Of a stretch of DNA of 64,000 nt, positions 1 to 64,000 are shown one piece after another. The notes under the pieces are model-generated. The model saw only the letters and a program-made list of their open reading frames with translations, was not told the origin of the DNA and searched no databases. Positions within the stretch are counted from its first letter, which is position 1. Each line of letters starts with the position of its first letter. The DNA is from Syntrophales bacterium (GTDB taxonomy: Bacteria; Desulfobacterota; Syntrophia; Syntrophales; JADFWA01). The translations under genes were made by a program, and so were the position numbers. Location: the NCBI GenBank assembly GCA_030655775.1, contig JAUSPI010000154.1, forward strand, positions 3,839 through 67,838. Direction: 5' to 3'.

Positions 1-1253
1 ATTATTATGCATATAATGTAAGCAGGCAAAAAGTAAAATACCCCCCGAAAGACATTGCCCAGAGATACATCTTTCGCCATTCCGGCTACCACGTAGGTAG
101 TTGCCCCTACAGGCGGCGTTACCGCACCCAGGGTCGTTACGACCGTTATAGTAACTCCAAACCATATAGGGTCATAACCGAGATTCATGGCAACGGGATA
201 AAAGATGGGAATAGTAATAAGCAACAATGCAAGAGCATCCATCACTGCACCGCCTATAATATAGATAATAAAGATTACTGTCATTATCACAGCCGGGGCC
301 ACGGGCAGTGAGGCAACCCAGTTTGCAATGTCGAAGGGTATTCTGGTCACCGCAAGAAATCTGCCGAAAATAACCGCGCCCGTAACAATAACGATAACCA
401 TACATGATATCGTTATCGTATCGGTTATTGAGGCGACAAAACCATTCCAGCTGAGCCGCCGCCCTATGAGACTTATCACCACGGCAAAAAAAGAGCCTGC
501 CGCCCCCGCTTCCGTCGGTGTAAAGAAACCGAAATAGAGACCAACCATGACCAGAAGAAAAAGTGTTACCATCTCAAAGCTACCGGGGAGTGATTTAATC
601 TTTTCTCCGAAGTTTGTTCTGGGTCCGGCAGGCCCCCAGTCACCATTTACCCGGCATATGATATAGATGGTTACCATAAAAAGTACGGCGAGAATAATAC
701 CTGCCGAAATGCCCCCGTAAAAAAGCCTGGCAATAGACTGGCCCGTATACAAACCGATAACAATTAAAACCACACTTGGAGGAATAACTACGCCGAGTGT
801 AGAGCCACAGGCAATGGCACCTGTGCTCAAAACCGGTTCGTACTTGTATTTATTCATCTCAGGAAGCGCTACGGCGGTCATGGTAGCGGCGGTCGCCGCA
901 TTGGACCCGCAAATGGCGGCAAATCCGGCACACGCCATAACCGTAGCCATGGCAATACCTCCCCTGATATGCCCCATCCATGTATAGGCCGTCTTATACA
1001 GCTTTTCATTTATCCCGGAATAAAACGCTATCTCGCCCATAAAGATGAAAAGGGGTATTACGGTCAGACCATATTTGGAAAACGTAGCCCACAGGTCGGC
1101 ACCTACCATATTAAGAGCCGCTTCAAAGGAGACGATATAACAAAACCCGCAGAAACCCGTAACTGCCATTGCAAACCCGACGGGCATCCCCAGAAAAAAC
1201 AACATAAGGAGGAGGATAACAATCCCAATTATACCAACAATTGCCAAGTCCAA
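1..1253 (-). CDS. dctM: TRAP transporter large permease (DctM family), C-terminus cut by window edge
   Basis: Absent from the ORF track because it runs off the window. My minus-strand translation from TTG 1253 (AAAGGAG 8 nt upstream) is an uninterrupted ~417-aa polytopic membrane protein (MDLAIVGIIGIVILLLMLFFLGMPVGFAMA...GAVTPPVGATTYVVAGMAKD). It directly follows dctP-dctQ. Confidence 0.85.
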   Translation of the reverse strand, partial: MDLAIVGIIGIVILLLMLFFLGMPVGFAMAVTGFCGFCYIVSFEAALNMVGADLWATFSKYGLTVIPLFIFMGEIAFYSGINEKLYKTAYTWMGHIRGGIAMATVMACAGFAAICGSNAATAATMTAVALPEMNKYKYEPVLSTGAIACGSTLGVVIPPSVVLIVIGLYTGQSIARLFYGGISAGIILAVLFMVTIYIICRVNGDWGPAGPRTNFGEKIKSLPGSFEMVTLFLLVMVGLYFGFFTPTEAGAAGSFFAVVISLIGRRLSWNGFVASITDTITISCMVIVIVTGAVIFGRFLAVTRIPFDIANWVASLPVAPAVIMTVIFIIYIIGGAVMDALALLLITIPIFYPVAMNLGYDPIWFGVTITVVTTLGAVTPPVGATTYVVAGMAKDVSLGNVFRGVFYFLPAYIICII

Positions 1254-1256
1254 CTA

Positions 1257-1742
1257 TCAGGCTCCTTTTTCCTCAACGAACAACTTCAAGAGATCAATCA
1301 GCAAAACCAGTGCAAGGACAACACAACCCAGGGCAACCCCGTAAGTGAAAGGATAGAAGATGATTCTCAAGGTTTCCGTTACCTCCCCCGTTTCCCAAAG
1401 GTTCGAGGCCACCGTAGCGATCTGCCAGGCGGCACCGGCGAAGAAGATCATACATATGGAGTAATTGATACCGCTCAATATCTTTCGGGTCTTTTCCGAG
1501 AATCGATTCACCAGTATATCTACTGCAACATGACCTCTCTTAACCTGTGTATAGCCAAGGGCAAATGCAACAACGATTGCTCCGAATAATCCCATGAGTT
1601 CAAAGGTGCCCTTAACCGGTACCCATACAAGCCTCAAAAATATATTGGAACAGGTTAGAAGTACCATCCCCACCAGAAATATACCGGCCATACAGACAAG
1701 TATCCGGTTCAAAAATCTGCTGATTTTATCCAGAGACTCCAT
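1257..1742 (-). CDS. dctQ: TRAP transporter small permease (DctQ family)
   Basis: 161-aa hydrophobic ORF with about 4 TM segments, tightly packed between a DctP-type binding protein and a DctM-type permease. Confidence 0.85.
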   Translation of the reverse strand: MESLDKISRFLNRILVCMAGIFLVGMVLLTCSNIFLRLVWVPVKGTFELMGLFGAIVVAFALGYTQVKRGHVAVDILVNRFSEKTRKILSGINYSICMIFFAGAAWQIATVASNLWETGEVTETLRIIFYPFTYGVALGCVVLALVLLIDLLKLFVEEKGA

Positions 1743-1751
1743 ATCCGCCTT

Positions 1752-2789
1752 CTACTTTTGATATTTTTTTGAACCGCGATCTTCCTTGGCCGCTTGTATG
1801 TCTCGCAGAATCGCCCTTGCCGGCAAGCCCTTAGCTTCGGCATCTTTGATCCACCTTTCGGTTATCGGACTCAGCAATTTATTCCACTCTGCCATCTCTT
1901 CTTCCGTCAATTCAATGATCTCGATATTATAATTCTTCTTAGACCATTCAATGGACTCATTTACGTGCCTATCCATGTAGTCGCCCGTCCAAAAAGCCTG
2001 TTCTTCTCCCAGAGCTTCCATCACCTTCTGTACGTCTTTTGGCAGGGAGTTCCATTTTTCGATGTTCATTACAACGGCGAAGGGATAAACAGGTCCATTA
2101 AATACCGTCACGTATCTGCAGGTTTCCGCATACTTGAAATCCATAAGGGTCTCAAGGGAAGATGCAGCGCCCTTCACAACACCCTTCTGAAGGGCTTCGG
2201 GGGTTTCCGACTGGGGCATGCCAACCGGAGTAGCTCCCAATGCCTTCAAAACCTGGGCAACCCCTCCGGATGCCCTCAGCTCCAGTCCTTTCAGGTCGTC
2301 TAAGTTCCTTACCGGTTTTTTTGCGTAGATGTTTGCCGGTGCACAGGTAAACATGGTAAGTACTTTAACCTTTGCGAATTCCTCCGGTTTATATTTCTTG
2401 TAAATATCCCATAGAGTGAGGCTGGCTGCTTTTGCATCCGGGAAGCCAACGGGCAACGCGGTCGCATTGGTTACCACAAACCTGCCCGGCTGATAGGCCA
2501 TGCACAGACAACCGATATCCGCCTGACCGGCGACGACACCATCGTACATGTTCTTGGCACCCAACAGGGTGCTGCCCGGAAAAGTATTGATTATAACTTT
2601 TCCGCCGGTGCGCTGCTCCACCTCTTTTTTCCATCTCTCCATCTGCACGCACGGGAATGTAGGAGCCGGCGGAAAATTAGCATAATTTAAAGTTATTGGC
2701 CCCGCTTTCACAGACACCGGAAATAAAGAACAGACAAACAACAGCATAACTATTAGTACCGTAATCCCTAAAAACCTTTTCTCTTTCAT
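1752..2789 (-). CDS. dctP: TRAP transporter periplasmic solute-binding protein (DctP family)
   Basis: 345 aa with an N-terminal signal peptide (MKEKRFLGITVLIVMLLFVCSLFPVSVKA). Size and sequence are typical of DctP. The start overlaps the iorB stop by 4 nt. Confidence 0.9.
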   Translation of the reverse strand: MKEKRFLGITVLIVMLLFVCSLFPVSVKAGPITLNYANFPPAPTFPCVQMERWKKEVEQRTGGKVIINTFPGSTLLGAKNMYDGVVAGQADIGCLCMAYQPGRFVVTNATALPVGFPDAKAASLTLWDIYKKYKPEEFAKVKVLTMFTCAPANIYAKKPVRNLDDLKGLELRASGGVAQVLKALGATPVGMPQSETPEALQKGVVKGAASSLETLMDFKYAETCRYVTVFNGPVYPFAVVMNIEKWNSLPKDVQKVMEALGEEQAFWTGDYMDRHVNESIEWSKKNYNIEIIELTEEEMAEWNKLLSPITERWIKDAEAKGLPARAILRDIQAAKEDRGSKKYQK

Positions 2790-3301
2790 TCTTCACCTCC
2801 ATAATATTTTAATCCCATTTCAAAACCTTTTAAGTTCATTTCAAGGCGGTCCGGCTTAGACAACTTTCTAATGGTTGTTTCCATCACTTCCTCATCACAA
2901 AAGAGGCTGCCTTCTTTCACCGTATATCCTAAAAGGATAAGATTCATGATGAGAAGTGATCCCAGCTCCTTTGCCATCCCGGTCGCATCAATGCTGTAAT
3001 ACTCTCCGGAGATGTCGGTATTTACAAATGACTTGCCTCCGGGCATTATGAAACTCCTGTAGATATCAAAGCTTGAACCGTCAAGAAATAATCCCACATC
3101 GCCCTGACCCATGCGGATCAAAGGACTTCTGAAAGACCCAACCTTAATATGGGAGACAACTGTTCCCCCTCTCATGGCCATGCCGTGCGTCTCCGAAGTC
3201 AGGACATCCATATTTTTTTCCACGGCCGCCTGTGCAAGAATCCTTGTCAGAAAGAGCACTCCCTGACCGCCGGTGCCGCTTATTATTATCTGTTGTTTCA
3301 T
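2786..3301 (-). CDS. iorB: indolepyruvate:ferredoxin oxidoreductase beta subunit
   Basis: 171 aa. N-terminal IIISGTGGQGVLF motif of the gamma-like OFOR domain. 4-nt overlap with iorA. Confidence 0.85.
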   Translation of the reverse strand: MKQQIIISGTGGQGVLFLTRILAQAAVEKNMDVLTSETHGMAMRGGTVVSHIKVGSFRSPLIRMGQGDVGLFLDGSSFDIYRSFIMPGGKSFVNTDISGEYYSIDATGMAKELGSLLIMNLILLGYTVKEGSLFCDEEVMETTIRKLSKPDRLEMNLKGFEMGLKYYGGEE

Positions 3302-5148
3302 TTATTGTCTCCTTCTTCCGCGACTATTGCCCCCGCAGGACACACGTGCTTACACACACCACACCCGATACAGATATTCTGATCGATTGAGAACCGCTTC
3401 CCCTCTGAATCACAAATAAGGGCCGGACACTCAAAGTTTTTCAGACAATACTCGCAGCCTGTACAATCTTCCGTTATTTTCATGGAATATACAGATTGTT
3501 TCTTTGCCGTCTCTCTGTTCAGGATGCACGGGTGTTTGGATATAATCACAGCAACGCCTCCATCCTCACCGCGGCAGTATCCATCGGCTTTCTTGAGATG
3601 GGAAGTAAACTTCTCAAAGTCATAAGGATCGCATTCTTTGAGAAATCTGACACCGCAGGCCCTCACCAGATCATGGATACGCACAGGCGTTCCTTTTGTC
3701 CCATCGGCCATAATTCCGACTTCAGGTGTCGGTTGATTACCGGTCATTGCTGTGGTGGAATTGTCCAGAATGACCAGGATAAATCGTGCTTTCTGAAATA
3801 CGGCATTGATAAGACCGGGAATGCCCGCATGGAAGAAGGTGGAATCACCTATGGTCACAACAATAGCGGGAACTTCTCCGCCATCCCGGGCGTACGCGTG
3901 GTAAAAACCCGCCCCCTGGCTTATGCATGCACCCATACAGTGACAGGTATCTACGGCACCAAGATTCATGCCGAGCGTATAACAACCTATATCGCTGGGG
4001 AAAATTCCCTTGGGAAACGTTTTTTTGATCGCGTAAAATGCCGCCCGGTGAGGACACCCCGGACATAGAGTCGGTCTCTTTCCTTTTATCTGCGCTGGAG
4101 AACCGCCTGTTTCCAGAGGTATACTCAGAAATTTCTTCAACACATCCTGAATGATATCCGGCGTCAACTCCCCCTGGCCAGGAATTAGCTTTGAATTTCT
4201 TCCATAAATCCCCGTATTCGTCAGTTGCATCTCTATTGTGGGATAGGTCTCCTCAATGACGAGTATTTTTCCGTATTCGGAACTTATTTTTTGAATGAAA
4301 CTCCTGTTTAAGGGATACGGCATGGTAACCTGGAAAAGGTCTATTTTCCCCAGAAAGCCCATATCTTCCAGGAGATCGCAGGTATGTGCGAAGGCTGCAC
4401 CGGAAGATATGATGCAGTGTTTGTCCAGCGATCCATCACCGGCAATGAGTAACGGCGAAAAAGCTTCTTCATCCGATATGTCTTCAATTTTTTCATTTAA
4501 GAGGCGATGGAGCTCATATAGAAATTGCGGTGTCGCAACCCAGCGTCCCGGATTTTTCTCGAAACTAACTTTCCTCTCCAATTTTTCAGGGGTGAAACAG
4601 GGGACATTCTGTCTGGCATGGCATATACGGGTAGTAGGGCGGATCATTACGGGAAGTTCATATTTTTCAGACAGCTCAAAGGCCTTTTTGACCATCTCTT
4701 TTGCCTCTCCGGGACTGGCAGGATCAAGGACGGGTATCTTGGCGAAGCGCGCAAAAAAGCGGCTGTCCTGCTCCGTCTGGGAGCTGTGAGGGCCTGGATC
4801 ATCAGCCACAATAACAACAAAACCCCCTTTAATTCCAATGTAAGCGGAACGCATAAAGGGATCGGATGCCACATTTAAACCGACCTGCTTCATGGCTACG
4901 GCAGATCTCTTACCGGTATAGCTGTTTGCCAACGCCACCTCATAAGCTACCTTCTCATTGACCGACCATTCTATGTGCATCCCGGTTTCTGTCTCACTGG
5001 AAAAATTGATGACTGATGCGAGAATCTCGGAGGCCGGCGTACCCGGGTAAGAAGCGGCGAGTGAGCATCCGGCTTCGACCAACCCCCTGCCGATCGCTTC
5101 ATTACCCATGAGTATTCTCTGCTCTGTTCGATCCGTGTTTTGACCCAT
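3298..5148 (-). CDS. iorA: indolepyruvate:ferredoxin oxidoreductase alpha subunit
   Basis: N-terminal MGNEAIGRGLVEAGC..SYPGTPASEI, TPP motif region GDSTFFHAG, and two C-terminal CxxCxxCxxxCP ferredoxin motifs. Start set to ATG 5148 (GAGGA 6 nt upstream); the track start at 5154 is TTG. Confidence 0.9.
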   Translation of the reverse strand: MGQNTDRTEQRILMGNEAIGRGLVEAGCSLAASYPGTPASEILASVINFSSETETGMHIEWSVNEKVAYEVALANSYTGKRSAVAMKQVGLNVASDPFMRSAYIGIKGGFVVIVADDPGPHSSQTEQDSRFFARFAKIPVLDPASPGEAKEMVKKAFELSEKYELPVMIRPTTRICHARQNVPCFTPEKLERKVSFEKNPGRWVATPQFLYELHRLLNEKIEDISDEEAFSPLLIAGDGSLDKHCIISSGAAFAHTCDLLEDMGFLGKIDLFQVTMPYPLNRSFIQKISSEYGKILVIEETYPTIEMQLTNTGIYGRNSKLIPGQGELTPDIIQDVLKKFLSIPLETGGSPAQIKGKRPTLCPGCPHRAAFYAIKKTFPKGIFPSDIGCYTLGMNLGAVDTCHCMGACISQGAGFYHAYARDGGEVPAIVVTIGDSTFFHAGIPGLINAVFQKARFILVILDNSTTAMTGNQPTPEVGIMADGTKGTPVRIHDLVRACGVRFLKECDPYDFEKFTSHLKKADGYCRGEDGGVAVIISKHPCILNRETAKKQSVYSMKITEDCTGCEYCLKNFECPALICDSEGKRFSIDQNICIGCGVCKHVCPAGAIVAEEGDNK

Positions 5149-5170
5149 GCTCAATCCTCATTTTCGCCAC

Positions 5171-5210
5171 AAAAAAAAGCCGTGGACATCGAAGGTTGTC
5201 CACGGCTTTT
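5171..5210 (-). terminator. intrinsic terminator/attenuator hairpin immediately upstream of iorA
   Basis: 14-bp stem AAAAGCCGTGGACA/TGTCCACGGCTTTT (5175-5188/5197-5210) with an 8-nt loop. It is followed on the minus strand by T8 and lies about 25 nt before the iorA RBS. Confidence 0.6.
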
Positions 5211-5228
5211 CATGTACGCTCTGTCTAT

Positions 5229-5312
5229 TTAAAATTCTCGCGGCCGGCGAACAAACCTCCCCCTTATATATATCCACTGCCACCACCAGAATTTTAAACT
5301 ATTATTTGCCAT
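5229..5312 (-). CDS. candidate Trp-rich leader peptide (27 aa) of the iorAB-dctPQM operon
   Basis: My translation gives MANNSLKFWWWQWIYIRGRFVRRPREF, with three consecutive TGG codons. It lies between a promoter-like site and the terminator. No convincing SD precedes the ATG. Confidence 0.4.
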   Translation of the reverse strand: MANNSLKFWWWQWIYIRGRFVRRPREF

Positions 5313-5358
5313 GTTCTTATTATGGATTACTATTACCTTGTTCTCTCAGTACTTCAGA

Positions 5359-5386
5359 AATATATTAACTTCAAACAAAAAGTCAA
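5359..5386 (-). promoter_or_regulatory. sigma70-like promoter for the iorA leader
   Basis: Minus strand TTGACT (5386..5381), 16-nt spacer, TATATT (5364..5359). Confidence 0.45.
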
Positions 5387-5397
5387 GCAAAACTTTT

Positions 5398-5508
5398 GTG
5401 AATCTCCCCGCCCACAGGGCGGGGCTTCCCGGTAAGGAATATGTTTGTTTTATATTGCGCCCCTTACCCCGCCTACAAGGCGAGGCTTGCGGGTGCACTC
5501 CCGATCAG
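5398..5508 (+). repeat. ~110-bp double-hairpin intergenic repeat, full copy (orientation A)
   Basis: Sequence GTGAATCTCCCCGCCCACAGGGCGGGGCTTCCCGGTAAGGAATATGTTTGTTTTATATTGCGCCCCTTACCCCGCCTACAAGGCGAGGCTTGCGGGTGCACTCCCGATCAG. It overlaps the paaK stop codon. See the other copies below. Confidence 0.9.
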
Positions 5509-6794
5509 TCCCTGTTATCGAACAGTCTCTTGGTTTTTTTCGCTGTTCTGGGAAGAGTATGATAGTCAACTATTTCTACCTTTCCACTTACCAGTATTTT
5601 CTTCCTGATATTGCTTTCTATCTTCCCGGCAAGCACGTCATCTCCTTTTGAGTCTCTCCCCATCTCTCTTTCCACCTTTACGGTCAGGTAGTCCTTCCCG
5701 TCATCCCCACGGTCGAGATGAATCTGATATTCGCTGCCGATACCATCCTGCCTGGAAAGTATCTCATCTATATTGCTGGGGTAGAGGTTGACCCCTCGGA
5801 TAATAAACATATCATCAGAGCGCCCCAATATCTTATCATGACGGGGCAGGAGAGATCCGCATGGACATTCTCCTTCTACCGATCTCGTCAGATCCCTTGA
5901 TCGATACCTGATAAGAGGCACCCCTTCTTTTCTAAGTGTCGTGTACACCATCTCTCCGACCTCACCTTCAGGAACAGGTTCCAGAGTTTCCGGAGCTAGC
6001 AGCTCCATGATATAATAATCAGCCCAGTAATGAATTCCCGTATGATAAACACAATCCAGACCGGTCCCCGGACCATAAAGCTCCGTCAGGCCTGGAATGT
6101 CGAAGGCATGCTCCACACCCAACAGCCCTTTAATCTTTTTTGTTGTGGCATCACTTGACCGTTCAGCCCCAAAAATGACCTTTTTTACACTGAGCTTATC
6201 ATTGAGCCCCCGTCTGTCCACCTCTTCAGCCAGTAACAATGCCATCGATGCGGTGGAACATATCACCGTTGTCTGAAAATCGATCAAAAATTGCAGCTGC
6301 ATATCAATGTTTCCCGGCCCGGCCGGTATGGCAAACGCCCCGAATTTCTCACAGCCGAGCTGAAAACCCACACCCGCGGTCCATACGCCGTATCCTACGC
6401 ATATCTGAACCCTGTCTTCTTCCGTCAGCTCGGCCATCTCGTAACACCTCGCAAACATATCAGCCCAGTCGTTCACATCCTTTTTTGTGTAAACCATAAC
6501 CTTTCTTTTTCCCGTCGTTCCCGTCGATGCGTGCATCCTTACAACACTTTCAAACGGCACGGATATGAGCGGCCAGGGATAGTTGTCTTGCAGGTCCTTC
6601 GCGGTTACAAATGGCAGCCTCTTGAGATCTTCAAGGCTCTTAATGTCATCCGGTTTAACACCTGCCTCCTCAAATTTTTTGCGATAAAATGCCGATCCAT
6701 AATAGGCGTGGTTAACCGTCCACTTCAATCCTGACAACTGCAGAGCTTCCAGTTCTTCTTTGTTCGTAAATTTCGGCATAAATGTTTTTTTCAA
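5505..6794 (-). CDS. paaK: phenylacetate-CoA ligase family (aryl-acid CoA ligase, PaaK / F390-synthetase type)
   Basis: 429 aa adenylate-forming enzyme, with MHASTGTTGKRKVMVYT and further family-typical blocks. TTG start 8 nt after GGAGGG. Confidence 0.85.
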   Translation of the reverse strand: MKKTFMPKFTNKEELEALQLSGLKWTVNHAYYGSAFYRKKFEEAGVKPDDIKSLEDLKRLPFVTAKDLQDNYPWPLISVPFESVVRMHASTGTTGKRKVMVYTKKDVNDWADMFARCYEMAELTEEDRVQICVGYGVWTAGVGFQLGCEKFGAFAIPAGPGNIDMQLQFLIDFQTTVICSTASMALLLAEEVDRRGLNDKLSVKKVIFGAERSSDATTKKIKGLLGVEHAFDIPGLTELYGPGTGLDCVYHTGIHYWADYYIMELLAPETLEPVPEGEVGEMVYTTLRKEGVPLIRYRSRDLTRSVEGECPCGSLLPRHDKILGRSDDMFIIRGVNLYPSNIDEILSRQDGIGSEYQIHLDRGDDGKDYLTVKVEREMGRDSKGDDVLAGKIESNIRKKILVSGKVEIVDYHTLPRTAKKTKRLFDNRD

Positions 6795-6824
6795 TAAAAT
6801 CCCTCCAATGTTTATAGGTATTGA

Positions 6825-7079
6825 TCAGCCTGGTAAAATGTTATCAGTGTTTTCCCTTATCGACCTGTCTACTTCTTTGACTTCAATTTCATATCTGTCA
6901 AGTTCATCGAAGTAAAGATTCTCCAGAACCTTAGCAGGCTTATCATCTAATTTCTTCTCAAAGATATGAGCTAAAGAAGAAGCAGGATCAGTAGATATAA
7001 TCTGTTTTTCCCTTAGATTCAGGCAATGCTTGCCATTACTGGAAAGGAAAATATTTAAGGTTCGCGTTATATCATCAAA
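6825..7079 (-). pseudogene. remnant of an ArsA/GET3-like ATPase gene (no start codon, degenerate P-loop)
   Basis: The open frame without a Met reads FDDITRTLNIFLSSNGKHCLNLREKQIISTDPASSLAHIFEKKLDDKPAKVLENLYFDELD... The STDPAxSL block and the NL.F.E.D block match the ArsA-like protein at 18953-19885. The GKGGVGKT P-loop has decayed. Confidence 0.45.
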
Positions 7080-7101
7080 TCATATGACTGGTAAAGGTTT
7101 T

Positions 7102-7212
7102 TTGACCGGGAGCGCATACCGCAAGCCCCGCCTTGTAGGCGGGGCAAGGGGCGCAATATAAAACAACATATTCCTTACCGGGAAGCCCCGCCCTGCGGCC
7201 GTGGAGCTTCAC
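7102..7212 (-). repeat. ~110-bp double-hairpin repeat, full copy (orientation B)
   Basis: Reverse complement of the 5398-5508 and 36700-36810 element. One hairpin is partly degenerate (CCCCGCCCTGCGGCCGTGGAG). Confidence 0.9.
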
Positions 7213-7324
7213 ATTTAGGATTGTTAGAAGAGTAAAAAATCGACCTTGATTTTTAAAGGTTGCCAATGTTATATAGTTTTTCTTTAAAGCTACAAATCTT
7301 TTGGGTTGAGAAAGGAGCGTGGTC

Positions 7325-10063
7325 ATGAAGAAAAAGTACGTCTATTTTTTCGGTGACGGAAAAGCCGAAGGCGGCGCGGATATGAGAAACTTGCTGGGCG
7401 GCAAAGGTGCGAACATCGCCGAAATGGTGAATCTCGGAATGCCGGTCCCTTCGGGATTTACCCTCACGACCGAGGTCTGTAGTGAATTCTATAAGAGAAA
7501 GAAAAATTATCCTGCGGGCGTAGAGGCGCAGGTGAAGGCAAGCCTGGCACAGGTGGAAAAAATCATGAAGCGCAAATTCGGTGATGAAAATGACCCGCTT
7601 CTTTTGAGTGTCCGTTCCGGCGCTCGTGCTTCCATGCCGGGCATGATGGAATCTGTTCTTAATATAGGGCTTACCACAAAGACCATTCCCGGCCTCATTA
7701 AAAAGTCGGGCGATCCTCGTTTTGTGTACGATGCCTACCGTCGTCTTATTGCAATGTACTCGGATGTTGTTATGGAAAAGGCCGCCGGTCTTGAACCGGA
7801 AGAAGATGAAGGAGTACGGAGTCAGTTAGAGCGCCTCCTGAAAAATGTGAAGAAAAAAAGGGGGTATAAGAGTGATTTAGATCTTACGGCCGATGATCTC
7901 AAGGGACTGTGTGAACAGTACAAGAAGACAGTTCATAAAGTATTGGGGAAAGAATTTCCTGATGATCCGATGGAGCAGCTTTGGGGCGGGATTAATGCGG
8001 TCTTCCTTTCGTGGAATGGAAAACGCGCTGTTGCCTATCGCCGCATTGAAGGCATTCCGGATGACTGGGGGACAGCAGTCAACGTTCAAACCATGGTTTT
8101 TGGTAACATGGGAGATGACTGTGCCACCGGTGTTGCCTTTACGCGGAATCCAGCCACCGGAGAGAACGCCTTTTACGGTGAGTGGCTGATCAATGCACAG
8201 GGAGAGGACGTGGTGGCAGGTACTCGTACCCCGTTTGCATTGAATGCGGTTTCAAAGGTTGATACCAACAAACATCTTCCCACGCTGGAAAAGGACATGC
8301 CGAAACTTTATAAACAGCTTTATGCTATCAGAAACAGGCTGGAACGGCATTACAAAGATATGCAGGACATAGAATTCACTATCGAAAGTGGTATTCTTTA
8401 CATGTTGCAGACCCGGACAGGAAAACGAAACGGACCTGCCGCTATAAAAATAGCAGTCGATATGGCTAATTCAAGATTGATTTCCCGGGAGACCGCATTG
8501 ATGCGGGTGGAGCCCGAACAGATCAATGAGCTCCTTCATCCAATGGTTGACCCGGCAGCGGAAAAAACCGCGGTCAAACTCGGAAAGGGCCTCCCTGCCG
8601 GGCCGGGTAGTGGCGTAGGCAAGATTGTCCTTACCGCAGACAAGGCCGAAGAGCTTGGCGCCAAAGGTGAAAAGGTTATTCTCGTCAGGGAAGAAACCTC
8701 ACCGGAAGACGTACATGGGATGAAACCTTCCCAGGCAATCCTGACCGCCAAAGGGGGGATGACCAGCCATGCAGCGCTTGTAGCCCGCGGTTGGGGGAAA
8801 TGTACTATCGTGGGGTGTGGAGACCTCAGCATTAATCTCAAGGCAAAAACCGCAAAATTTGGCGATACAGTCCTCAAAGAGGGGGACTGGATAACCATGA
8901 ACGGTACCAAGGGTATTATTTATAAGGGTCAACTCGACTTAGTCGCCCTTGATCCAGCAAAAAACAAACCATACAGAGAGCTAATGTCATGGGCCGATAA
9001 GGTCCGCAAGCTTAACGTTCGTACCAACGCCGACACTCCCGGGGACGCTGCTACTGCTGTGATGTTTGGTGCGGAAGGTATAGGACTCACCCGAACTGAG
9101 CACATGTTTTTTGGCGACCGTATATGGGCAATGCGCGAGATGATCATGGCCGACACTCTTGAAGAACGTGAGAAGGCCCTGGCCAAACTGTTGCCGATGC
9201 AGCGTGAAGATTTTTACGGAATTTTCAAAGAGATGAAAGGACGTCCTGTTACTATTCGGCTTCTTGATCCCCCGCTGCATGAATTTGTCCCCCATGAAAA
9301 GGCCGCACAGAAAGAGATGGCTGCCCGTTTGAAGATTAAAGTCGAAGAGATCGTCAAAAAAGTTGAGTCTTTGTCAGAATTTAATCCGATGCTCGGTCAC
9401 AGAGGATGCCGTCTGGGGACGACGCATCCCGAGATTACGGCAATGCAGGCACAGGCAATCTTTGAAGCTGTTGTGCAGTGCAAGAAGAAAAAAATAAATG
9501 TACTGCCCGAGGTTATGGTACCCCTGGTAGGAACTGTGGGTGAATTTACGAATCAAAAGGCTATCATTGATAGAGTGGCAAAAGAGGTTATGGACGAGAG
9601 CGGGACAAAGTTTAAATATATGGTAGGGACTATGATTGAAATCCCGCGGGCTGTCCTCGTTGCGGACAAGATAGCCGAAAATGCGGAATTTTTCTCGTTC
9701 GGCACAAACGATCTTACCCAGATGGCATTTGGCTATTCGCGAGACGACGCCGGAAGTTTTTTACCGGACTATATTCGCCGTAAGATACTGGCAGGTGATC
9801 CATTCCAGAGCATTGACCGAACGGGCGTCGGCGAGTTGATGAAGATCGGGGTGAACCGCGGCCGCTCGGAACGAAAAAACCTGAAAATAGGGATCTGTGG
9901 CGAACATGGAGGCGATCCTGCGTCTGTGGTCTTCTGCCATGAAATCGGGCTTGATTATGTGAGCTGTTCTCCCTACAGGGTACCGATCGCTCGGCTTGCG
10001 GCTGCACATGCAGTGATAATGGAGAAACTGGGCAAGAGGGACAAGAAAACTACTACCGGCTAA
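7325..10063 (+). CDS. ppdK: pyruvate, phosphate dikinase
   Basis: About 912 aa. N-terminal GGKGANIAEM, phosphohistidine block GGMTSHAALVARGWG, and C-terminal FFSFGTNDLTQM. ATG 7325 is preceded by GAAAGGAG. Confidence 0.95.
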   Translation: MKKKYVYFFGDGKAEGGADMRNLLGGKGANIAEMVNLGMPVPSGFTLTTEVCSEFYKRKKNYPAGVEAQVKASLAQVEKIMKRKFGDENDPLLLSVRSGARASMPGMMESVLNIGLTTKTIPGLIKKSGDPRFVYDAYRRLIAMYSDVVMEKAAGLEPEEDEGVRSQLERLLKNVKKKRGYKSDLDLTADDLKGLCEQYKKTVHKVLGKEFPDDPMEQLWGGINAVFLSWNGKRAVAYRRIEGIPDDWGTAVNVQTMVFGNMGDDCATGVAFTRNPATGENAFYGEWLINAQGEDVVAGTRTPFALNAVSKVDTNKHLPTLEKDMPKLYKQLYAIRNRLERHYKDMQDIEFTIESGILYMLQTRTGKRNGPAAIKIAVDMANSRLISRETALMRVEPEQINELLHPMVDPAAEKTAVKLGKGLPAGPGSGVGKIVLTADKAEELGAKGEKVILVREETSPEDVHGMKPSQAILTAKGGMTSHAALVARGWGKCTIVGCGDLSINLKAKTAKFGDTVLKEGDWITMNGTKGIIYKGQLDLVALDPAKNKPYRELMSWADKVRKLNVRTNADTPGDAATAVMFGAEGIGLTRTEHMFFGDRIWAMREMIMADTLEEREKALAKLLPMQREDFYGIFKEMKGRPVTIRLLDPPLHEFVPHEKAAQKEMAARLKIKVEEIVKKVESLSEFNPMLGHRGCRLGTTHPEITAMQAQAIFEAVVQCKKKKINVLPEVMVPLVGTVGEFTNQKAIIDRVAKEVMDESGTKFKYMVGTMIEIPRAVLVADKIAENAEFFSFGTNDLTQMAFGYSRDDAGSFLPDYIRRKILAGDPFQSIDRTGVGELMKIGVNRGRSERKNLKIGICGEHGGDPASVVFCHEIGLDYVSCSPYRVPIARLAAAHAVIMEKLGKRDKKTTTG

Positions 10064-10075
10064 AGCCGATAGCTT

Positions 10076-10158
10076 GAGGCACAAAGGCACATAGTTACAA
10101 AGGCACAAAGTAATATTATTTTTTTCTCTTCCTCTGTGCCTTTGGTACTTTGTGCCTC
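10076..10158. repeat. inverted short-tandem-repeat element A (arms built of GAGGCACAAAG units)
   Basis: Left arm 10076-10110 (GAGGCACAAAGGCACATAGTTACAAAGGCACAAAG). Right arm 10132-10158 (CTCTGTGCCTTTGGTACTTTGTGCCTC). It starts 13 nt after the ppdK stop. Confidence 0.85.
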
Positions 10159-10176
10159 TATCACATAAATTAAACC

Positions 10177-10235
10177 GTAGGGCAGGGCTTTAGCCCTGCA
10201 TGAACAACAGCAAGGCTAATAAAGCCTTACCCTAC
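10177..10235. repeat. GTAGGG...CCCTAC clamped twin-hairpin element
   Basis: Sequence GTAGGG-CAGGGCTTTAGCCCTG-linker-GCAAGGCTAATAAAGCCTTAC-CCTAC. Same architecture as 59258-59313. Confidence 0.7.
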
Positions 10236-10324
10236 TAAAGGGCGAGGCTTTTTTCCATTCCCCGAATGGGACAATAAACAAATCAGCTTCTTCCTAATAG
10301 TTCCACAGTGGGATTACCCCGGGT

Positions 10325-11527
10325 CTAATATTTAAACATTCCGTTTTCGTAAATTACCATCTTTTTGCCGGAAGCAAGGTGTGCGGTAATCGTCTTTCTT
10401 TCTGTATTCACAAGATCCCAGTGAAGGGCTGAATCGTTAAAGCCCAGCTTTTTCTTCATTTCCCTTGTCAGCTCAGCGGGATTTCCATTGTAAGTATCCG
10501 AATATGACGCACCAACTGCAATATGACAGTTCCCGAAGCGACCGCCATAGTTCTCATCATAAAGGGTATTGGCCATAAATTTGTCAATCTTTGAAAACCT
10601 CTTATCAGTTAAAGAAAACTCCCCTACCCTGCAGGCTCCTTTGTCCATTGACATCTGCTTTTGTGTAAACTCTTTTCCTGCATCAGCTTCTATACCGACA
10701 GCATAACCCTTCTTGAACTCCAGCCTCACGCCCTCGATATAATTGCCGCTTCGAAAAGAAGGCTGATTTGCATAATAGATACCTTCAGTTCCTCTCCAGT
10801 CGGGTGAAAGAAACATCTCAAAACTTGGAATATTATGCCCGGAAATCCCAATCCATCTTCTTTGCTTTCCCGGTGTAATCTTCAAGTCAATATTTTCTGA
10901 CTGGATATGATAAAACTTGACGTCCAGGCTATTCATCCATTTCTTTATAGCTCCGGCATTTCTGTAAATAGCTTTCCATTCACGAACAGGGTCATCACTG
11001 TCAAGGTAACAGGCCTTGCTAATCTGCGCGGTGTACCGCTTCATGGAGAGTTTAGCCTTTTTAGCAAGTTCAGGAGTCGGAAACATGCAGAGTGTCCAGC
11101 CGAACACTCCAACCTCTTCACGTTTCTCTAATATCTCCCTTAACGGTTTTCTGGCAACCAGTGCTTTAGCCATCCTTCTTGGATCAATACCGCTAAGATG
11201 GGTAAGGGACTGCGGTGCATGAAGATAGATGTTCCCGTTAAGATTTTCACAAAGTTCCCTTTCTCCGGGAGGTTGGAAAACAAGTTGCCTGCTATTCGCT
11301 TTTGCATAAAAATTGAGTTCCATTTCAGACGTCAGACCCGATCTTAGAACCGGATTCATCCCCATATCAAGAAACCTTGCGTGCAGGATTTCCGCAAGTT
11401 TTATGGCATCAATATCATATCGAATCAGGACAACATCGCCCTTTCTGTATTTTGACGTTCTTGCGGTTTTCAATCCCCATATAAGGACATCAGCATATCT
11501 TTCAATCTGTATATCTGTAAGTGCCAT
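10325..11527 (-). CDS. aminopeptidase, peptidase M29 (AmpS/aminopeptidase T-like) family
   Basis: 400-aa ORF. The family assignment is by overall sequence recognition only. Confidence 0.7.
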   Translation of the reverse strand: MALTDIQIERYADVLIWGLKTARTSKYRKGDVVLIRYDIDAIKLAEILHARFLDMGMNPVLRSGLTSEMELNFYAKANSRQLVFQPPGERELCENLNGNIYLHAPQSLTHLSGIDPRRMAKALVARKPLREILEKREEVGVFGWTLCMFPTPELAKKAKLSMKRYTAQISKACYLDSDDPVREWKAIYRNAGAIKKWMNSLDVKFYHIQSENIDLKITPGKQRRWIGISGHNIPSFEMFLSPDWRGTEGIYYANQPSFRSGNYIEGVRLEFKKGYAVGIEADAGKEFTQKQMSMDKGACRVGEFSLTDKRFSKIDKFMANTLYDENYGGRFGNCHIAVGASYSDTYNGNPAELTREMKKKLGFNDSALHWDLVNTERKTITAHLASGKKMVIYENGMFKY

Positions 11528-11548
11528 TTCAACCCTCCATTTTTACAT

Positions 11549-11666
11549 AAAAATCCCCCCGTCCCCCCCTTTAAAAAAGGGGGGCAAAGAGAGGACGTTA
11601 CCCTTTATAAAAGGGGGAAACCCTTATGTCATCCCACTTTTATAAAGGGGGATTAAGGGGGATTTT
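11549..11666. repeat. inverted short-tandem-repeat element F (arms AAAATCCCCCCGTCCCCCCCTTT / AAAGGGGGATTAAGGGGGATTTT)
   Basis: The arms at 11549-11572 and 11643-11666 are reverse complements. The core contains the further palindromes CCCCTTTAAAAAAGGGGGG and CCCTTTATAAAAGGGGG. Confidence 0.75.
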
Positions 11667-11676
11667 CAGACAGAAA

Positions 11677-12267
11677 TCAAATCACCGATGGTTTGCATAT
11701 AATCTCTTTCACCTTAAGATCAAAGACATTGGAGCTGTTTGCAGGTTGAATAACCAGAGCAGTATCAGCGCCTCTTGCTGTTCCTCCTATTGATATTACA
11801 TCTTCATCCGTCCGTACCAGACCTGCATCGGCGGCCATCAGGGCCAATTCAACAGCCACTTTGGTCCCCTGACCGAACATCCTCAGGACATAAGCGACAA
11901 TTTCATCCACCTGGTAGGTAGAAAGCTTATTCCTTATGCCGCGGCCGATCCCGGCCAGGGCATGCATACAGGTCAGGACGCTTACACCATTCGACTCCAA
12001 TTCCGTACGGGACTCCTCACTCAACTCCTGAAAATTGGGTTTTGCAAACCCCGTAACGTGGGTTACAGCAATAATTTTGATGCCCTTATCCAGAATTTCC
12101 AGTGCATCGAAAGCAGTTTTTCCGGTATTCGTTGCAATAAGAACTTTTCTGATATCGAGTTCCTCTGCCCTGCGCGCAACCGCTTCAAGAACCTCGCTGG
12201 TATTCTGTATGCCTGGCTTTTTAAAGTAACGGCATCCGATATCTTCGTATAATGATAAATCTGACAT
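11677..12267 (-). CDS. stand-alone pyruvate-kinase C-terminal (alpha/beta) domain-like protein
   Basis: 196 aa. Recognition-level resemblance to PK C-terminal domain proteins. RBS GGGAGGTG upstream. Confidence 0.55.
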   Translation of the reverse strand: MSDLSLYEDIGCRYFKKPGIQNTSEVLEAVARRAEELDIRKVLIATNTGKTAFDALEILDKGIKIIAVTHVTGFAKPNFQELSEESRTELESNGVSVLTCMHALAGIGRGIRNKLSTYQVDEIVAYVLRMFGQGTKVAVELALMAADAGLVRTDEDVISIGGTARGADTALVIQPANSSNVFDLKVKEIICKPSVI

Positions 12268-12349
12268 AAAAGATCACCTCCCTTTAATAATTTCTGAACA
12301 ATATCACCCTTGAAAGAATATAAAAAGCCTTTTTGCAACATTTATAAAC

Positions 12350-12377
12350 TTGACATCTTACTTATTCTGGCTATCTT
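12350..12377 (+). promoter_or_regulatory. sigma70-like promoter pointing toward the aminotransferase gene
   Basis: TTGACA (12350-12355), 16-nt spacer, TATCTT (12372-12377). Confidence 0.4.
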
Positions 12378-12472
12378 AATTACTGAATCACCCTGTTAGA
12401 GTCTTTATTATCAACAACTGCGTTTTTTGCGCAGATGTTGGTACCAGTTCAAACAGCAAGATTTAGTTAAGA

Positions 12473-12609
12473 GTGTAAAGTGAACTAAAGTGAGCTAAAG
12501 TGCCTAAAGTTAAAAAATGCGCTTTCAGCGCAGCCTGTTTTGAATTTGACCGCGCCGAAGGCGTGTACATTAACTTTAGTTCACTTTAGGCACTTCAAAC
12601 TTTAGGCAC
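12473..12609. repeat. inverted short-tandem-repeat element B (arms built of TGNNCTAAAG units)
   Basis: Left arm 12473-12510 (GTGTAAAGTGAACTAAAGTGAGCTAAAGTGCCTAAAGT). Right arm 12573-12609 is its imperfect complement. 62-nt core with two small GC hairpins. Confidence 0.85.
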
Positions 12610-12646
12610 TTTTGGGGTTGCGGCTTTGCCGCTTTAGGAGAAATAT

Positions 12647-12691
12647 CCGTCACCCTATGATCTATGGGTGACGGTTTCTTTAATATTTTTT
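12647..12691 (+). terminator. intrinsic-terminator-like hairpin in the 5' region of the aminotransferase gene
   Basis: Stem CCGTCACCC (12647-12655) and GGGTGACGG (12666-12674), followed by TTTCTTTAATATTTTTT. It ends 20 nt before the ATG at 12712. Confidence 0.5.
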
Positions 12692-12711
12692 GAGAAAGGA
12701 AGGATAACCTT

Positions 12712-13824
12712 ATGGACACACCATACAAAGACCTCTCGCTTCCACAGCGAATTTTACTGGGTCCCGGTCCCAGCAATGTACCGGATAGTGTACTCAAAGC
12801 CATGGCAAGCCCTGTCGTGGGACACCTCGACCCGGCATTTCTTGCCGTCATGGAAGAAGTCCAGGAAATGCTCCGGGTCGTTTTCATGACGAACAATCAT
12901 TTTACAATTCCCATTTCGGGAACGGGAAGTGCCGGTATGGAAGCCGCTTTTGTAAATATGATCGAAGAAGGTGATCATGTGCTCGTTTGCGTCAACGGTG
13001 TTTTTGGCGAACGTATGAGTGATATCGTCGGACGGTGCGGAGGTATCCTTAAAAGGGTTGAAGCAACATGGGGGACTCCGATTAATCCCGATGACGTTAC
13101 CGCCGCACTTCAAGACTTTCCAGCAACAATTGTGGCCATAGTCCACGCTGAAACATCTACCGGCGTGTTGCAGCCTCTTGAAGAAATTTCAAAGATTGTC
13201 CACGAAAAAGGTGCTCTTCTGTTAGTGGATGCAGTTACGTCTCTCGGAGGCGCTCCCGTCAAGATAGATGAGTGGAACATTGATATCTGTTATTCGGGAA
13301 CCCAAAAATGCCTCAGTTGCCCACCGGGGCTTGCTCCTATTACCTTCAGTGAGCCGGCCATTGAAAAGCTGAGAAAGCGCTCTCAAAAGGTGCAGTCCTG
13401 GTATCTGGATATGACCATGCTGGAAAAATACTGGGGGCCGGACAGAGTCTACCATCATACGGCGCCGATCAGCATGATTTACGCATTGAGAGAATCATTG
13501 CGGATTATATTGGAAGAAGGCCTAGCGACCAGATGGGAAAGACATACCAGGCACCATCGCGAGCTCGTTGCAGGTCTCGAAAAGCTGGGTTTAAATATGC
13601 TCGTAGAAGAATCATATCGGACACCGATGCTCAATTCTGTGGTTTTTTCATCGGATGTTGATGATGCGGCAGTTCGGAAAAGGCTTCTCGAAGAATATAA
13701 CATTGAAATCGGCAGTGGCCTTGGACCCCTCAAAGGAAAGATCTGGCGAATTGGACTTATGGGACATTCCTGCAGTCAGGAAAATGTGGAGCACATATTG
13801 AATGCCCTGAAGGCCTTACTCTAA
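12712..13824 (+). CDS. class V PLP aminotransferase (alanine-glyoxylate / serine-pyruvate type)
   Basis: 370 aa. LLGPGPSNVP start block and SGTQKCL (PLP-lysine context). Confidence 0.85.
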   Translation: MDTPYKDLSLPQRILLGPGPSNVPDSVLKAMASPVVGHLDPAFLAVMEEVQEMLRVVFMTNNHFTIPISGTGSAGMEAAFVNMIEEGDHVLVCVNGVFGERMSDIVGRCGGILKRVEATWGTPINPDDVTAALQDFPATIVAIVHAETSTGVLQPLEEISKIVHEKGALLLVDAVTSLGGAPVKIDEWNIDICYSGTQKCLSCPPGLAPITFSEPAIEKLRKRSQKVQSWYLDMTMLEKYWGPDRVYHHTAPISMIYALRESLRIILEEGLATRWERHTRHHRELVAGLEKLGLNMLVEESYRTPMLNSVVFSSDVDDAAVRKRLLEEYNIEIGSGLGPLKGKIWRIGLMGHSCSQENVEHILNALKALL

Positions 13825-13901
13825 CTCTGAATAGTGGCAAATCAGTATCAGTGTAAGCCGGGTATTTATTGACCGGAATATATCTTTACTGAGAATAGTT
13901 T

Positions 13902-17102
<3,201 letters not shown>

Positions 17103-17289
17103 ATTCAGCTACCCTTCCTTTTCAATCGTCAATTTACTTATAGGAACAGTATGATTTTTAAGTCTGAATGTTGCTATCAGTTAAACCAATTATTGTCAAT
17201 ATGTCTGTTGTTAAAAAATCTTTTTTATCGAACAAAAGATGGTCCTACGGAATTCTTTTTTCAGAATCGAGTTTGTGATATAGAAATAA

Positions 17290-17420
17290 GGGCACAGAGG
17301 CACAAAGGGATAGAGGCACAGAGGCACAAGGTACCAGAGGCACAAAGAAAGAAAAGATTGTAGGTTGGGTTGAGCTTGCGAAACCCCACAACTCGGAACC
17401 TTGAACTCTGAACTCGGAAC
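17290..17420. repeat. short-tandem-repeat cluster C (5 direct GAGGCACA(A)AG units, GTAGG hairpin, ACTCGGAAC units)
   Basis: 17290-17346 reuses the unit of element A in direct orientation only. 17360-17389 is GTAGGTTGGGTTGAGCTTGCGAAACCCCAC. 17390-17420 is AACTCGGAACCTTGAACTCTGAACTCGGAAC. Confidence 0.75.
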
Positions 17421-17473
17421 TTTCATGTAAACGAAGAAGAAAATGAAAAGAGGAAGGGGGCTTCGAACAAATA

Positions 17474-18253
17474 ATGTTTCTCTTTAAAAAAATTTTCGCA
17501 CCTTTATTTTTCCCGGTATCTTTATGTCTGGAGATTATGATACTGGGCCTGTACCTGCTTTTTTTTACAAAAAAGCAGAAGGCGGGAAAAGTCATTATGC
17601 TGATAGGGGTGCTATTGTTTGCATCACTCAGTTATGGAGTTGTTTCCGACAGATTGTTAAAGCCCCTGGAGTATCAATACCCACCACTTGCTTTAAATTC
17701 AGTATCTGACATTTCGTCTTCAGCAAAGTGGATCGTTGTGCTGGGTGGAGGGCACACATCTGATCCCAGACTTCCAGTTACCAGTCAGATTTCAGACGAG
17801 TCTCTTGTTCGTCTTATAGAGGCTATTCGTCTTTACAAAGAACTACCTGAATGCAAGCTTATCCTCTCAGGCGGAAGGAGTTTTGATCCGGTTCCCGAGG
17901 CTGAAACTATGGCGCGTGTCGCCCAGGCAATCGGTGTAAATAAACAGGATTTGCTTTTAGAAACAGGTTCCAGGGACACAAAGGATCAAGCTCAACACAT
18001 CAAGTCAATTCTTGGAAGCAACAAATTTATCCTGGTAACTTCCGCTTCACACATGCCTCGCTCGATTGCCCTATTCAGAAAGTTGGGAATGGATCCAATT
18101 CCAGCCCCTGCCGGTCATCGTGTTAAACAAAAACAGGGTGACGGCATAAGTCCCCACGATTTTTACCCTGATCCGGGAGCGTTGGTCAAGGCTCAAAGAG
18201 CGATATATGAATATCTGGGAATTGCCTGGGCAAGATTGAGAAACCAGATATAA
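17474..18253 (+). CDS. DUF218 / YdcF-ElyC family membrane-anchored protein
   Basis: 259 aa. N-terminal TM segments, then the VVLGGG...LILSGG...VTSASHMPRS pattern typical of DUF218. Confidence 0.7.
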   Translation: MFLFKKIFAPLFFPVSLCLEIMILGLYLLFFTKKQKAGKVIMLIGVLLFASLSYGVVSDRLLKPLEYQYPPLALNSVSDISSSAKWIVVLGGGHTSDPRLPVTSQISDESLVRLIEAIRLYKELPECKLILSGGRSFDPVPEAETMARVAQAIGVNKQDLLLETGSRDTKDQAQHIKSILGSNKFILVTSASHMPRSIALFRKLGMDPIPAPAGHRVKQKQGDGISPHDFYPDPGALVKAQRAIYEYLGIAWARLRNQI

Positions 18254-18292
18254 GTGATTAGAGTAATCTGGGTAATCTGCTAAATCTGTGGA

Positions 18293-18949
18293 TTAAATCA
18301 CAGAGGGTATCCACCGATAAACCGGCGCCAGGTATCTTGCCACCTGTTTTTTTCGAGGGATCATAAAGATGAAACACTTTTTCTGATCAGGAACGATTGC
18401 GATATGCCTGATAACACCCGGCTCAGGGTTACTATCCATAAATTTCATAAAGTTATCGCGCATCTTTACGCTTTCGTAATACAGATAAAACTTATAGTTT
18501 CCCCACTTCACATCTTCTCTATTTAACAGATGTGCGTTTGTTATTTTCGACCGCCGAAACCCGTCATACTTCGCCTCAATCAGATGACATTCCTCGGAAG
18601 GATCGTGCCTCAGGTACAACGTTATAAATAATCTATCATACCTTTTTATGAGCTTTGATATAGGAAAATAAAGTAATGAATGTCTTGGAAGAAATGTGAC
18701 GGTAACATCAACTTGAGAGATGGGGCTTTTCTTTTTAATGAAGAAATTAGCATGATAGCCGATTGCACCTCCGATATTGGTGAAGGTTTGATCATCCGGC
18801 TTGATAACATCTATGATGTCATCAAACACTGAAAGAGATAACGTTTTATTCTTTTTTCTGCCCCAGAAATAGACGAGCGTAAGGAAAAATGAGAAGGCAA
18901 TGAAAAGAAAGAAAACGGGCTGCGTCGCAATCTGCACATTATCGAACAT
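18293..18949 (-). CDS. hypothetical membrane-anchored protein (218 aa)
   Basis: Long ORF with one N-terminal TM helix, starting 4 nt after the stop of the ArsA-like gene. No family recognised. Confidence 0.5.
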   Translation of the reverse strand: MFDNVQIATQPVFFLFIAFSFFLTLVYFWGRKKNKTLSLSVFDDIIDVIKPDDQTFTNIGGAIGYHANFFIKKKSPISQVDVTVTFLPRHSLLYFPISKLIKRYDRLFITLYLRHDPSEECHLIEAKYDGFRRSKITNAHLLNREDVKWGNYKFYLYYESVKMRDNFMKFMDSNPEPGVIRHIAIVPDQKKCFIFMIPRKKQVARYLAPVYRWIPSVI

Positions 18950-18952
18950 TTT

Positions 18953-19885
18953 TTATCTTTCCTGAAGTCTGGATATGATAATTTCCGCTATATTGTATAG
19001 ACTCCCCTTTTCTCCGTCAAGGAGTGTCTTCGACAGGGAAACCCGCTCGAACGGAATATCTTTGGCCATCCTGCTTATACTTTTTTCAGTCTCTGCGGAC
19101 AGTTCACTGTTTTCTTCCGTTATCTTATTGTTTATGAAGAGGCGAAGTGGCAGGTTCAGATCATGAAGACCTTCAATCAATCTCTCGGACTCCCTCAGGG
19201 AAAGAACATCGGGATTAAAAACCACGACAACGGAGCAATCCTTTCCCTGCAGGGTTTTGTTCAAAGCATGATAGTTTTCACTTAACCTCCTTAGCCTTTT
19301 CATAACATTATCGTCTTCTTCATCGTAATCGAGCACCGTCTCTTCTTTGCTTGAAGTGCCTCTTATTCTATATATCGTATAGCGTTTTTTCAGAATCTGC
19401 TTTCTGATCCGGGTCAGTTGGTCAATCCAAGTTATTGTAATCCTTGGCAGGGCAAGAAACCTGAGTGTCAGCCCGGTCGGTGGTGTATCGAATATGATGT
19501 AGTCAAAATCTGTTTTGTTCCTTATCGTCTCTTCGATGCTGGTCAGTAGCGCATACTCTTCTATGCCGGGTGAATATTTCAGTACGGAAAAGTAATTGTC
19601 GAGATTCAGTGCTTGAAGATATTTATAAGTGTCTGAGAAGACATTGATTTCCCTCTGAAGATAATCTCGTGAAAGTTTCTGAATGTTGACCTCTTCAAGA
19701 AAAAGGTTTTCTGTAAATTGCTTTTCTTTGTTCTTCAGTGTTATCCCGAAGATGTCTCCCAGGTTATGTGCCGGATCCAGAGAAACGATCAATACACGGC
19801 TTTTTTGAGAAAACTGCCATGCCGCAGCAGCCGCCATGGTGGATTTACCCACCCCTCCTTTTCCTGTAAAAAAAATTATCTTCAT
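18953..19885 (-). CDS. ArsA/GET3-like P-loop ATPase
   Basis: 310 aa. FFTGKGGVGKST P-loop and SLDPAHNLGDIFG signature. Confidence 0.8.
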   Translation of the reverse strand: MKIIFFTGKGGVGKSTMAAAAAWQFSQKSRVLIVSLDPAHNLGDIFGITLKNKEKQFTENLFLEEVNIQKLSRDYLQREINVFSDTYKYLQALNLDNYFSVLKYSPGIEEYALLTSIEETIRNKTDFDYIIFDTPPTGLTLRFLALPRITITWIDQLTRIRKQILKKRYTIYRIRGTSSKEETVLDYDEEDDNVMKRLRRLSENYHALNKTLQGKDCSVVVVFNPDVLSLRESERLIEGLHDLNLPLRLFINNKITEENSELSAETEKSISRMAKDIPFERVSLSKTLLDGEKGSLYNIAEIIISRLQER

Positions 19886-20167
19886 TTAATCTATACCCAG
19901 TATTCCGCACATCTCCGCCAGCATATCGTTGGCCTCCCCTGCCCTTCTATTTAAAACTTTCAGCTCCTTTTCCATAAACGGCAGAAGCTCGACAGCCAGA
20001 AATGTTGGTGGCGAGGGAAATCCGACAAAGGAACCCAAAAGAAGAAGTGCAAAGATGTTTTCGAGCTCCTCCATTTCAACAATAGTGAGAGCAACGGTTT
20101 TTTCACGATGCGATGTATGCAGGCCGGATAAGATGCGACGGAAAAAACTAACGATTGATCGATTCAT
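19886..20167 (-). CDS. hypothetical small protein (93 aa) translationally coupled to the ArsA-like gene
   Basis: Start moved to ATG 20167 (MNRSIVSFFRR...). The 15 extra codons in the track come from the adjacent repeat. Its stop abuts the ArsA-like ATG. Confidence 0.45.
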   Translation of the reverse strand: MNRSIVSFFRRILSGLHTSHREKTVALTIVEMEELENIFALLLLGSFVGFPSPPTFLAVELLPFMEKELKVLNRRAGEANDMLAEMCGILGID

Positions 20168-20170
20168 CGA

Positions 20171-20261
20171 GATGACCGGGAGCGCGTCCGTAAGGGGCGC
20201 AATATAAAACAAACATATTCCTTACCGGGAAGCTCCCCGCCCTGTGGGCGGGGAGCTTCAC
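20171..20261 (-). repeat. double-hairpin repeat, copy lacking the second hairpin (orientation B)
   Basis: Sequence GATGACCGGGAGCGC|GTCCGTAAGGGGCGCAATATAAAACAAACATATTCCTTACCGGGAAGCTCCCCGCCCTGTGGGCGGGGAGCTTCAC. There is an internal deletion relative to the full copies. Confidence 0.85.
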
Positions 20262-20298
20262 TTCTGGAATTGCGTTTGGTTGAGTTTGATTTGCTGTT

Positions 20299-22023
20299 TT
20301 ATTCTACCTTGTATGCCTTCGATTTAATGAAATCCCAGAAGAAGACAAAATTCAGTATCAGCATTATAGACAAGATAATCGTCACTGTCCATCCAGGAAC
20401 GGGCTTCGCCGCTATGGCACCCGGCTGAACAACCGCAAGGAACCAGATGATAGCGCAGGTAACGGTAATCCAGAGCAGCCAGGCCGGAATTACGGCGATA
20501 TTGGCAAACGGCGATTTCAGTTTTTTGGCGACAAATGCTGCGCCGGTCATAAGGGCGATGGATGCGACCAACTGATTTGCCGCACCGAAGGACCCCCAGA
20601 TGATAAGCCAGTTTCCTGTCGCGGCCAACCAGATTCCGATCGCTGCCGGAATAATGGAGGCAATCCAGCGATTTGTCAGGACGTTGTAAAGTCCCGTGGC
20701 GCTGTCTTTCAGCGGAGCAGCCATTTCGGACAGGCAGTAGCGGGCCAGACGGTTGGTGGTGTCAAGGGTCGTCATGGCAAATGAAGCGACCCACATGCCG
20801 GCGATTACCTTGACGTATTTAGCCGGGATAACTCCCAGCCAGGTCGAGGCAACCATATCCGAGTAAGACTGGACGAAAAGATTTGCCGCAGACAGCTTAA
20901 CGGAAGCGGATACCTTTGTAAACATTGCCCCCCAGTTACCGTAATTCAACATCTCTGTTGTCACTCCCGCATTCTTTAGTGCGGTATAACCGAAACCCGC
21001 TATGGATACAATGACGATGGTCGACAGGAACCCCTCGGTAAACATGGCGCCGTACCCTATGAACAAACCGTCACTTTCTTTTTCGAGCTGTTTCGATGTT
21101 GTACCGGAAGCGACAAGAGAGTGGAAACCCGAGAGGGAACCGCAGGCGATAATCAACGGTATCGCAGGCCAGAAAGGCGTCGGTTTGCCTCCCATCAGGA
21201 TGGGAGCGAAGCTGGAAAATGCAGGGACTTCAAATCCCTTAAATGCAAAGACGGCCGCTATAAAACCCAGGGCGAGTCCAAAATAAAGAAGCCATGAATT
21301 GAGATAATCCCTCGGTTGCAGGAGTACATTAACGGGAATAGCAGCGGCAATAACAATATAGAAAAAGAATACCCACATCCAGATCATGTAGCTTAGTTTT
21401 ATAGGGGTTACCGTGCCCAGCCAGATGGCGATTGTCAGCATAACGATGCCGATAATGGTAGCAAGGCCAAAATTCATCTTTACCCGGTATAAAAGTACAC
21501 CCAGGATCAGAGCGGCAAGTATCTTCCATAGATATGCCGATGCAATGGCCGGAGTCCGGACAAACATACCGCCGACAATAGCTGCGAAGGCTGCTACAAC
21601 GAGAATGAGAAGGAAGAAAACGATCCAGTAGAATGCCACTCCCGTTCTCTTTCCAATTAGATCTGAGGCGACAAACTGGACTGATTTGCCGTCATAGCGG
21701 ACAGATGCCATTAAGGCCAGATAATCATGAACGGCTCCAATGAAAACATTGCCGAACCAGACCCAGAGAAGTGCGGGAAGCCAGCCCCAGCATATCGCTA
21801 TTGCGGGGCCGATTATCGGCGCGGCACCGGCAACTGACGCAAAATGATGCCCGAAGAGAACCTCTTTCCTCGCCGGGATATAATCCACCCCGTCATATAG
21901 GCGCTTGGAGGGCGCCTCTATGAGATCCGACGCTCCTACGACATCTTTTTCTAGCTTTTTGCCGTAGGTAAAATAAAGTGTTAAATAAATCAAAAAACCA
22001 GCAAGAATAATTAAACTTGTCAT
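20299..22023 (-). CDS. cstA: carbon starvation protein A family transporter (peptide/pyruvate)
   Basis: 574 aa polytopic protein. N-terminal block ...FGHHFASVAGAAPIIGPAIA... is typical of CstA. Confidence 0.9.
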   Translation of the reverse strand: MTSLIILAGFLIYLTLYFTYGKKLEKDVVGASDLIEAPSKRLYDGVDYIPARKEVLFGHHFASVAGAAPIIGPAIAICWGWLPALLWVWFGNVFIGAVHDYLALMASVRYDGKSVQFVASDLIGKRTGVAFYWIVFFLLILVVAAFAAIVGGMFVRTPAIASAYLWKILAALILGVLLYRVKMNFGLATIIGIVMLTIAIWLGTVTPIKLSYMIWMWVFFFYIVIAAAIPVNVLLQPRDYLNSWLLYFGLALGFIAAVFAFKGFEVPAFSSFAPILMGGKPTPFWPAIPLIIACGSLSGFHSLVASGTTSKQLEKESDGLFIGYGAMFTEGFLSTIVIVSIAGFGYTALKNAGVTTEMLNYGNWGAMFTKVSASVKLSAANLFVQSYSDMVASTWLGVIPAKYVKVIAGMWVASFAMTTLDTTNRLARYCLSEMAAPLKDSATGLYNVLTNRWIASIIPAAIGIWLAATGNWLIIWGSFGAANQLVASIALMTGAAFVAKKLKSPFANIAVIPAWLLWITVTCAIIWFLAVVQPGAIAAKPVPGWTVTIILSIMLILNFVFFWDFIKSKAYKVE

Positions 22024-22093
22024 TTTTTACCTCCTTTCTAATATATGTGAAATTAGAGATCATAAAAAGAGATGTTTGCATAATACACATATT

Positions 22094-22175
22094 GTCATTG
22101 CGAACGTAGTGAAGCAATCTCAAATTATCTGTAATTACAAATAGATTGCCACGTCGCTTCGCTCCTCGCAATGAC
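22094..22175. repeat. inverted repeat element (GTCATTGCGA...AGCAATCT arms)
   Basis: The arms 22094-22120 and 22143-22175 are imperfect reverse complements separated by 22 nt. Confidence 0.7.
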
Positions 22176-22338
22176 CAGAAAACCAATTATGCAAACCTTT
22201 CAAAAAATGTCCGTTCTTTAATCCCTTGCAGAAAATTTACTCCTCATGAAACATAAAGTCAAACATTTTTCGGCTTTTTTTTAATCGGTTCTCTTTAATG
22301 GCCATGCTCAAATGAAGGCAGTGCTGAAAATAATAATC

Positions 22339-22366
22339 TTGACAAACCCGACTACTGACGTATGAT
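22339..22366 (+). promoter_or_regulatory. sigma70-like promoter of the XRE-cupin regulator / OFOR operon
   Basis: TTGACA (22339-22344), 16-nt spacer, TATGAT (22361-22366). Confidence 0.55.
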
Positions 22367-22371
22367 TCATG

Positions 22372-22408
22372 ATTAGAATATTAGTATTTTTAACAAAAAC
22401 ATTCTAAT
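22372..22408. promoter_or_regulatory. candidate operator (inverted repeat ATTAGAAT-N21-ATTCTAAT)
   Basis: Perfect 8-bp arms at 22372-22379 and 22401-22408, directly downstream of the -10 and upstream of the regulator gene. Confidence 0.35.
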
Positions 22409-22432
22409 CTGTCCCGTCTTTGAGGTGACAAA

Positions 22433-23038
22433 ATGACACAAAACGAAGATATCAAATCGGGAGCCGTAAAGGGATTTAAAATTGGCGGCAAAGTAAGAGA
22501 ACTCAGGCAAAAAAGACATTACACCATGAAGGACCTGTCTATAAAAACCGATCTGTCAAAAACTCTTTTATCTGAAATAGAAAATGATGAGGTTGTTCCA
22601 CCCGTGGCAACTCTGCTCAAGCTGGCCAAAGCTCTTGGTGTAGGAATGACTTTTTTCTTTGAGGACGTGGAAATCAGTGAAAAAATTTCTGTTACCCGTC
22701 CTGGTGAGCGGATACAGCTCAAACGCAGACCGCACCATCATGAAGGGGAAGTCGATTACGTTTACGAAATCCTTGAAACGAAAAAACCTGACAAGCGTAT
22801 GTTACCCTTGCTGGTAGAGTTTCAGCCCATGGATAGAAGTGACATGATTTTTACGAACCACGAGGGAGAAGAATTCTTATATCTCATCGAAGGAACACTT
22901 GAATTTCGCACCGATGATCGAATGGAGGTACTCCAGCCGGGCGATTCCCTCTATTTTGAATCGGATATAAACCACAGCTTTCGTGCTCTGGATGAAAAAC
23001 AGGCAAGGGCTGTTGTTGTGGTCTGGAGTAAAACATAA
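22433..23038 (+). CDS. XRE-family HTH transcriptional regulator with C-terminal cupin domain
   Basis: HTH block LRQKRHYTMKDLSIKTDLSKTLLSEIEN. Cupin block GEEFLYLIEGTLEF...GDSLYFESDINHSF. Confidence 0.8.
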   Translation: MTQNEDIKSGAVKGFKIGGKVRELRQKRHYTMKDLSIKTDLSKTLLSEIENDEVVPPVATLLKLAKALGVGMTFFFEDVEISEKISVTRPGERIQLKRRPHHHEGEVDYVYEILETKKPDKRMLPLLVEFQPMDRSDMIFTNHEGEEFLYLIEGTLEFRTDDRMEVLQPGDSLYFESDINHSFRALDEKQARAVVVVWSKT

Positions 23039-23054
23039 AAAGGAACTGATAATT

Positions 23055-23618
23055 ATGCTCGAAATCCGTTTTCATGGACGTGGTGGACAGGGAACCGTTG
23101 TAGCCACAATCCTGCTGGCCAAGGCCTTTTTTGAGGCAGGCTATCAAGTCCAAAGCTTCCCTTTTTTTGGAATAGAAAGAAGGGGGGCTCCGGTCGAGGC
23201 ATATTTAAGACTGAACAAAAAAGATATTTTAATAAGGTCGAATGTTTACAATCCCGATCACGTCGTTGTTCAGGACCGAACTCTTATCCAGAGCATTGAT
23301 TTTACAAGAGGACTTCAGCCAGGAGGATGGATCCTGATCAACAGTCCGGCTCCCCCTGCTAATTTGACCCCCTTTGCGGGTTTTCGGTTGGCTTTCGTCG
23401 ATGCCAGCCATATTGCAAGAAATCATAAACTGGGAACCCGTACCTCTCCTATCGTTAACACATCGATGATTGGCGCTTTTGCCAGCATTTTAGACATGCC
23501 ACCGATGGAAACTGTCGTTTCCGCCATCAGAGAAGAAATTACGATTGAGGCCGAACAAAACATCCAGGCAGCGGAAGATGCATACAGGGAAGTCCGAATT
23601 CTCGGAATGATTGAGTAA
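23055..23618 (+). CDS. 2-oxoacid:ferredoxin oxidoreductase gamma subunit
   Basis: Starts MLEIRFHGRGGQGTVVATILLA. ATG 23055 chosen over the upstream track start. Confidence 0.85.
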   Translation: MLEIRFHGRGGQGTVVATILLAKAFFEAGYQVQSFPFFGIERRGAPVEAYLRLNKKDILIRSNVYNPDHVVVQDRTLIQSIDFTRGLQPGGWILINSPAPPANLTPFAGFRLAFVDASHIARNHKLGTRTSPIVNTSMIGAFASILDMPPMETVVSAIREEITIEAEQNIQAAEDAYREVRILGMIE

Positions 23619-23629
23619 GGATCAGAAAA

Positions 23630-25423
23630 GTGACAGAAAAGAAGGAAATTATTGAAGCAATTCCATTGTTAGTACCACACTCCTACCTAACTACGGAAAG
23701 CAATAAGACGGGCTCGTGGCGCTTTCTAAAGCCCCGTTATGAAGAAAAGACTTCTCCATGCAGCACTGCCTGTCCTGCCGGTGAGGACATCGGGCAAATT
23801 GAAATGCTGACAGCCCGGGGTTTATTCAAGGAGGCCTGGGAAACCATACTCAGAGAAAACCCCTTTCCCGGCGTCTGTGGACGTGTCTGCTATCATCCCT
23901 GTGAAAAAATATGCAATCGAGAAGAATTTGATAAAGCTATTGCCATTCATAGTATCGAGCGTTTTCTCGCCGATACTGCCATTCGGAACGATTTAAAACC
24001 CCTTCTGGAACGTAATCCTGCCAGGAAGCAGAAAATAGCGGTAATAGGTGCCGGTCCCAGCGGCCTTGCGGCGGCCTATTTCTTGACCCTCCTCGGTTAT
24101 ACCTGCGATGTCTTCGAGGCTATGCCTGAACCCGGTGGAATTCTCCGGTGGGGAATACCTCCTTACCGCCTTCCCCTTTCTGTTCTTTAAAACGAAATTG
24201 CCCTGATTGAAGATCATGGCGTCCGGATACATACCGGGAAGCACATTTCACGGCACTTTCTGGAAGAGGCCCGGAATAATTACAATGCCATCTTTCTGGG
24301 TTGCGGACATTCCCGTACGGCCCGGTTGAACATCCCGGGAGAAGATACTGAGGGTGTTGAGGATGGGTTCAAATTTCTGCTAAGTATCCGTCAGAATAAA
24401 AACCCTTCATCCAATGGATCGATAGCTGTTATTGGAGGCGGCAACACAGCTATTGATGTAGCCCGGAGCATCGTGCGACTTGGCGGAAAGGCTCTTATAA
24501 TATACAGACGCAGGCGTCAGGATATGCCTGCCTTCGAACAGGATGTGCAGATGGCACTTGAAGAAGGAGTTGAGATTAAAGAACTTCTTACACCCGCAAA
24601 GATCATATATGATAATGAAGAGCTTGTTTTGACTTTACGGCAGATGAAAGTTGTTGGTGAAGATATTCAGGGAAGAGCTTCTGTTGAACCCGACGGTAAA
24701 AACCCTGAAGAAATCAGGGTTAAACGAATTTTCAAGGCTATTGGTAAAGGGATAGCCGAACCCTGGCATAGTCCCCCAGAAGAAGGGGAAGGAATTTTGA
24801 GGATGAACAACTCTGTTCTGGCATACCGGCATCAATGTCCCACTCTCGTGTTTGGGGGCGACCTGACAAATGAGACAAAGAGTGTCGTCCATGCTGTGGC
24901 TTCCGGCAAGGAGGCAGCTATAGCTCTTGATATATTCTTTAGGGAAGGATTTGATGCCATCAGGCCGACGCTAAAGACCTGTATGGTGGGAAATGGCGCT
25001 TCCCCTCTCTCTATGGAAGTTTACATGGGGGGACCTCGCCGTTTAAGAAGCCCCCATATTGTCACTTATGAAGAAATTAATACCGACTACTTTCAGCTCA
25101 CCGGCAAAGTCTCTCAACCACGTCTTTTAATAGAAGAACGCCTCCGGACATTTGAAGAAGTAGACCTCAAAATTTCGGCGCATCTGGCCACCAGAGAGGC
25201 AGGACGCTGCTTTAACTGCGGTCTCTGTAGTCAGTGTGAGAACTGCTTTGTGTTCTGTCCGGATTTATCAGTAATACGTGATAACAGTTCCCAGGGACGT
25301 CATATCAATTATGATTATTGTAAGGGGTGCGGTGTCTGTGTGGTGGAATGCCCCCGCAACGCCATGGTACTCGAGGAGGAAAGTTATGAAGAAAGTCCTG
25401 GAGGGAAGTCAGGCAGTAGCTGA
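23630..25423 (+). pseudogene. GltD/SudA-like NAD(P)H-flavin oxidoreductase fused to a PorD-like 2x[4Fe-4S] domain, interrupted by one in-frame TAA (24188-24190)
   Basis: ORFs 23630-24190 and 24326-25423 are in the same frame. The 45 codons between them continue the family pattern (NEIALIEDHGVRIHTGK...YNAIFLGCG...IPGED). Motifs: CGRVCYHPCE, IAVIGAGPSGLAAAYFL, AVIGGGNTAIDVA, and C-terminal CFNCGLCSQCENCFVFCP...CKGCGVCVVECP. Confidence 0.7.
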
Positions 25424-26564
25424 AGCGGTTCGCCTGGCAAAAGTCAGCGTTATTTCTGCTTATCCTATCACTCCGCAAACCCATATCGTCGAGTTCCTTT
25501 CAGAGTATTGTTCAGATGGCAGATTGGGCGCACGTTTTTTGCGTGTGGAGAGTGAACATTCTGCTCTGGCTGCTCTGATTGGAGCAGCGAGCAGCGGGGT
25601 GAGGACATTTACCGCCACTTCCTCACAGGGGCTGGCCCTGATGCACGAACTCCTCCACTGGACATCGGGTGCAAGGCTTCCGGTTGTAATGGTCGAAGTA
25701 AATCGGGCACTTGCTCCCGGCTGGAATATCTGGACCGACCAGACCGACAGCCTGGCACAACGGGACACGGGCTGGATACAGCTCTATTGTGAAAACAGTC
25801 AGGAAACTCTGGATACCACTCTTCAGGCCTTCCGCCTGGCGGAGATGGTTAATCTGCCGGTCATGGTAGTTTTAGATGCGTTTTATCTCTCACACACTTA
25901 TGAACCGGTTGATGTACCGGAACAGGAACTGGTCGACTGCTTCCTCCCTCCGTACGACCCAAAATTTCAGGTTGACACAAAAGATCCGCGTGCGTTTGGT
26001 TCATTAGTTCTGCCGAATGCTTACATGGAAATGCGCCATAATATTGCAATGGCGATGGAGGAAGTTCTGTCTATATTTCCAGAAATCGAGGAAGATTTTG
26101 CCGGAATATTTGGGCGTCGTTATGGGTCAGTAGAACCGATTGCCTGTGATGATGCGGAAATCATTTTGGTAACGTCCGGAACGGTCACGAGTACGAGCCG
26201 TCAGGTAATTCAAGGCTTGCGTGCAAAGGGAGAAAAAGTCGGGCTCCTGAAAGTAAAACTTTTCCGTCCCTTTCCCTCGGAGATGTTTCGCCGGATACTC
26301 AGACCGGCAAAAAAAGTCGCCGTGATTGACCGCAATTTCTCATTCGGGGCAAGTGGTATATTTGCCCAGGAATTGCGAGCCGCTCTTTGCAACCTTCCCG
26401 GCCATCCTCCGGTTTTCGGTTATATTGCGGGAATCGGCGGACGTGACGTGACAACGGACATATTAGAGAACATATACTGGCAAACCAAAAAGAATGAGGT
26501 TCCGGAAAAAGAAAGTATATGGATGGGACTTCAGGAGGTGGATCATGCAACTGAAAGTTCCTGA
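25386..26564 (+). CDS. 2-oxoacid:ferredoxin oxidoreductase alpha subunit
   Basis: MKKVLEGSQAVAEAVRLAKVSVISAYPITPQT is a typical PorA/VorA N-terminus. GAGGAGG RBS. Overlaps the upstream gene. Confidence 0.9.
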   Translation: MKKVLEGSQAVAEAVRLAKVSVISAYPITPQTHIVEFLSEYCSDGRLGARFLRVESEHSALAALIGAASSGVRTFTATSSQGLALMHELLHWTSGARLPVVMVEVNRALAPGWNIWTDQTDSLAQRDTGWIQLYCENSQETLDTTLQAFRLAEMVNLPVMVVLDAFYLSHTYEPVDVPEQELVDCFLPPYDPKFQVDTKDPRAFGSLVLPNAYMEMRHNIAMAMEEVLSIFPEIEEDFAGIFGRRYGSVEPIACDDAEIILVTSGTVTSTSRQVIQGLRAKGEKVGLLKVKLFRPFPSEMFRRILRPAKKVAVIDRNFSFGASGIFAQELRAALCNLPGHPPVFGYIAGIGGRDVTTDILENIYWQTKKNEVPEKESIWMGLQEVDHATESS

Positions 26565-27426
26565 ACGTGAGTACATGTACCCGGGACATGTGGCCTGTCC
26601 CGGATGCGGGGCCGCAATTGCCATGAGATTGTTCATGAAGGTGATGGGTGAAAAGACCATAATTGTCCTTCCTGCCTGTTGTTGGTCCATTATAGCGGGC
26701 GCCTATCCTCAGTCTACATTGCAGGTTCCGATAATCCATAGTGCCTTTGAAACCGGAGGCGCCGTGGCCAGTGGTGTGCGTGCGGCATTGGATATTAAGG
26801 GAGATACCGAAACCACCGTCGTTACATGGGCCGGCGATGGAGGAACTTTTGATATCGGCTTTCAGGCACTCAGCGGCGCCGTTGAGCGTAATGAAGATTT
26901 TATCTATGTATGCTATGACAATGAAGCCTATATGAATACCGGCATTCAGCGCAGTTCTTCTACCCCTTACGGTGCGTGGACCACCACAACACCGGGACAG
27001 GAATGGAAAAAGATGCGGAAAAAGAATATTGTAGAGGCTCTGGTAGCCCATCGCATTCCTTATGCTGCCACGGCTAATATTGCCTTCCCGGAAGATATGA
27101 TTCGAAAGGTTCAAAAAGCCAAAGAAATAAAGGGAGCGCGCTTTCTCCATATTTTTGCCAGTTGCCCTACCGGCTGGCGTATTCCATCTGAAATATCCGT
27201 CAAGATTGCCCGAATGGCTGTCCAGACCAATATTTTTCCCCTTTATGAAGTCGAAGGCGGTGTAAAATACACGATAAACTACACTCCCAAGGAGTATCCG
27301 GTAAGAGAGTATTTCAAACTCCAGGGACGATTCCAGCATCTCACTGACAATGATTTAGCGCAGATTCAGGAAATGGTCAACGAGGACTGGGAACTCCTGC
27401 TCCGTAAGGCGGGTGAACTGTCTTAA
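26545..27426 (+). CDS. 2-oxoacid:ferredoxin oxidoreductase beta (TPP-binding) subunit
   Basis: GHVACPGCGAAIA and GDGGTFDIGFQALSG...NEAYMNTG TPP motifs. ATG 26545 follows AGGAGG. Confidence 0.9.
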   Translation: MQLKVPEREYMYPGHVACPGCGAAIAMRLFMKVMGEKTIIVLPACCWSIIAGAYPQSTLQVPIIHSAFETGGAVASGVRAALDIKGDTETTVVTWAGDGGTFDIGFQALSGAVERNEDFIYVCYDNEAYMNTGIQRSSSTPYGAWTTTTPGQEWKKMRKKNIVEALVAHRIPYAATANIAFPEDMIRKVQKAKEIKGARFLHIFASCPTGWRIPSEISVKIARMAVQTNIFPLYEVEGGVKYTINYTPKEYPVREYFKLQGRFQHLTDNDLAQIQEMVNEDWELLLRKAGELS

Positions 27427-27451
27427 AGATGTATAAGGTGTCAATTGAAGT

Positions 27452-27877
27452 ATGATTAACATTACACCCACCATAAAAATTGATGAGAGTGAGATCCAAC
27501 TGGATTTTATACGTGCTTCGGGGCCGGGCGGTCAGAATGTCAACAAAGTCGCCACGGCCGTTCAGCTCCGCTTCGATGTAAACAACTCACCTTCTCTGCC
27601 GGATGACGTTCGCGAACGTCTGATTCATATGGCAGGCCGGCGAGTTACAGGAGATGGAGTGCTGATTGTCGATGCCCGCCGGTTCCGTACACAGGAGCGA
27701 AACCGGCAGGATGCAATCACGAGATTGGTTGAGTTAATCCGAACGGCAGCTGTAAAACCCAAACCCCGCCGCAAGACAAGACCAACTCTCGCATCAAAAA
27801 AACGGAGGATTGAGATTAAGCGCCGCCACGGCACGATCAAGCGCCTTCGACGGTCGGTCAAGCATCCTGAAGATTAG
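27452..27877 (+). CDS. arfB: alternative ribosome-rescue factor / peptidyl-tRNA hydrolase ArfB
   Basis: 141 aa. GGQ motif (SGPGGQNVNKV) and a strongly basic C-terminal tail. Confidence 0.85.
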   Translation: MINITPTIKIDESEIQLDFIRASGPGGQNVNKVATAVQLRFDVNNSPSLPDDVRERLIHMAGRRVTGDGVLIVDARRFRTQERNRQDAITRLVELIRTAAVKPKPRRKTRPTLASKKRRIEIKRRHGTIKRLRRSVKHPED

Positions 27878-27938
27878 ACCTCATAGGGATATAAAGCAAA
27901 ACACCTTGCAATGCACCGAAGGTTCCTTGACGTGGTTT

Positions 27939-29000
27939 TCACCCCTTAATATAGCGAGCCACCAAGTCCCCTATCTCACGCGTTCCGAAACCCATTTTAC
28001 CCGCATCGAGACTCTTGATGTCGTTTTTCACGACTTTCTTGATCGCTTCAAGTAAGTTTTTAGCCGCAGCCTCTTCTTCGAGATATTCGAGCATCATCTG
28101 CGCCGCACCTATTGCCGCCAGGGGATTTATTACATTCATACCGGTATATTTTGGGGCTGACCCACCTATCGGTTCAAACATTGCTATATTGCCCGGATTT
28201 ATATTACCGCCGGCAGCGATACCCATTCCACCCTGTATCATCGCTCCCAGATCAGTTATAATATCTCCGAACATGTTATCGGTTACAATCACATCAAAAT
28301 ATTCAGGATTCTTTACCATCCACATACACGTAGCATCCACGTGTGCGTAGTCGAGCTCTATGTCAGGATATTCCTTGCCGCATTCATTAAAAACCCTTTC
28401 CCACAAGTCGAATGCATAGGTAAGTACGTTTGTTTTTCCGCACAGGGTCAGCTTCTTCTCTTTATTTCTTTTCCTGCAATATTCGAAAGCATAGCGAATA
28501 CAGCGTTCAACCCCTTTTCTCGTATTTATTGACTCTTGAATTGCCACTTCATCAAGAGTTCCTTTCTTTAAAAAACCTCCGCCTCCTGTATAAAGCCCCT
28601 CGGAATTTTCCCTCACAACCACAAAGTCGACATCCTCAGGATTCTTGTCTTTAAGGGGCGTATACGCACCTGGAAAGAGAATGACCGGTCTTAGATTTAT
28701 GTAAAGGTCCAGTTCAAAACGCATCTTTAAGAGAATCTCTTTTTCAAGTATTCCTGGTTTAACCTCCGGATGACCGATCGCGCCCAGGAGAATAGCATCC
28801 ATATCTCTCAATTCAGACAGAACGGAATCCGGAAGAAGTTCTCCTTTGCTGAGGTATCTTTCTCCGCCAATGTCATATTCAGTAAAATTAAATTGAGGCC
28901 CTCCAGTCTCTGAAAGAGCATTCAATGCCTTAACGGCTTCGGCAGTCACCTCTGCCCCTGTTCCATCTCCGGGTACTACACCAATATCGTATGTCTTCAT
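27939..29000 (-). CDS. leuB: 3-isopropylmalate dehydrogenase
   Basis: 353 aa isocitrate/isopropylmalate dehydrogenase family (VPGDGTGAEV, NMFGDIITD). Last gene of the leu cluster. Confidence 0.85.
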   Translation of the reverse strand: MKTYDIGVVPGDGTGAEVTAEAVKALNALSETGGPQFNFTEYDIGGERYLSKGELLPDSVLSELRDMDAILLGAIGHPEVKPGILEKEILLKMRFELDLYINLRPVILFPGAYTPLKDKNPEDVDFVVVRENSEGLYTGGGGFLKKGTLDEVAIQESINTRKGVERCIRYAFEYCRKRNKEKKLTLCGKTNVLTYAFDLWERVFNECGKEYPDIELDYAHVDATCMWMVKNPEYFDVIVTDNMFGDIITDLGAMIQGGMGIAAGGNINPGNIAMFEPIGGSAPKYTGMNVINPLAAIGAAQMMLEYLEEEAAAKNLLEAIKKVVKNDIKSLDAGKMGFGTREIGDLVARYIKG

Positions 29001-29494
29001 AATTTCCTTTCACCTCCCCTTATATAATCCACCAATCCTCCTGCTTTTATCAGTTGCCTCATGAAATCAGGTATCGGGCGTGCTGTGTAAATTTTTCCGC
29101 TGACAATACTTTTACACTCACCTCTCGTAAGATCAACAGCTACTTGTTCTCCTTCCAATATACCTTCAGCCGCTTCTTCCGATTCAAGCAGTGGCAACCC
29201 TATATTAAACGCATTCCGGTAAAATATTCTCGCAAAACTTTTAGCTATGATCACGCTGACACCGGCTTCTCTGATAGCAAGCGGCGCATGCTCACGAGAT
29301 GAACCACAACCAAAGTTTCTGCCCGCAACGAGAATATCTCCGGAAGAGACATCCTTCGCAAAATCCGGTCTAATATCAGCAAAACAGTGCCGAGCTAACT
29401 CAGACCCATCTGAAATATTGAGATACCTTGCCGGAATAATCAGGTCAGTATCAATGTCGTCGCCAAACTTCCAGACCTTTCCTTGAAATTTCAT
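28997..29494 (-). CDS. leuD: 3-isopropylmalate dehydratase small subunit
   Basis: MKFQGKVWKFGDDIDTDLIIPARYL and GRNFGCGSSREHA. ATG 29494 follows GAGGGT. Confidence 0.85.
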   Translation of the reverse strand: MKFQGKVWKFGDDIDTDLIIPARYLNISDGSELARHCFADIRPDFAKDVSSGDILVAGRNFGCGSSREHAPLAIREAGVSVIIAKSFARIFYRNAFNIGLPLLESEEAAEGILEGEQVAVDLTRGECKSIVSGKIYTARPIPDFMRQLIKAGGLVDYIRGGERKL

Positions 29495-29540
29495 TTTATT
29501 TACCCTCACCCCAGCCCTCTCCCATCGAGGGAGAGGAAAA

Positions 29541-29652
29541 TTGAAGCTCCCCTCAACAAGTTGCGGGGAATCTCCGACTGTTAAGGAAGATTGTTATTTT
29601 TATTCGCTCGCTAACCCCGCCGCAAGCAGCGGGGAATGCGCTCGCTGTTCAG
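29541..29652 (+). repeat. diverged copy of the double-hairpin repeat, inserted between leuC and leuD
   Basis: Sequence TTGAAGCTCCCCTCAACAAGTTGCGGGGAATC...AACCCCGCCGCAAGCAGCGGGGAATGCGCTCGCTGTTCAG. It aligns block by block with the 36700-36810 copy. Confidence 0.7.
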
Positions 29653-29688
29653 TTCAATACACTTTTAGCCTTTTACCTTTTGCCTCAA

Positions 29689-30948
29689 TTATAGCTCATC
29701 CGGGGCGCCAATCCTGCCCAGAACAGCAGATGCGGCCGCAATCAGAGGATTCGATAGATATACTTCACTCTTCGGATGACCCATTCTTCCTATAAAGTTT
29801 CTATTAGTTGTTGATAGTGCCTTTTCACCTTCAGCCAGGACACCCATATGTCCTCCCAGGCAGGGCCCACAACAGGGGGGACCAATCACGGCGCCGGCAT
29901 CGAGGAGCGCTTCAATAATCCCTTCCTGTATCGCTTTCTTGTATATCCAGGGAGACCCCGGTATAACTATAAGCCTCAGGCCGCGGGCAACTTTTCTTCC
30001 CTTTAAAATGCTTGCCGCATCACGCAAGTCTTCCAGCCAGCCGTTCGTACAGGATCCGATAAATACCTGATCGAGCGAAATGTGCCCCACCTTTGAAACA
30101 GGATAAACATTTGCCGGTGAGTGGGGAAATGCAACCTGCGGCTCAATTTCATCCACCATTATCTTCACTGTTTTTTCATACTTTGCATCACGGTCCCCTT
30201 TTACGATTAAGGGTTTTTCAGAAGATCTTTCCGCAACGTACTCTAAAGTTATTTCGTCCGGCTCTATAATCCCATTTTTCCCCCCGGCCTCCACAGCCAT
30301 ATTGGCCATTGTAAACCTTTGAGACATCGGAAGTTTTTTTATTACTTCACCCGCAAACTCGAGCGCACAGTAAAGAGCGCCTTCCACACCCAGTAAACCG
30401 ATAGTATAGAGGATCAGATCCTTGCCCACTACATTGGGCGGCAAGCTGCCATCGTATTCCACCCTGATGGTTGGAGGCACCTTCAGCCATATCTCGCCCG
30501 TCGCCATGACGGCACCCAGATCGGTACTGCCGACCCCCGTAGAAAATGCACCCAGAGCTCCGTATGTACACGTATGACTATCAGCACCGACGATCAGTTG
30601 TCCGGGCAAGACGAGTCCCTTCTCAGGGAGTATGACATGTTCAATCCCTGATTCACCACCCTCAAAGTAATTTTTTATCTCATGTTGTCCGGCAAAGTCA
30701 CGCATCAGCTTTACCTGCTGGGCCGATGGGATGTCTTTGTTCGGAACAAAATGGTCGGCTACCAGAGCTATCTTTTCGTTATCGAAGACTTTTTTTGTTC
30801 CAATCTTCTCGAATGTTTCGATTGCAAGGGGGGCTGTAATGTCATTGGCAAGCGCCATGTCGACTTTTACTTCTATTAAATCTCCAGGAGAAACCTTATC
30901 TACCCCTGCATGGAGCGCCAGAATTTTTTCTGTAATCGTCATTGGCAT
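29689..30948 (-). CDS. leuC: 3-isopropylmalate dehydratase large subunit
   Basis: 419 aa aconitase-family protein, with Cys ligand contexts (DSHTCT, GSCTNG, CGPCLG). Confidence 0.9.
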   Translation of the reverse strand: MPMTITEKILALHAGVDKVSPGDLIEVKVDMALANDITAPLAIETFEKIGTKKVFDNEKIALVADHFVPNKDIPSAQQVKLMRDFAGQHEIKNYFEGGESGIEHVILPEKGLVLPGQLIVGADSHTCTYGALGAFSTGVGSTDLGAVMATGEIWLKVPPTIRVEYDGSLPPNVVGKDLILYTIGLLGVEGALYCALEFAGEVIKKLPMSQRFTMANMAVEAGGKNGIIEPDEITLEYVAERSSEKPLIVKGDRDAKYEKTVKIMVDEIEPQVAFPHSPANVYPVSKVGHISLDQVFIGSCTNGWLEDLRDAASILKGRKVARGLRLIVIPGSPWIYKKAIQEGIIEALLDAGAVIGPPCCGPCLGGHMGVLAEGEKALSTTNRNFIGRMGHPKSEVYLSNPLIAAASAVLGRIGAPDEL

Positions 30949-31049
30949 GTCTGTTCCCTTCTCTCCTGCTTATTTTTATGGAGGTTCGACTCATATCAAA
31001 AGGATAAAAAAAGTCAACCGATTTTCAACGTCAGAAGATAAAAGATACC

Positions 31050-32597
31050 TTACTCAGCTTTAACATCTTTACGGTTATACGCTTTAAGGGATTCAAGTCT
31101 GTTTAAAGCGTTTATATACGCCTTGGCGGATGCCACAAGGACATCGGGATCTGTACCACGTCCTACAACTGAACGTCCATTGTATTTGAGTTGAACAGTA
31201 ACCACTCCCTGGGCATCTGTTCCCCCTGTTATCGCATTTACCGCGTATCTGAGGAGAGGGTGGCTTGTCTTCGTAATTTTCCTTATGGCAGCGATGGTCG
31301 CATCAACAGGGCCCACTCCAAAACCTGCCTCCTGTATCACCTCTCCGTCTATCTCCATCTGAACAGTCGCCGTTGGAATTGTCGCACTACCACTGACAAC
31401 GTTAAGATAAATCAATTTGTATTTCTCAGGTTTTCTGAATATATCATCAGAAATAATAGCTTCAATATCCTCATCAAATATCTCTTTCTTGACGTCTGCA
31501 AGCTCTTTGAATCGTTTAAAAATTTTGCCAACTTCCTCGTCGTCAAAATCATACCCCATCTTTTTAAGGTGTTCTTTCATCGCATGGCGACCCGAGTGTT
31601 TCCCCAGAACAATTTGGGTATCTGATACTCCCACTAATTGCGGGGTCATAATTTCATAAGTAGCCTTTTCCTTGAGCAGGCCATCCTGATGAATACCGGA
31701 TTCATGAGCAAAGGCATTTGCTCCCACAATTGCCTTGTTCGGCTGAACAGGTATACCGGTTATATCTATTAACAGCCTTGACGAGTGATAGATTTGCTCA
31801 GTCTTGATATTTGTATAAAGTCCGAAGAGGTCTTTCCTCGTTTCCAGAGACATAACAATCTCTTCGAGGGAAGCGTTTCCTGCCCGCTCCCCTATACCGT
31901 TTATAGCACACTCTACCTGTCTTGCCCCATGCTTCAGAGCAGACAGCGAATTCGCAACCGCCACACCGAGATCATTATGGCAGTGAACCGATATGATTGC
32001 ATTGCCAATATTTTTTACATTCTGAAAAAGATATGCTATTAATTCGCCGAATTCATCAGGCATGGCATATCCAACAGTATCGGGAATATTAACTGTGGTA
32101 GCTCCTGCAGCAATAACAGTTTCCACCATCTCACAAAGATAGCTTTTATCCGTTCTCGTTGCATCCATGGCCGAAAACTCCACGTTTTTCGTAAAGGCAC
32201 GGGCATGTTCCACGGCGGTACGGGCATCTTTTAGAACCTGCTCACGTGTCTTTTTTAACTGATGCTCGAGATGTATGTCAGATGAAGATATGAATGTGTG
32301 AATTCTGGGATTCGCCGCATCTTTAACTGCTTCCCATGCCCGATCAATATCTGCAAGATGTGTTCTGGCAAGTGCTGCAATCTGAAGGCCTCTGATCTCC
32401 CGGGCAATTTGCTGAACCGACGCAAAGTCCCCTTCCGAGGCAACCGGAAATCCAGCTTCAATAATATCTACACCGAGCCTTTCTAATTGCCTGGCAAATC
32501 TCAGTTTCTCCTCCATATTCATACTGAAACCAGGGGACTGTTCTCCATCTCTGAGAGTCGTATCGAATATGAAAACTTTATCTTTGTCCGATTTCAT
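31050..32597 (-). CDS. leuA: 2-isopropylmalate synthase
   Basis: [14 protein letters not shown] and [13 protein letters not shown] blocks, plus a C-terminal LeuA dimerisation/regulatory domain. Start set to ATG 32597 (GGAGGT 7 nt upstream) rather than 32612. Confidence 0.9.
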
Positions 32598-32612
32598 TAT
32601 TTTTACCTCCAT

Positions 32613-32655
32613 CTAAAAATAAAAAGGCCATGGGCTTTGCCGCCCATGGCCTTTT
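32613..32655 (-). terminator. intrinsic terminator/attenuator immediately upstream of leuA
   Basis: Minus strand GGCCATGGGC, 6-nt loop, GCCCATGGCC, followed by TTTTTATTTTT. Confidence 0.65.
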
Positions 32656-32678
32656 AGTACTGTCTTGTTTTTATTAGT

Positions 32679-32792
32679 TCATCCTCTTATACAAACGGCG
32701 GGCGGCGGGTATAAGACACCTGTAAGGCTCAACAAGCACAAAAGCAGAAGGCCGTTTAAGTTAGATAGGTCTCTCTTCACACCACACATCAT
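32679..32792 (-). CDS. candidate Leu-rich leader peptide (37 aa) of leuA
   Basis: My translation gives MMCGVKRDLSNLNGLLLLCLLSLTGVLYPPPAVCIRG. 10 of 37 residues are Leu, four of them consecutive. Confidence 0.45.
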   Translation of the reverse strand: MMCGVKRDLSNLNGLLLLCLLSLTGVLYPPPAVCIRG

Positions 32793-32825
32793 CTTATAAA
32801 AATCCCCCGACATAAAAGTCTCAGC

Positions 32826-32854
32826 AGATTAAAATAAAAGAATATGGATGTCAA
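32826..32854 (-). promoter_or_regulatory. sigma70-like promoter of the leuA leader
   Basis: Minus strand TTGACA (32854..32849), 17-nt spacer, TAATCT (32831..32826). Directly after the cimA stop. Confidence 0.5.
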
Positions 32855-32863
32855 TTGTTTTTT

Positions 32864-34438
32864 TTACTTTTTTCCCTTACTCAATTTATATTGTATGCTG
32901 TCCACAAGGGCATGCCAGCTCGCCTCAATAATGTTTGAGGAGACCCCGATTGTGTTCCAGATTTCATCTTCATCCCTCGACTCCACCAGAACCCTTACTT
33001 TTGCCGCCGTTCCATCGGTTCCTTCCAGGATCCTCACCTTGAAATCCACCAGGTGCATCTTGTCAATTTCAGGATAAAATTTTCTTAACGCTTTCCTCAG
33101 GGCACTATCAAGGGCATTTACGGGACCATTCCCCTCTGCGGCTGTTATCTCTTCCTTTTCTCCGACCGATATCTTAATCATTGCCTGGGATTTGGATGAG
33201 CTTTCTTTTGTTTTTTCGTCGATGACACGGAAGGACTCCAGGACAAAAGGTTCCTTAAACTCACCCGTCACTTTTTTCATCAGTAGAGCAAGTGATCCTT
33301 CAGCAGCTTCAAACTGGTATCCCTGATCTTCCATGTTCTTTATCTCCTGAACAATTTTATTGCTATTGGAGACATCTTCTCCTAAAGAGATATTCAGCTC
33401 TCTCGATTTGTATTCTACATTGCTCCTTCCGGAGAGGTCTGAAATTAATACCCTCCGGTGGTTTCCCACGAGTTCAGGTTCAATATGTTCATAGGCTACA
33501 GGATTTTTTGAAATGGCGCTTACATGAATACCGCCTTTATGAGCGAATGCGCTTTTACCAACAAAAGGACTTGAATTAAGAGGGGGAATATTCGCTACAT
33601 CACTTACATAACGTGAGAGATTCGTAAGCTGTCTGATCGACGTCTCGGGCAGACACCTCTTATTCATTTTTAACTGGAGGTTACTGATTATAGAAATTAA
33701 GTCGGCATTTCCACACCTTTCTCCATAACCGTTTATCGTTCCCTGGACCATTCTTACTCCTGCCTCAACAGCCGACAGGGAATTGGCCACCGCAAGGTCG
33801 CAATCATTATGTACATGAATGCCTAAGAGGTGAGGAGGGATGGACGGGACAATTTCACTTATTATTTTAACCAATTCTCCATTAAGGGTACCTCCATTGG
33901 TATCACAGAGGACAATTATATCGGCACCGGCAGAGAGAGCCGTTTGAACGGTCTTGAGGGTATATTCAGAGTTATTTTTATATCCATCAAAGAAATGCTC
34001 GGCATCGTAGATTACTTCTTTTCCTTTCGATTTCAGATATTCAATGGTTTCTTGTATCATTAAAAGATTTTCCTTTAACGATACCCCGAGAATCTCAGTT
34101 GCGTGAAGATCCCAGCTTTTTCCAACAATTGTGACAGCCAGTGTTTCTGCATGAAGCAGGGCTTTCAGGTTCGGGCAATCCTCAGGAGAAGAATTGACCT
34201 TCCTGGTACTTCCAAAAGCCGTAAGGCGGGCATTTTTAAATTCCACATCCCGTGCAAGCTGAAAAAAGCGTATATCTTTCGGATTTGACCCCGGCCATCC
34301 ACCTTCGATATAATGAAAGCCCATATCATCCAGTCTACAAGCGATCCGCAATTTATCCTTTGCGGAAAAGTGGATGTTTTCTCCCTGCGCTCCGTCTCTC
34401 AAGGTTGTATCATAAATCAGCACATCCCATTTTTTCAT
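32864..34438 (-). CDS. cimA: (R)-citramalate synthase
   Basis: 524 aa LeuA-family enzyme with IYDTTLRDGAQGENI, the N-terminus typical of CimA-type enzymes. Placed ahead of leuACDB. Confidence 0.8.
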   Translation of the reverse strand: MKKWDVLIYDTTLRDGAQGENIHFSAKDKLRIACRLDDMGFHYIEGGWPGSNPKDIRFFQLARDVEFKNARLTAFGSTRKVNSSPEDCPNLKALLHAETLAVTIVGKSWDLHATEILGVSLKENLLMIQETIEYLKSKGKEVIYDAEHFFDGYKNNSEYTLKTVQTALSAGADIIVLCDTNGGTLNGELVKIISEIVPSIPPHLLGIHVHNDCDLAVANSLSAVEAGVRMVQGTINGYGERCGNADLISIISNLQLKMNKRCLPETSIRQLTNLSRYVSDVANIPPLNSSPFVGKSAFAHKGGIHVSAISKNPVAYEHIEPELVGNHRRVLISDLSGRSNVEYKSRELNISLGEDVSNSNKIVQEIKNMEDQGYQFEAAEGSLALLMKKVTGEFKEPFVLESFRVIDEKTKESSSKSQAMIKISVGEKEEITAAEGNGPVNALDSALRKALRKFYPEIDKMHLVDFKVRILEGTDGTAAKVRVLVESRDEDEIWNTIGVSSNIIEASWHALVDSIQYKLSKGKK

Positions 34439-34456
34439 TAGTATTAACCTCCCTCA

Positions 34457-34499
34457 AACTAAAAAATCCGTTACCAGTGAACCTGATAACGGATTTTTA
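34457..34499 (-). terminator. intrinsic terminator/attenuator immediately upstream of cimA
   Basis: Minus strand 12-bp stem ATCCGTTATCAG/CTGGTAACGGAT (one G-U pair), 5-nt loop, then TTTTTT. The GAGGGAGG RBS follows. Confidence 0.65.
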
Positions 34500-34528
34500 T
34501 GCTAAACAGTTAAAACACTACACCATTA

Positions 34529-34591
34529 TCAGGTCTCCCATGCATTGGGCCTAATTATCCCGCATATAATGGCAATAGTATTTTTAAACAT
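34529..34591 (-). CDS. candidate Ile-rich leader peptide (20 aa) of cimA
   Basis: My translation gives MFKNTIAIICGIIRPNAWET. Five Ile fall within eight residues. Confidence 0.45.
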   Translation of the reverse strand: MFKNTIAIICGIIRPNAWET

Positions 34592-34716
34592 GTTGATCTT
34601 TTTATCCTCTGCTTCTAAATATATTTCACAATATAATTTCATTTTCCGTTTGTCAAACAAAAAATAGGTTTCGTGTTATAATATATGGATAATTCTCTAT
34701 CAAAGAGGTGTGCATT

Positions 34717-34959
34717 ATGAAAGAATTTACTGTCAGCAGGACTAAAGCCTTAAAGGAAAATCTTTATTGTGGCAACTGCGGCACGTGGATATATTGCCCC
34801 GAGATGAACTCCAGGATGGAAAACGAAAAGGGTGAAATAACAGAACAGATTGGGGAAGGCTGTCTACATCAGAATGATAAAGGGGATTTTCTGGAATGCC
34901 CTGATTGTAAGAGCCATTATTATCTGAGTGTAACTACTCAGGTATCCAGTAGTCAGTAG
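34717..34959 (+). CDS. small zinc-ribbon protein (80 aa), uncertain
   Basis: Two CxxC pairs (CGNCG...CPDCK). AAAGAGG RBS. TGtTATAAT extended -10 at 34674-34682. The last ~12 codons lie inside the arm of repeat element D. Confidence 0.4.
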   Translation: MKEFTVSRTKALKENLYCGNCGTWIYCPEMNSRMENEKGEITEQIGEGCLHQNDKGDFLECPDCKSHYYLSVTTQVSSSQ

Positions 34960-35153
34960 TCAGAATAAAAGCAGTATGTAACGCTGACAAATTACTGATT
35001 TCTTCAATTATGAAGCAACATCCTGCACGGCAGAATTTGGGGAACAGACTCTACGTCATTCGATGTTTAAAGCCTTTTGCTGGACGGTTTTTATTTTTTC
35101 TTCTGTCTACTGAATTCTTGCTTCTGACTCCTGAGTAGTTACATCTGAGTGAG
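34924..35153. repeat. inverted short-tandem-repeat element D (arms with GTAACTACTCAGG and CAGTAGT units)
   Basis: Left arm 34924-34965 and right arm 35101-35153. They share an exact 13-bp inverted core plus imperfect flanks. ~135-nt core. Confidence 0.75.
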
Positions 35154-35206
35154 TAATCCAGGGAAATAAAGCACAGGATATAAGGGGGCAACCCTCCATC
35201 CTTCTG

Positions 35207-36649
35207 CTATTCTTCTTCGGCATTTTCTATAGCAAAAGTGTTTCTGTCTGATAATTGCACTGGGCGTGAAGACCTGTCAATACTTTCCAGCGTATCAATA
35301 TCGCTTCCAGTTGAAACCCCCAATTCTTTAAACTTGCGTGCAGCAACGAGAAACCGCCCTTCAAAAGAACCGACTGCCTTATTGTAATTATCAACCGTTC
35401 TATCCAGATTTTTTCCTAAATTTGAGAAATGACCGGCAAGGGTGGCTATACGATCATACAATGTTTTCCCAAGATTGCTTATCTCCTGAACATTTTCCGC
35501 AATCTGTTCCTGCCTCCATCCATAGGCAACAGCCCGCAACAGAGCAATGAGTGTCGTCGGAGTGGCCAAAATCACGCGCCGATCCACACCGAACTCTATC
35601 AAACTCGGGTCTTGTTCAAGTGCCGCACTGAAAAAAGTTTCACCCGGCAAAAAGAGAACTACAAAATCGGGAGTCGGATCAAACTGCTCCCAATACGTTT
35701 TTGTACTGAGCTGCGATAGATGCGTGCGGATATGGCGTGCGTGATCTTTAAGTTTTTTCAGCTTAGCCGTTTCGTCTTGCGTCTCCAATGCTTCAAGGTA
35801 GGCTTGCAATGGAGCTTTGGAGTCTACCACTATATTTTTGCTGTTGGGAAGCTTAATGACCATATCCGGCCTCAGTCGGCCGTCTTCAGTTGTAACCGAT
35901 TCCTGCTGAATAAAATCACAGTATTCAATCATTCCGGCAATTTCAACCACCCGTTTAAGCTGTATTTCACCCCAACGACCACGAACCGTTGGAGTTCGAA
36001 GTGCCTTTACAAGATTAGCCGTTTCACTCTGAAGCTGGATTTGTGTGGTGGCGAGTGATCTTACTTGTTCGGTCAGGGTGGAATAGGCGGTAGTACGGGA
36101 TTTTTCTATTTCGTGAATTTTGCTGTCAACCTTTTCCAGGGATTCTTTCAATGGTTTAACGAGTTCGTCTATTGCCTTCTGGCGCATTTGTAAATCACCT
36201 TTGGCGCCTTCCTGAAACTTTTCAAGTGTTTCTTTCGCCAGTTCTAAAAAGGATTGATTATTACTTCTAAGCGCGTCCAGCGATAGTGCTTTAAAAGCAT
36301 CGGTTAATTTCTGCTGCGCTTCATTAAGAAGGGCAAGCTTTTCTTCAGCAGCCTTACGTTCTTCATGAAGTCTTGTTTCAAATTCTGACAGTTTTGTCTT
36401 GAGTTCCGTATTTTCACCTTGGAGTTTTATCGCAAATTCTTCTCTCGCCCTCATAACTGATTCGAGGTTTTGCAATTGTTCTTCCCTGTTTTGAAGCCGC
36501 TCAGTAATAGTAGACTTCTCGACCTGACCCTCCAGTTTTACCCTTTCAATAGTACCCTGGTTCTTTTGTTTAAGAACAAGAAAGGTTAATGCGCCCCCGG
36601 ATAAGATTCCAACAAATACTAAAATCAAAAACAAAATAATATTTTCCAT
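35207..36649 (-). CDS. rmuC: DNA recombination protein RmuC
   Basis: N-terminal TM helix, long coiled coil, and a C-terminal RmuC nuclease-like region. ATG 36649 is preceded by GAGGA. Confidence 0.8.
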
Positions 36650-36699
36650 AACAACTTCCTCGCTTTTCATCCCTTCTCTGATAAAAAGTACCGGACAAA

Positions 36700-36810
36700 G
36701 TGAAGCTCCCCGCTCACAGGGCGAGGCTTCCCGGTAAGGAACATGTTTGTTTTATATTGCGCCCCTTGCCCCGCCTACAAGGCGGGACTTGCGGGTGCGC
36801 TCCCGGTCAC
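36700..36810 (+). repeat. ~110-bp double-hairpin repeat, full copy (orientation A)
   Basis: Sequence GTGAAGCTCCCCGCTCACAGGGCGAGGCTTCCCGGTAAGGAACATGTTTGTTTTATATTGCGCCCCTTGCCCCGCCTACAAGGCGGGACTTGCGGGTGCGCTCCCGGTCAC. Confidence 0.9.
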
Positions 36811-36816
36811 CTTTCA

Positions 36817-38442
36817 TCAAAAGATAAAATCGGTTGAAAGGAAGTTGGATTTATGTTCCCGTACAATACGTGTAATGATTTCCCGGTTAATATCCACTCC
36901 CTTTGCTGCTACTAATGTCCTGATTGAAAATACCCGCAATGCATCCGACACAGAAAGAGTGCCTTCAGCGGAATCTTTTCTTCCCGTGAACGGAAACGTG
37001 TCAGGGCCTCGTTGACACTGGCTGTTAATATTGACTCTGCATACCTGATTGACCAGGGGATCGATAAGGTGTGCTATCGTTTCGTGATCCCTGCCGAAAA
37101 TGCTCACCTGCTGTCCATAATTTGAGTCAATAATATACTTTATCGGCTCCTCAATATCATCAAAAGGAAGAACAGGAATAACCGGTCCAAATTGCTCTTC
37201 CCAGCAAACTCTCATCTCAGGATTGACAGGATACAAAACCGCCGGATAAAAAAATGATTCATTTACAGTGCCGCCCCCTTCATTAACGACCCTGGCTCCT
37301 AAACGGGTGGCATCTTCAATCAGTTCCGTTAAATATTTCGGCTTATCGGATTCCGGCAGAGGCGTTATATTAACGTTATCTTCCCATGGCATACCGAATT
37401 TTAATTTGCCAATCTCTTCTGTAAATCTATCAAGAAACGAATCTACCAACCCGGAATGCACAAATAATATTTTAAGCGCAGTACAACGCTGTCCATTATA
37501 TGAAAGGCTTCCTGAAATACACTCCTTGACGGCCAATTCCAAATCAGCATCCGGGAGAATGATACCTGCATTTTTTGCCTCCAATCCGAGAACGCAACGC
37601 AGCCGGTGAGGTTTTGGATGCTGTTTTTTTAATATATCTGCCACCTTGCTTGTCCCAATAAAAGCTAAAACATTTATTTTCCCGGAAGACATCAATGGAG
37701 CAATAACTCTGCGGGCATCACCATAAACAGTGTTTACAACCCCCTTTGGAAACGATTCCTTAAATGCCTCCAGCAGCGGCCGATGAAGCAATACTCCTAA
37801 TTTTGGAGGTTTAAAAATTACCGTATTCCCCATTATTAGAGCGGGAATAAACGTGGTGAAGGTTTCATTCAGGGGATAATTAAAAGGCCCCATACACAGG
37901 ACAACGCCCATGGGGGCTCTGCGGATCTGTGCAACAATTCCCTGTTCAATTTGAAACCTGGAGGAAGTGCGATCCAAATCCTTTAATGCATCTACAGTAT
38001 CCCGTATGTAGTCAACCGTTCTGTCAAATTCCTTTTCAGAATCCTTGTAAGATTTCCCAATCTCCCACATCAACAGGTTAACAATCTCGGCTTTCTTTTG
38101 CTTCATCCGGTATGCAAATTCTTCAATGTGCCGGATTCTTTCTCCTGTGGACATTGTAGGCCAGAGCCCTCTTCCGTTATCGTAAGCTTTTACTGCAGAA
38201 TCAAGCGCTTCCTCCGCTATCTCTTCCGTCAAAAGCGGGTATCGGCCTATCAATTTCCGGGATAGTCCTGACGACGTTTTAATGCAAACCGGAGAAAAAA
38301 CTTCCCGCATCGGGCCATCCCAGTAACGCAAGTCTCCATTGATCAGATATTCCGTTTGATCATAAGGTGTTTCAAAATTAAAGTCGGCTGGTATATCTTT
38401 CTCTTCCGGAAACATCTCCTTAATATTTTCTTGAAGTTTCAT
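36817..38442 (-). CDS. non-phosphorylating NADP-dependent glyceraldehyde-3-phosphate dehydrogenase-like aldehyde dehydrogenase
   Basis: 541 aa ALDH superfamily protein (GLEAKN, NGQRCTA catalytic contexts). C-terminal [17 protein letters not shown] block as in GapN-type enzymes. Confidence 0.75.
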
Positions 38443-38482
38443 CTAAAGACACTCCTTTCAGTACCACAACATAAAGATATCG

Positions 38483-38683
38483 CTACCCTCGCTGTCGCCT
38501 TGCTGTAACAGTTTCCCCGCCAATCCCCCAATTATCAGTTTTGACTTCATCAATGACAACTACTGTAGTTTGAGGATTTTTTCCCAAGATATCCGAAAGT
38601 AACCTGGTTGCTCCTTCAATAAGCTGAGCTTTCTGCTTTTGTGTAACTCCTTCATCCGTTATCTTAATATTTACGTACGGCAT
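38483..38683 (-). CDS. 4-oxalocrotonate tautomerase family protein
   Basis: 66 aa. Pro-1 (MPYVNIKIT...) and typical length. Confidence 0.8.
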   Translation of the reverse strand: MPYVNIKITDEGVTQKQKAQLIEGATRLLSDILGKNPQTTVVVIDEVKTDNWGIGGETVTARRQRG

Positions 38684-38710
38684 AGCATCCTCCCCTTTCT
38701 TCTTTGCTTT

Positions 38711-38956
38711 CTATATAAAATCAATAAGTTGATCAACTACAGCAGGCTGGTCCAATAAAACAACCTTAGGCTCTATTCTCTTTAATTCTCCAATATCCCA
38801 CTTATCATCGTTTTTCAGCAATTCCAGGGCTTCGTCTTTGGAATTCGCCAGTATTATAACTTCTGCCTCGATATAGTTATCTTTGTAAACGTGGGGTTCA
38901 TCGAACATAGACCAACTGGAGAATCTCTTACTGTGCCGCCAAATAAAGATTTTCAT
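38711..38956 (-). CDS. hypothetical protein (81 aa)
   Basis: ORF in an operon-like array with its neighbours. No family recognised. Confidence 0.45.
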   Translation of the reverse strand: MKIFIWRHSKRFSSWSMFDEPHVYKDNYIEAEVIILANSKDEALELLKNDDKWDIGELKRIEPKVVLLDQPAVVDQLIDFI

Positions 38957-39021
38957 AAAGCACCTCTTACTATCTTAGATTATCTTGGGGTAGTACCTTT
39001 ATCATTTCTATCAATTATACC

Positions 39022-39300
39022 TCAGACAAATTTGATGACAAGGTGGGGAAACTCTTTTTTGAATTCCCCTTCAAGGCTTGTCCGGATGGTGGACATGATA
39101 GCCATAGCGATGCCCGCGCAGGTAAGACACTTGGGCCGGTGGCTGAGAAAATCGGTAAAAATATACATTTCCTTCTTTTCTTCGTTGTAGCGGACTTTCT
39201 GCACTATTCCCAGCCTGGCAACGGAGAGACCGCTTTCCGGATCTTTCACCCTTTCAAGAACTGAATCTATCTTTTTTGCCATTTCGGGATCTATCATCAT
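39022..39300 (-). CDS. DUF59/MIP18-like (Fe-S assembly SufT-like) small protein
   Basis: 92 aa. The VKDPESGLSVARLGIV block resembles DUF59 proteins. Recognition-level only. Confidence 0.5.
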   Translation of the reverse strand: MMIDPEMAKKIDSVLERVKDPESGLSVARLGIVQKVRYNEEKKEMYIFTDFLSHRPKCLTCAGIAMAIMSTIRTSLEGEFKKEFPHLVIKFV

Positions 39301-39539
39301 CGATCCTCTATACCGATTTTTTACAGCATAGCGTCTCCACCAGAAGGAACATAACCAGCAATGTGTCAGTACCGCTCTGATAAATAAATATGGTGAGCAG
39401 CTTTTTCATTTTTTGCCTCCCCGTTGAGGCGGCGTGCAGCGTGTGTCGCCTTAATCTGCAATATGCAGATAATGGCATATTATATATAATACTTTTCTTT
39501 ATTGCTACCTTTCCGAACCTGCCAGGGGTCCAGGGAACC

Positions 39540-40673
39540 TCACATAGAGCTACATTTCACTTCGAATCGCAGGCCCGGTCGTACTTCAATCAGTACGAGT
39601 TCAGGCGACGCAAGCAACCGCATTGGCGGTCCCCATACACCGGTCCCCTTCGACACATACAGGTGTGCCTCGCCGACCTTGTAGTAGCCCGCCTTAAACC
39701 CACCATTCCCAAGTCCCACGAGAAAAACCATCGGCAGGCTCTGACCGCCGTGCGTGTGTCCCGCTAACGCCAGCGTCATCGGCCGGTTATGCAGAAAATG
39801 TGCAACCTCCGGACGATGCGTTAAGAATAGTACTGCTCCCTTGATCTTAGGCAGGATTTCTTCGACTGCCGTATGTGCCGGAACAAAATGCTTGTCGTCA
39901 ACACCCGCAATTGAAAGCCCCGGAGAAAGTGTTTCAACCTCCTGGCGCAGCAGCCGGAACTGCAGCCGCTCACAAAGTTTTTTGAATTGATTCACCCCGG
40001 AGTAGAACTCGTGGTTGCCGGTCGTAATATAAACCGGCATTCCAGGGAAAAACTCACGAATTAATGCTACCTGTGGTTCGGTGTGACGGCTGTGATCATC
40101 GACCAAATCCCCCGGAATCAAGACCGCATCCGGTCCCAGTTCACGTGCCGCCTTCAGGGTTCGGCGCCACTGTTTCTCGGAGGAACTTGCACCAAGATGA
40201 GAATCGGAGATCAATACAAATCTCTTCGCCTCCGCACCGGGAACCGTAACCTGTAACCTGGTTACCGACGGAGTAGAGGATGCTATCGTGCATCCTATCA
40301 CGCTGAGCACCACTGCCACGCTCCATAATACTGCCGCCATCGTACGCCGCGTTCGCAACGAAGCGTTCCGAATACGCCAACGTGTTGCCAGCCATACAGT
40401 TGCTGCTACTATCTCGAAAACGAACAGTAGCGTCCACAGGATCGCTGCGATGCCGATGAACAACACAGCCGTGTATTCCAGTACTGGAGCTAAATCTTCG
40501 GCTATGTTCTTGGCAATCATTACTCGAGTGGGAACATAAGCGAACCCCACGAGGTAGAGCGCCATGCCGAACACTGCAATAACCTGCCATCGAAGGTCAA
40601 GCAGCACCTTCGTTCGGTAGAAGATATGTGTTAACACTGCCGCCCAGATGGTGAAGACGAAGAAAAAGAACAT
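39540..40673 (-). CDS. membrane-anchored calcineurin-like metallophosphoesterase
   Basis: Start set to ATG 40673 (MFFFFVFTIW...). About 4 TM helices, then the ISDSHLG, GDLVD, GNHE and GHTHGG motifs. Confidence 0.8.
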   Translation of the reverse strand: MFFFFVFTIWAAVLTHIFYRTKVLLDLRWQVIAVFGMALYLVGFAYVPTRVMIAKNIAEDLAPVLEYTAVLFIGIAAILWTLLFVFEIVAATVWLATRWRIRNASLRTRRTMAAVLWSVAVVLSVIGCTIASSTPSVTRLQVTVPGAEAKRFVLISDSHLGASSSEKQWRRTLKAARELGPDAVLIPGDLVDDHSRHTEPQVALIREFFPGMPVYITTGNHEFYSGVNQFKKLCERLQFRLLRQEVETLSPGLSIAGVDDKHFVPAHTAVEEILPKIKGAVLFLTHRPEVAHFLHNRPMTLALAGHTHGGQSLPMVFLVGLGNGGFKAGYYKVGEAHLYVSKGTGVWGPPMRLLASPELVLIEVRPGLRFEVKCSSM

Positions 40674-40896
40674 TTTATTATCCTGTTGTAAATAGCGTAG
40701 GCTCGCTTTCCATCTCTCCCCGCGTCCTACTATCCCGGATGTCCTGCCGCGGCGAACTACCGGTAAACGCTTATTTTGCAAGCACTTATTTGTTGCCCTC
40801 CCGTTTCTCATGCATTCACGGCAACAGTAACAGAAAAGCCACGATGACATCGAACAGGTTTACTTGTCAACCACTTTTCGAAACGACCTGTATCCC

Positions 40897-40969
40897 AACC
40901 GGGAACGCACCCGCAAGCCCCGCCTTGTAGGCGGGGTAAGGGGCGCAACATAAAACAAACATATTCCTT
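40897..40969 (-). repeat. double-hairpin repeat, copy truncated after the central AT-rich block (orientation B)
   Basis: Sequence AACCGGGAACGCACCCGCAAGCCCCGCCTTGTAGGCGGGGTAAGGGGCGCAACATAAAACAAACATATTCCTT. The first hairpin is missing. Confidence 0.85.
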
Positions 40970-41040
40970 TTTATGGATCATCTCCCGATTAGTTGAAGTT
41001 AATTAAGGCAAAATAAGTGCGTTATCTATAATTAATACCA

Positions 41041-41308
41041 GAGGGGTCAAGGGGTCAAGGGGTCAAGGATTCGAGTGAAAGAAAAAAAGACAACCCTGGA
41101 TTACATTAGGATGCTTTATATATTTTATGGTTCTGTTTGCGAACTGGAAACGCAAATATTATCAGCAGGGGATTTGGATTTAATTGAAAAAGGTGTATTG
41201 GGTAAATTAAAAAAAGACATAGCAGAAAGCGAAAGAATGTTAAAAGCGCTGATAAAGTCTTTAGAAAACAAACCCTTGAATCCTTGACCCCTTGAATCCT
41301 TGGCCCCT
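41041..41308. repeat. inverted short-tandem-repeat element E (arms of GGGGTCAAG units) enclosing a four-helix-bundle gene remnant
   Basis: Left arm 41041-41075 (GAGGGGTCAAGGGGTCAAGGGGTCAAGGATTCGAG). Right arm 41272-41308 (CCCTTGAATCCTTGACCCCTTGAATCCTTGGCCCCTC). Confidence 0.85.
41075..41287 (+). pseudogene. C-terminal half of a four-helix-bundle protein (23S rRNA intervening-sequence protein family)
   Basis: DYIRMLYIFYGSVCELETQILSAGDLDLIEKG...ESERMLKALIKSLE matches the helix 3-4 pattern (A.GS..ELETQ...lgyi...ei.kml..li.sl). Full-length members are about 115-125 aa. Confidence 0.6.
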
Positions 41309-41353
41309 CTTCTCCAACTAAATTGGAGAAGACCCCTTTTTATAAATGAGTCT

Positions 41354-42052
41354 TTACTTGCCGATTTTTTTATAGTTTGAAACCGGGTTCCCGCAGATAG
41401 GGCATGCCTTGGTGGGTAACTTAAGAATCGTTGACCCACAAACCTGACAAACAAAGGAGCGCATAGGGGTTATCTCTATTATTTTTGCCATGGCCCTAAA
41501 AAGCATCCCGGTACCCGAATGAATTTTCTTAAGAAGATCTCGATGCTGTTCTTCTGATTTCCATGCCCACGACATATTATGAATGGCGGCTTCATGTTTT
41601 TCCGGTTTGATTCGTTCAATCAGTGAGGGGTACGTTTGATCAATTTCCTTGATCTCTTTTTCTGTCAGGTATTTGAGGTTTTCCTTAGTAGTTAATACTG
41701 TGAGCTTCGGTGGCGGCATCTCTTTTACATCGACCTTTAATTCAGTCAAGATCCTCTTGAAATTGCGGGCATGGATGGACTCGGAATTTGCAATGGCCAT
41801 AAACAGTTGAGCGATATTCGGATAACCTTCCGATTCTGCCTTTTCGGCATAAGCGATGTAGGCATGAAAGGCTGTCATTTCATTCTGGTAGGCGGTACGC
41901 AAAGCCGAAATAGTTTCGGGATAATTCGCCTGGGCACCGACAGAAGTTACTGAAACGACCGAAATGAAAAAACAAAAACAGAGAACATACAGAGTATAAA
42001 GTACAATGGTTTTACAGTTTGCAGATGATGCACTCATTTTTAATACCTCCAA
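41354..42052 (-). CDS. rubrerythrin-family diiron protein with N-terminal signal-like sequence and C-terminal rubredoxin-like CxxC...CxxC
   Basis: Two ExxH motifs (ESIH, EEQH), CQVCG...CPICG, and an N-terminal hydrophobic segment ending in AQA. Confidence 0.7.
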   Translation of the reverse strand: MEVLKMSASSANCKTIVLYTLYVLCFCFFISVVSVTSVGAQANYPETISALRTAYQNEMTAFHAYIAYAEKAESEGYPNIAQLFMAIANSESIHARNFKRILTELKVDVKEMPPPKLTVLTTKENLKYLTEKEIKEIDQTYPSLIERIKPEKHEAAIHNMSWAWKSEEQHRDLLKKIHSGTGMLFRAMAKIIEITPMRSFVCQVCGSTILKLPTKACPICGNPVSNYKKIGK

Positions 42053-42382
42053 TCGATATAAACAAAAAGGACGGCAGCCCGCCCCGCTGCTGAAACTTTA
42101 CCGATAACATCGTTTTCCGGCACCACTCATAGTAATCCTAATGATATCCTTTCGCCATCTCCAGCAGATTTTTTCAATCATGGACAGGTGTATCCGTCAA
42201 AAAGTCGTATTTTTATAAGGAAAGATCGATTTCATCGGTTGCTTTGATCTGGTTCAACGCCTGCTGGATGAGCACGATTATGCGTTCGATAAGGCGGTGC
42301 TCTTCCATGAGCAATGCACGTGCCTGCATATTTCTTCCTCTTTATTCTTCTTTACCTTTTTTCACCACGTTAAATGATAAAT

Positions 42383-43051
42383 TTAGAACTCTATCATGTC
42401 GAATCTGGTCAGCGTTGTCCTCCGCCTGGACCCCGGTGCGTTTACAAGATGCCAGGCAGTATATTGTTCAGCATAAAGAGTACCGGCAGACATCCCGTCA
42501 ATCGGGACAATAACCTGTAAGCCTCGCATGGCGGCACCGGTTGCAGTGTGCAATACAGCGCCTTCGGCCGTCGTACCGGCGATAACTACCGTTTTAATTC
42601 CCCTTTCACGCAAAATGTTTTCCAAATCGGTGTTAAAGAATTTATCGACGCTTGATTTGACGATCGGCTCATTCCCCACGGGTTTTACACCGGGCAAAAT
42701 GGTTTCTCGTTCGGCATTCCTTGTAAGACTGTACACAACAGCAACTCGTTTATCCCGGACCTGACCTAAAAATTTCTTGATTTTAGGGACAGAGGCAATA
42801 CACCGTGGTCTTCTTTTGGAATTGCATGTCAGTTCCTCTATGTCCAAAATTAAGAAGGCTGTTTCCTTCGGGTTAAGTTTGACGGCTTTCAATTCAACCG
42901 GTGCGGGTGGCTTGACACAGTCCCACAGTTCAATGATCGCTGCCTCATCGCCGGCACGGATCTCAGAGATGCAAAACGGACAAACAAAAATAAAAGTAAA
43001 TATTACCGCAGAAATTATCACGTTACTTCCATACTTGTTTAATGACTCCAT
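42383..43051 (-). CDS. isochorismatase-family (cysteine-hydrolase fold) protein with signal peptide
   Basis: AFLILDIE..., ...KTVVIAGTTAEGAVLHTA pattern. The usual catalytic Cys position appears to be replaced. Confidence 0.65.
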   Translation of the reverse strand: MESLNKYGSNVIISAVIFTFIFVCPFCISEIRAGDEAAIIELWDCVKPPAPVELKAVKLNPKETAFLILDIEELTCNSKRRPRCIASVPKIKKFLGQVRDKRVAVVYSLTRNAERETILPGVKPVGNEPIVKSSVDKFFNTDLENILRERGIKTVVIAGTTAEGAVLHTATGAAMRGLQVIVPIDGMSAGTLYAEQYTAWHLVNAPGSRRRTTLTRFDMIEF

Positions 43052-43084
43052 TGCTTTCTCCTTCTGAAGATCATAGATTGTTCA

Positions 43085-43699
43085 TCACAATCGTTTTCTG
43101 GCAATAATAAGCCGAATAACGTCCAGAAATTTATTATGAGCAGATTCCACGGTGAAACCTGCCGATTCAATGTTGCGCTGCGTTTCACGCACCATCGATG
43201 TTCCAAGAAGACGTGTCGAAAAGATATTCATGGAGTAGAGAAAGAGATTCGCCACACGGTGGCGGCTTTTCATATGTTCGAGAAAAATCGCTGTTCCAGA
43301 AGGTTTCAAGACACGACGAATTTCTTTCAAGCCGGCAATCGGATCAGGAACGGTACAGAAGACAAAGGTGCTGACGACAGTATCAAACGAGTCCTTATCA
43401 AAGGTAAGGTGTTCGACATCCATCTCATGCAATCGCAGGGATTTGACATGGGTATTTTTCTTTTTTTCTTGAGCGATTTTCAGCATCCCCGGGCTAAAAT
43501 CGATCGCGGTAAGTTCTATGTCAGAGGCGTAGTACGGGAAATTTTTGCCTGTTCCAACCCCGACTTCCAACGTGTTCTTTCGGGCATACGAAATCGCTTC
43601 AGTTCTCAGTTCCCGAAATAGCAACCGTTCAAACGGGTATTCGGACATGTCATAGCGCTTTGCAACACGTGAATACTTTTCTGCAACCCTATGATCCAT
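43085..43699 (-). CDS. class I SAM-dependent methyltransferase
   Basis: Motif I LEVGVGTGKN. Start set to ATG 43699; the GTG-extended N-terminus in the track derives from the repeat at 43721-43770. Confidence 0.8.
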   Translation of the reverse strand: MDHRVAEKYSRVAKRYDMSEYPFERLLFRELRTEAISYARKNTLEVGVGTGKNFPYYASDIELTAIDFSPGMLKIAQEKKKNTHVKSLRLHEMDVEHLTFDKDSFDTVVSTFVFCTVPDPIAGLKEIRRVLKPSGTAIFLEHMKSRHRVANLFLYSMNIFSTRLLGTSMVRETQRNIESAGFTVESAHNKFLDVIRLIIARKRL

Positions 43700-43720
43700 A
43701 GCTAGAACACCTATTGTAAT

Positions 43721-43770
43721 GTGAGTCTCCCCGCCCACAGGGCGAGGCTTGCGGGTGCGCTCCCGGTCAC
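43721..43770 (+). repeat. double-hairpin repeat, collapsed single-hairpin derivative (orientation A)
   Basis: GTGAGTCTCCCCGCCCACAGGGCGAGGC|TTGCGGGTGCGCTCCCGGTCAC. The left end of hairpin 1 is joined to the right end of the element. Confidence 0.8.
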
Positions 43771-43808
43771 TCTCTTCTCCCCCATAAACATGAGACGGCT
43801 CAATCGAT

Positions 43809-44858
43809 TTATTTCCATTCTACACGCCGTACCACCGTGACACCTGCCGCTGTCATTTCGCGAACAGCATACTCAACAGCGGACAATCCGCCATACATTG
43901 AAGAACGAATGAAATTCCTCGTACGCGCTCCAGATAAATTCAAATCGACAACCACTCGAAGTTTCTGGTCATTAAAAAGATCTTGTGTCTCAATTGAAGA
44001 TACTCTAAGACAACTGTTCAGAGTGCATCCCCCCATAACCAAGGTTTTTCTGCCGTCATTGATAGAGCGTGTAACCCATTGCCGGAACCCATTCGTCGAT
44101 GGAAACAGAATGCTGTTTCCAGGTTTTATGAAGTAAAGCTGTCTGTTGTCGATTATTCCTGTCAGTCGATCATCCCAGCCGTAACTATCAGGCGGAAACG
44201 GGCATCTGCTGAACATAGTTTCAATGTAACGATAGTTTTCATTTAAAAATTGAGCGCAATTATTGAATGCAAGGTGAATCGGTTTAACCTCAACTTCAGC
44301 TTGAGACCCGATAGACTGCATCCAGGCGCCGCTTGTAAAGGACTGTTGCGGGTCGATGAGCAGCACGGCAGCATCATCAACTGAAATGTGAAATCTCTCA
44401 AGACTGTTCAAAAGCCTCTGATAATCATTTGCCACATTGGTACCGGCGGTATCTTCTAAAAGTGAAACCCCGTTGTCATACATATTCTCATTCGGTGTTG
44501 CCCCTTGCCGTTTTTTTAAGGTGTTACTGCCCTCTCCGTGCTTCTGTGTCGAAGGCAGAACGTTCTTTGATCCAATCGGAGACGAAAAATGCGGCGCATT
44601 GAGAAGAACTTTGCCGTACGGGCCAAGAGGATCTTCTGTAATCTCCCTCATAAAAACAACGAATTCAATCTTTTGGACAGGTTTCAGAATGGTAAGGAGA
44701 TCAAAAACGGCGAAAATGGGGGCCTCGTACCAGTGCCACCCCAATCGTTTCGCGGCAATGTGAAGCTCCGATCTTGAAAGTTCACCATCTTTGTTTAAAT
44801 CGAGTATGTCAAAAAGCTCATTTAACGTCATAATGTCATAGGAGTCTCGGGGTCGCAT
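43809..44858 (-). CDS. EF-hand domain fused to an isochorismatase-like hydrolase domain
   Basis: Canonical EF-hand loop DLNKDGELSRSE near the N-terminus. C-terminal VLLIDPQQSF...LVMGGCTLNSCLRVS. Confidence 0.6.
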   Translation of the reverse strand: MRPRDSYDIMTLNELFDILDLNKDGELSRSELHIAAKRLGWHWYEAPIFAVFDLLTILKPVQKIEFVVFMREITEDPLGPYGKVLLNAPHFSSPIGSKNVLPSTQKHGEGSNTLKKRQGATPNENMYDNGVSLLEDTAGTNVANDYQRLLNSLERFHISVDDAAVLLIDPQQSFTSGAWMQSIGSQAEVEVKPIHLAFNNCAQFLNENYRYIETMFSRCPFPPDSYGWDDRLTGIIDNRQLYFIKPGNSILFPSTNGFRQWVTRSINDGRKTLVMGGCTLNSCLRVSSIETQDLFNDQKLRVVVDLNLSGARTRNFIRSSMYGGLSAVEYAVREMTAAGVTVVRRVEWK

Positions 44859-44959
44859 CTTATAGACCCCTTATACTTAAATGAATCAAGAGCAGACATA
44901 ACCCCTTGATAGTTGCGGCTGACTACATAGCTCAGTCAGCCGCAACCGCACTTAAATCA

Positions 44960-45175
44960 TTAAGAGCCAGGTTCATATTTAAAGGAAAGATTTACCTTGG
45001 CACGGTATTCGACCACTTTACCTTTCTCAACTCTCATGTCAAGCTGACTAACCTCTGCGATTCTCAAATCTTGAAGACTCTCGCTGGCAGTCTCCACCGC
45101 ATGTTTGGCAGCTTCCTCCCAGGAAACATCACTTGTTCCTATCAATTCAATAATCTTGTAAACTCTATCGGGCAT
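44960..45175 (-). CDS. dodecin-family flavin-binding protein
   Basis: 71 aa. VYKIIELIGTSDVSWEEAAKHAV...AEV...YRAKVNLSF is the typical dodecin pattern. Confidence 0.85.
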   Translation of the reverse strand: MPDRVYKIIELIGTSDVSWEEAAKHAVETASESLQDLRIAEVSQLDMRVEKGKVVEYRAKVNLSFKYEPGS

Positions 45176-45440
45176 GATTTTCCTCCTTTCTTTAGTTATT
45201 CTTTAAATTCTGTCTTTTGGCATTTTTGGTTACTCGTCTGAAATCTATTTGTTCAATTACGTCAGTTTTAATTTTACCTTAAATCACCTCCTTTCATGTC
45301 ATAGCAGTTATGGGTATTATGCAAACCCTTCAAAAAGACAATGCCGAGTTGCCCTGATAAGTTTGTATTAGATGAGTTTTCCGGCAAATTTGCCTATTTC
45401 CTATTATCAATAACTTTTCAACTATTATACTTGATGGTCT

Positions 45441-45556
45441 CGTAAAAAGTCTTTTTTTGTCACCCTGAATTTATTTCAGGGTCTCTAACTTGCTGAAATA
45501 ATTAGATGCTGAAACAAGTTCAGCATGACAAATGGTGCAGTTTATGACTTTTTACG
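45441..45556 (-). mobile_element. MITE-like element, copy 1 (TIR CGTAAAAAGTC)
   Basis: Sequence CGTAAAAAGTCTTTTTTTGTCACCC...GCTGAAACAAGTTCAGCATGACAAATGG...GACTTTTTACG. It is the reverse complement of the copy at 60172-60309. Confidence 0.8.
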
Positions 45557-45602
45557 AATGCATCATACTTGATGAATTGTTCGAGAGTCTCTAATTTTCA
45601 GT

Positions 45603-46403
45603 TCAAGATGCGATTCTTTTGTAGTATTCGGGACGCCGGTCCTCAGGCAAATTGTTCTTCTGAGTTATTGATTTATCCCGGGCCTTGCTCACGTCGATCT
45701 CAGCTATGAAAAGTTCCTCTTCCTCGGGCTTCGCGCGATAAACCAATTCGCCCTTCGGCCCCACCAATTGGCTTTGACCGGTAAAAGTCAAAGTGCCCCT
45801 CGGACGAATTTCCGAACCAAAGCGGTTTGCCGTGACAGCGAAAACAAAATTTTCCAGGCAGCGGGTGAGCATGGCCTGCTGGCAGTATGAAAGAACCAAA
45901 TTAGATGGATGACACAGAAGATCAGCACCTTGCAGGGTAAGTACCCGGGCAACCTCGGGGAATGTCCAATCGAAACAGATCATTACGCCAATTTTTACAC
46001 CGCGCAATTCAATCGTATCGAGGGGAGTGTCGCCAGGATCAAAATACTCTTTTTCTGTGTTGAAGAGATGTAACTTTCGGTAAGTATGGAGAATGCCATC
46101 ACCCCCAATGACCAGGGCGCTGTTGAATATCTTGTCAGCGCTTTTTTCGGCAAATCCGGTAACCAAAAAGAAATCATGGTCGCGACATAATGCAATCAGG
46201 CTGGAAACAGTTGGAGACTTAGCAGGATCTTCTGCCAGTGAAGCAAGTTCTGAACGATCCTCAAAGAAGTATCCGGTGAACGCAAGTTCGGGTAAAACAA
46301 TGATATCTGCTTCGGCGCCGCGCAAAGCAGACACTACCTTCGAAAGATTAACCGCCACTTCCCCAAACTTAGGGTCAAACTGAAAAAATCCCACTCTAAG
46401 CAT
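45603..46403 (-). CDS. carbon-nitrogen hydrolase (nitrilase superfamily amidase)
   Basis: 266 aa. Glu-Lys-Cys contexts (LPELAFTGY, YRKLHLF, VMICFDWTFPE). Confidence 0.85.
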   Translation of the reverse strand: MLRVGFFQFDPKFGEVAVNLSKVVSALRGAEADIIVLPELAFTGYFFEDRSELASLAEDPAKSPTVSSLIALCRDHDFFLVTGFAEKSADKIFNSALVIGGDGILHTYRKLHLFNTEKEYFDPGDTPLDTIELRGVKIGVMICFDWTFPEVARVLTLQGADLLCHPSNLVLSYCQQAMLTRCLENFVFAVTANRFGSEIRPRGTLTFTGQSQLVGPKGELVYRAKPEEEELFIAEIDVSKARDKSITQKNNLPEDRRPEYYKRIAS

Positions 46404-46601
46404 CTCAGTCCTCGTTCCACTTTTTTGTAAGTATTATGAGTAATTAGAAGGGATATGTCAAGGGTAATCACTTCTGCCCTACCCCTCCACAATTTTGTTG
46501 ACACTAAATCGGCTTTAATGCATAGTCAACGGTCAATAAGACTGTGTATCTTTAACTGTTTGAATTAACTGATGAACATATTAATGTTAGAGAGGTAGAA
46601 C

Positions 46602-48767
46602 ATGAAAATACTGCAGCAGATCAACTATAAGCCTGCCATAGTTACAGGCGGATATACTGACCGGATACTGAAAGTGGATCTCGGCACACAGGATATTACC
46701 ATTGTGGAACTGGAGCCGGAATTTAAGAATAAATATGTCGGCGGCCGAGGATATGCCATAAAGCTAATCTGGGATGAAACAAGCAGGGAGACCCGTTATG
46801 ACAGCCCGGAAAATATTCTCGTCATGGCCAGCGGCCCGCTGGGCAACGAACCCGGTTTCCCGGGCACCGGCAAATTTGTCTTTGGCACTATCTCGCCCCT
46901 TACAGATACATTCATAGATTCAAATATCGGTGGTCACTTTGCGCCGTTGCTAAAACTTGCCGGTTTTGACGCAATGGCCGTCTCTGGAATTTCCGGAGAG
47001 GATGTTGTCATTATTGTTGATGGAGATGCCGGAACCATCAGCATCGCCGCCGCGCCAGCCTACGATAAAAAAACAGATGAAGGTGCCCTCTCCTTTGGCG
47101 AAGCCCTTCTAAAAGACGTTAACAGTGGAGAGTTCAGCAACGATATAGCTGCGGTAACCGCGGGGAAAGGCGCGTGCAATGCCAGGTTTGGTATCATTAA
47201 CAGCCTCTTTTTCGACCTGAAGCGTAAACGCATCCGCTCCAAGCAGGCCGGCAGAGGCGGCACTGGAACAGTCATGCGGTTCAAAGGTCTGAGGGGAATT
47301 ATTGCCCGCTCCGGTCTTTCAAAAGCGAATGGCAACAATGCAATAGATCCTGAAGGCGTACGCGAGGCAGGTTCCGCATTAAAAAAAGTTTTAAGGCAGT
47401 ACGACCCGGAACAGCTCCGTTTATCCGCATGGGGCACCACCGGCCTTTCCGAGTATATGGATAAGTTTCACATTTTCCCGATTAATAATTATCAATACGG
47501 GCAGAGTCCGGAGTCTAAAAAGATCTTTTCATATGTCTTTCTCGACAAGTATTTCAGTAAAAAGATGCAAGACGGGTGCTATTACGGCTGTAATCTGGCA
47601 TGTGCCAAGACTGCTGAAGACGTTGAGCTGACAAGGGGGCCGGAGGCAGGACGAAAGGTCTGTATTGACGGCCCTGAGTATGAAACCGTAGGGTCTGTTT
47701 CCTGTATGGGTATCTTTGATCCCCATTATATTATGGAATATAACTGGTATTGTGATGAATACGGCCTCGATACAATCTCCACAGGTGTGACAATATCGTT
47801 CTTTATGGAGTGTGTCCAGCGCGGCTTTCTGAGTACAGCTGATATCGGTTATGACCTGACATTCGGTAACATAGACGCCGCAGACCGCCTACTGCATGAA
47901 ATCGCCGACGGAGAAGGTTTTGGTAAGATTGTCGGCCAGGGGGTAGCAAGGGGCAAGAGATGGGTTGCTGAAAAATATTCAGCCGGAAAAGACGTATCCA
48001 AAGATGATGTGATGGAGGAGTTGAACAAATTCGGAATGGAGGTTAAAGGGCTTGAATTTTCGATGTACATCACCAAAGAGTCACTCGCCCAGCAGGGCGG
48101 GTACGGCTTTGCCCTGAAAGGACCGCAGCATGATGAGGCATGGCTGATCTTTATCGACCAGGTCAACAAAGAGCTTCCGACTTTTGAACTTAAAGCCAAT
48201 GCGCTCCGGTGGTTCCCCCAGATCCGCACATGGTTCAATGCCACAGGGCTGTGCAAGCTTCCGTGGATCGACGTGCGTCATCCCGATGCGGCAAGTACGG
48301 AAGCCCCCGCAAAGAACTTTCCCACGCTGGAATATTATGTCAAATATCTCAACTCGACAACGGGCAGCAGCAAAACCCTGCAGGATATACTGGACGATTC
48401 AGAACGGCTGTTATTACTGCAGAAGATGATCAATCTCCGCCAGGGAAAGGGAACCCGCTCAAGCGATCAGATTCCGTTAAGAGCCATGGGCCCCGTGTAT
48501 TCTAACGAGCATGAATCTCGAACCGAATATTACGATGAATGGCTGCAGGAACGTCTCGGTAAGGAGAAGATGCCGGATGATCCGAACGAAAGGCATAAGC
48601 TTCTGATGGAAATTAGAATACAGGATTACCAACGCCTTTGTGATGCCGTATATAAGGAAAAAGGGTTCTCGTCCGACGGGATTCCTTTGCCTGAAACTCT
48701 GGAAAAATTCGACCTGATGGACGAGCAGGCCAGAGCGCTGCTGAAGGAGTTCGGAACGTTCGGGTAA
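46602..48767 (+). CDS. aldehyde:ferredoxin oxidoreductase family (tungstopterin) enzyme
   Basis: 721 aa. AOR N-terminal domain pattern (GGYTDRILKVDL...YVGGRGYAIKL) plus C-terminal AOR domains. Confidence 0.85.
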   Translation: MKILQQINYKPAIVTGGYTDRILKVDLGTQDITIVELEPEFKNKYVGGRGYAIKLIWDETSRETRYDSPENILVMASGPLGNEPGFPGTGKFVFGTISPLTDTFIDSNIGGHFAPLLKLAGFDAMAVSGISGEDVVIIVDGDAGTISIAAAPAYDKKTDEGALSFGEALLKDVNSGEFSNDIAAVTAGKGACNARFGIINSLFFDLKRKRIRSKQAGRGGTGTVMRFKGLRGIIARSGLSKANGNNAIDPEGVREAGSALKKVLRQYDPEQLRLSAWGTTGLSEYMDKFHIFPINNYQYGQSPESKKIFSYVFLDKYFSKKMQDGCYYGCNLACAKTAEDVELTRGPEAGRKVCIDGPEYETVGSVSCMGIFDPHYIMEYNWYCDEYGLDTISTGVTISFFMECVQRGFLSTADIGYDLTFGNIDAADRLLHEIADGEGFGKIVGQGVARGKRWVAEKYSAGKDVSKDDVMEELNKFGMEVKGLEFSMYITKESLAQQGGYGFALKGPQHDEAWLIFIDQVNKELPTFELKANALRWFPQIRTWFNATGLCKLPWIDVRHPDAASTEAPAKNFPTLEYYVKYLNSTTGSSKTLQDILDDSERLLLLQKMINLRQGKGTRSSDQIPLRAMGPVYSNEHESRTEYYDEWLQERLGKEKMPDDPNERHKLLMEIRIQDYQRLCDAVYKEKGFSSDGIPLPETLEKFDLMDEQARALLKEFGTFG

Positions 48768-48774
48768 GAAATCG

Positions 48775-49667
48775 GGGGTCAGGTCTTGCTTTTTGCCACC
48801 CTTGCGGCGATTTTACTGACCCGTGAATAATGAAGTCCAATGTGGTTGCCAACATCCTTCAATTTATATCCCCAACGGTACACAGCATCGTAGATTCCTT
48901 CGTTTCTTTGCGTGCCCTCGAATATCTCCGTAAGGGAGGGACGTGCGGCATACTTCTCCATTCGCACAGCCTCATCCGTTTCCGACTCATCAATTAACTT
49001 TTGGACTTTTTCAATAAATTCTCCTCGCCCTAATATCAGCCCGCCTCTGGCTTCTTTCAAAGGACTTTCACTATCCGATCCCTCCTTCACAAAGGAAATG
49101 TACCGTTCACGGGCATGAACCTTCGAAGGGGAGAATAAAGCTAGGAGCCAGTCTGTGTGGAGAACCGATTCTCGTTGTCTCATACCAGCCGTTGCACCGT
49201 ATGACGACCAAGACCATTCTTCCGGTGAATGAACCAGTCCCGCCCGTACAGGATTCAACGCAATATATCGGCTGAGTTCGAGAAGGTAGGCATCCTTTTC
49301 GACGACAAATGCTTTATAGCGGCCCTGGAAGAGATGGCCTACACGATCGTGACGCCTGTTATACTTCTGGGTGTAAACGCCATTGAGCTGGCGCATGCCC
49401 TGGGATAGATTAGCCTGGGGAGTTTCCACCAGGAGGTGATAATGGTTGCCCATGAGGCAGTACGCATGGACAATCCAGCGATAACGTTCAACCACATCGG
49501 CAAGGATCATGAGAAACGTCCGGTAGTCTTCAGTATCTGCAAAGATATCCTGCCGGGCATTTCCCCGGGAGGTTATATGATAAAAACCACCTTCGTATTC
49601 TATGCGTATCGGCCGTGCCATGAACAACAGGTATCATACATGATGGCAAAAAGCAAGACCTGACCCC
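48775..49667. mobile_element. Y1-transposase (RAYT/IS200-like) gene unit bracketed by perfect 24-bp inverted repeats
   Basis: GGGGTCAGGTCTTGCTTTTTGCCA at 48775-48798, with its exact reverse complement at 49644-49667. Confidence 0.8.
48779..49621 (-). CDS. IS200/RAYT-like HUH Y1 transposase with C-terminal DnaA-domain-IV-like HTH
   Basis: HUH motif GNHYHLLVE. Tyr context YIALNPVRAGLV. C-terminal ...GYKLKDVGNHIGLHYSRVSKI. The stop codon lies inside the left inverted repeat. Confidence 0.8.
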   Translation of the reverse strand: MARPIRIEYEGGFYHITSRGNARQDIFADTEDYRTFLMILADVVERYRWIVHAYCLMGNHYHLLVETPQANLSQGMRQLNGVYTQKYNRRHDRVGHLFQGRYKAFVVEKDAYLLELSRYIALNPVRAGLVHSPEEWSWSSYGATAGMRQRESVLHTDWLLALFSPSKVHARERYISFVKEGSDSESPLKEARGGLILGRGEFIEKVQKLIDESETDEAVRMEKYAARPSLTEIFEGTQRNEGIYDAVYRWGYKLKDVGNHIGLHYSRVSKIAARVAKSKT

Positions 49668-49681
49668 TTTGAATTGACCGG

Positions 49682-50017
49682 TTAGTAGATGCAGGCATCT
49701 AATATCGATAGCACGTTTGCCAGCAGTTCATCTGAGGCACGTTCGATGCGCTTCGCTTGACGAGTACGGAAGTCGACTGACTTGACCTGCTCAACCATGA
49801 TGAACCCCGTCAGGCTACTATTTTCCGGAACAGGTACGTGGAAGGGAAACCCGCGTTCTGTGTTCGTTAGGGGACACACAATGGCCAAGCCAGTGCTACG
49901 GTTGAACAAGTCCTTGCTCACAACCAGAGCAGGCCGACGCCCTTTCTGTTCGTAACCGGACTGGGGATCGAAAGTGATGGCAATAATGTCGCCTTGTCTG
50001 GGGATATAGACCGCCAT
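49682..50017 (-). CDS. mazF: MazF/PemK-family endoribonuclease toxin
   Basis: 111 aa. GDIIAITFDPQSGYEQKGRRPALVVS...IVCPLTN pattern. ATG adjacent to the mazE stop. Confidence 0.85.
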   Translation of the reverse strand: MAVYIPRQGDIIAITFDPQSGYEQKGRRPALVVSKDLFNRSTGLAIVCPLTNTERGFPFHVPVPENSSLTGFIMVEQVKSVDFRTRQAKRIERASDELLANVLSILDACIY

Positions 50018-50266
50018 CTACCATGCCTCCTTACCGACCGGCTCCCCCCAATCGACTTCGCTGGTGTGGTAGTCTTCGGGAATTTGCGCCACGAGGTCCT
50101 CGAGACGGTACCGTCCGCGGATTTTCCTGATTGGCGCGATAACGATGATACCGTCTCGTACCGCAACCTCCACCTCGTCCCCAACTCCAAGGCGAGCATC
50201 TTCTAGCACGTTCTTGGCAAGACGTAGTCCCTGACTATTACCCCATTTTTGAATCTTCGTATGCAT
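50018..50266 (-). CDS. mazE: MazE/AbrB-SpoVT-family antitoxin
   Basis: MHTKIQKWGNSQGLRLAK start. ATG 50266 is preceded by AAGGAGGTGG. Confidence 0.8.
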   Translation of the reverse strand: MHTKIQKWGNSQGLRLAKNVLEDARLGVGDEVEVAVRDGIIVIAPIRKIRGRYRLEDLVAQIPEDYHTSEVDWGEPVGKEAW

Positions 50267-50292
50267 GTAACCACCTCCTTGTGTATATCCCA

Positions 50293-50321
50293 AGTATAGC
50301 CATTCCAGGCCAAGCAGTCAA
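50293..50321 (-). promoter_or_regulatory. near-consensus sigma70 promoter of mazEF
   Basis: Minus strand TTGACT (50321..50316), 17-nt spacer, TATACT (50298..50293). Confidence 0.6.
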
Positions 50322-50345
50322 GAGGTATTTTAGGCAACCGCCTTG

Positions 50346-50807
50346 TTAGCTGCGGTTTTGTTCTGATTCATGTTCGAGTTTTCCAGCCTCCTGATATAAA
50401 TCAGATAGAGCGCTTTCTGCTTTAAAATATATATCCTGAAGTCTTTTTTCCTTTCTCAGTAATGGATGGCATCCAAGAAATTGGTAAATATAATCTATGG
50501 CCACCCATGATCGATCCAAGAATTCAGAATAATGGCCTTGATTTATTTCTGGAGCCTCTTCATCCGGGACCAGGATTTCTTTACCATCCATTATCTTCGC
50601 TATTAATATTGGTTTTTGAAAGGCCTTTATAAAATGCCTGATGTCCTCACGAAGTTCGGAAGGTGTTTCTCCAAATGGTTCCATTGCTGATTCAGTCCAT
50701 CCTTCAATTGATCCATTTTCATCATAATATACTTCGTGAATATGATATGTATGAGTATCATTTTCCTCATGATATCTATGGATAACCCTGTGATTCCAAA
50801 AAAACAT
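50346..50807 (-). CDS. hypothetical cassette protein (153 aa)
   Basis: ATG 50807 is 6 nt after GGAG. The N-terminal WNHRVI...IHEVYYDENG block recurs in small uncharacterised proteins. No function known to me. Confidence 0.5.
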   Translation of the reverse strand: MFFWNHRVIHRYHEENDTHTYHIHEVYYDENGSIEGWTESAMEPFGETPSELREDIRHFIKAFQKPILIAKIMDGKEILVPDEEAPEINQGHYSEFLDRSWVAIDYIYQFLGCHPLLRKEKRLQDIYFKAESALSDLYQEAGKLEHESEQNRS

Positions 50808-50836
50808 GTTTGACTCCAAAATCTATTAATTTTTAC

Positions 50837-51011
50837 AGCTAACGCCGAGTTGAGCGGAACCCCGACTTGGCGTGAAAGGAAAGTATTTTTACTTTCCTTT
50901 CGCGTCAATCAAGGGGCGGAGTCCCGCAGAGCGGGATTTCCGCTCGAACGATTTGTTCGCGCCGCTTGCGGCGCGTCAAATCGGAGAGTGTAGCTGAACT
51001 CGGCGTTCGCC
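50837..51011 (-). other. unusually long (~175 nt) branched attC-like palindrome / ORF-less cassette DNA
   Basis: Outer stem AACGCCGAGTTCAGC / GCTCAACTCGGCGTT encloses three internal hairpins (for example GAAAGGAAAGTA-loop-TACTTTCCTTTC). On the minus strand it ends in GTTAGCT. Confidence 0.5.
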
Positions 51012-51107
51012 ACGCCGCAGGCGAGGCGAACGTTTTGCCCTTCTCGGATTTTTGCAATCATTCAACAAAAATTCTTTAGTAAAATAGGGGAGGTGTCCCC
51101 CATGTTT

Positions 51108-51180
51108 CATATTTATTGAACAATGGATTGAGTTCGACCGCCTCGCGGATCGACTCAATCCTTATAGGTTATATGAATTC
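51108..51180 (-). other. attC site of cassette 2
   Basis: Minus strand GAATTCATATAAC-CTATAAGGATTGAGTCGA-TCCGCGAGGCGG-TCGAACTCAATCCATT-GTTCAATAAATATG. Confidence 0.65.
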
Positions 51181-51192
51181 TCTCCATCTTAA

Positions 51193-52239
51193 TTACTCAA
51201 TTGTCAGTATATCGGATGAAACTCCAAATTTTTCTAATAGCCGTTTAGCAGAGTTTATTAAACCAGCAGTGTTATTATGTGCGTCTATCCATAGCCCATT
51301 TGAAAGTTTTTTGGGAGCACGAAAATCATCACCATACTTTTGCTTCGGTTCCTTATTGATAAGGTTTCTTTTACCTCGTCCAATTACTACTGGACAGTCA
51401 GAGGGTTTTAGCTTGCCGTTCTTTACGAGCCAGTTAGCAGTGGTGACTAAAATTTCATAAGAATTGCGGAGTTCAAAGACTTCACCTTTTAGTTTCATCT
51501 TTCGTGGCCTTTCACCTCGAAATGGTATTGATTCCATGGATGTATCAGAGGAAGTTTTCTCCCCAAATTCACCTGAAATTATTTCCTTAACCCTTTCTTT
51601 CAACAAATCCTCAATTTCTGTGTCTTCAAACTGATAGTCTAGATAACCTTGCGTGATAATCGATTTAACTACTGGCATGAGCCCCTTTATCATCTCTTCA
51701 GGCTCATCCAAGAGAGATTGCCATATTTCATCTAATATTTGAGATTTCTTCACTAAAACTTCTATATATTCGATGTTGGTTTTTGAGATTGTAGATATCT
51801 TTCTGAGTACCGCTGGCAGTTCTTCATTTTCTATGTCTGTTTTCCAAATGATTCGCTCAGTTAAAGTGGTTCCCTCTTCGAATGACCTAATCAGCACCCA
51901 TATTGCGCCGTTGGTCAATACACCGTATTTTGTGCCCTCGCCAAAAGAATACTTTGCTAATTGGCGGACGACTTCTTTTTGTTCAATGTCAACATCCAAC
52001 TTTTTTGCTTCAACGAAGAGGATTTTCTTTCCGTTCTTAATCAAGGAGTAGTCTGGCACACCTTCTTCTGTGGATACATTAGGCTGTACTTCCTCGGGGT
52101 TTTCAGGATCCCATCCGAGATTCCGCAAAATAGGATTTATTATTTGGTCCCTCACCGCCATCTCGTTCTGCTCATAAAGAGAACGAAATTTCTTTATTTT
52201 TTCTACTATCGGTACTAAAGCCTCGTTTAGATTATTCAT
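51193..52239 (-). CDS. restriction-endonuclease-like protein (type I restriction R-subunit N-terminal / HSDR_N-type domain) with uncharacterised C-terminal domain
   Basis: 348 aa. N-terminal E..VRDQIINPILRNLGWD...GVPDYSL...ILFVEAKK (PD-(D/E)xK-like D...EAK). Confidence 0.55.
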   Translation of the reverse strand: MNNLNEALVPIVEKIKKFRSLYEQNEMAVRDQIINPILRNLGWDPENPEEVQPNVSTEEGVPDYSLIKNGKKILFVEAKKLDVDIEQKEVVRQLAKYSFGEGTKYGVLTNGAIWVLIRSFEEGTTLTERIIWKTDIENEELPAVLRKISTISKTNIEYIEVLVKKSQILDEIWQSLLDEPEEMIKGLMPVVKSIITQGYLDYQFEDTEIEDLLKERVKEIISGEFGEKTSSDTSMESIPFRGERPRKMKLKGEVFELRNSYEILVTTANWLVKNGKLKPSDCPVVIGRGKRNLINKEPKQKYGDDFRAPKKLSNGLWIDAHNNTAGLINSAKRLLEKFGVSSDILTIE

Positions 52240-52265
52240 TTTTTCACGCTACTCCTTTATTAGTG

Positions 52266-52349
52266 GAATTCATATAACGCTTGGTATAACCGGTTTGAAA
52301 AAGCGTCAGCTTTTTCAAATCCGAGTTAATACCATTGTTATGTTTTTCA
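52266..52349 (-). other. attC site of cassette 1
   Basis: Minus strand TGAAAAACATAAC-AATGGTATTAAC-TCGG-ATTTGAAAAAGC-TGAC-GCTTTTTCAAA-CCGG-TTATACCAAGC-GTTATATGAATTC. This is an imperfect palindrome with unpaired bases. Confidence 0.75.
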
Positions 52350-54104
52350 GTCTGCTGTCCATCTTGCCTCAAAGTGTTCACGTTCCATTTTAAGCCCCAG
52401 TTTTATCTTATTGGCAATCTCAGCATTCATCATAGGTAACATATTCAAGCTCTGGCTTACCGCAGCGCGTATTCCAGCCAAGCATGTTTTAGTTTTTATC
52501 CAGTTTTGCGGGCTAAAAACCCGATTTGATGGCTGTGGTTCATTTGCCGCAGATTCTAAAGCAAAACTTAAAGACCTACCTGCTAAGTCTACGATCTGAT
52601 CAGCCAAGCTGTCTTCAATCGCTCTATTCATCGCCAGGTTTGGATCTGGAACACTTTCCATAGGCATGGAGTTTGAAACTCCAAAACATACTGAAATCGC
52701 ATAAAGGTGGTGATATGGGGCATAAGCACGCATAGCGAGCAAACTTTCATTTAGGCCCAACGGATTATCTTTGTTCCATTTTTCCCAAACTTTTTTCATC
52801 CAGAAATTTAAAGCCTGTGCCTTTTCTGGAGAATAATCCTTTTTAAAAAGCTGATCAAAATACTTGTCAAAAATCTTTGTTTCACTATAGGCGATGTTTG
52901 GTCTTTGGGAGTGCCACGAAATGAGATACTTGCCCATATTAAGCAAATCCAATACATAGTCTTTGTCTTTAGACGCTGGGGAGACCTCACCGCGTTTGCT
53001 AACAAAATACCCGTTAGGATATTTCTGTTCATAAGATTTCTTAATATTTAAAACTCTTTTATCATTACTTCTGAGGTCTCTCGGTTTTACAGCACTTTGT
53101 GAATTGGTATTTACGCTTATTTTATCGCCTCTTTCCCTTTGGGGTATCTCATAGAAACGAAATAGAATATATGTTTCATCCAGTTGTTTAACTTTTTCGC
53201 TACAATTCAATATTGTGGTTAATGATTGACATCCATTTACAACACTCAAACCATGGAGTTTTAGCTCACTATTGTTCAACGATAATTTGTTGCAAATTGC
53301 TGTGATGCCATTATGATAAAAAAAGAAATCCTTATGCTGTGGTGAATATATAGTGCTTTTTATCCCTTTATTTACTCTGTTACTCATCCCTAAGCTCTGT
53401 CTAACGTTTTTTTGAAATAATGTTCCATCTTTTATACCTGGCATTCTTATACATTCTCTTAATGGCAGAGTTGCGACTACCACTTTATTTCCAGCTATTT
53501 CAATTTCCATGGCCTTGCTATTTGATAAATCTACATTGTGATTAATAGTTGGATTATCTTTTTCAAGAGCTATATCATACCTTCTCTTTAATTCATTATT
53601 GTCAACGACTTTAATCGTCGCAAAAAAATCGTTATTTTCACTCAGATCAACAAGCTGTGCTTGAAATGTGCCTAAGTCGGTTTTCGCAGCATCAGTTAGT
53701 GCACCTGTTGTAACCAGTTCAAATTCAATCTCGTATTCATCTTCCAAAGCTCTTGCTACTTCAGACAACTTTCTCTTTAATTTAGTGTTGCCGACCTCTT
53801 GAAGTCTAACTAAATCTCGCAATTGTACCCATGAAGACAATACTTCACGCAAAGGCTCAGCATCAACTGATCCGTTACCAATAAAATTGCCTTGCAGGAC
53901 AAAAATTGATTGCTGATTATCATCAATGAATATTGCATCAATTTGCTTGTCATCAGCCCCATCTGTCATATCATCCTTGGTTTCATTCATGTCCCTCAAA
54001 TGGATATTACGCAGATACCATGCAACAAATCGTTGACCATCATTTGGAAAATTCTGTTGATAAAATTTGTCTTGTATTTCGGCAGTTATTTTTTGGTACA
54101 TCAT
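52347..54104 (-). CDS. AIPR-family abortive-infection / phage-resistance protein
   Basis: Start set to ATG 54104 (AGGAGAAAGA RBS). N-terminal FVAWYL...TDGADDKQIDAIFID, then FFYHNGITAI...VVNGCQSLTTI...KPRDLRSND. These blocks are typical of AIPR proteins. Confidence 0.75.
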   Translation of the reverse strand: MMYQKITAEIQDKFYQQNFPNDGQRFVAWYLRNIHLRDMNETKDDMTDGADDKQIDAIFIDDNQQSIFVLQGNFIGNGSVDAEPLREVLSSWVQLRDLVRLQEVGNTKLKRKLSEVARALEDEYEIEFELVTTGALTDAAKTDLGTFQAQLVDLSENNDFFATIKVVDNNELKRRYDIALEKDNPTINHNVDLSNSKAMEIEIAGNKVVVATLPLRECIRMPGIKDGTLFQKNVRQSLGMSNRVNKGIKSTIYSPQHKDFFFYHNGITAICNKLSLNNSELKLHGLSVVNGCQSLTTILNCSEKVKQLDETYILFRFYEIPQRERGDKISVNTNSQSAVKPRDLRSNDKRVLNIKKSYEQKYPNGYFVSKRGEVSPASKDKDYVLDLLNMGKYLISWHSQRPNIAYSETKIFDKYFDQLFKKDYSPEKAQALNFWMKKVWEKWNKDNPLGLNESLLAMRAYAPYHHLYAISVCFGVSNSMPMESVPDPNLAMNRAIEDSLADQIVDLAGRSLSFALESAANEPQPSNRVFSPQNWIKTKTCLAGIRAAVSQSLNMLPMMNAEIANKIKLGLKMEREHFEARWTAD

Positions 54105-54130
54105 TCTTTCTCCTATTGAGATAAATGTAT

Positions 54131-54142
54131 TGAAAACATAAC
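54131..54142 (-). other. attI core / first cassette boundary
   Basis: The minus strand GTTATGTTTTCA is the inverted partner of TGAAAAACATAAC at the start of attC-1. Confidence 0.55.
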
Positions 54143-54148
54143 CATTGA

Positions 54149-54176
54149 TTAACAGGCAAATTTGCCCTGATATAAT
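54149..54176 (+). promoter_or_regulatory. candidate Pint promoter (extended -10) overlapped by a palindrome
   Basis: TTAACA (54149-54154), 16-nt spacer, TATAAT (54171-54176) preceded by TGA. The spacer contains GGCAAATTTGCC. Confidence 0.5.
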
Positions 54177-54255
54177 GATATTGATGACATTTTTGGGCAT
54201 ATTTGCCTTGCCCCATTATCTTCAGTTATGGTATTTTAATTGACAGGAGTATCAT

Positions 54256-55239
54256 ATGTCAATATCTAAAAACCGGAAACTGCTTGATGAAGCGCGGGAT
54301 GTGATGCGGCTGCATCACTACTCGATCCATACGGAACGAACTTATTGTGACTGGATTAAACGTTATATACGGCACCACAGTATGACCAGTCGGCAAGATC
54401 TAATAGAGGGTGAAGCCAAGATCGAGGCTTTCCTGACACACCTGGCAGTGGATAAAAACGTGGCTCCATCCACACAGAATCAGGCTATGAATGCGCTGGT
54501 TTTCCTGTACAAACATGTTCTGAAACAACCCCTTGACCAGGAAATTAATGCGGTCCGGGCATCCAGGAAGATCAATGTCCCCGTGGTTATGACCAGGGAA
54601 GAGGTAGCTCAGATCATTGCTCTTATGGGGGGTGTCCCGCAACTGGTTGCTAAGTTATTATACGGTAGCGGGCTACGCATTATGGAAGCTGTTCGCCTTC
54701 GTGTGCAAGATATAGACTATGATCTCAAGTGCCTCGTTGTACGTTCGGGCAAAGGCGCAAAAGATCGGATTACGACTTTCCCAACCTCAGCCATTCCGTT
54801 ACTTCAGAATCATCTTGCAAAAGTGCGGGTGATCCATAACCGGGATCTGGATCAAGGGCACGGGGAGGTTTACATGCCAAATGCTCTCGCAAGGAAATAT
54901 CCAAATGCCGCAAAGGAATGGAATTGGCAGTATGTGTTTCCCGCTCGTAATCTTGCAATTGATCCGCGCAGCGGAAAAGTACGACGTCATCATGTAGATC
55001 CCAGTGTTATAAACAAGGCTATCAAGGCGGCTGTACGTAAGACAGGGCTGACGAAACGAGTAAGCGCTCACACATTCCGGCACAGTTTCGCCACTCATCT
55101 TCTTCAGCGCGGCACCGATATCAGGACTATACAGGCATTATTAGGGCACAAGGATGTAGCCACAACCATGATATACACTCATGTACTGCAACAGGGTGGA
55201 CAGGGTGTGCTAAGTCCGCTCGATGACCTTGATGTCTGA
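54256..55239 (+). CDS. intI: integron integrase
   Basis: 327 aa tyrosine recombinase with RHRY contexts ([43 protein letters not shown]). It carries the IntI-specific insertion [21 protein letters not shown]...[12 protein letters not shown]. Confidence 0.9.
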
Positions 55240-55326
55240 AGGTTTTACAGGGTTTCTTAAGCGGCTATCGAAAAACAGGACAGGCGAAAAATGATACTAT
55301 ATTAACGATAAACAGGGAGGAAGGGA

Positions 55327-57744
55327 ATGTCATATAAAATCAAGAAAGCTGCCGTTTTGGGGGCGGGGGTCATGGGTACCGGGATTGCCGCTCACCTGGC
55401 GAATGCGGGGATTGAGTGTGTGTTGCTCAATAATATACCTTCTCAACTGACCGATGACGACAGAAAAAATGGCTTGACCGAGGAGAGTCCGCAGTGGCGA
55501 AACCGCAGGGCGGCAGATAGCCTGGCGAGAGCATTGAAATCGAAACCTCCCGGTTTTTATTCCGGCAAGACTGCTTCATTGATTGAGATCGGAAACCTGC
55601 AGGACGACCTCAACCGGCTGTCTGATGTAGACTGGGTCATTGAAGCGGTTGTTGAAAATCTGAAAAAGAAAAAGGACCTTTTGGCAAAGATCGAAAAGAT
55701 CGTAAAACCGGAGTGCATCGTTTCAACGAATACATCGGGTTTGCCGATCAAAGATATCTCGGCTGACTTCGGCACAGGACTGAAAGAGCACTTTCTGGGG
55801 ATTCATTTCTTTAATCCTCCCCGTTACATGAAACTCGTAGAAGTTATCCCCGGTGAGGAAACGAAAAGAGGGGTAGTGGATTATATAACGACATTCTGTG
55901 AGGAAGCTCTCGGAAAGAGTGTGGTCATCTGCAAGGATGTGAACAGTTTTATTGCCAACCGCATCGGCACATTCGATCTATCGAATGCGGCAAAGATTAT
56001 GCTTGATAAGGGTCTCACGATAGAGGAGCTGGATGCCATAATCGGCAAGGAAGCGGGCAGGCCGGGTTCGTCAATATTTGGAACCCTGGACCTGATCGGC
56101 CTGGATACGATTCGCAGGATGATGATCAATCTTTATGAAGCGGCGCCGGACGATGAAATAAGAGGTATCTTTGTGCCGCAGGATCTGATGAACAAAATGG
56201 TGAAGAAAAAATGGCTGGGAAACAAGACGAGGCAAGGTTTCTATAAAAGAACGAAGGATGAGGAGGGAAAGAGTGTCAAACTGGTTCTTGATTACAATAA
56301 TATGGAATACATTCCCCTTAAAAAACCGGCATTTGCCTCGATTTCAGAAGCGAAGAAGATGAAAGGGGGGCCTGAGGCAAAGCTGAAGGCGCTGTTCAAC
56401 GGGACAGACATCGCCGCCGATGTTGTCCGTGAGTACCTCTGCAGAAATTTCATCTATGCGGCCAACCGCATCCCCGAAATCTGCGATACTATTGTGGAGA
56501 CAGATAACGCCATGAGATGGGGTTACAATCACGAACTGGGACCCTTTGAACAGTGGGATGCCGTAGGTCTAAGGGAATCCTTGGAGGTGATGGACAATCT
56601 GAAACTGGACGTTCCCGGAAAGATTGCCGGGATGGTGGAAGCCGGCTTTGAATCTTTTTATCTCAAAAAGGAGGATGGCGGATATTACTACGATTTCAAG
56701 ACTATGGGTTATGTTAAACTTAAAGTTAATCCAAAGATAATCCTTCTGCCCTCTCTAAAAGAAAGAAAAAAGGTCGTCAGGGAAAATCCCTCCGCAAGTC
56801 TTGTGGATATTGGCGATGGTGTCGCCTGTCTCGAATTTCATACCAAGATGAACACGATAGACGATAGTGTCATACAGATGATCTTTGACAGTTGCGATAT
56901 TGTGGAGAAGGACTTTCTCGGAATGGTCGTTGCGAACCATGGCGCTAATTTCTCGGTAGGGGTCAATCTCTTTATGCTTCTTGAGATAATCGGGAGGGGG
57001 GAATGGAACACTATTGACCGTATGATCCAGGCTTTTCAAAATGCCAACATGAGAATGAAATTCCTGGAAAAGCCGGTAGTGACCGCTCCGGCGGGGATGG
57101 CGCTGGGCGGAGGGTGCGAGATATCGATGCATGGGGCACGATGTCAGCCATGCGGGGAAACTTACATAGGACTGGTGGAAGTGATGGCCGGTGTTATCCC
57201 TGCGGGAGGTGGAACGAAAGAACTGATGGTGCGCTGTACCGAAGGAATACCGGCCGGTGTCAGTGAAGCGGCATCAACCCTTCCGGCTGCCTATAATAAG
57301 GTTTTTGAAACTATAGGCACAGCCAAGGTATCCACCAGCGCCGCGGAGGCGATGGAGATGGGTTACATCAGAGAAACAGATGCCGTCAGCATTAACCGGG
57401 ACTACCAGATCCGGGACGCGAAAGAGGTTGCCCTCGGTTTGTCAAAATCCTATAAGAAACCGGAGCCCGCGATGATTTTCGTTATGGGAGAACAGTTCAG
57501 TAGTGCCTGCAGGGCTGCTCTGGACAATATGAGGCAGGGAAATCTTATTTCCGACTACGATGTCCTTGTTGCGATGAAGCTTGCCGGGGTTATTGCGGGC
57601 GGTGATTATAGAGAGGGAACGCCGGTTACGGAACAGAAGATACTCGACCTGGAGAGGGAAGCCTTTGTGAGTCTCTGTGGAGAATCCAAGACTCAGGACA
57701 GGATCAAGCATGTGCTGACAACCGGAAAACCGTTACGCAATTAA
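55327..57744 (+). CDS. bifunctional 3-hydroxyacyl-CoA dehydrogenase / enoyl-CoA hydratase (FadN-like architecture)
   Basis: 805 aa. N-terminal NAD Rossmann AAVLGAGVMGTGIAAHLA. C-terminal crotonase fold (...APAGMALGGGCEISMH). Confidence 0.85.
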   Translation: MSYKIKKAAVLGAGVMGTGIAAHLANAGIECVLLNNIPSQLTDDDRKNGLTEESPQWRNRRAADSLARALKSKPPGFYSGKTASLIEIGNLQDDLNRLSDVDWVIEAVVENLKKKKDLLAKIEKIVKPECIVSTNTSGLPIKDISADFGTGLKEHFLGIHFFNPPRYMKLVEVIPGEETKRGVVDYITTFCEEALGKSVVICKDVNSFIANRIGTFDLSNAAKIMLDKGLTIEELDAIIGKEAGRPGSSIFGTLDLIGLDTIRRMMINLYEAAPDDEIRGIFVPQDLMNKMVKKKWLGNKTRQGFYKRTKDEEGKSVKLVLDYNNMEYIPLKKPAFASISEAKKMKGGPEAKLKALFNGTDIAADVVREYLCRNFIYAANRIPEICDTIVETDNAMRWGYNHELGPFEQWDAVGLRESLEVMDNLKLDVPGKIAGMVEAGFESFYLKKEDGGYYYDFKTMGYVKLKVNPKIILLPSLKERKKVVRENPSASLVDIGDGVACLEFHTKMNTIDDSVIQMIFDSCDIVEKDFLGMVVANHGANFSVGVNLFMLLEIIGRGEWNTIDRMIQAFQNANMRMKFLEKPVVTAPAGMALGGGCEISMHGARCQPCGETYIGLVEVMAGVIPAGGGTKELMVRCTEGIPAGVSEAASTLPAAYNKVFETIGTAKVSTSAAEAMEMGYIRETDAVSINRDYQIRDAKEVALGLSKSYKKPEPAMIFVMGEQFSSACRAALDNMRQGNLISDYDVLVAMKLAGVIAGGDYREGTPVTEQKILDLEREAFVSLCGESKTQDRIKHVLTTGKPLRN

Positions 57745-57846
57745 AAATGGAAAGCGGACACGCTCTGCAATAAAATATATTGACAAACAAGCATTTAACA
57801 AATAGCTATCGGGTGGCGATGAAAATAAAAATGAGGAGATTGCGGC

Positions 57847-59178
57847 ATGTTTGAATGCAGAACAAAAGAAGACGTATTGAAGATTGTCAAGGAGCAAGAC
57901 GTCAGTTTTATACAGTTCTGGTTTACGGACGTTCTGGGAATGCTCAAAACATTCAGTGTTACTCCTTCAGAACTGGAAGAAGGATTGACGGAAGGTATGG
58001 GATTTGATGGTTCTTCAATTCAAGGATTTGCCCGGATTGAGGAGAGCGACATGATCGCCAAACCTGATCCTGTCACTTTTCAGATAATTTCCTGGCGGCC
58101 AAGTGATCGACCGGTTGCCCGCATGTTCTGTGATATCCTCAATCCTGATGGAACTCCCTATGAGGGTGACCCCCGCTATGTCTTAAAATGTATGCTCAAG
58201 AAGGCGAGTGATCTCGGCTATACTTTCTATGTGGGACCGGAACTTGAGTATTTCTACTTTGCAAGTGAAACCTCACCCGATATCCTCGATCGGGCGGGAT
58301 ACTTTGATGGTTTGCCTATGGATCGCGGCACCGAGCTTCGCCGACAGACTATCTTCGCGCTACAGGAAATGGGCATTCAGGTGGAATACAGCCATCATGA
58401 AGTGGCCCCCAGTCAGCACGAGATTGACCTCCGCTACATGGAAGCCTTAAAGATGGCCGATGCCGTGATGACATATCGCACTACTGTGAAAGAAATTGCC
58501 CGGCAAAATGGTGTTTATGCCACCTTTATGCCTAAACCGATATTTGGTGAAAACGGCAGCGGTATGCATGTTCACCAGTCTTTGTTCAAGGGAGAAAAGA
58601 ATGCCTTTTTCGATGGGGATGATGAATATCATCTGTCTAAGGAAGCAAAGCATTATATAGCGGGGCTTCTGACGCATGTTCCTGAATTTACGGCTGTTAC
58701 TAACCAGTGGGTAAATTCTTATAAGCGACTTGTGCCCGGTTATGAAGCGCCTGTATATGTATCCTGGGCACGCCGCAATCGTTCCGCTCTGGTTCGAATC
58801 CCCATGTATAAACCCGGAAAGGAGAAAGCGACGCGTATCGAGCTTCGCTCTCCTGATCCGGCATGTAACCCCTATTTAGCCTTTGCGATTATGCTGGCAG
58901 CAGGATTGAAAGGAATCGAAAATAAGTATCCGCTTCCAGAACCTATTGAAGAAGATATTTATGAGATGGATGAAAAGGCCAGATCTAAAGCTAACATTAC
59001 ATCGCTACCCGGCAGTCTCGTTCAGGCCCTGACATTGGCATCTGAAAGTGAACTCGTGAGAGAAGCTCTGGGAAATCATATCTTTAACAAATTCATTGAA
59101 AACAAAAGAGTTGAATGGGACAGATTCCGCACTCATGTAAGCCGTTACGAAATTGAGCGTTATCTGCCGCTTCTCTAA
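57847..59178 (+). CDS. glnA: glutamine synthetase, type I
   Basis: 443 aa. FWFTDVLG beta-grasp N-terminus, ATP-binding block KPIFGENGSGMHVHQS, and the NRSALVRIP region. Confidence 0.95.
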   Translation: MFECRTKEDVLKIVKEQDVSFIQFWFTDVLGMLKTFSVTPSELEEGLTEGMGFDGSSIQGFARIEESDMIAKPDPVTFQIISWRPSDRPVARMFCDILNPDGTPYEGDPRYVLKCMLKKASDLGYTFYVGPELEYFYFASETSPDILDRAGYFDGLPMDRGTELRRQTIFALQEMGIQVEYSHHEVAPSQHEIDLRYMEALKMADAVMTYRTTVKEIARQNGVYATFMPKPIFGENGSGMHVHQSLFKGEKNAFFDGDDEYHLSKEAKHYIAGLLTHVPEFTAVTNQWVNSYKRLVPGYEAPVYVSWARRNRSALVRIPMYKPGKEKATRIELRSPDPACNPYLAFAIMLAAGLKGIENKYPLPEPIEEDIYEMDEKARSKANITSLPGSLVQALTLASESELVREALGNHIFNKFIENKRVEWDRFRTHVSRYEIERYLPLL

Positions 59179-59257
59179 CCCGCCGGCAGGGGCAACTTGA
59201 GTAGTTGCCCTGCCGGTCAGATTTGCCCTCAAACGTTAACGTATGGAGTTTATTTAA

Positions 59258-59313
59258 GTAGGGTGGTATTTTATATGCCACCGTTTGCGGTCGGGTATAA
59301 AACCCGACCCTAC
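59258..59313. repeat. GTAGGG...CCCTAC clamped twin-hairpin element, second copy
   Basis: Sequence GTAGG-GTGGTATTTTATATGCCAC-CGTTTGC-GGTCGGGTATAAAACCCGACC-CTAC. Same clamp and layout as 10177-10235 but with different stems. Confidence 0.65.
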
Positions 59314-59331
59314 TCCGAGCAGGTTTTAATT

Positions 59332-60150
59332 ATGATAGAATTTTTTAAAATGAGCGGAAGCGGAAATGACTTTATCCTGATCGACAACAGAGACGATTCT
59401 CTTTCCGTAGGAAACTTAAAAGAGTTTGTGAAAAAGGTATGTGAAAGGAAGACCTCGGGGGGGGCGGACGGATTGATCATTATAGAAAATTCCGACAGGG
59501 TCGATTTCCGCTGGCGTTTTTTTAATGCCGACGGCAGCGAGGTAGAAATGTGCGGGAACGGAGGAAGATGTGCTGCCCGTTTTGCCGTCATTAAAGGTAT
59601 TTCCAGTGAAACCCTCTCTTTCGAAACCGTTGCGGGAATCATCGACGCCGAAGTGAAAGGAAACGTGGTCAAGTTGAGATTGACCGAACCGCATGATTTG
59701 AAGACCGACTATAACCTTAACATCGAGAACAGTCCATATATAGTAAACAGCATAAACACAGGTGTTCCGCATGTGGTGCATTTCGTTGACGACCTTGATT
59801 CATACGATGTCAGGGGCTACGGCCCGCTGATCCGCTATCACGAAGTATATCAGCCTGAAGGGACAAACGCGAATTTTGTACGGGTCATAGATAGAAATAC
59901 TCTCAGGATAAGAACCTATGAAAGGGGCGTTGAAGATGAGACTCTGGCCTGCGGTACCGGTGCCGTGGCATCCGCATTGATATCTTCCTGGAAGGGCCGG
60001 GTTGAATCTCCTGTCGATGTTCAGGTAAAAAGCGGAGAAACGTTAACGATATATTTTGAAAAGACAGACAATGGATTTGAAAAGGTTTATCTGGAGGGCG
60101 GAACCAGCGTTGTGTATCAGGGCCACCTCTGGGAAGAAGCGTGGAAATAG
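59332..60150 (+). CDS. dapF: diaminopimelate epimerase
   Basis: MIEFFKMSGSGNDFILID start. Catalytic Cys contexts MCGNGGRC and LACGTGAVAS. The upstream 45 codons in the track are repeat-derived. Confidence 0.9.
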   Translation: MIEFFKMSGSGNDFILIDNRDDSLSVGNLKEFVKKVCERKTSGGADGLIIIENSDRVDFRWRFFNADGSEVEMCGNGGRCAARFAVIKGISSETLSFETVAGIIDAEVKGNVVKLRLTEPHDLKTDYNLNIENSPYIVNSINTGVPHVVHFVDDLDSYDVRGYGPLIRYHEVYQPEGTNANFVRVIDRNTLRIRTYERGVEDETLACGTGAVASALISSWKGRVESPVDVQVKSGETLTIYFEKTDNGFEKVYLEGGTSVVYQGHLWEEAWK

Positions 60151-60171
60151 TGAGTTTAAAGTTTAAAGTAT

Positions 60172-60309
60172 TCGTAAAAAGTCTCAAAATGTGCCATTTG
60201 TCATGCTGAACTTGTTTCAGCATCTAAACATTTCAATAAGTTAGAGACCCTGAATGATCCTGAAACAAGTCCAGGACATGATTTTGGGTGACAAAAAAGA
60301 CTTTTTACG
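60172..60309 (+). mobile_element. MITE-like element, copy 2 (TIR CGTAAAAAGTC)
   Basis: Sequence CGTAAAAAGTCTCAAAATGTGCCATTTGTCATGCTGAACTTGTTTCAGCATC...GGGTGACAAAAAAGACTTTTTACG. It lies between dapF and the aminotransferase gene. Confidence 0.8.
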
Positions 60310-60361
60310 AAAGCATCAAGTTTGGAACCGGAAACTTGAGTTAAGGAGGGGAAAGATTACA

Positions 60362-61528
60362 TTGCAGATAGCTGAGAGACTATCCGGAATTCCACCATAT
60401 CTTTTTATGGAATTGAGGAAAAAAATAGCAAAGGCAAAGGCCGATGGTCTGGATGTAATAAGCCTCGCTATCGGTGATCCTGTAGAGCCAACGCCTGACG
60501 GCGTCATTGATGAACTCTGCCGAAGGGCAAAAGACCCGGAAAATCACCGTTATCCGACAGATGAGGAAAAAGGGATGATCTCCTTCAGGAAGGAGATTGC
60601 CAACTGGTATCTGGAGAGATACGGCGTTTCATTAAATCCCGATGATGAAATTTTAGGCCTCATCGGTTCCAAGGAAGGCTGCCATCACTTTGTTCTGGCA
60701 AGGGTAAATCCCGGAGACATTGTCCTGATGACGGATCCCGGCTATCCTGCTTACAGGTCAAGCATTCTGATGGGCGGAGGGGAGCCCTACCTTATGCCAA
60801 TTCTGGAGGAAAACGACTATCTGCCGGTCCTTGAAGATATCCCCGCCGATATTGTTAAAAGGGCAAGCGGGATGTTTTTGAATTATCCTAACAACCCCAC
60901 CGGCGCCTGCGCCACGAAGGATTTCTTTGACCGCTTAGTGGAATTTGCAGGAAAGAATGATATCGCCGTATGTCATGACAATCCTTACAGCGAAATAATA
61001 TTTGACGGACAGAAGAGGTTGAGCTTCCTTTCGGCTGCGGGAGCAAAGGACGTGGGAGTTGAACTGACCTCTCTGTCCAAGCCTTACAATATGACCGGGT
61101 GGAGAATCGGAATGGCAATGGGAAATCCTGACCTCATAGCAGCAATAAGCAAAGTTAAGGAGAACACCGATTCCGGCGTTTTCAATCCGATCCAGTATGC
61201 CGCCATCTATGCCCTCAAGAATGAAACGGAAAATATTGAGAACATGCTTGCTGTCTATGCCCGAAGACGGGAGCTGGTCCTGAAGACTTTAGGCCGCATC
61301 GGTATTTCCTTTAAACCACCCAAGGGCACATTTTACCTCTGGGTTCCAACGCCAAGAGGACTGAGTTCGCTGGAATTTACCAACCAGCTGTTTGAAAAGA
61401 CTGCTGTCGTTGTTGCGGCTGGTACTGCATACGGAAAGTACGGAGAAGGTTACATCAGGATATCACTTACGGTAACCGACGAAAGATTAAAAGAAGCAAT
61501 GGATCGAATTGAAAGAGAATTCGCATAG
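60362..61528 (+). CDS. class I aminotransferase, probably LL-diaminopimelate aminotransferase
   Basis: PLP-Lys context SLSKPYNMTGWRIG. Adjacent to dapF. Start placed at TTG 60362 (AGGAGGGG upstream) because the track N-terminus (MILKQVQD...) is encoded by the MITE. Confidence 0.7.
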   Translation: MQIAERLSGIPPYLFMELRKKIAKAKADGLDVISLAIGDPVEPTPDGVIDELCRRAKDPENHRYPTDEEKGMISFRKEIANWYLERYGVSLNPDDEILGLIGSKEGCHHFVLARVNPGDIVLMTDPGYPAYRSSILMGGGEPYLMPILEENDYLPVLEDIPADIVKRASGMFLNYPNNPTGACATKDFFDRLVEFAGKNDIAVCHDNPYSEIIFDGQKRLSFLSAAGAKDVGVELTSLSKPYNMTGWRIGMAMGNPDLIAAISKVKENTDSGVFNPIQYAAIYALKNETENIENMLAVYARRRELVLKTLGRIGISFKPPKGTFYLWVPTPRGLSSLEFTNQLFEKTAVVVAAGTAYGKYGEGYIRISLTVTDERLKEAMDRIEREFA

Positions 61529-61647
61529 AGTGGGTGGCATTGTGTAGGTGTTACATGCTGTTTGATCTCATTATTTTTTTTCAAACAATTTTTCAGATAA
61601 CAATATTTTTCAGATAAGTCATTAGAGTAACCCCAACCGCCCCAGAC

Positions 61648-62796
61648 CTAAAACTCCATCGCTACTCTGGCAAAGACCTCATCTACAGTATCATCAACGG
61701 TACTTCCCGCTGCCTTTTCGTAATTACTCCTGCGATATTCAAGCATAAGAGTCGTTGCAAAATTGTCTTTCTCAAAGAGTGTATAGTTAGCGCCTACAGA
61801 ATATCTGTTCTCCAGATGTCCATCCTGGTCGCCGCTTATGTCGTCGTCAAAGGCCTCATAACGAACCGCTATTTCCAGTGGGTCTATAACCTGACATACA
61901 ATCGCAGCGAACCAGGCCGATTCTTTGTATTCTTTATTAGCCGTTGCATTCTTTTCCCTTTCGAGAGCAGCAATATACTCGGCATCGAAGGTAAAGATAC
62001 CGATCTGGCATCCGATCGTTCCGCCTGCCGTCTCATTGCGGCTCCCCTGCCCCGGTTCGGAATCGAAATAGGCGCTGAGCGAAAACCCCCCTATCGGCGC
62101 TAAAGAAACATTGAGAATATAGGATTCAACATCATCCGTCGGATCGGGATTAGCGGGATCTCTCGTCCAACCGTAATCTGCTTCCGACAATTTATCCGCC
62201 AGGACTTCACCCTTGTATACCGTAGCGGATATATCAAGTCCCAGAAAATCGGGTGTAAATCCTACGGTGGCGCCTGACTTGGCGACCTCATAGCAATCCT
62301 TGGTGATGGGATCACTGATTAAATGGCTGTTGAACACACCGAAGGGTTGCCCCCTCTTGCCGCCTACAAAGTAGAGGGGAAATCCTTCTTTCTGTATCGT
62401 GATTATCGCTTCATCCCAGAAGACCCTGTCATCATTATCAAGGTTTTCTCCCTTAAGAATGAAATTACCGGTTACCCATTCGTGAAATTTTACTTCGACT
62501 CCAAGCTGCACTGTCCCGATATCGAGATCAGAGGTGGAATCGCTGTTTACAACCGTGGTATCCCTTGGATCCGTATAGGTATAATCCAGTTCAATGGCTC
62601 CAGTTATGGTTATATTTTCACTTACCTTGCCCAACAATTCCGTTTTTTCTTCCCGTTTTTTAACCTTTTCTTCCAGCTCCCCGATGCGCTTGTACAGATC
62701 TTCGATATCTCCACTTGCATCACCGGCGAAGGCTGAAGAAAACCCCGCAAATAACAATCCAAAAATCAACATAACTATAATTAAACATCTTTTCAT
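61648..62796 (-). CDS. outer-membrane beta-barrel porin-like protein
   Basis: Signal peptide (MKRCLIIVMLIFGLLFAGFSSAFA), short coiled coil, alternating beta-strand pattern, and a C-terminal ...VAMEF. Confidence 0.65.
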   Translation of the reverse strand: MKRCLIIVMLIFGLLFAGFSSAFAGDASGDIEDLYKRIGELEEKVKKREEKTELLGKVSENITITGAIELDYTYTDPRDTTVVNSDSTSDLDIGTVQLGVEVKFHEWVTGNFILKGENLDNDDRVFWDEAIITIQKEGFPLYFVGGKRGQPFGVFNSHLISDPITKDCYEVAKSGATVGFTPDFLGLDISATVYKGEVLADKLSEADYGWTRDPANPDPTDDVESYILNVSLAPIGGFSLSAYFDSEPGQGSRNETAGGTIGCQIGIFTFDAEYIAALEREKNATANKEYKESAWFAAIVCQVIDPLEIAVRYEAFDDDISGDQDGHLENRYSVGANYTLFEKDNFATTLMLEYRRSNYEKAAGSTVDDTVDEVFARVAMEF

Positions 62797-63000
62797 TTTA
62801 TTTGTCCTTTCTTTCTTTGACATCTTTTTGAAAAACTCTTATGATTAAAAAACAGGCTCACAAAGGCATAGAACTCTCCTCAGGGAGAACTTGTCTTTGA
62901 AGGCTTGCGAGGGGTCTGCGAGGGGAGTGGCCGCCAGACCTTTTCCCCCTTGCTGACCCTTTCAGTTACTTCATATCAAATAAAGTCTTACCAAATAATT

Positions 63001-63144
63001 TTACAACTTATCTTTTATCACCGGGCAGCACGCAGTACATGAAGAACATTTGCGTTCACCCCCTTTACTCCATTTTTTGTAAAAGATTTTGACAAGGCAT
63101 GCGGCAGCGAAACCTACAATAGCAAAAACAAGCAATACATCCAT
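63001..63144 (-). CDS. FeoB-associated Cys-rich small membrane protein
   Basis: Not in the track (47 aa). My translation gives MDVLLVFAIVGFAAACLVKIFYKKWSKGGERKCSSCTACCPVIKDKL. It starts 10 nt after the feoB stop. Confidence 0.7.
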   Translation of the reverse strand: MDVLLVFAIVGFAAACLVKIFYKKWSKGGERKCSSCTACCPVIKDKL

Positions 63145-63153
63145 AATTGAACC

Positions 63154-64000
63154 TCAGCCTCCCAATACCCCCATGACCGAACCAACTTGAAAAACGAGCG
63201 TAGCCAATACAAGAGCCAGGACAGTGTTAAACACCATTGAAAAAATCCCCCATTTCCATGAACCGGATTCCCTCACAATCATGACCACGGTAACAAAGCA
63301 AGGTGCATAGAATATAGTAAAAATGATCAGGCTCAATGCTACCAGCGGGCTCCAGCCCGGCGTTCTGGCCAGGATTTCTGAAAGAGAGCCACTCTCCTCA
63401 GGGTCAAGCTCGCCCAGGGAATAAGCAGTACCCAGAGCCGAAACGACCACTTCCTTGGCCGCGAAACCACCGACAAGGGCAATATTGGTACGCCAGTCAA
63501 AGCCCGCCCACTTCGAAACACTCTCAAGTGCTATTCCAAAACGACCGGCCACGGAATTTCTTAAACCTGTCTCCGCTTCCTGCAAATCGATGGACACCAG
63601 TCGGTTCTTCAAATTCCGTGCTTCTTGAGAAAGTCCGGTCTCTTCACCGGATGCCTCCAATTCCCGGATAACAGTCGCGCTGACTGCCGTCTTCACGGCT
63701 TCACGCCGGTATTCAAATTCCTGTACCTTGGAGTCGGGCAGACCGGGAAAAGTCATCATAGCCCACAGAATGATTGAAATTCCGAGAATGACCGTTCCAG
63801 CCTTTTTGATATACTGCCATGTCCTTTCCCATGTGTGTATGGCCAGCCCTTTAAAGGTGGGAAAACGGTACGGGGGAAGTTCCATGACAAATGGAGCGGA
63901 CTCCCCCTTGATAACCGTGAGTCTAAGCAATTTTGCAACAAACAGGGCACCCAACCAGGCAACAAGTGTAATGATCAGCATCATTATTGCCTCATTTTTC
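63154..64000 (-). CDS. feoB: ferrous iron transporter FeoB, C-terminal membrane domain (N-terminus beyond window)
   Basis: The reading frame stays open to the window edge. Polytopic C-terminal FeoB pattern (...FAAKEVVVSALGTAY...IFYAPCFVTVVMI...). Confidence 0.85.
   Translation of the reverse strand, partial: KNEAIMMLIITLVAWLGALFVAKLLRLTVIKGESAPFVMELPPYRFPTFKGLAIHTWERTWQYIKKAGTVILGISIILWAMMTFPGLPDSKVQEFEYRREAVKTAVSATVIRELEASGEETGLSQEARNLKNRLVSIDLQEAETGLRNSVAGRFGIALESVSKWAGFDWRTNIALVGGFAAKEVVVSALGTAYSLGELDPEESGSLSEILARTPGWSPLVALSLIIFTIFYAPCFVTVVMIVRESGSWKWGIFSMVFNTVLALVLATLVFQVGSVMGVLGG

Follow-up and report, generated by a model that had tools for sequence, protein, structure and literature searches.

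Operons encoding indolepyruvate:ferredoxin oxidoreductase (IOR) are usually annotated as serving aromatic amino-acid catabolism. In the 64-kb window that we analysed (the whole stretch of Syntrophales DNA), an iorAB-dctPQM operon is preceded by a short ORF with a run of Trp codons, followed by a hairpin and a T run. The first-pass annotation read this arrangement as a tryptophan-sensing attenuator. The locus therefore raises two questions: whether Trp-tRNA charging gates the transcription of an IOR operon and, if it does, in which direction the encoded pathway runs.

Layout of the leader region and its neighbourhood

All elements noticed at first (promoter-like site, WWW leader ORF, hairpin with T8, RBS) were found on the minus strand (Table 1). 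Within the leader, three consecutive TGG codons (TGGTGGTGG, 5288..5280) are followed by a fourth at 5276..5274, and 18 nt (5228..5211) separate the leader stop codon from the hairpin. The hairpin consists of a 5' arm AAAAGCCGTGGACA (5210..5197), a loop ACCTTCGA (5196..5189) and a 3' arm TGTCCACGGCTTTT (5188..5175). It had been described as a GC-rich stem of 14 bp; the hairpin exists, but the stem is made of 10 G/C-rich pairs and four A-U pairs, the latter using the first four T of the T8 run (5178..5171). The energy of the GC stem is -18.4 kcal/mol, and -22.9 kcal/mol with the A-U pairs included. The main hairpin was read directly and refolded, as the built-in terminator scan overlooked it and picked up a weaker hairpin within the leader. 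The RBS and start codon of iorA are present as described, with a gap between T run and ATG of exactly 22 nt instead of about 25 nt.

Table 1. Elements of the leader region and neighbouring genes, in coordinates of the window
Feature	Position	Strand	Details
Promoter-like site	5359..5386	-	TTGACT-16 nt-TATATT; 10/12 consensus matches
Leader ORF	5229..5312	-	27 codons and stop, MANNSLKFWWWQWIYIRGRFVRRPREF; ATG 5312, TAA 5231..5229
Regulatory codons	5274..5288	-	TGG TGG TGG CAG TGG; proposed ribosome stall site
Region 1	5271..5299	-	5' strand of 1:2 hairpin, includes W codons; MFE folds
Region 2	5242..5261	-	GGGAGGTTTGTTCGCCGGCC; partner is region 1 or region 3 (antiterminator)
Region 3	5190..5206	-	GCCGTGGACAACCTTCG; terminator 5' arm and loop
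Intrinsic terminator (3:4)	5171..5210	-	10 G/C-rich pairs and A-U extension, 8-nt loop, T8
iorA RBS and start codon	5146..5159	-	GAGGA 5159..5155, ATG 5148..5146
iorA	3298..5148	-	IOR alpha subunit, first regulated gene; TIGR03336; Pfam POR_N, TPP_enzyme_C, Fer4
iorB	2786..3301	-	IOR beta subunit; Pfam POR; best NCBIfam matches are IOR beta models, all below cut-offs
dctP	1752..2789	-	TRAP solute-binding protein, candidate member of the indole-acid cluster; Pfam DctP
dctQ and dctM	1..1742	-	dctQ 1257..1742, Pfam DctQ; dctM from about 1253 past the window start
paaK-family gene	5505..6794	-	Aryl-acetate-CoA ligase, upstream of the attenuator; Pfam AMP-binding, AMP-binding_C_2

The TTGACT/TATATT site is the likely transcription start signal, a prediction from its consensus match only. 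A TTGACT or TTGACC -35 hexamer is kept at equal distance in the closest relatives (loci L001-L003). In a consensus search upstream of all leaders, no comparable sigma-70 match was conserved in the distant subfamilies among the matches listed. It had been cautioned that no Shine-Dalgarno sequence precedes the leader ATG, which is correct for the window and holds for L002 and L003 as well; most other orthologous leaders have one (AAGGTG, AAGGA or GAGG) 6-10 nt upstream of the ATG.

The IorA protein scored 662.6 bits against the TIGR03336 equivalog model (cut-off 650.9). DctM was read from the sequence and is matched by synteny in other loci. The product of the PaaK-family gene scored 401.8 bits against TIGR02155, below the cut-off of 646.3, and matches phenylacetate-CoA ligases in the PDB (E 4e-102). 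This ligase gene had been counted among those that the attenuator switches on. Because it lies upstream of both the leader and the promoter-like site, the attenuator cannot do so. Upstream and in the same orientation, usually immediately adjacent, paaK is found in 24 of the 33 leader-positive loci described below, with several of the remaining ones having too little upstream DNA to judge.

No trp genes are present in the 64-kb window. The same window contains leaders with Ile codons and with Leu codons, each with a terminator, before cimA and leuA. These apparent leaders make a Trp attenuator plausible for this lineage, and the occurrence of putative Trp, Ile and Leu leaders in one 64-kb window suggests that ribosome-mediated attenuation is broadly used in Syntrophales.

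Conservation of the leader among iorA loci

Of 80 iorA loci compared from other genomes, 33 have a short W-run ORF in the corresponding position, and a pattern scan of metagenome contigs added 14 leaders, in agreement with the idea that the short ORF and its W codons are conserved in orthologous leaders. Nine of the metagenome leaders precede iorA, four precede dctP and one lies at a contig end; another eight of the 22 pattern matches were rejected as chance matches inside coding sequence. The run is WWW or WWWW in most leader loci, WW in three and W-x-W-x-W in L001. Most leaders are 24-29 codons long (up to 39 when counted from the first in-frame ATG), and the W-run ORF lies 104-155 nt upstream of iorA except in five loci with a larger distance, four of which carry GC-hairpin insertions between terminator and iorA. 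Every leader locus has a terminator (-14 to -38 kcal/mol, T run of 4-9) together with a region 2 able to base-pair with the terminator's 5' arm; where insertions are absent, 4-48 nt separate the terminator from the iorA ATG. Nothing comparable, terminator included, was found at that position in the leaderless iorA loci.

The W run is the sole peptide feature conserved between subfamilies; within a subfamily, the nucleotides of regions 1, 2 and 3 are conserved as well. Phe and Tyr residues close to the W run, which had been regarded as part of the signal, are not conserved, indicating that the signal is Trp only.

To compare the leaders as RNAs we used a covariance model (R1) built from 14 Smithella-type leaders only, with the window sequence and its close relatives left out. 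The model matched the window at 5171..5323 on the minus strand (80.6 bits, E 6.5e-15). It also recovered each of the 19 leader loci in the four remaining subfamilies, and of the leaderless loci searched it matched none. Judged by this model, the leaders of all subfamilies are one RNA family.

These data bear on the simplest alternative, that the ORF arose by chance, the hairpin terminates transcription of the upstream paaK and iorA has its own promoter. A single copy of TGGTGGTGG is present in the 64-kb window, where 0.44 would be expected, which is not significant alone, and the window leader has no Shine-Dalgarno sequence. The significance of the leader comes from its conservation and from the covariance model, which detects the window element although the window's own subfamily did not contribute to it. 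ORF, W run, antiterminator and terminator recur together in the genome loci and metagenome contigs, the distance from the T run to the iorA ATG is very short, and the same element stands before dctP, where no paaK terminator is needed. We consider a chance origin extremely improbable.

The leader-positive loci belong to one IorA clade, with the layout paaK, leader, iorAB, dctPQM. The dctPQM genes follow downstream in most leader-positive loci with enough DNA, four D-type loci being without them, and separate dctPQM units have their own full copy of the attenuator. Leaderless loci have no adjacent dctPQM, except for L040, where the upstream DNA is cut off, and L065, where dctPQM is 3 kb away. 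The association with iorAB and dctPQM is exclusive: neither the TGG runs of at least three codons in all 80 loci nor the metagenome pattern scan revealed a leader target beyond iorA and dctP. Downstream of dctM or iorB, nine loci contained only unrelated genes and no aminotransferase or trp genes. The W leader could serve as an annotation marker, telling a presumably anabolic IorA clade with linked TRAP genes from IorA paralogues that lack the leader.

Alternative pairings and the proposed switch

Folding revealed mutually exclusive terminator and antiterminator pairings that co-vary. The terminator pairs are 97% paired over 17 sequences, with three compensatory pairs. In the window, the 2:3 duplex of 5261..5242 with 5206..5190 has an energy of -22.1 kcal/mol (z = -3.7 against shuffles), and the pairing of region 2 spans the entire GC part of the terminator 5' arm plus the loop. 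The antiterminator proposed at first therefore exists and excludes the terminator, but it is about twice as long as described and takes in the terminator loop. Its core pairs are 97.5% paired, with two compensatory pairs (C-G/U-A and U-A/C-G swaps).

The strength of the 2:3 pairing differs between subfamilies. In the AT-richer subfamily the antiterminator reached z values of -3 to -6 in most members; in the GC-rich subfamilies it was no better than shuffles (z 0 to -2). We also performed a cross-pairing control: in 27 of 33 loci, the locus's own region 2 was among the best three when set against those of other subfamilies. For the GC-rich subfamilies, support for the antiterminator comes from this control only. 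When a stalled ribosome was simulated, a consensus antiterminator was obtained in every subfamily.

Folded by itself, the leader reaches -27.4 kcal/mol (z -3.6), with nt 14-42, which include the W codons, pairing with nt 60-86. In the Smithella type, the corresponding 1:2 helix pairs GAACAGA with TCTGTTC (81% paired). Region 2 starts 16-27 nt past the last W codon in all loci but two. In the Smithella type only 1-4 nt lie between its end and the leader stop codon, so that a terminating ribosome would mask it; in the window this gap is 11 nt, and a ribosome at the stop codon would cover only the 3' third of region 2.

We simulated the switch in two ways, by equilibrium folding with masked ribosome footprints and by simulation of the nascent transcript. 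Equilibrium folding did not discriminate between ribosome positions, as the terminator was the MFE structure in all states, the stalled one included. Because the terminator is the MFE structure in every simulated state, the switch must be kinetic. In the E. coli trp leader, likewise, the 3:4 hairpin is more stable than the 2:3 hairpin. The nascent-transcript simulation was only partly discriminating, with a mean occupancy of the terminator arm of 0.77 with a stalled ribosome versus 0.51 with a ribosome at the stop codon. For the window, the arm was 100% paired with region 2 when the ribosome was stalled on the W codons, and 70% of the arm could still pair upstream when the ribosome was at the stop codon.

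Together, the conserved ORF and W run, the co-varying pairings and the lack of a terminator at leaderless loci support the original proposal of a Trp-codon attenuator before iorAB-dctPQM. It is highly probable that a ribosome-mediated leader-peptide attenuator reading Trp-tRNA charging gates the transcription of iorA-iorB-dctP-dctQ-dctM. Transcription would begin upstream of the leader, at the TTGACT/TATATT site or by read-through from paaK. With no ribosome on the leader, or after its departure, region 1 with the W codons would pair with region 2, and the 3:4 hairpin and T8 would stop transcription 22 nt short of the iorA ATG. A shortage of charged tRNA-Trp would make the ribosome stall on TGG TGG TGG (CAG) TGG and keep region 1 open. 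Region 2, about 18 nt past the last W codon, would then lie just outside the stalled ribosome, free to pair with the emerging terminator 5' arm and loop, which would allow RNA polymerase to read through. When Trp is plentiful, the ribosome would reach the stop codon and cover region 2, allowing the terminator to form; this coverage is predicted to be complete in most orthologues and partial in the window.

The leader also contains a GGGGGAGG motif (5263..5256), which is conserved in two subfamilies beyond the needs of 2:3 pairing. Such excess conservation would fit a function in trans, besides the cis action, of the released leader RNA of about 150-170 nt or of the 27-aa peptide, for which rnTrpL and peTrpL of Sinorhizobium provide a precedent. 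A trans function is compatible with the cis mechanism; the peptide sequence is not conserved, which argues against it, and we regard it as improbable.

Direction of the pathway

Trp starvation is a sensible inducing signal only for an operon that supplies Trp, and a switch that turns on when Trp-tRNA is scarce thus provides sequence-level evidence on pathway direction. We therefore lean towards an anabolic reading, to which we give somewhat better than even chances: the TRAP system would import indole-3-acetate and/or indole-3-pyruvate, the PaaK-type ligase would activate the acid to its CoA ester, and IOR, working in the direction of reductive carboxylation, would form indolepyruvate, which would then be transaminated to Trp. 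An anabolic salvage route had been suggested by the first-pass annotation, and it is strengthened by the homology of DctP and by the separate dctPQM units with their own attenuator; the direction of catalysis within it is deduced from regulatory logic and homology.

The DctP of the window shares 48% identity (E 6.5e-102) with the chain in PDB entries 4PGN/4PGP/4NAP, which we take to be Dde_0634, and 56% with 4N6D over the full length. Dde_0634 has been reported to bind indole-3-acetate, TRAP ligands in the literature include "indole acids" without finer naming, and the 4NAP structure contains a D-amino acid. By this close full-length homology, the window DctP is a candidate indole-acid-binding TRAP protein of the Dde_0634 cluster. 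When we searched with proteins toward the Desulfovibrio loci of the crystallised proteins, the matches listed (at least 120) were all close relatives with 76-95% identity.

The ligand is relevant to a second reading, in which the attenuator is real and the TRAP transporter mainly imports indole-3-pyruvate for direct transamination to Trp under Trp starvation. IOR would then be co-expressed for another reason, to balance or detoxify excess 2-oxoacid or to provide indolepyruvate by a side route. Entry 4PGN is presumably the complex of Dde_0634 with indole pyruvate, although the wording of the literature goes no further than "indole acids", and dctPQM can have an attenuator independent of iorAB. 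Against this, iorAB is the invariant regulated unit, and the four D-type loci attenuate iorAB without downstream TRAP genes. Moreover, a PaaK-type ligase gene adjoins nearly every unit, and co-inducing an enzyme that destroys the imported precursor would be poor logic unless the enzyme is run in reverse. We find this reading rather unlikely and retain the one in which IOR itself contributes to Trp supply.

We also considered that the operon is catabolic, converting Trp or indolepyruvate to indoleacetyl-CoA, and that the W-rich peptide is an arrest peptide like TnaC, which would sense free Trp and induce on Trp excess. This would accord with the usual annotation of IOR operons. The tnaC-tnaAB leader likewise places a Trp-containing leader peptide before a Trp-related operon, and TnaC is an example of a leader peptide inducing a Trp-catabolic operon. 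TnaC requires a conserved peptide and Rho, and it acts on Trp excess. Arrest peptides depend on a conserved sequence, but here the peptide outside the W run is not conserved between subfamilies and the RNA pairing partners are. The terminator is strong and intrinsic, the complementarity between its 5' arm and region 2 follows biosynthetic-type logic, and the mere 22 nt from the T run to iorA give no hint of a Rho-dependent spacer. We rejected a TnaC-type arrest peptide on these grounds, as an intrinsic terminator with an antiterminator implies the opposite polarity, and consider the catabolic reading very improbable.

The anabolic reading points to IOR as a putative Trp-forming reductive carboxylase across a clade of uncultured or slow-growing syntrophic bacteria. 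In methanogenic consortia, aromatic amino acids come at a high cost and auxotrophy is frequent (PMC5663940). The old observation that anaerobes build aromatic amino acids from aryl acids becomes directly testable in such consortia. A further-reaching version, that IOR, by reductively carboxylating scavenged indoleacetate, provides a principal source of Trp in Syntrophales, and the sole one in some lineages, appears unlikely. If it were true, syntrophs would depend on indole acids released by the community, and the attenuator would replace or accompany a trp-operon attenuator as the control point of Trp biosynthesis.

Comparison with known systems

No Rfam leader family, Trp_leader (RF00513) included, matched positions 4800..5900 at E up to 10, and no Rfam family matched the entire 64-kb window at gathering score. 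A T-box riboswitch was rejected, given the lack of an Rfam match and the conserved in-frame W-codon ORF, which explains the element instead. We found no publication linking IOR or iorAB to a leader peptide or attenuator, and a study on delta-proteobacteria (Rodionov 2004) does not mention an attenuator of IOR or iorAB.

The enzymatic side of the proposed route has a counterpart in Methanococcus maripaludis, in which an enzyme of the same IOR family works anabolically on aryl acids to yield aromatic amino acids (Porat 2004, as cited in PMC4162585). The M. maripaludis route is archaeal, and that source describes neither leader-peptide control nor a dedicated TRAP transporter for it; in the window the direction is deduced from regulation. 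On the regulatory side, trpL of Sinorhizobium meliloti (rnTrpL/peTrpL) is likewise a Trp attenuator that depends on the ribosome, and termination there yields a short RNA. It precedes trpE(G) and has documented functions in trans, whereas the leader described here stands before iorA or dctP.

There is a close likeness to E. coli trpL (RF00513). Both combine a short ORF carrying tandem Trp codons with regions that pair 1:2, 2:3 and 3:4 and with an intrinsic terminator close upstream of the first structural gene, and read-through is predicted on shortage of Trp-tRNA. The element described here differs in having three to four consecutive W codons instead of two, in its host, Syntrophales (Thermodesulfobacteriota), and in its targets, iorAB and a TRAP transporter instead of trpEDCBA. 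The mechanism is classical, and the target operon and the lineage are new: a textbook device of biosynthetic operons is wired to an enzyme routinely annotated as catabolic and a putative indole-acid transporter.

The leader upstream of iorA and its folding

Judged from its sequence, the element at 5390..5149 (minus strand) is very probably a Trp leader-peptide attenuator acting on iorAB-dctPQM. All elements listed in the first-pass annotation were recovered on reading the minus strand, from the promoter-like site, leader ORF, spacer and hairpin to the T run, GAGGA and ATG of iorA (Table). The hairpin had been described as a 14-bp stem; this length comprises 10 G/C-rich pairs and four A-U pairs, the latter formed with the first four T of the T run. 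As noted earlier, no Shine-Dalgarno sequence precedes the leader ATG in the window, yet most orthologous leaders have one. TGGTGGTGG was observed once in the 64-kb window against 0.44 expected, which is not significant alone; structure and conservation therefore carry the case.

The 204-nt leader folds with −61.5 kcal/mol (z −4.8 versus shuffled controls) into two hairpins, the terminator and a long 1:2 hairpin in which leader nt 14-42 (W codons, region 1) pair with nt 60-86 (including the stop codon); the latter reaches −27.4 kcal/mol on its own (z −3.6). Region 2, GGGAGGTTTGTTCGCCGGCC (5261..5242), alternatively pairs with the terminator 5′ arm and loop (region 3), GCCGTGGACAACCTTCG (5206..5190), giving a duplex of −22.1 kcal/mol (z −3.7). 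The antiterminator pairing proposed in the first-pass annotation was thus found, in a duplex about twice as long as proposed. With the terminator 3′ arm as region 4, the predicted layout is the four-region arrangement of a classical attenuator.

Full-transcript folding gave the terminator as the minimum-energy fold under every ribosome mask, so the switch must be kinetic. In the E. coli trp leader the terminator is likewise the minimum-energy fold of the full transcript. In the window the leader stop codon lies 11 nt past region 2, and a terminating ribosome would therefore mask just part of region 2.

A Shine-Dalgarno-like GGGGGAGG lies inside the leader ORF (5256-5263, minus strand), just 5′ of region 2, and a G-rich motif of this kind, mostly GGGGGAGG, is kept at the same position in the two AT-richer leader subfamilies. 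The window copy pairs with the terminator loop; the 2:3 pairing of Smithella-type leaders has no obvious need for the motif.

Table. Features of the window and of related loci (L numbers, iorA loci of other genomes)
Feature	Position	Strand	Basis or remark
Promoter-like TTGACT-16 nt-TATATT	5386..5359	minus	10/12 consensus matches; kept only in closest relatives
Leader ORF, 27 codons, product MANNSLKFWWWQWIYIRGRFVRRPREF	5312 to 5229	minus	sequence reading
Spacer, stop codon to hairpin	18 nt	minus	sequence reading
Terminator hairpin AAAAGCCGTGGACA / ACCTTCGA / TGTCCACGGCTTTT	5210..5175	minus	sequence reading
Run of eight T	5178..5171	minus	sequence reading
iorA GAGGA; iorA ATG	5159..5155; 5148	minus	sequence reading
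PaaK-family ligase gene	5505..6794	minus	Pfam + NCBIfam
IorA	3298..5148	minus	TIGR03336 equivalog, 662.6 bits vs cut-off 650.9
IorB, DctP, DctQ, then DctM	downstream of IorA	minus	Pfam + NCBIfam context; DctM truncated by window edge
Candidate Ile leader, 5 Ile codons in 8, MFKNTIAIICGIIRPNAWET	ORF 34591..34529; region 34455-34612	minus	ORF + terminator
Candidate Leu leader (…NLNGLLLLCLLSLTGVL…), ORF ...KRDLSNLNGLLLLCLLSLTGVLYPPPAVCIRG*	32612-32830	minus	between cimA-like gene and leuA
~100-nt repeat, two GC-rich hairpins (REP/MITE-like)	5397-5492; 7119-7213; partial third about 36717-36739
Second 2-oxoacid:ferredoxin oxidoreductase cluster	22433-27426	plus	POR gamma, Fer4_20/NAD-binding, POR_N, TPP_enzyme_C
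Second full WWWW leader + antiterminator + terminator	L014 12716-12857; L015 12627-12767	minus	directly upstream of separate dctPQM; also L082, L083, L088, L097

Conservation and co-variation

Scanning for IorA with one genome per species gave 80 loci, mostly from Syntrophales, Smithella and Desulfobaccales MAGs. The short ORF with a W run proved to be conserved: 33 of the 80 loci have an ATG-initiated one before iorA, and in all but five of these it lies 104-155 nt from the iorA ATG. The runs are mostly WWW or WWWW, with WW in three. A strong hairpin accompanies all 33 leaders, with energies from −14 to −38 kcal/mol and a T run of 4-9 nt (at least 5 in most). The terminator-to-ATG gap is 4-48 nt where there are no insertions; the leaderless loci among the 80 have no comparable terminator at this position. 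A covariance model built from 14 Smithella-type leaders only matched the window element (5171..5323(−); 80.6 bits, E 6.5e-15), recovered each of the 19 leader loci in the remaining four subfamilies and had no match in the leaderless loci searched.

Between subfamilies the W run is the sole feature shared by the peptides (for example MKAFNRLSTGWWWWQKISGGGLFGA, MDLQIRKSNLWWWRSSHRARGVRV and MLDRTADPTIFYATAWWWIMTSSGLRLVH), a signature that points to regulatory codons rather than to an arrest peptide or one with a function of its own. In the close relative L001 (2594-2701; IorA 95% identical to that of the window) the run is broken to W-C-W-Q-W (TGG TGC TGG CAG TGG), and the ORF may begin 8 codons earlier. 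GC-hairpin repeats lie between terminator and iorA in L011 (5660-5975), L014 (5740-5975), L041 (3815-4090) and L044 (5895-5985), widening the gap to 150-380 nt; the leader is kept.

Folding and alignment also bore out the mutually exclusive terminator and antiterminator, both of which co-vary. Across 17 AT-richer leaders, pairing is kept at 97% in the terminator, with three compensatory pairs, and at 97.5% in the antiterminator core, with two (C-G/U-A and U-A/C-G). The subfamilies keep the same logic in different sequences: regions 1 to 4 are GAACAGA, TCTGTTCAC, GTGAACAGA and TGTTCAC in the Smithella type, and regions 1 to 3 are AACCGCAC, GTGCGGGTCT and CCATGGGCGCAC in a GC-richer type. RNAalifold, run with a simulated ribosome stall at the W run, recovered an antiterminator in every subfamily. 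In a natural-composition control, a leader's own region 2 came in the top three in 27 of 33 loci when ranked against those of other subfamilies; for the GC-rich subfamilies the energy of the antiterminator did not improve on that of shuffles. Except in two loci, region 2 starts 16-27 nt past the last W codon, a position just beyond the stalled ribosome, and in the Smithella type it ends 1-4 nt before the leader stop codon.

Putatively regulated genes and proposed direction of the pathway

The usual leader-positive layout is paaK followed by leader-iorA-iorB-dctP-dctQ-dctM. In 24 of the 33 loci the PaaK-family gene precedes the leader and is read in the same direction; the attenuator therefore does not control it, contrary to the earlier proposal that it switches on the ligase. 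Adjacent dctPQM is absent from leaderless loci except L040 (upstream cut off) and L065 (3 kb away), and in a neighbour-joining tree leader-bearing IorA fall in one half, separate from a large leaderless clade. In four loci the attenuator would control iorAB alone. Two Smithella MAGs carry dctPQM as a separate convergent unit, equipped with a full leader, antiterminator and terminator of its own. Upstream of such second copies lie an ACT-domain-pair gene and a second PaaK paralogue (41% identity). A metagenome pattern scan added 14 leaders (nine before iorA, four before dctP, one at a contig end), its other 8 matches being chance hits in coding sequence. No other leader target was found among the 80 loci and the metagenome contigs scanned, and the loci examined contained neither an aminotransferase nor a trp gene under the same control.

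Among PDB entries, the window DctP shares 56% identity with 4N6D and 48% with the 4PGN/4PGP/4NAP chain, which we take to be Dde_0634, with 4PGN presumably holding indole pyruvate and 4NAP D-Trp. Dde_0634 of Oleidesulfovibrio alaskensis reportedly binds indole-3-acetate (PMC9973260), 4NAP holds a D-amino acid (PMC10443332), and PMC5812351 names 'indole acids' as one class of TRAP ligand identified by Vetting 2015. As a general rule, the regulatory codons specify the amino acid that the operon supplies (PMC1183508), and a role in supplying Trp would agree with induction by a shortage of Trp-tRNA. Regulation and homology together make a four-step route from indole acids to Trp moderately likely: indoleacetate and/or indolepyruvate would be taken up by the TRAP transporter, activated to the CoA form by the AMP-forming PaaK-type ligase, reductively carboxylated by IOR to indolepyruvate and transaminated to Trp. 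Methanococcus maripaludis is documented to form aromatic amino acids from aryl acids by an IOR-dependent route (Porat 2004, as cited in PMC4162585).

The candidate Ile leader has a 16-bp hairpin and T run, then ~20 nt to the RBS and ATG (34438) of a cimA/leuA-like gene; it folds with −47.2 kcal/mol (z −4.6), and its CCUGAUAAUGG is a nearly exact complement of the terminator arm CCGUUAUCAGG. The candidate Leu leader has a terminator, GGCCATGGGC-ggcaaa-GCCCATGGCC, and T run just 5′ of the leuA RBS, and weakly matches the Smithella-built Trp-leader model (27 bits, E 0.0016). These two candidates suggest that the lineage uses leader attenuation generally.

The first two repeat copies flank paaK in inverted orientation, and L001 lacks the one that separates paaK from the leader promoter. 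The second oxidoreductase cluster adjoins an HTH-cupin regulator gene. Positions 48779-55239 likely form a mobile/defence island (IS200-like Y1 transposase, HSDR_N-domain protein, AIPR protein, phage-type integrase).

Comparison with known systems

Scanning the leader region and window against Rfam gave no family match to the Trp leader element. A TnaC-like arrest peptide is very unlikely because the peptide is unconserved between subfamilies outside the W run, the terminator intrinsic and the predicted polarity opposite; a T-box was rejected for the window leader. In the literature searched, which covered journals incompletely, IOR genes were nowhere described as having a leader peptide or attenuator. 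What is new is the target and what it would imply for physiology; the mechanism itself is ordinary. The Syntrophales element is predicted from sequence to work like E. coli trpL, from which it differs in its 3-4 tandem W codons, its longer leader and its target, which is iorAB and the TRAP genes and not trp genes.

Follow-up and report, generated by a model that had tools for sequence, protein, structure and literature searches.

Hairpins of the cyanobacterial STRR heptamer type have been described since about 1990, and ORF-bearing rRNA intervening sequences (IVSs), which are located in helix 9, 25 or 45 of the 23S rRNA gene, since 1993. Foldback (FB) transposons, which are eukaryotic and far larger than the elements described here, have terminal inverted repeats composed of short tandem units; we know of no homology between them and our elements. 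In Coxiella, the four-helix-bundle (4HB) ORF of the IVS is enclosed by a 28-bp stem, which RNase III cuts, and IVSs are regarded as selfish, horizontally moving elements (PMC4990558). The STRR of filamentous cyanobacteria are intergenic arrays of 7-bp units able to form hairpins, e.g. between hupS and hupL, and their function is unknown (PMC2670836). The GGGAATC repeats of Xanthomonas are intergenic and length-variable, with one dominant unit and 70–75 convergent inverted pairs per genome, the G-rich arm first; they were interpreted as G-quadruplex formers, and enclosed genes were not reported (Rehm et al. 2015, PMC4692102). Gene-less repeat hairpins of these two kinds are already known, and in the literature no report was found tying them to 4HB or nuclease cargo genes.

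The window, i.e. the whole 64-kb stretch of DNA analyzed in this study, was screened for arrays with Tandem Repeats Finder (TRF) and for inverted partners with a repeat finder, and stems were evaluated by RNA folding against 200 shuffles. The initial annotation had placed six intergenic elements, A to F, in this stretch, with tandem arms facing each other as reverse complements. All six were recovered at their positions with TRF arrays in each, and inverted partners were reported for the arrays of A, B, D, E and F. The same five fold into long stems which none of the 200 shuffles equaled (z = −5.6 for A, −4.0 for F, −5.2 for B, −4.6 for D and −6.9 for E); in this they match IVSs, whose terminal inverted repeats close a stem of some 25 bp or longer, whereas C does not. 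Among the non-coding TRF arrays of the window, nine of 16 are matched by an inverted partner at a distance of up to 450 nt; these nine, all of them parts of A, B, D, E or F, beat 100 of 100 random-window controls, and none of the nine coding arrays is paired. Tandem-repeat-armed hairpins are real. The proposed common tandem design applies to the paired arrays of A, B, D and E, is weak in F with two copies per arm, and fails for C, whose arrays are not complementary. In the terminator scan no arm pair was reported as an intrinsic (rho-independent) terminator; positives were only a small 3′ hairpin of E, one core hairpin of B and the boundary hairpin of A. Repeat periods are 8 nt in A, C and E, about 8–10 nt in F, 10 nt in B and 7 nt in D. 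The intergenic short-unit arrays with periods of 7, 8 and 10 nt and the convergent inverted pairs resemble STRR. In contrast to STRR and other heptameric repeats, with one or few dominant units per genome, and to the single GGGAATC unit of Xanthomonas, five unrelated units occur here within 31 kb.

Element A (10052..10158) consists of a boundary hairpin CTACCGGCTAAAGCCGATAGC (10052–10073), a left arm of GAGGCACAAAG-type units (10076–10111), a core of about 17 nt and a right arm (10129–10158), and has no cargo gene; its arrays have a TRF period of 8/16 and form inverted pair I4 with 29 nt and 83% complementarity. F (11550..11666) lies between a PK_C-domain gene and an M29 peptidase gene, its C-rich left arm AAAATCCCCCCGTCCCCCCC (11550–11569) being followed by two inner hairpins and the right arm GGGGGATTAAGGGGGATTTT (11647–11666). 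In B (12473..12612; TRF, inverted pairs I8 and I23), 3.6 copies of TAAAGTGAAC-type units (12473–12510) and 4.6 copies of ACTTTAGGC-type units (12573–12612) enclose a core with two small GC hairpins (12511–12572), and both arrays pair above all random controls. D (34924..35153), detected by TRF and folding with both arrays paired, has a left arm of GTAACTACTCAGG plus 2.4 copies of CAGTAGT (34924–34966), a core of about 130 nt and a right arm (35093–35153); the left arm contains the stop codon of an 83-aa ORF located upstream. C (17291..17421) is not a hairpin: 6.8 copies of the A-type unit GAGGCACA (17291–17344) are followed by 4.6 copies of AACTCGG (17390–17421), which are not complementary to the first array, in agreement with its earlier description as one-sided. 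It does not fold (z = −0.9), its arrays have no inverted partner, and it possibly represents two unmatched half-elements. None of these five elements was assigned to a strand. The hairpins of the window sit right after stop codons or in leaders. A cargo remnant, either 4HB or nuclease, was sought in A, B, C, D and F, including the core of D, and none was found, so that for these elements an origin by decay is inferred.

Element E, all features of which are on the forward strand, has a conserved 5′ flank CCCGATTAGTTGAAGTTAATTAAGGC (40984..41009), common to the window and locus L232, followed by a left arm of 3.4 GGGGTCAAG-type 8-nt units (41040..41075; TRF), a remnant ORF (41075..41287) corresponding to the C-terminal half of a 123-aa 4HB protein, a right arm of 2.2 copies of CCCTTGAATCCTTGAC (41271..41310; TRF, inverted partner), and a conserved, terminator-like 3′ hairpin TCTTCTCCAACTAAATTGGAGAAGA with subsequent CCCCTTTTTA (41308..41332; terminator scan). 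The arms form inverted pair I2 (36 nt, 89% complementary), and the folded region 41035–41315 has a stem of about 34 bp (z = −6.9). The ORF matches positions 47–109 of 109 in TIGR02436 with 36.4 bits (cut-off 24) and positions 51–105 of PF05635 with 30.6 bits, codons 3–55 being approximately those deleted and the right arm encoding the last codons. The initial annotation had recognized this half gene, and the two family matches support E as a truncated 4HB cassette. Its ORF is 82–94% identical to more than 120 proteins among the matches listed (1278 hits), and the same unit family also brackets full-length genes in L002, L003 and L017. Since the identical deletion is present in L232 and L228 and about 90% identity extends across the window, L232 and L228 in three different gene neighborhoods, E represents one of the dispersed copies of a short form lacking approximately codons 3–55 of the 4HB gene. 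The 3′ hairpin is kept in L232, L228 and L017. E is flanked by a metallophosphatase and a rubrerythrin-like gene and is antisense to both, which is atypical of full cassettes. As reverse transcriptase is absent among these neighbors, the reading of E as the Avd accessory part of a diversity-generating retroelement was rejected; in L002 and L003, too, none was present among the genes called next to the 4HB gene.

E is the only element with a PF05635/TIGR02436 ORF, although truncated, in its loop, and in this it resembles the 23S rRNA IVSs of Leptospira and Coxiella, which have a PF05635-family ORF in the loop of a terminal-inverted-repeat stem of about 28–35 bp. Identity with an rRNA IVS was rejected: no Rfam family including LSU rRNA reached threshold in the window, rRNA was absent from all 20 4HB loci tested, and the flanking genes are protein-coding. 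The elements here differ from IVSs by their location between protein-coding genes, by arms made of tandem 7–10-nt units, by a PD-(D/E)XK nuclease as additional cargo, and by the gene-less state of most A/C-type copies.

For the association with 4HB genes, 82 loci of many phyla, which are the best matches of one scan and not a random sample of the family, were compared with 117 neighboring control genes. Complementary flanks above the 95th percentile of the controls were present in 68/82 4HB loci versus 5/117 controls, the median scores being 37 and 16 (Mann-Whitney p = 3.6e-26), and TRF arrays on both sides in 56/82 versus 7/117. The expected link between such arms and 4HB genes is thereby borne out, the gene being bracketed by inverted tandem arrays in the 68 loci. 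Two of the five control outliers are themselves cargo types, one a 4HB gene and one a PDDEXK_3 gene; conversely, 14/82 4HB loci score no higher than controls, and the intact 4HB genes of L010 and L013 have mismatched flanks (direct or non-complementary). The period is 7 or 14 in 103/130 flanks while the unit varies by locus, and the 5′ arm is rich in G over C in 59/68 loci. Inverted tandem arms are also present at divergent 4HB genes on plasmids of several phyla, and the Nostoc, Calothrix and Fischerella 4HB genes in the sample are bracketed by arrays of 7-bp units. STRR have been described as cyanobacterial and cargo-free, whereas the design found here occurs in a Desulfobacterota-like genome and many phyla and brackets small genes. 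Both neighbors are on the cargo strand in 47 loci versus on the opposite strand in 2, with median gaps of 72 and 65 nt. 4HB cassettes are inserted co-directionally between host genes.

The 4HB gene is not the sole cargo, because GxxExxY/PDDEXK_3 (PD-(D/E)XK) nuclease genes were found enclosed by arms of this type. More than 120 metagenome contigs contain the arm unit of A and C, for the most part in hairpins with no gene. Paired hairpins are present at 64/120 metagenome loci, 58 having a core below 150 nt and five a full gene, and a few loci carry a 4HB or nuclease gene. Intact 4HB genes are present in L134 and L139, only N- and C-terminal 4HB codons are left in the internal-deletion remnant L185, and gene-less cores span 30–150 nt, which supports a full decay series for this unit. 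The A/C unit represents a very abundant lineage occurring with 4HB cargo, with nuclease cargo, as deletion remnant or empty. The initial annotation had regarded the whole family as decaying IVS-like carriers; this fits the truncated cassette E and the A/C series, whereas for B, D and F, in which no cargo remnant was found, decay is presumed, and a cargo-free origin or spread of arms is likewise conceivable.

The proposed comparison of orthologous loci revealed presence/absence polymorphism for A and F in relatives whose flanking protein is 86–92% identical (L004, L006 and L007). A is absent at the orthologous sites of all three, the L007 site being 38 nt and empty and L004 and L006 having other sequences. 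At the F position, L007 has an 18-nt empty site, L006 unrelated sequence and L004 a shorter variant without a 33-nt inner arm. These data support A and F as lineage-specific insertions. The left boundary of A together with its unit recurs in five contexts, namely the window and the unrelated metagenome loci L137, L120, L163 and L196. With near-identical copies at unrelated loci (E short form, A boundary plus unit), polymorphic sites (A and F), dispersed internal-deletion derivatives, and many gene-less inverted-repeat copies beside few gene-carrying ones, the elements resemble MITEs and REPIN-RAYT systems. They differ in that each arm is itself a tandem array and arm sequences diverge from lineage to lineage, in that no transposase or integrase was identified in the loci and no clear target-site duplication at the F and A sites compared with L007, and in that the 4HB and GxxExxY cargo has no demonstrated mobility function.

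Arm similarity follows similarity of the cargo proteins. Arms and cargo are passed on jointly and have reached new intergenic sites. The "unrelated" arms are thus diverged lineages, so that descent better explains their differences; fast arm turnover makes lineages look unrelated. Compensatory evolution, earlier suggested as a possible origin of the arms, was not corroborated: arm mismatches have no excess of G·U over A·C (86 vs 73, p = 0.34) and hairpin stability does not differ between sense and antisense, hence there is no evidence for such evolution on one transcript. Nothing points specifically to an RNA-level function of the arms, and as no strand-specific RNA signature was found, processing by RNase III is presumed from the 23S rRNA IVSs.

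Taken together, we consider the elements to belong, either as members or as emptied shells, to a widespread type of small cassette located between host genes, with a probability of roughly 0.6. A complete cassette would comprise a gene of about 120 codons, encoding either a 23S-IVS/Avd-like 4HB protein or a GxxExxY PD-(D/E)XK nuclease, bracketed by two reverse-complementary arrays of a 7–8-nt tandem unit with the G-rich arm first on either strand; B, D and F would represent other lineages and lack a gene. The co-directional bias together with the tight spacing suggests that full cassettes rely on host read-through transcription. By analogy to rRNA IVSs, pairing of the two arms may give a helix of about 30 bp that loops the cassette out of the host transcript and that RNase III could plausibly cleave. 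Complementarity of the arms may be kept by a strand-symmetric process, for example templated copying between arms or selection on the DNA or RNA hairpin of either strand, and the PD-(D/E)XK cargo is the obvious candidate for the enzyme moving the cassette.

Replication slippage combined with fold-back or template-switch copying could create such arms at any small hairpin, cargo merely preferring hairpin loops and gene-less elements never having been cassettes. This would account for concentric shells of different units in L119, L125, L133, L117 and L204, for strand-symmetric mismatches, and for two unrelated cargo families in the same kind of arms. The 33-nt segment of F in the window that is absent from L004 is an inverted copy of the adjacent arm, as expected from this process, but is equally explicable as a deletion in L004. 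Because divergence of the arms parallels that of the cargo protein, the gene of the E type is accompanied by its arms, flank and 3′ hairpin, and deletion intermediates are known (window E, L185), we regard this alternative as unlikely. Still less credible are host regulatory or stabilizing RNA structures evolved in place, such as mRNA 3′ stabilizers, processing sites or translational couplers, with only incidental likeness to 4HB cassettes. Strong stems and the placement directly after stop codons or in leaders would suit them, cyanobacterial STRR hairpins have been proposed as transcript stabilizers or translation couplers (PMC2670836), and two species of Xanthomonas retain the repeats between the same genes (PMC4692102). 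Against this stand the absence of A and F at orthologous sites next to a protein of 86–92% identity, the return of identical units and boundary motifs in unrelated contexts, arm mismatches without a strand-specific G·U signature, and the gene remnant inside E.

The G bias of the 5′ arm in 59/68 loci, G4–5 runs in the E and F units and published biophysics of related heptamers (PMC4692102) might also indicate G-quadruplex- or i-motif-forming DNA, a proposal made earlier for GGGAATC and GGGGAYT heptamers, with pairing being secondary. As the units of A, B and D have no G-runs, many units of the 82 loci are AT-rich or without GGG, and the consistent feature is complementarity of the two arms, this is very improbable.

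Extending the cassette reading, STRR and GGGAATC hairpins, rRNA IVSs with a 4HB ORF, and the 4HB and GxxExxY genes scattered over many phyla may form one unrecognized class of mobile cassettes, a tentative view to which we give somewhat less than even odds. This class would be pan-bacterial and also present on contigs classed as viral, with self-complementary tandem-repeat arms kept complementary by DNA-level copying; it would be inserted co-directionally between genes, depend on host transcription and leave gene-less hairpins, and its PD-(D/E)XK cargo may be the mobilizing nuclease. STRR hairpins and ORF-bearing rRNA IVSs are both without origin or function, and if the link holds, they become one testable question with a defined cassette, two candidate effector proteins, a transcriptional polarity of 47 versus 2, a natural deletion series and thousands of copies to compare. 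Many "four helix bundle" and "GxxExxY" annotations would then denote cargo of a selfish element, and an explanation would be given for a common class of strong intergenic hairpins, which can mislead the prediction of terminators, sRNAs and repeats. Also, the 23S_rRNA_IVP genes reported as "associated" with cas loci (PMC3936711) could be reread as cassette insertions between cas genes; in L010 and L016, cassettes are located between cas genes.

All six intergenic elements listed in the initial annotation, described as arrays of a short tandem unit facing each other around a core (for C, in one orientation only), were located in the window: A (10052-10158), F (11550-11666), B (12473-12612), C (17291-17421), D (34924-35153) and E (41040-41310). 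Tandem Repeats Finder (TRF) detected arrays in 6/6 elements, and reverse-complement partners were reported by a repeat finder. RNA folding yielded long stems for A, F, B, D and E, with z-scores of −5.6, −4.0, −5.2, −4.6 and −6.9, respectively, relative to 200 dinucleotide shuffles each; for none of these five did any of the 200 shuffles fold equally well. Stem formation, expected for the whole family, was not obtained for C (z = −0.9), the two arrays of which, GAGGCACA and AACTCGG, are not complementary to each other. An inverted partner at a distance of up to 450 nt, scoring above 100/100 random windows, was found for 9 of the 16 non-coding tandem arrays of the window, all nine being parts of A, B, D, E or F, and for 0/9 arrays within coding sequences. 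The observation of inverted tandem-repeat elements as such was thereby confirmed. Known RNA families were rejected as identity of the elements, as no Rfam family matched in the window, and intrinsic terminators were rejected because the arms did not resemble them in a terminator scan; tRNAs were absent from the window. The left arm of D contains the end of an 83-aa ORF (34708-34959).

The proposed association of such arrays with genes of the four-helix-bundle family (4HB; TIGR02436/PF05635) was clearly recovered in other genomes. Plasmids of Calothrix, Nostoc, Geminocystis, Picosynechococcus, Gemmatirosa and Riemerella contain divergent 4HB genes (28-50% identical) that are flanked upstream and downstream by short tandem arrays. 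The unit differs from one plasmid locus to the next, and complementarity of the two arrays is the rule, exceptions being L010 with direct repeats and L013 with non-complementary flanks. A profile scan using one genome per species provided 80 further 4HB loci, which span many bacterial phyla and include one archaeon. For comparison, 82 4HB loci and 117 neighbouring control genes were used, with flanks defined by the match. The median local score of the upstream flank against the reverse complement of the downstream flank was 37 for the 4HB loci vs 16 for the controls (Mann-Whitney p = 3.6e-26), and 68/82 4HB loci vs 5/117 controls exceeded the control 95th percentile; the five control outliers include one second 4HB gene and one PD-(D/E)XK nuclease gene (PF13366). 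TRF arrays on both sides were present at 56/82 4HB loci and 7/117 control genes, and 103 of 130 flanks at the 82 4HB loci had a repeat period of 7 or its double. Neighbour orientation was scored at 59 loci: 47 have the 4HB gene co-directional with both neighbours and only 2 have it opposite to both, with median gaps of 72 and 65 nt; thus, the cassette is typically intercistronic, and it presumably uses host transcription.

In Coxiella, the 23S rRNA intervening sequence (IVS) is a selfish 428-nt element with an S23p (4HB) ORF and a 28-bp closing stem cut by RNase III (PMC4990558). Grouping the present elements with rRNA IVSs proved wrong, since 0/20 4HB loci tested were located in rRNA and the window lacks any Rfam match. 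The notion of a decaying IVS-like carrier is broadly right for E and the lineage of the A/C unit, and it is plausible, if unproven, for B, D and F. The E ORF (41075-41287) corresponds to the C-terminal half of the 4HB family, covering positions 47-109 of 109 in TIGR02436 (36.4 bits) and 51-105 in PF05635. A protein search returned 1278 relatives, with 81-94% identity to the E fragment for the best 120 of the 1278; the full-length form has 123 aa, and named matches came from Deltaproteobacteria, Syntrophales and Desulfobacteraceae assemblies, consistent with the orthologues of the window's M29 peptidase. Full-length copies at three comparison loci (L002, L003, L017) are bracketed by E-like GGGKYCRAG-type arrays in inverted orientation. 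Window E and the loci L232 and L228 have one internal deletion in common (about codons 3-55), are about 90% identical at the nucleotide level and all contain the 3′ hairpin CTCTTCTCCAACTAAATTGGAGAAGA; the 5′ flank is common to window E and L232. Since the gene neighbourhoods of all three differ, E is one of several dispersed copies of a non-autonomous short form. An orthologous E site was not found by look-ups with P0042 or the rubrerythrin-like neighbour.

The A/C unit, searched as pattern GAGGCACARAGGCACA, matched in at least 120 metagenome contigs, and 64 of the 120 matches listed had an inverted partner within 800 nt. Among these 64 loci, the core was shorter than 60 nt in 26, 60-150 nt in 32, 150-350 nt in 1 and at least 350 nt in 5. 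Of the long cores, one contains a complete 4HB gene (L134) and three a complete GxxExxY/PDDEXK_3 (PF13366) nuclease gene each (L111, L176, L199), while no cargo was detectable in the fifth (L118); a complete 4HB gene also adjoins the A/C unit in L139. Of the 4HB gene, the 144-nt core of L185 retains just the N-terminal (MKTYRDLLVWQKSMTL) and C-terminal (REIERMLSG) ends, in different frames; L185 is an intermediate that links full cassettes and empty hairpins. The left boundary of A, CTAYCGGC..GCCGRTAGCTTGAGGCACAAAGG, is common to the window and four contigs, 0/4 of which encode ppdK upstream of it. Five loci (L119, L125, L133, L117, L204) show concentric shells, in which outer CACAGAG-type arms surround an inner pair of a different tandem unit and the inner pair sometimes surrounds a GC hairpin; such shells may have arisen by nested insertion into the loops or by growing outwards from the centre.

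Comparison of orthologous loci revealed presence/absence differences at the F and A sites in three loci. L004 (M29 protein identity 92%) carries a shorter F variant and unrelated sequence at the A site, L006 (90%) unrelated sequence at the F site and a different MITE-like element at the A site, and in L007 (86%) both sites are empty (18 nt at F, 38 nt at A). Within F, a 33-nt segment (11600-11632) is missing in L004, and its core repeats the neighbouring 18 nt in inverted orientation; the difference would be accounted for by an inverted duplication through template switching or by loss of one hairpin arm in L004. At 10025-10063, the final codons of ppdK (…KKTTTG*) continue into the conserved boundary hairpin of A. 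Because the ppdK orthologues in L004 and L006 end differently (…IEGK*), the A insertion seems to have rewritten the ppdK C-terminus. Directly past A, a further nested hairpin (GTAGGGCAGGGCTTTAGCCCTGC ... GGCTAATAAAGCCTTACCCTAC; 10168-10236) is followed by GGGCGAGGCTTTTTTCC, and the ppdK-M29 spacer is a pile of structured inserts.

How arms of different sequence keep the same design can be judged from their divergence. Arm similarity tracks 4HB protein identity (33/2000 permutations reached the observed correlation in a Mantel test): pairs at least 70% identical have common units (GGGAACA; GGRKTCRAG; GGTTCANAG), and pairs at 55-70% show partial resemblance, e.g. GGGTTCAAGG vs GGTATCAAGG. Thus, arms and cargo are inherited jointly, and arm turnover is fast; the "unrelated" units of the window are separate lineages in one genome. 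De novo formation of arms from the target whenever a cassette inserts is not supported, as arms of the E and A types are conserved at unrelated sites and, the more alike two cargo proteins are, the more alike are their arms. The units are also non-random, with CAG in 25/72 consensus units from the set of 82 4HB loci against 7.5 expected, and TCAG in 11/72 against 1.7 expected, and many of the 72 diverse units are variants of TCAGC, TTAGC, CAGT or GGGAACA.

In aligned arms, 87% of positions were Watson-Crick pairs. Compensatory evolution at the RNA level, as implied by the initial annotation, and strand-specific RNA selection were rejected, because G.U (86) and A.C (73) mismatches did not differ (p = 0.34; 132 transversions) and sense and antisense hairpins were equally stable. 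No single transcript is favoured, so the upkeep of arm complementarity is strand-symmetric, whatever the process. The G-rich arm was the 5′ arm in 59 of 68 4HB loci taken from the set of 82 and in 56 of the 64 paired A/C-unit hairpins among the matches listed (L097-L216); as an inverted repeat shows this order whichever strand is read, it is uninformative on cargo orientation. The G-first topology would be compatible with a telomerase-like addition of repeats to break ends. The approximately 70 GGGAATC pairs per Xanthomonas genome, read as G-quadruplex formers, are also described as convergent (PMC4692102).

GxxExxY/PDDEXK_3 genes show the same bracketing as 4HB genes, not only at the three metagenome loci but also at two plasmid loci (L219, L220) and, in viral sequence, on the IMG/VR contigs L221-L227. 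The units around these nuclease genes vary from CACAGAG-like to AT-rich; therefore, the repeat unit is not tied to one cargo family. A specific coupling of the REPIN/RAYT kind between this nuclease and CACAGAG-type units was rejected because the nuclease genes on viral contigs have very different, AT-rich units.

Hairpins of 7-bp repeats (STRR) between cyanobacterial genes have been described without known function (PMC2670836), and 23S_rRNA_IVP genes have been noted within cas loci (PMC3936711). The latter arrangement recurs in L010 (cas6 / 4HB / cas4) and L016 (cas10 / 4HB / cmr3), where bracketed 4HB cassettes lie between cas genes, and the reported association with CRISPR-Cas loci may merely reflect such cassette insertions. 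No paper connecting flanking tandem-repeat arms with these cargo genes was found in the open-access literature searched.

4HB cassettes also occupy recurring intergenic sites (L033, L034, L035, L084; L025, L029, L043, L076, L086), in several Flavobacterium species past a gene ending …EENWN* and in several Bacteroidota past a thiolase-like gene. Their arm units are related, yet species-dependent, making them good material for measuring arm turnover.

Other repeats were observed beside these elements. Two small hairpins, GGTGGTATTTTATATGCCACC and GGTCGGGTATAAAACCCGACC, adjoin at 59257-59314, and a similar GGTGGTATTTTATACGCCAC hairpin occupies the F site of L006 (3928-4000), suggestive of one more small dispersed element. 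At 50838-51010, nested inverted repeats (I14, I16, I20) cluster in non-coding sequence and are not built of tandem units. Elements of about 145-165 nt with the termini TGATG..TCGTAAAAAGTC ... GACTTTTTACGA..CATCA form a separate MITE-like family. Its two window copies, at 45428-45570 and 60164-60327, are in opposite orientation (local score 141 between them), the former (as 45425-45570) folds with z = −6.0, and a distant relative with the common terminal motif lies at the A site of L006 (5216-5440).

Follow-up and report, generated by a model that had tools for sequence, protein, structure and literature searches.

The leu operon leader of Escherichia coli and Salmonella, leuL (which we take to be the Rfam family Leu_leader, RF00512), carries a short open reading frame (ORF) with four consecutive Leu codons and an intrinsic terminator before leuA. 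Its antiterminator shares the 5' arm of the terminator, and its stop codon lies where a ribosome ending translation covers the antiterminator; the leader described below is arranged likewise in each of these respects. Independent instances of the leuL logic are known from other proteobacteria. The ilvGMEDA and ilvBN operons of Enterobacteria carry multivalent attenuators. Leu-rich leaders have also been described upstream of Streptococcus leuA (PMC5314783) and as the ilv–leu attenuator peptide of Staphylococcus aureus (PMC5794164). The actinobacterial LEU element is built differently, with a pseudoknot that pairs a run of Leu codons with the leuA Shine–Dalgarno (SD) box and with no obvious terminator (PMC1262725). 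In Streptomyces, leader-like ORFs before ilvB and leuA did not act like classical attenuators when mutated (summarised in PMC1262725). Upstream of Geobacter leuA, a T-box has been reported (PMC2700814).

Here, we describe a leader on the minus strand upstream of leuA in a window of 64,000 nt (the whole stretch of DNA that was analysed) from a Syntrophales bacterium. In the features tested it is of the leader-peptide attenuator class, with a Leu-rich ORF, a terminator and an antiterminator that excludes the terminator. From the sequence and its relatives we consider it likely that the leader acts as a ribosome-mediated (leader-peptide) transcription attenuator tying leuA–leuCDB transcription to charged tRNA-Leu. 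The leuL-type reading offered by a first-pass annotation of the same DNA was supported, none of the computational refutation tests that were run going against it. The mechanism itself is textbook.

Searches against Rfam at the gathering score gave no match in the whole window or at the leader in 16 homologous loci. At E ≤ 10 the region 32300..33200 gave no T-box, riboswitch or leucine leader, only chance hairpin-driven sRNA matches. As a positive control, the Rfam search scored T-boxes at 117–120 bits upstream of leuA in the Desulfuromonadales loci L069, L072 and L078, consistent with the T-box known from Geobacter leuA (PMC2700814). The first-pass annotation had seen no T-box core, which agrees with this result, and a match to a T-box or another riboswitch, which it had named as something that would refute its reading, was not found. 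The leader peptides gave no match to Pfam or NCBIfam at E ≤ 10. Having no detectable sequence or structure homology to the curated leuL models, the leader is not a member of the enterobacterial leuL homologous family. It differs from leuL further in its longer ORF, in its host (Syntrophales, not Gammaproteobacteria) and in its likely anti-antiterminator partner, a role that falls to the region where translation of the leader starts instead of to the Leu codons.

The Streptococcus and S. aureus leaders, which were found by terminator/antiterminator prediction combined with a Leu-rich upstream ORF, are independent and non-homologous and follow the same logic. They differ from it in phylum and in sequence, and the Streptococcus cases are supported by Term-seq, whereas the leader in the window is supported by comparative evidence. 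The T-box leader (RF00230; PMC2700814) shares with it the gene, conditional termination before leuA and the charging of tRNA-Leu as the signal, and occurs in a related order; however, it lacks an ORF and responds to uncharged tRNA by direct sensing, while the window leader has an ORF and no T-box match. Related anaerobes would then control leuA differently in response to the same signal, by a leader peptide in Syntrophales-type genomes or by a T-box in Desulfuromonadales. Attenuation by a leader peptide was found described neither for Syntrophales nor for citramalate synthase genes in the literature searched, which did not extend to Lopatovskaya et al. (2010; Mol Biol 44:128), a paper that may cover Deltaproteobacteria.

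The gene order on the minus strand is an RmuC-like gene, a 770-nt gap, cimA, a 266-nt spacer, leuA, leuC, leuD and leuB. The flanking genes cimA, leuA, leuC, leuD and leuB were assigned by NCBIfam, the LeuC, LeuD and LeuB models matching downstream of leuA. The features of the locus are listed in Table 1.

Table 1. Positions of the features of the leuA leader, its flanking genes and the leader upstream of cimA.
Feature	Position	Strand	Basis
cimA	34438..32864	minus	NCBIfam
Candidate sigma-70-type promoter: TTGACA (32854..32849), 17-nt spacer, TAATCT (32831..32826)	32826..32854	minus	Sequence
Alternative in-frame ATG of leader ORF	32813	minus	Sequence
Leader SD-like box GGGGGA, weak, 10 nt from ATG	32808..32803	minus	Sequence
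Candidate region 1, covers leader start codons, pairs with 32707..32685 (20 bp)	32780..32801	minus	Full-length minimum-energy fold
Leader ORF, 37 codons + TGA, MMCGVKRDLSNLNGLLLLCLLSLTGVLYPPPAVCIRG, 10 Leu	32792..32679	minus	Sequence and homologous ORFs
Leu-codon core CTT CTG CTT TTG tgc TTG TTG agc CTT, 7 Leu in 9 codons	32724..32750	minus	Codon list
Leu codons outside core	32768..32766, 32759..32757, 32714..32712	minus	Codon list
Region 2, antiterminator 5' arm GCCGCCCGCCGUUUGUAU, in last codons of ORF	32689..32706	minus	Folding without terminator 3' arm
Region 3, antiterminator 3' arm GUACUAAAAGGCCAUGGGCGGC, overlaps terminator 5' arm and loop	32639..32660	minus	Folding
Intrinsic terminator AAAAGGCCATGGGC / GCCCATGGCCTTTT, 14-bp stem (32655..32642 with 32635..32622), loop GGCAAA, T run to 32615	32613..32655	minus	Terminator scan
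leuA SD box GGAGGT	32610..32605	minus	Sequence
leuA (2-isopropylmalate synthase), presumed regulated gene	31050..32610 including SD; ATG 32597	minus	NCBIfam NF002086, 795.6 bits
cimA-leader promoter	34656..34628	minus	Sequence
cimA-leader ORF MFKNTIAIICGIIRPNAWET, 5 Ile, 0 Leu	34591..34529	minus	Sequence
cimA-leader terminator	~34498..34461	minus	Sequence

LeuA relatives were fetched from species-representative genomes and metagenomes. The closest (70–78% identity) came from Syntrophales, Smithella and Syntrophaceae metagenome-assembled genomes (MAGs). No relative above 76–78% identity was present in the genome and metagenome scans, so that the sub-lineage of the window is represented by the loci L081, L082 and L026 alone. 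At most of the closest loci leuA is preceded by a TTGAC box, a Leu-rich ORF of 26–47 codons, a GCCCRTCGTTTTTAGG block at the 3' end of the ORF and a terminator. A covariance model (R1) was built from 30 loci and found 52 copies, scoring 39–98 bits, in Syntrophales/Smithella-type genomes and metagenomes; each of the 52 has the same orientation as leuA and lies immediately 5' of it, and the copy in the window scores 66.6 bits. These 52 examples and the working covariance model describe an RNA element family outside the coverage of Rfam. The leader was absent from loci whose LeuA is less closely related (Syntrophorhabdia, Desulfobacterales and others) and from L001 and L013, where cimA abuts leuA directly. 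The leader statistics given below were taken over the 51 leaders examined.

The promoter TTGACA-17-TAATCT, which the first-pass annotation had placed right after the cimA stop codon, is present there, but its -10 box is weak (three of six consensus bases) and the site is absent from the list of the promoter scan. TTGAC occurs at the equivalent place in 47 of the 51 related leaders, and TTGACA/G-17-TAnnnT in 22. The transcription start probably lies near 32819. A transcript attenuated at ~32615 should then measure ~200–207 nt, which replaces the earlier estimate of ~170 nt.

The hairpin 32655..32613 and the T-tract running up to the leuA SD box and ATG, which had been noted in the first pass, lie where they were placed. 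The hairpin has a folding energy of -27.0 kcal/mol (z = -5.99; none of 200 shuffles was as good) and is the sole terminator-like site within 30500..35500. At most of the closest loci the terminator has the sequence GGCCRTGGGC-loop-GCCCAYGGCC followed by a T run; across the family 88.8% of its cells are paired, with compensatory changes at five pairs. Depending on the family member, 17 to 408 nt separate the terminator from leuA, repeat elements being inserted in some Smithella loci, which points to control at the level of transcription and not through the leuA ribosome-binding site. The actinobacterial LEU element (PMC1262725) also has a Leu-rich ORF before leuA, but the strength of the terminator and the variable spacer with its repeat insertions make pairing of the Leu codons with the leuA SD box unlikely as a conserved mechanism here.

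The hairpin is a perfect palindrome between an A run and a T run and so looks bidirectional, for which reason R1 gives weak reverse-strand matches. This would suit a chance ORF lying beside an ordinary or bidirectional cimA terminator, with leuA expressed from a downstream promoter or by leaky read-through. This explanation is extremely improbable. At most of the 52 leader-bearing loci the ~330 nt preceding leuA show no cimA sequence, and in the window the terminator lies 200 nt past the cimA stop codon, downstream of the promoter-like site. Only 17–24 nt separate the hairpin from the leuA SD box in the window, leaving no room for a promoter, and the ORF, the position of its stop codon and the antiterminator are conserved in the relatives.

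The alternative RNA structure that an attenuator calls for, listed as a check in the first-pass annotation, is present and conserved in the family. In the window it is a 17-bp helix of 32706..32689 with 32660..32639 (-20.8 kcal/mol, z = -2.26). The first-pass annotation had proposed pairing of GCCGCCC with GGGCGGC; these segments (32706..32700 and 32645..32639) are exact complements but form only the core of the longer helix. When the terminator 3' arm was removed, the same long-range helix was the minimum-energy fold in ~28 of 30 leaders. In the relatives it joins the 3' end of the ORF to CCUAAAAGGCCRUGGGC, which comprises the terminator 5' arm and a few bases upstream.

RNAalifold on the full-length MAFFT alignment recovered the terminator only, the antiterminator being hidden by the variable loop and by a one-base register difference (CCTAAAAGG versus CCTAAAGG). 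Since the full-length alignment missed it, the antiterminator was assessed by folding and duplex tests that need no alignment, and the duplex was better than dinucleotide shuffles in 46 of 51 leaders (median z = -2.96). Held in register, 82.5% of antiterminator cells are paired in the MAFFT alignment and 82.9% in the 52 model-aligned sequences, compared with 32–58% when the arms were slid (36–57% in the MAFFT alignment). The covariance-model alignment leaves the register difference in place, ~20 of the 52 sequences counting as unpaired at four pairs; in these 52 sequences 11 antiterminator pairs change on both sides. A three-way compensatory change is seen in L081 and L082, in which GGG becomes GAG in region 3, CCC becomes CTC in region 4 and CCC becomes CTT in region 2.

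The 37-codon ORF reported in the first pass at 32792..32679, with ten Leu codons of which four are consecutive, is present as described. Leu makes up 10 of its 37 codons compared with 9.0% in the 28 long ORFs of the window (binomial P = 0.0012); a bias towards rare codons among the leader Leu codons was looked for and was absent. Conservation of the ORF and its Leu run, another check listed with the earlier reading, was found in all 51 related leaders, L026 having only four Leu. The ORFs of the family have 26–47 codons and a mean Leu content of 27.5%, compared with the same 9.0%, with 5–9 Leu in the densest 12-codon stretch (three in L026). The outlier L026 (four Leu in 34 codons) nevertheless keeps the RNA elements. 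All 51 leaders keep the frame of the ORF free of stop codons, whereas the other two frames are open in 0 and 10 of them.

In the codon alignment of the relatives, the four most conserved Leu columns of the core (97–100% Leu) have an entropy of zero at codon position 2 and of 0.9–1.35 bits at position 3, with alternation of C and T at position 1 and exchanges between CTN and TTR; one such column contains CTT 11 times, CTG nine times, TTG seven times and CTC twice. Synonymous variation of this kind at conserved Leu columns is a signature of selection for Leu codons. Together with the frame open in 51 of 51 leaders, the restriction of the variation at these columns to synonymous changes gives indirect but strong grounds for regarding the leader ORF as probably translated; the SD-like box of the window is weak.

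The 3' end of the ORF behaves differently. Across the final six codons of the main group (RPSFLG) conservation extends to every codon position, which points to a constraint on the RNA, and the homologous region 2 arm, GCCCRUCGUUUUUAGG, is likewise conserved at all three positions. The window, L081, L082 and L026 read this conserved RNA block in a frame other than that of the main group (YPPPAVCIRG, YLPLVVFRREE etc.), and their stop codon does not move in the alignment despite the difference in frame. The stop codon starts 7 nt past the end of region 2 in the window, and in 50 of 51 leaders it precedes the terminator by 23–28 nt. A changed frame with a fixed stop indicates that the C-terminal peptide sequence is not selected, and that selection acts on the reading of Leu codons by a ribosome and on the constant position at which it stops. 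The PPP motif to which the first-pass annotation had drawn attention exists in the window but is not conserved. It was considered as a stalling signal and ruled out as a conserved feature by its absence from the closest relatives, L081 and L082; the three Pro codons result from the frame in which the GC-rich RNA arm happens to be read.

That the terminator/antiterminator switch is real but is set by a protein, by uncharged tRNA or by a small molecule, the ORF being irrelevant or secondary, would be in keeping with RNA arms that are more strongly conserved than the peptide C-terminus, with the retention of the RNA elements in L026 despite its few Leu codons and with the non-classical behaviour of the mutated Streptomyces leuA and ilvB leaders (PMC1262725). 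We regard such a sensor as quite unlikely, given the open frame in 51 of 51 leaders with variation at the synonymous sites of the Leu codons, the fixed position of the stop codon relative to the antiterminator arm and the lack of any Rfam T-box or riboswitch at E ≤ 10, the T-boxes of relatives being picked up by the search. The sister leaders, described below, also speak against it through their codon content.

The peptide of the window differs strongly from the core of the main group, its closest counterparts being those of L081 (MTGGMERGLLDLRGLLCLCLTGVPYLPLVVFRREE) and L082. The main-group core, LLxLLLGLALL[RC]LLL, keeps its Gly and Ala at the amino-acid level through synonymous changes, which is more than plain codon sensing requires.

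This retention, and a hydrophobic peptide of about the length of a membrane helix, could be expected if the ORF encoded a real small hydrophobic protein or an active nascent peptide and the hairpin were its ordinary or partial terminator. We hold this to be very unlikely: the C-terminal third is read in two frames in different lineages, the peptide of the window is strongly unlike the main-group core, the peptides have no Pfam or NCBIfam match, and the ORF, which overlaps the antiterminator, invariably accompanies leuA.

A candidate anti-antiterminator (region 1) was suggested by the full-length fold of the window, where the helix between regions 1 and 2 coexists with the terminator. In 88% of the 51 leaders the upstream segment that pairs best with region 2 overlaps the start codon of the leader, but the pairing is better than shuffles in only 33% of leaders (P = 0.2 for the window). 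In one example from the family UAAAAACGAUG pairs with CAUCGUUUUUA, and L015 has a compensatory CAATG/CATTG change. A region 1:2 helix is therefore plausible but weakly supported. That the family is more than a codon counter, with a nascent hydrophobic peptide acting on ribosome progress or release or with leader initiation gated by the switch, comes into question because Gly and Ala are kept synonymously and because region 2 seems to pair with the leader start region; we consider it unlikely. If initiation were gated, the design would be one of a single 'pioneer ribosome' integrating initiation capacity with the supply of Leu-tRNA.

On the preferred reading, attenuation by a ribosome translating the leader, transcription would start at the promoter just after cimA or arrive by read-through from cimA, and a ribosome would translate the 37-codon leader as RNA polymerase moves ahead. 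With ample Leu-tRNA, the ribosome would reach the TGA (32681..32679) and cover region 2 (32706..32689); region 3 would then pair with region 4 in the 14-bp terminator, and transcription would end at ~32615, before leuA. With scarce Leu-tRNA, the ribosome would stall on the Leu core (32750..32724) and leave region 2 free to form the 17-bp helix with newly made region 3, so that the terminator would be blocked and the polymerase would enter leuA. Where the leader is not translated, region 2 probably pairs with the leader start region (32801..32780), and termination would be the default.

A second attenuator is predicted upstream of cimA within the window (Table 1). Its region 2 (CCTGATAATGG) is the exact complement of the terminator arm CCGTTATCAGG. 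In L001, L013, L026, L081 and L082 the element is again found before cimA, with peptides such as MNLISIIIISGIIIIGGTYTA, and the cimA leaders are Ile-rich with 0–4 Leu. The Ile-only cimA leader of the window supports synthesis of isoleucine by the citramalate route in these uncultured syntrophs. The codon content of a leader also offers an independent way of separating the paralogues 2-isopropylmalate synthase and citramalate synthase.

Weak R1 matches in L045 and L049 proved to be related leaders before ilvB–ilvN–leuA with mixed Leu, Ile and Val codons (e.g. MDQVGLILVVVIAQLLGLLLVLVLRNCPLPGRRGDPV). These resemble the multivalent attenuators of Enterobacteria, whereas the window leader is nearly Leu only and stands before leuA alone. 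The leader codons thus match the enzyme, with Leu before the Leu-specific synthase, Ile before the Ile-specific one and all three before the shared first enzyme. This pattern is predicted by sensing through the ribosome and not by an RNA-only or protein-only sensor; an RNA-only sensor predicts neither the switch to Ile before cimA nor that to Leu, Ile and Val before ilvBN. Further mixed leaders were found in L064, L068, L073, L120, L132 and L159.

A second attenuator is predicted upstream of the citramalate synthase gene cimA. Its candidate promoter is followed by a short leader ORF rich in Ile, the 3' end of which overlaps a putative antiterminator arm (region 2) exactly complementary to an arm of the terminator. 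Ile-rich homologues with the same terminator were found 5' of cimA in five loci of LeuA relatives (L001, L013, L026, L081 and L082); no description of an Ile leader upstream of cimA was found in the literature searched. Antisense in the gap between an RmuC-like gene and this leader is a candidate gene, an 83-residue ORF whose product would contain two pairs of Cys (CGNC ... CPDC) resembling a zinc ribbon.

In L001 and L013, from two Syntrophales genomes, leuA directly adjoins cimA without an intervening Leu leader. The sole leader is the Ile-rich one 5' of cimA, which in these loci also contains 3–4 Leu codons. L026, a member of the family with the Leu attenuator, keeps the RNA switch (46 bits with covariance model R1), yet its 34-codon leader contains only four Leu residues; possibly the attenuator is in decay or has been tuned differently.

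Eight further loci are predicted to have related attenuators whose leader peptides mix Leu, Ile and Val (such as MDQVGLILVVVIAQLLGLLLVLVLRNCPLPGRRGDPV and MSWFVNNIIIVIISATGILITLLRGLLLVKAKRPGLIMAK). Downstream genes were assigned in two of these: ilvB-ilvN-leuA in L049 and, by sequence similarity, in L045. These loci suggest widespread control of branched-chain amino-acid genes by leader peptides in Thermodesulfobacteriota. T-box leaders were detected with Rfam (117–120 bits) 5' of leuA in three Desulfuromonadales-type relatives; the predicted control of leuA thus differs between orders, being by T-box in one and by leader peptide in another.

The spacer between the Leu terminator and leuA is lengthened, to as much as 408 nt, by a REP-like palindromic repeat (CCCGATAGCC..GGCTACGGGATC; blocks next to it are also repeated) inserted one to four times in L004, L008, L011, L012, L014, L015, L016, L020 and L029. 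In the window, mechanical ORF calling places the leuA start at ATG 32612; the homologues and a GGAGG box indicate that ATG 32597 is the true start.

Coordinates of predicted features (window positions, or locus-internal positions after an L-number)
Feature	Position	Strand	Detail
cimA attenuator	34439..34656	minus	
Promoter	34656..34628	minus	TTGACA-17-TATTGT
Leader ORF	34591..34529	minus	20 codons, MFKNTIAIICGIIRPNAWET, 5 Ile, 0 Leu
Region 2	34533..34523	minus	CCTGATAATGG
Terminator arm	34492..34482	minus	CCGTTATCAGG
Terminator	~34498..34461	minus	
Cys-pair ORF	34708..34959	plus	
leuA start	32597	minus	ATG
leuA GGAGG box	32610..32606	minus	
cimA-leuA without Leu leader	L001:1385-4551; L013:1393-4536		
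Leu-poor leader	L026:2817-2921		
Mixed leaders	L045:293-450; L049:278-438; L064:~691; L068:~1078; L073:~1200; L120:~306; L132:~719; L159:~698		
T-box leaders	L069:2591-2815; L072:2623-2845; L078:1590-1815

Follow-up and report, generated by a model that had tools for sequence, protein, structure and literature searches.

A candidate isoleucine-codon leader-peptide attenuator upstream of the citramalate synthase gene cimA in Syntrophales and related bacteria

Organization of the cimA locus

The window (that is, the entire 64-kb stretch of DNA that was analysed) encodes on its minus strand a citramalate synthase, CimA, the enzyme of the first committed step in the threonine-independent route to 2-oxobutanoate and isoleucine. 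This identification, already made in an earlier note on the same DNA, is borne out by a match of 734.7 bits to TIGR00977 (the citramalate synthase equivalog, with a cutoff of 450); the product falls far under the cutoff on all 2-isopropylmalate synthase models and contains the Pfam domains HMGL-like, HCS_D2 and LeuA_dimer. Downstream of cimA follow leuA (NF002086, 795.6 bits), leuC, leuD and leuB, and the upstream neighbour is an 83-aa ORF on the plus strand. Because this neighbour is divergent, there is no upstream gene that a minus-strand terminator in front of cimA could end. An exact match to CimA was found only on one Logan contig (run SRR13727525). In GTDB genomes and JGI metagenomes, the best relatives reach 70-71% identity, so that a close relative for fine-scale comparison is lacking. 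The nearest relatives are Syntrophales/Syntrophaceae MAGs; in comparison with one of these loci, L001, the identity is 70% for CimA, 74% for LeuA and 75% for LeuC. The features between the promoter and cimA are as follows.

34651..34656, minus strand: -35 hexamer TTGACA of the cimA promoter (promoter scan)
34628..34633, minus strand: -10 hexamer TATTGT (promoter scan)
34605..34610, minus strand: Shine-Dalgarno-like AGAGGA, 13 nt 5' of the leader ATG (direct reading)
34529..34591, minus strand: leader ORF MFKNTIAIICGIIRPNAWET, 20 codons plus TGA (direct reading)
34559..34584, minus strand: segment 1, which overlaps Ile codons 6-9 and forms the 5' arm of hairpin 1:2, the anti-antiterminator (minimum free energy structures)
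34553..34576, minus strand: regulatory Ile-codon cluster (direct reading)
34512..34535, minus strand: segment 2, 5' arm of the antiterminator and partner of segment 1, holding the leader stop codon
34480..34498, minus strand: segment 3, comprising the terminator 5' arm (34498..34483) and the antiterminator 3' arm (34492..34480)
34461..34477, minus strand: segment 4, terminator 3' arm CUGGUAACGGAU and U-tract (hairpin energy, alignment)
34448..34455, minus strand: cimA ribosome-binding site GAGGGAGG, 9 nt before the ATG at 34438 (direct reading)
32864..34438, minus strand: cimA, citramalate synthase, 524 aa (TIGR00977, Pfam)

The TTGACA to which the earlier note had drawn attention is present at 34656..34651 and is followed, at a spacing of 17, by TATTGT, the two hexamers together scoring 10 of 12 matches in the promoter scan; with this spacing, transcription would start near 34621. 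By eye, a TTGACA is comparably placed 5' of the leader in five related loci (L001, L004, L005, L006 and L007).

Direct reading of the minus strand between 34200 and 34900 gives a leader ORF that begins with the ATG at 34591 and ends with the TGA at 34531..34529, and that does contain, as had been claimed, five isoleucines within eight residues. The Ile codons are the 6th, 8th, 9th, 12th and 13th (ATT, ATT, ATA, ATA and ATT, respectively), and the peptide has neither Leu nor Val. Among the 1373 small ORFs of the window (those of 10-80 codons in all six frames), only 3 reach such a density of isoleucine. The last Ile codon corresponds to leader nucleotides 37-39 and the stop codon to nucleotides 61-63; segment 2 begins at nucleotide 57, that is, 18 nt past the last Ile codon. 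The leader ORF sits exactly between the promoter and the terminator, ahead of a gene of the isoleucine pathway. Its AGAGGA (34610..34605) lies 13 nt from the ATG, a spacing that had been given correctly and flagged as long; in L001, GAGAGGA is found 5 nt before the leader ATG, and the leaders of several relatives have weak Shine-Dalgarno sequences, which counts against the attenuator model.

Alternative structures of the leader RNA

The 1:2, 2:3 and 3:4 pairings are all found in the leader and together make up the complete four-segment design known from classical attenuators. The intrinsic terminator (34498..34461; a hairpin of -19.8 kcal/mol followed by a U-tract) is built of the 5' arm ATCCGTTATCAG (34494..34483), the loop GTTCA (34482..34478) and the 3' arm CTGGTAACGGAT (34477..34466). 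The 12-bp stem, which contains one U.G wobble, and the 5-nt loop had been described accurately, whereas the run of six T ending at 34457 had not: the first T of that run belongs to the A-U pair that closes the 12-bp stem, five free T come after it, followed by AGTTT, and the T-run ends at 34461. The ribosome-binding site of cimA is 5 nt further on, in line with the earlier estimate. Through flanking A/U pairs, the predicted terminator helix reaches 16 bp, and this extension of the stem probably consumes the T-tail required by a consensus terminator scan, which reported 0 sites in the cimA leader region.

The sequence CCTGATAA (34533..34526), within which the leader ORF stops, is perfectly complementary to TTATCAGG in the 5' arm of the terminator, a relationship on which the earlier note and the present reading agree; the antiterminator, however, had been limited to this 8-nt complement and actually comprises 13 bp between GACCUGAUAAUGG (34535..34523) and CCGUUAUCAGGUU (34492..34480), with an energy of -19.0 kcal/mol. 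The antiterminator and the terminator share segment 3 and are mutually exclusive. The third pairing, which had been missed, is a hairpin of the 22-bp class that appears in the minimum free energy (MFE) structure and in which the Ile-codon stretch AAAAUACUAUUGCCAUUAUAUGCGGG (34584..34559) pairs with CCUGAUAAUGGUGUAGUGUUUU (34533..34512); in the window, the 1:2 duplex has an energy of -12.1 kcal/mol and z = -3.3 against shuffled sequences. Taken as a whole, the 186-nt leader folds with an energy of -51.8 kcal/mol, compared with -34.7 +/- 3.7 kcal/mol for dinucleotide shuffles (z = -4.6, with none of 200 shuffles as good), and its MFE structure consists of the 1:2 hairpin and the terminator. The sequence ATCCGTTATCAGG is not a dispersed repeat: it has one exact copy in the window, where the weaker matches are at chance level.

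Folding with a masking ribosome

Full-length thermodynamic folds nearly always end in the terminator, even with segment 1 masked, and are uninformative given that the terminator is the most stable helix; accordingly, a 29-nt mask standing for the ribosome was used in folds of the transcript that end at the terminator loop, before segment 4. A mask over any one of the five Ile codons left 11 of the 11 core bases of segment 3 paired with segment 2, and a mask over the stop codon left none of the 11 so paired. In this model, then, a ribosome at the stop codon would mask the antiterminator segment and a ribosome stalled at the Ile codons would free it, which is the behaviour that had been proposed for this leader. 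The same pattern, with most Ile-codon stalls giving the antiterminator and a stop-codon mask abolishing it, is seen in 15 of the 17 family members tested, the two that depart from it being L084 and L087.

The energies of the states are -26.0 kcal/mol for 1:2 alone, -28.5 to -32.7 kcal/mol for 2:3 and -47.1 kcal/mol for 1:2 together with 3:4. The terminated state is thus the thermodynamic end point, and antitermination has to come about kinetically, as it does in the trp paradigm. The truncated transcript folded without a ribosome has an MFE structure that favours 2:3 over 1:2 by 2.5-6.7 kcal/mol, so that the model also needs kinetic trapping of 1:2; unless this occurs, the modelled energies suggest that basal read-through could be high.

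Conservation of the element in related cimA loci

Scans of GTDB genomes and JGI metagenomes for CimA gave 160 loci, and in 18 of these the same element, an Ile-rich leader ORF together with a terminator/antiterminator pair, is located directly 5' of cimA. All 18 fall in one CimA clade, with 61-70% identity to the query. They represent uncultured bacteria of the sulfate-reducer or syntroph type and come from Syntrophales, Syntrophaceae, Desulfatiglandales, Desulfobacterales/Desulfobacteraceae and Thermodesulfobacteriota MAGs or from unbinned metagenome contigs. The more distant cimA genes (below ~61%) are mostly intra-operonic, behind lysC-, ilvN- or ilvC-like genes, and come without such a leader. 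The Ile-codon run, the lack of which in relatives had been named in advance as an observation that would speak against attenuation, is kept in the 18 loci.

The leader ORFs of the relatives have 20-42 codons and encode peptides of two types, short ones that are Ile-only, with 5-10 Ile each, and long ones that are multivalent.

Short Ile-only leader, window: MFKNTIAIICGIIRPNAWET
Short Ile-only leader, L001: MSARALITIIISGLLIIGGGTCVT
Short Ile-only leader, L083: MGLNAITIIIGIIIRGGHSPA
Short Ile-only leader, L084: MNTRNTIIPIIAIEGIIIGPAYRGLSGG
Short Ile-only leader, L085: MKSSIGIIIPIIIDIIGIRPGGVGG
Short Ile-only leader, L002 (partial): ...AIAIIAGIIIGPTYSGLDGG
Long multivalent leader, example L005: MRNLVQNIIVIISATGILLPLLLLVVVRLKGPGLIMT
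Long multivalent leader, example L007: MNFIVNNIIVIICATGVLVSLLLSLLVVRPTIPDLIMT
Long multivalent leader, example L004: MMGFISNIIIIINAAGILVSLLLALLVLKPKEPVLIMI

All complete members begin with an in-frame start codon, encode Ile-Ile in the conserved stretch and have additional Ile codons beyond the segment that pairs. Although the ORFs differ in length, 15 of the 17 complete leaders place the stop codon 4 or 15 nt past the point where segment 2 begins; in the other two, L085 and L086, it comes 3 nt before that point and 7 nt past it, respectively.

At the RNA level, the alignment (A1) of 19 sequences, namely the window and its 18 relatives, keeps segment 2 as CCUGAUAAUG or variants thereof. The terminator 5' arm has CCGUU and CAGG in 19/19 sequences, and only L001, L010 and L098 vary in the two bases that separate these motifs. 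Over the 16 pairs of the terminator, 95.4% of the cells are paired (31-52% when the partner is slid), four pairs show compensatory double changes, and none of 500 shuffles is as good. For the antiterminator, 89.0% of the cells over 13 pairs are paired, compared with 17-49% with the partner slid, and L010 and L098 carry a double change from A-U to G-C; the shuffle statistics are weak here (27 of 500 shuffles score at least as high) because the sequences vary little. As segment 1 changes register between members, an alignment-column count was dropped for the 1:2 helix, which was scored instead by per-sequence duplex energies with shuffle controls: 10 of the 17 members scored have z between -2.5 and -4.5, and in L003, L004 and L090 the duplex is no better than shuffles (z ~0). 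Segments 1 and 2 covary, GAUAAUG going with CAUUAUC (Ile-Ile) and, in L001 and L085, GAUGAUG with CAUCAUC.

At the level of codons, the closest pair of leaders, L007 and L088, differs in 6 codons, 5 of the differences being synonymous and 1 non-synonymous. The use of Ile codons across the leaders varies freely (ATT/ATC/ATA = 46/42/37), and beyond the Ile/Leu/Val runs the peptide is poorly conserved. As far as the aligned sequences go, this pattern fits selection on codon identity, as opposed to selection on the peptide product or on RNA pairing alone. A segment 1 made of Ile codons (AUU AUC) would fix segment 2 (GAUAAU), then segment 3 (GUUAUC) and then segment 4 (GAUAAC or GGUAAC), and this chain of constraints is possibly the reason for the near-invariance of the terminator.

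Other leaders in the window and control of the pathway

The earlier note took the cimA leader, together with Leu and Trp leaders, as a sign that leader-peptide attenuation is used systematically in this genome. The Leu part of this suggestion holds, as an ORF with a Leu run (...NGLLLLCLLSL...), extending on the minus strand from 32813 or 32792 to 32679, precedes leuA and is followed by a terminator of -24 to -27 kcal/mol. The Trp part holds for the leader itself, a WWWQW peptide encoded at 5312..5229 on the minus strand with a terminator of -20 kcal/mol, but not for its target, which is iorA-iorB (indolepyruvate:ferredoxin oxidoreductase; TIGR03336, 662.5 bits) and not a trp operon. The occurrence of leaders with Ile, Leu and Trp codons within 64 kb indicates, as judged from the sequence, that the organism would rely on leader-peptide attenuation rather than on T-boxes, and the suggestion of systematic use, supported in part, is a reasonable one.

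The products of leuCDB are required for the synthesis of leucine and also for that of isoleucine by the citramalate route. In the window, leuCDB lie behind the second, Leu-specific predicted attenuator, an arrangement that is hard to reconcile with a pure Ile control of the pathway. In some relatives, a combined Ile+Leu(+Val) leader precedes cimA-leuA-leuC, and in L083 and L085 cimA is located directly before leuC under an Ile-only leader; L082 has the same cimA-leuC order, with an upstream region that ends at the contig edge.

Relationship to known systems

The leader of the trp operon of E. coli and Salmonella, trpL, is the archetype of ribosome-mediated attenuation. The cimA leader resembles it in having four segments with the 1:2, 2:3 and 3:4 pairings and the regulatory codons in segment 1, a stop codon placed such that a terminating ribosome would occlude segment 2, and an intrinsic terminator directly before the first structural gene. 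The two differ in that trpL senses Trp through two codons, whereas five Ile codons would act as the sensor in the cimA leader; they share no sequence similarity, the lineage is a different one (here, Syntrophales-like), and so is the regulated gene. With ilvL (ilvGMEDA) and ivbL (ilvBN), the cimA element shares the well-established principle of leader-peptide attenuation of branched-chain amino-acid biosynthesis, and its long-type relatives, with their Ile, Leu and Val runs (for example, MRNLVQNIIVIISATGILLPLLLLVVVRLKGPGLIMT), are multivalent as ilvL is. Unlike these two, the window leader is Ile-only and would regulate citramalate synthase rather than the threonine-deaminase/AHAS route.

Leader-peptide control of branched-chain amino-acid genes has been predicted or demonstrated beyond the gamma-proteobacteria, in the leuA/ilvB attenuators of actinobacteria (Seliverstov et al., 2005; PMC1262725) and in the ilv-leu attenuator peptides of the Firmicutes Staphylococcus aureus (PMC5794164) and Listeria monocytogenes (PMC5864092); these systems involve other genes, lineages and sequences, and none of them has to do with cimA. 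Closer in taxonomic terms, Geobacter and Pelobacter have a Leu-specific T-box riboswitch upstream of leuA (PMC2700814, PMC2494555), which is similar to the cimA element in that a gene of a LeuA-family synthase in the former delta-proteobacteria comes under terminator/antiterminator control with a readout of tRNA charging, but differs from it in that a T-box binds uncharged tRNA directly, without a leader ORF.

The Rfam 15 covariance models gave no match at gathering thresholds over the whole window, and at E <= 10 the region 34300..34900 yielded only chance matches driven by the terminator (RybB, at 15.6 bits against a threshold of 40, and similar ones); a T-box or another known RNA family at the cimA leader was ruled out by these scans. 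Likewise, Rfam gave no match at all in the 3-kb flanks of 18 Firmicute, Geobacter and other cimA loci, where an Ile T-box before cimA might have been expected. The leader peptide of the window matches no Pfam-A or NCBIfam family at E <= 10, and those of the relatives have no Pfam-A or NCBIfam match at the curated cutoff. In the literature searched, we found no leader peptide or attenuator for cimA or citramalate (an earlier description cannot be fully excluded), and searches on delta-proteobacterial attenuators returned nothing relevant. A wide-ranging survey of classical attenuation (Lopatovskaya et al., 2010; PMID 20198868) may extend to the delta-proteobacteria. The cimA element would be functionally of the trpL/ilvL type and, by the sequence comparisons, amounts to an as yet uncatalogued family of sequences with a well-known mechanism.

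Proposed mechanism and alternative explanations

We propose, with a probability of roughly 0.85, that the element upstream of cimA works as a transcription attenuator of the classical, ribosome-mediated leader-peptide type and would couple the expression of cimA to the supply of charged tRNA-Ile; the proposal draws on the sequence elements, on the three alternative pairings and their conservation, on the modelled folds and on the identity of the gene. Under this scenario, transcription would start near 34621, and the hairpin 1:2, between the Ile-codon stretch and CCUGAUAAUGGUGUAGUGUUUU, would form first. When Ile-tRNA is plentiful, the ribosome presumed to translate the leader would reach the UGA inside segment 2 and cover this segment, and upon its release 1:2 would re-form; with segment 2 either covered or engaged in 1:2, the 3:4 terminator would form, and RNA polymerase would halt 5 nt before the ribosome-binding site of cimA. 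When Ile-tRNA is scarce, the ribosome would stall at one of the five Ile codons and mask segment 1, leaving segment 2 exposed; once segment 3 is transcribed, segment 2 would pair with it over 13 bp, no terminator would form, and cimA would be transcribed, with read-through possibly continuing into the leuA leader. If the leader is not translated at all, 1:2 and 3:4 would be expected to form together and lead to termination.

The alternative that fares best, improbable as we consider it, is an RNA-only switch in which the alternative helices of AUUAUC, GAUAAUG, GUUAUC and GAUAAC respond to a protein, a small ligand or a tRNA, and the ORF is incidental. The conservation of AUUAUC could be explained by pairing alone, the Shine-Dalgarno sequences are weak or distant, and the terminator arm is unusually conserved for loci whose CimA proteins are only 61-70% identical. 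The four-fold sequence conservation is, however, explained by the need of segment 1 for Ile codons. An incidental ORF would hardly be expected to show an in-frame start, an Ile-Ile reading and further Ile codons outside the pairing in every complete leader, a stop codon that tracks segment 2 in 15 of 17 complete leaders with ORFs of 20-42 codons, and a 5:1 ratio of synonymous to non-synonymous differences between L007 and L088. Moreover, apart from the four segments the RNA differs between members in both sequence and length and has no conserved aptamer-like domain, and no Rfam family, T-box included, is matched.

Even less probable is a constitutive or leaky terminator, acting as an insulator between the divergent genes or bidirectionally, that happens to lie next to an Ile-rich ORF and involves no amino-acid sensing. 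With an A-run on one side of the hairpin and a T-run on the other, termination in both directions is possible, but the position of the terminator on the sense strand between a promoter and its gene, with the upstream gene divergent, the conservation in 18 relatives of the ORF together with the antiterminator and the 1:2 hairpin, and the rarity of comparably Ile-rich small ORFs in the window (3 of 1373) all argue against such a coincidence. The least probable of the three is that the product of the ORF is a small hydrophobic peptide that acts independently in trans, such as a membrane micro-protein, with attenuation secondary or absent: the 32-42-aa peptides of the long-type relatives do resemble a transmembrane helix, and 3 of the 9 cimA leader peptides tested have weak, sub-threshold matches to Pfam transmembrane families, but the window peptide has 20 aa with a hydrophobic stretch of only ~8 residues, conservation of the peptide is poor besides the Ile/Leu/Val runs, no peptide family is matched, and the known ilv leader peptides are, as is well established, equally hydrophobic. 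A micro-protein would be compatible with attenuation.

Beyond the attenuator as such, it seems to us about an even bet that the elements compared here make up an uncatalogued, cimA-specific attenuator family conserved across Syntrophales, Desulfatiglandales and Desulfobacterales. In such a family, the AUU-AUC Ile codons would seed all four segments, with segment 1 resembling segment 3 (AUUAUC/GUUAUC) and segment 2 resembling segment 4 (GAUAAU/GAUAAC), and the element would have been remodelled between a multivalent Ile+Leu(+Val) leader over cimA-leuA-leuCD and the split form present in the window, with an Ile-only leader before cimA and a Leu-only leader before leuA-leuCDB.

Implications

The mechanism proposed here is a textbook one, for which Rfam, Pfam, NCBIfam and the literature searched hold no catalogued example on the citramalate route to isoleucine. 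If confirmed, the attenuator would amount to a compact, portable Ile-responsive switch of ~160 nt, and the 19 members would constitute a natural series, from multivalent (Ile+Leu+Val) to univalent (Ile-only), for the study of how attenuator specificity evolves. The element would also provide a regulatory signal for the annotation of cimA operons in Thermodesulfobacteriota MAGs and, for the biology of these uncultured anaerobes, independent regulatory support for the involvement of TIGR00977-type CimA in isoleucine synthesis.

Probable leucine control downstream of cimA and the leaders of related loci

In the window, the interval between cimA and leuA is occupied by a second predicted attenuator:

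32614..32813, minus strand: Leu-run leader ORF and terminator

The leader ORF reads M(SGDFYK)MMCGVKRDLSNLNGLLLLCLLSLTGVLYPPPAVCIRG, with seven Leu among nine residues, and is followed on its 3' side by the terminator AAAAGGCCATGGGCGGCAAAGCCCATGGCCTTTTTATTTTT (-24 to -27 kcal/mol); a TTGACA lies directly past the cimA stop codon. Given this location of the predicted Leu attenuator, leuA-leuCDB lie downstream of two such elements, the Ile attenuator before cimA and this one.

Among the related cimA loci (L-numbers), multivalent leaders precede cimA in L003-L007, L010, L086-L090, L092 and L098. Their codon runs are ordered Ile, then Leu, with or without a Val run, and the Leu-codon stretch folds into an internal hairpin of its own, GCAACAGGG...CCUUGUUGC, that is nested within helix 1:2, the pairing of the Ile-codon stretch with the antiterminator arm. 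Wherever the downstream DNA was recovered, the multivalent-leader loci have the order cimA-leuA-leuC. The short, Ile-only leaders are followed by cimA-leuC in L083 and L085, and by cimA and then the separate Leu attenuator in the window.

The cimA-leuA spacer of nine long-type relatives (L003, L004, L005, L006, L007, L088, L089, L090 and L098; for example, L005:4548-4760 and L098:3078-3231) contains a conserved GC-rich hairpin, GCCGCAGA...UCUGCGGCG, enclosed by a small ORF with the conserved C-terminal motif ..AAD..G(S/N)LRR(V/G)L.. (e.g., MKQSERNEGSYAAAFRTVGTLRRMLME). This ORF is not of the Leu-run leader type. Hairpin and ORF are absent from the window, where the classical Leu leader is found instead.

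Neighbouring genes

34708..34959, plus strand: 83-aa ORF, divergent from cimA
22983..27426, plus strand: 2-oxoacid:ferredoxin oxidoreductase cluster, adjoining the leu genes

The paired Cys motifs of the divergent ORF (CGNCG...CPDC) resemble a zinc ribbon; the ORF had no match in NCBIfam. The cluster encodes PorC-like, PorA/VorA-like and VorB/PorB-like proteins and a GltD-like NAD(P)-binding protein with a PorD-like domain, the latter apparently in two ORFs (23630..24190 and 24326..25423) that both match NF009410, which could reflect a frameshift, selenocysteine or a genuine split.

A Trp-codon leader before iorA/iorB

5171..5312, minus strand: Trp-codon leader and terminator, upstream of 5154..3298

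The genes behind this leader (MANNSLKFWWWQWIYIRGRFVRRPREF; terminator AAAAGCCGTGGACAACCTTCGATGTCCACGGCTTTTTTTT) are not those of a trp operon but iorA/iorB, encoding indolepyruvate:ferredoxin oxidoreductase (IOR; TIGR03336, 662.5 bits); paaK lies immediately upstream at the same locus. The G. metallireducens genome paper lists, under 'tryptophan', a conserved element 5' of iorAB-paaK (Table 2; PMC2700814). The Trp-codon leader and terminator before iorA/iorB suggest that IOR is under Trp-responsive control, possibly as part of a reductive route to Trp or of its salvage from indoleacetate.
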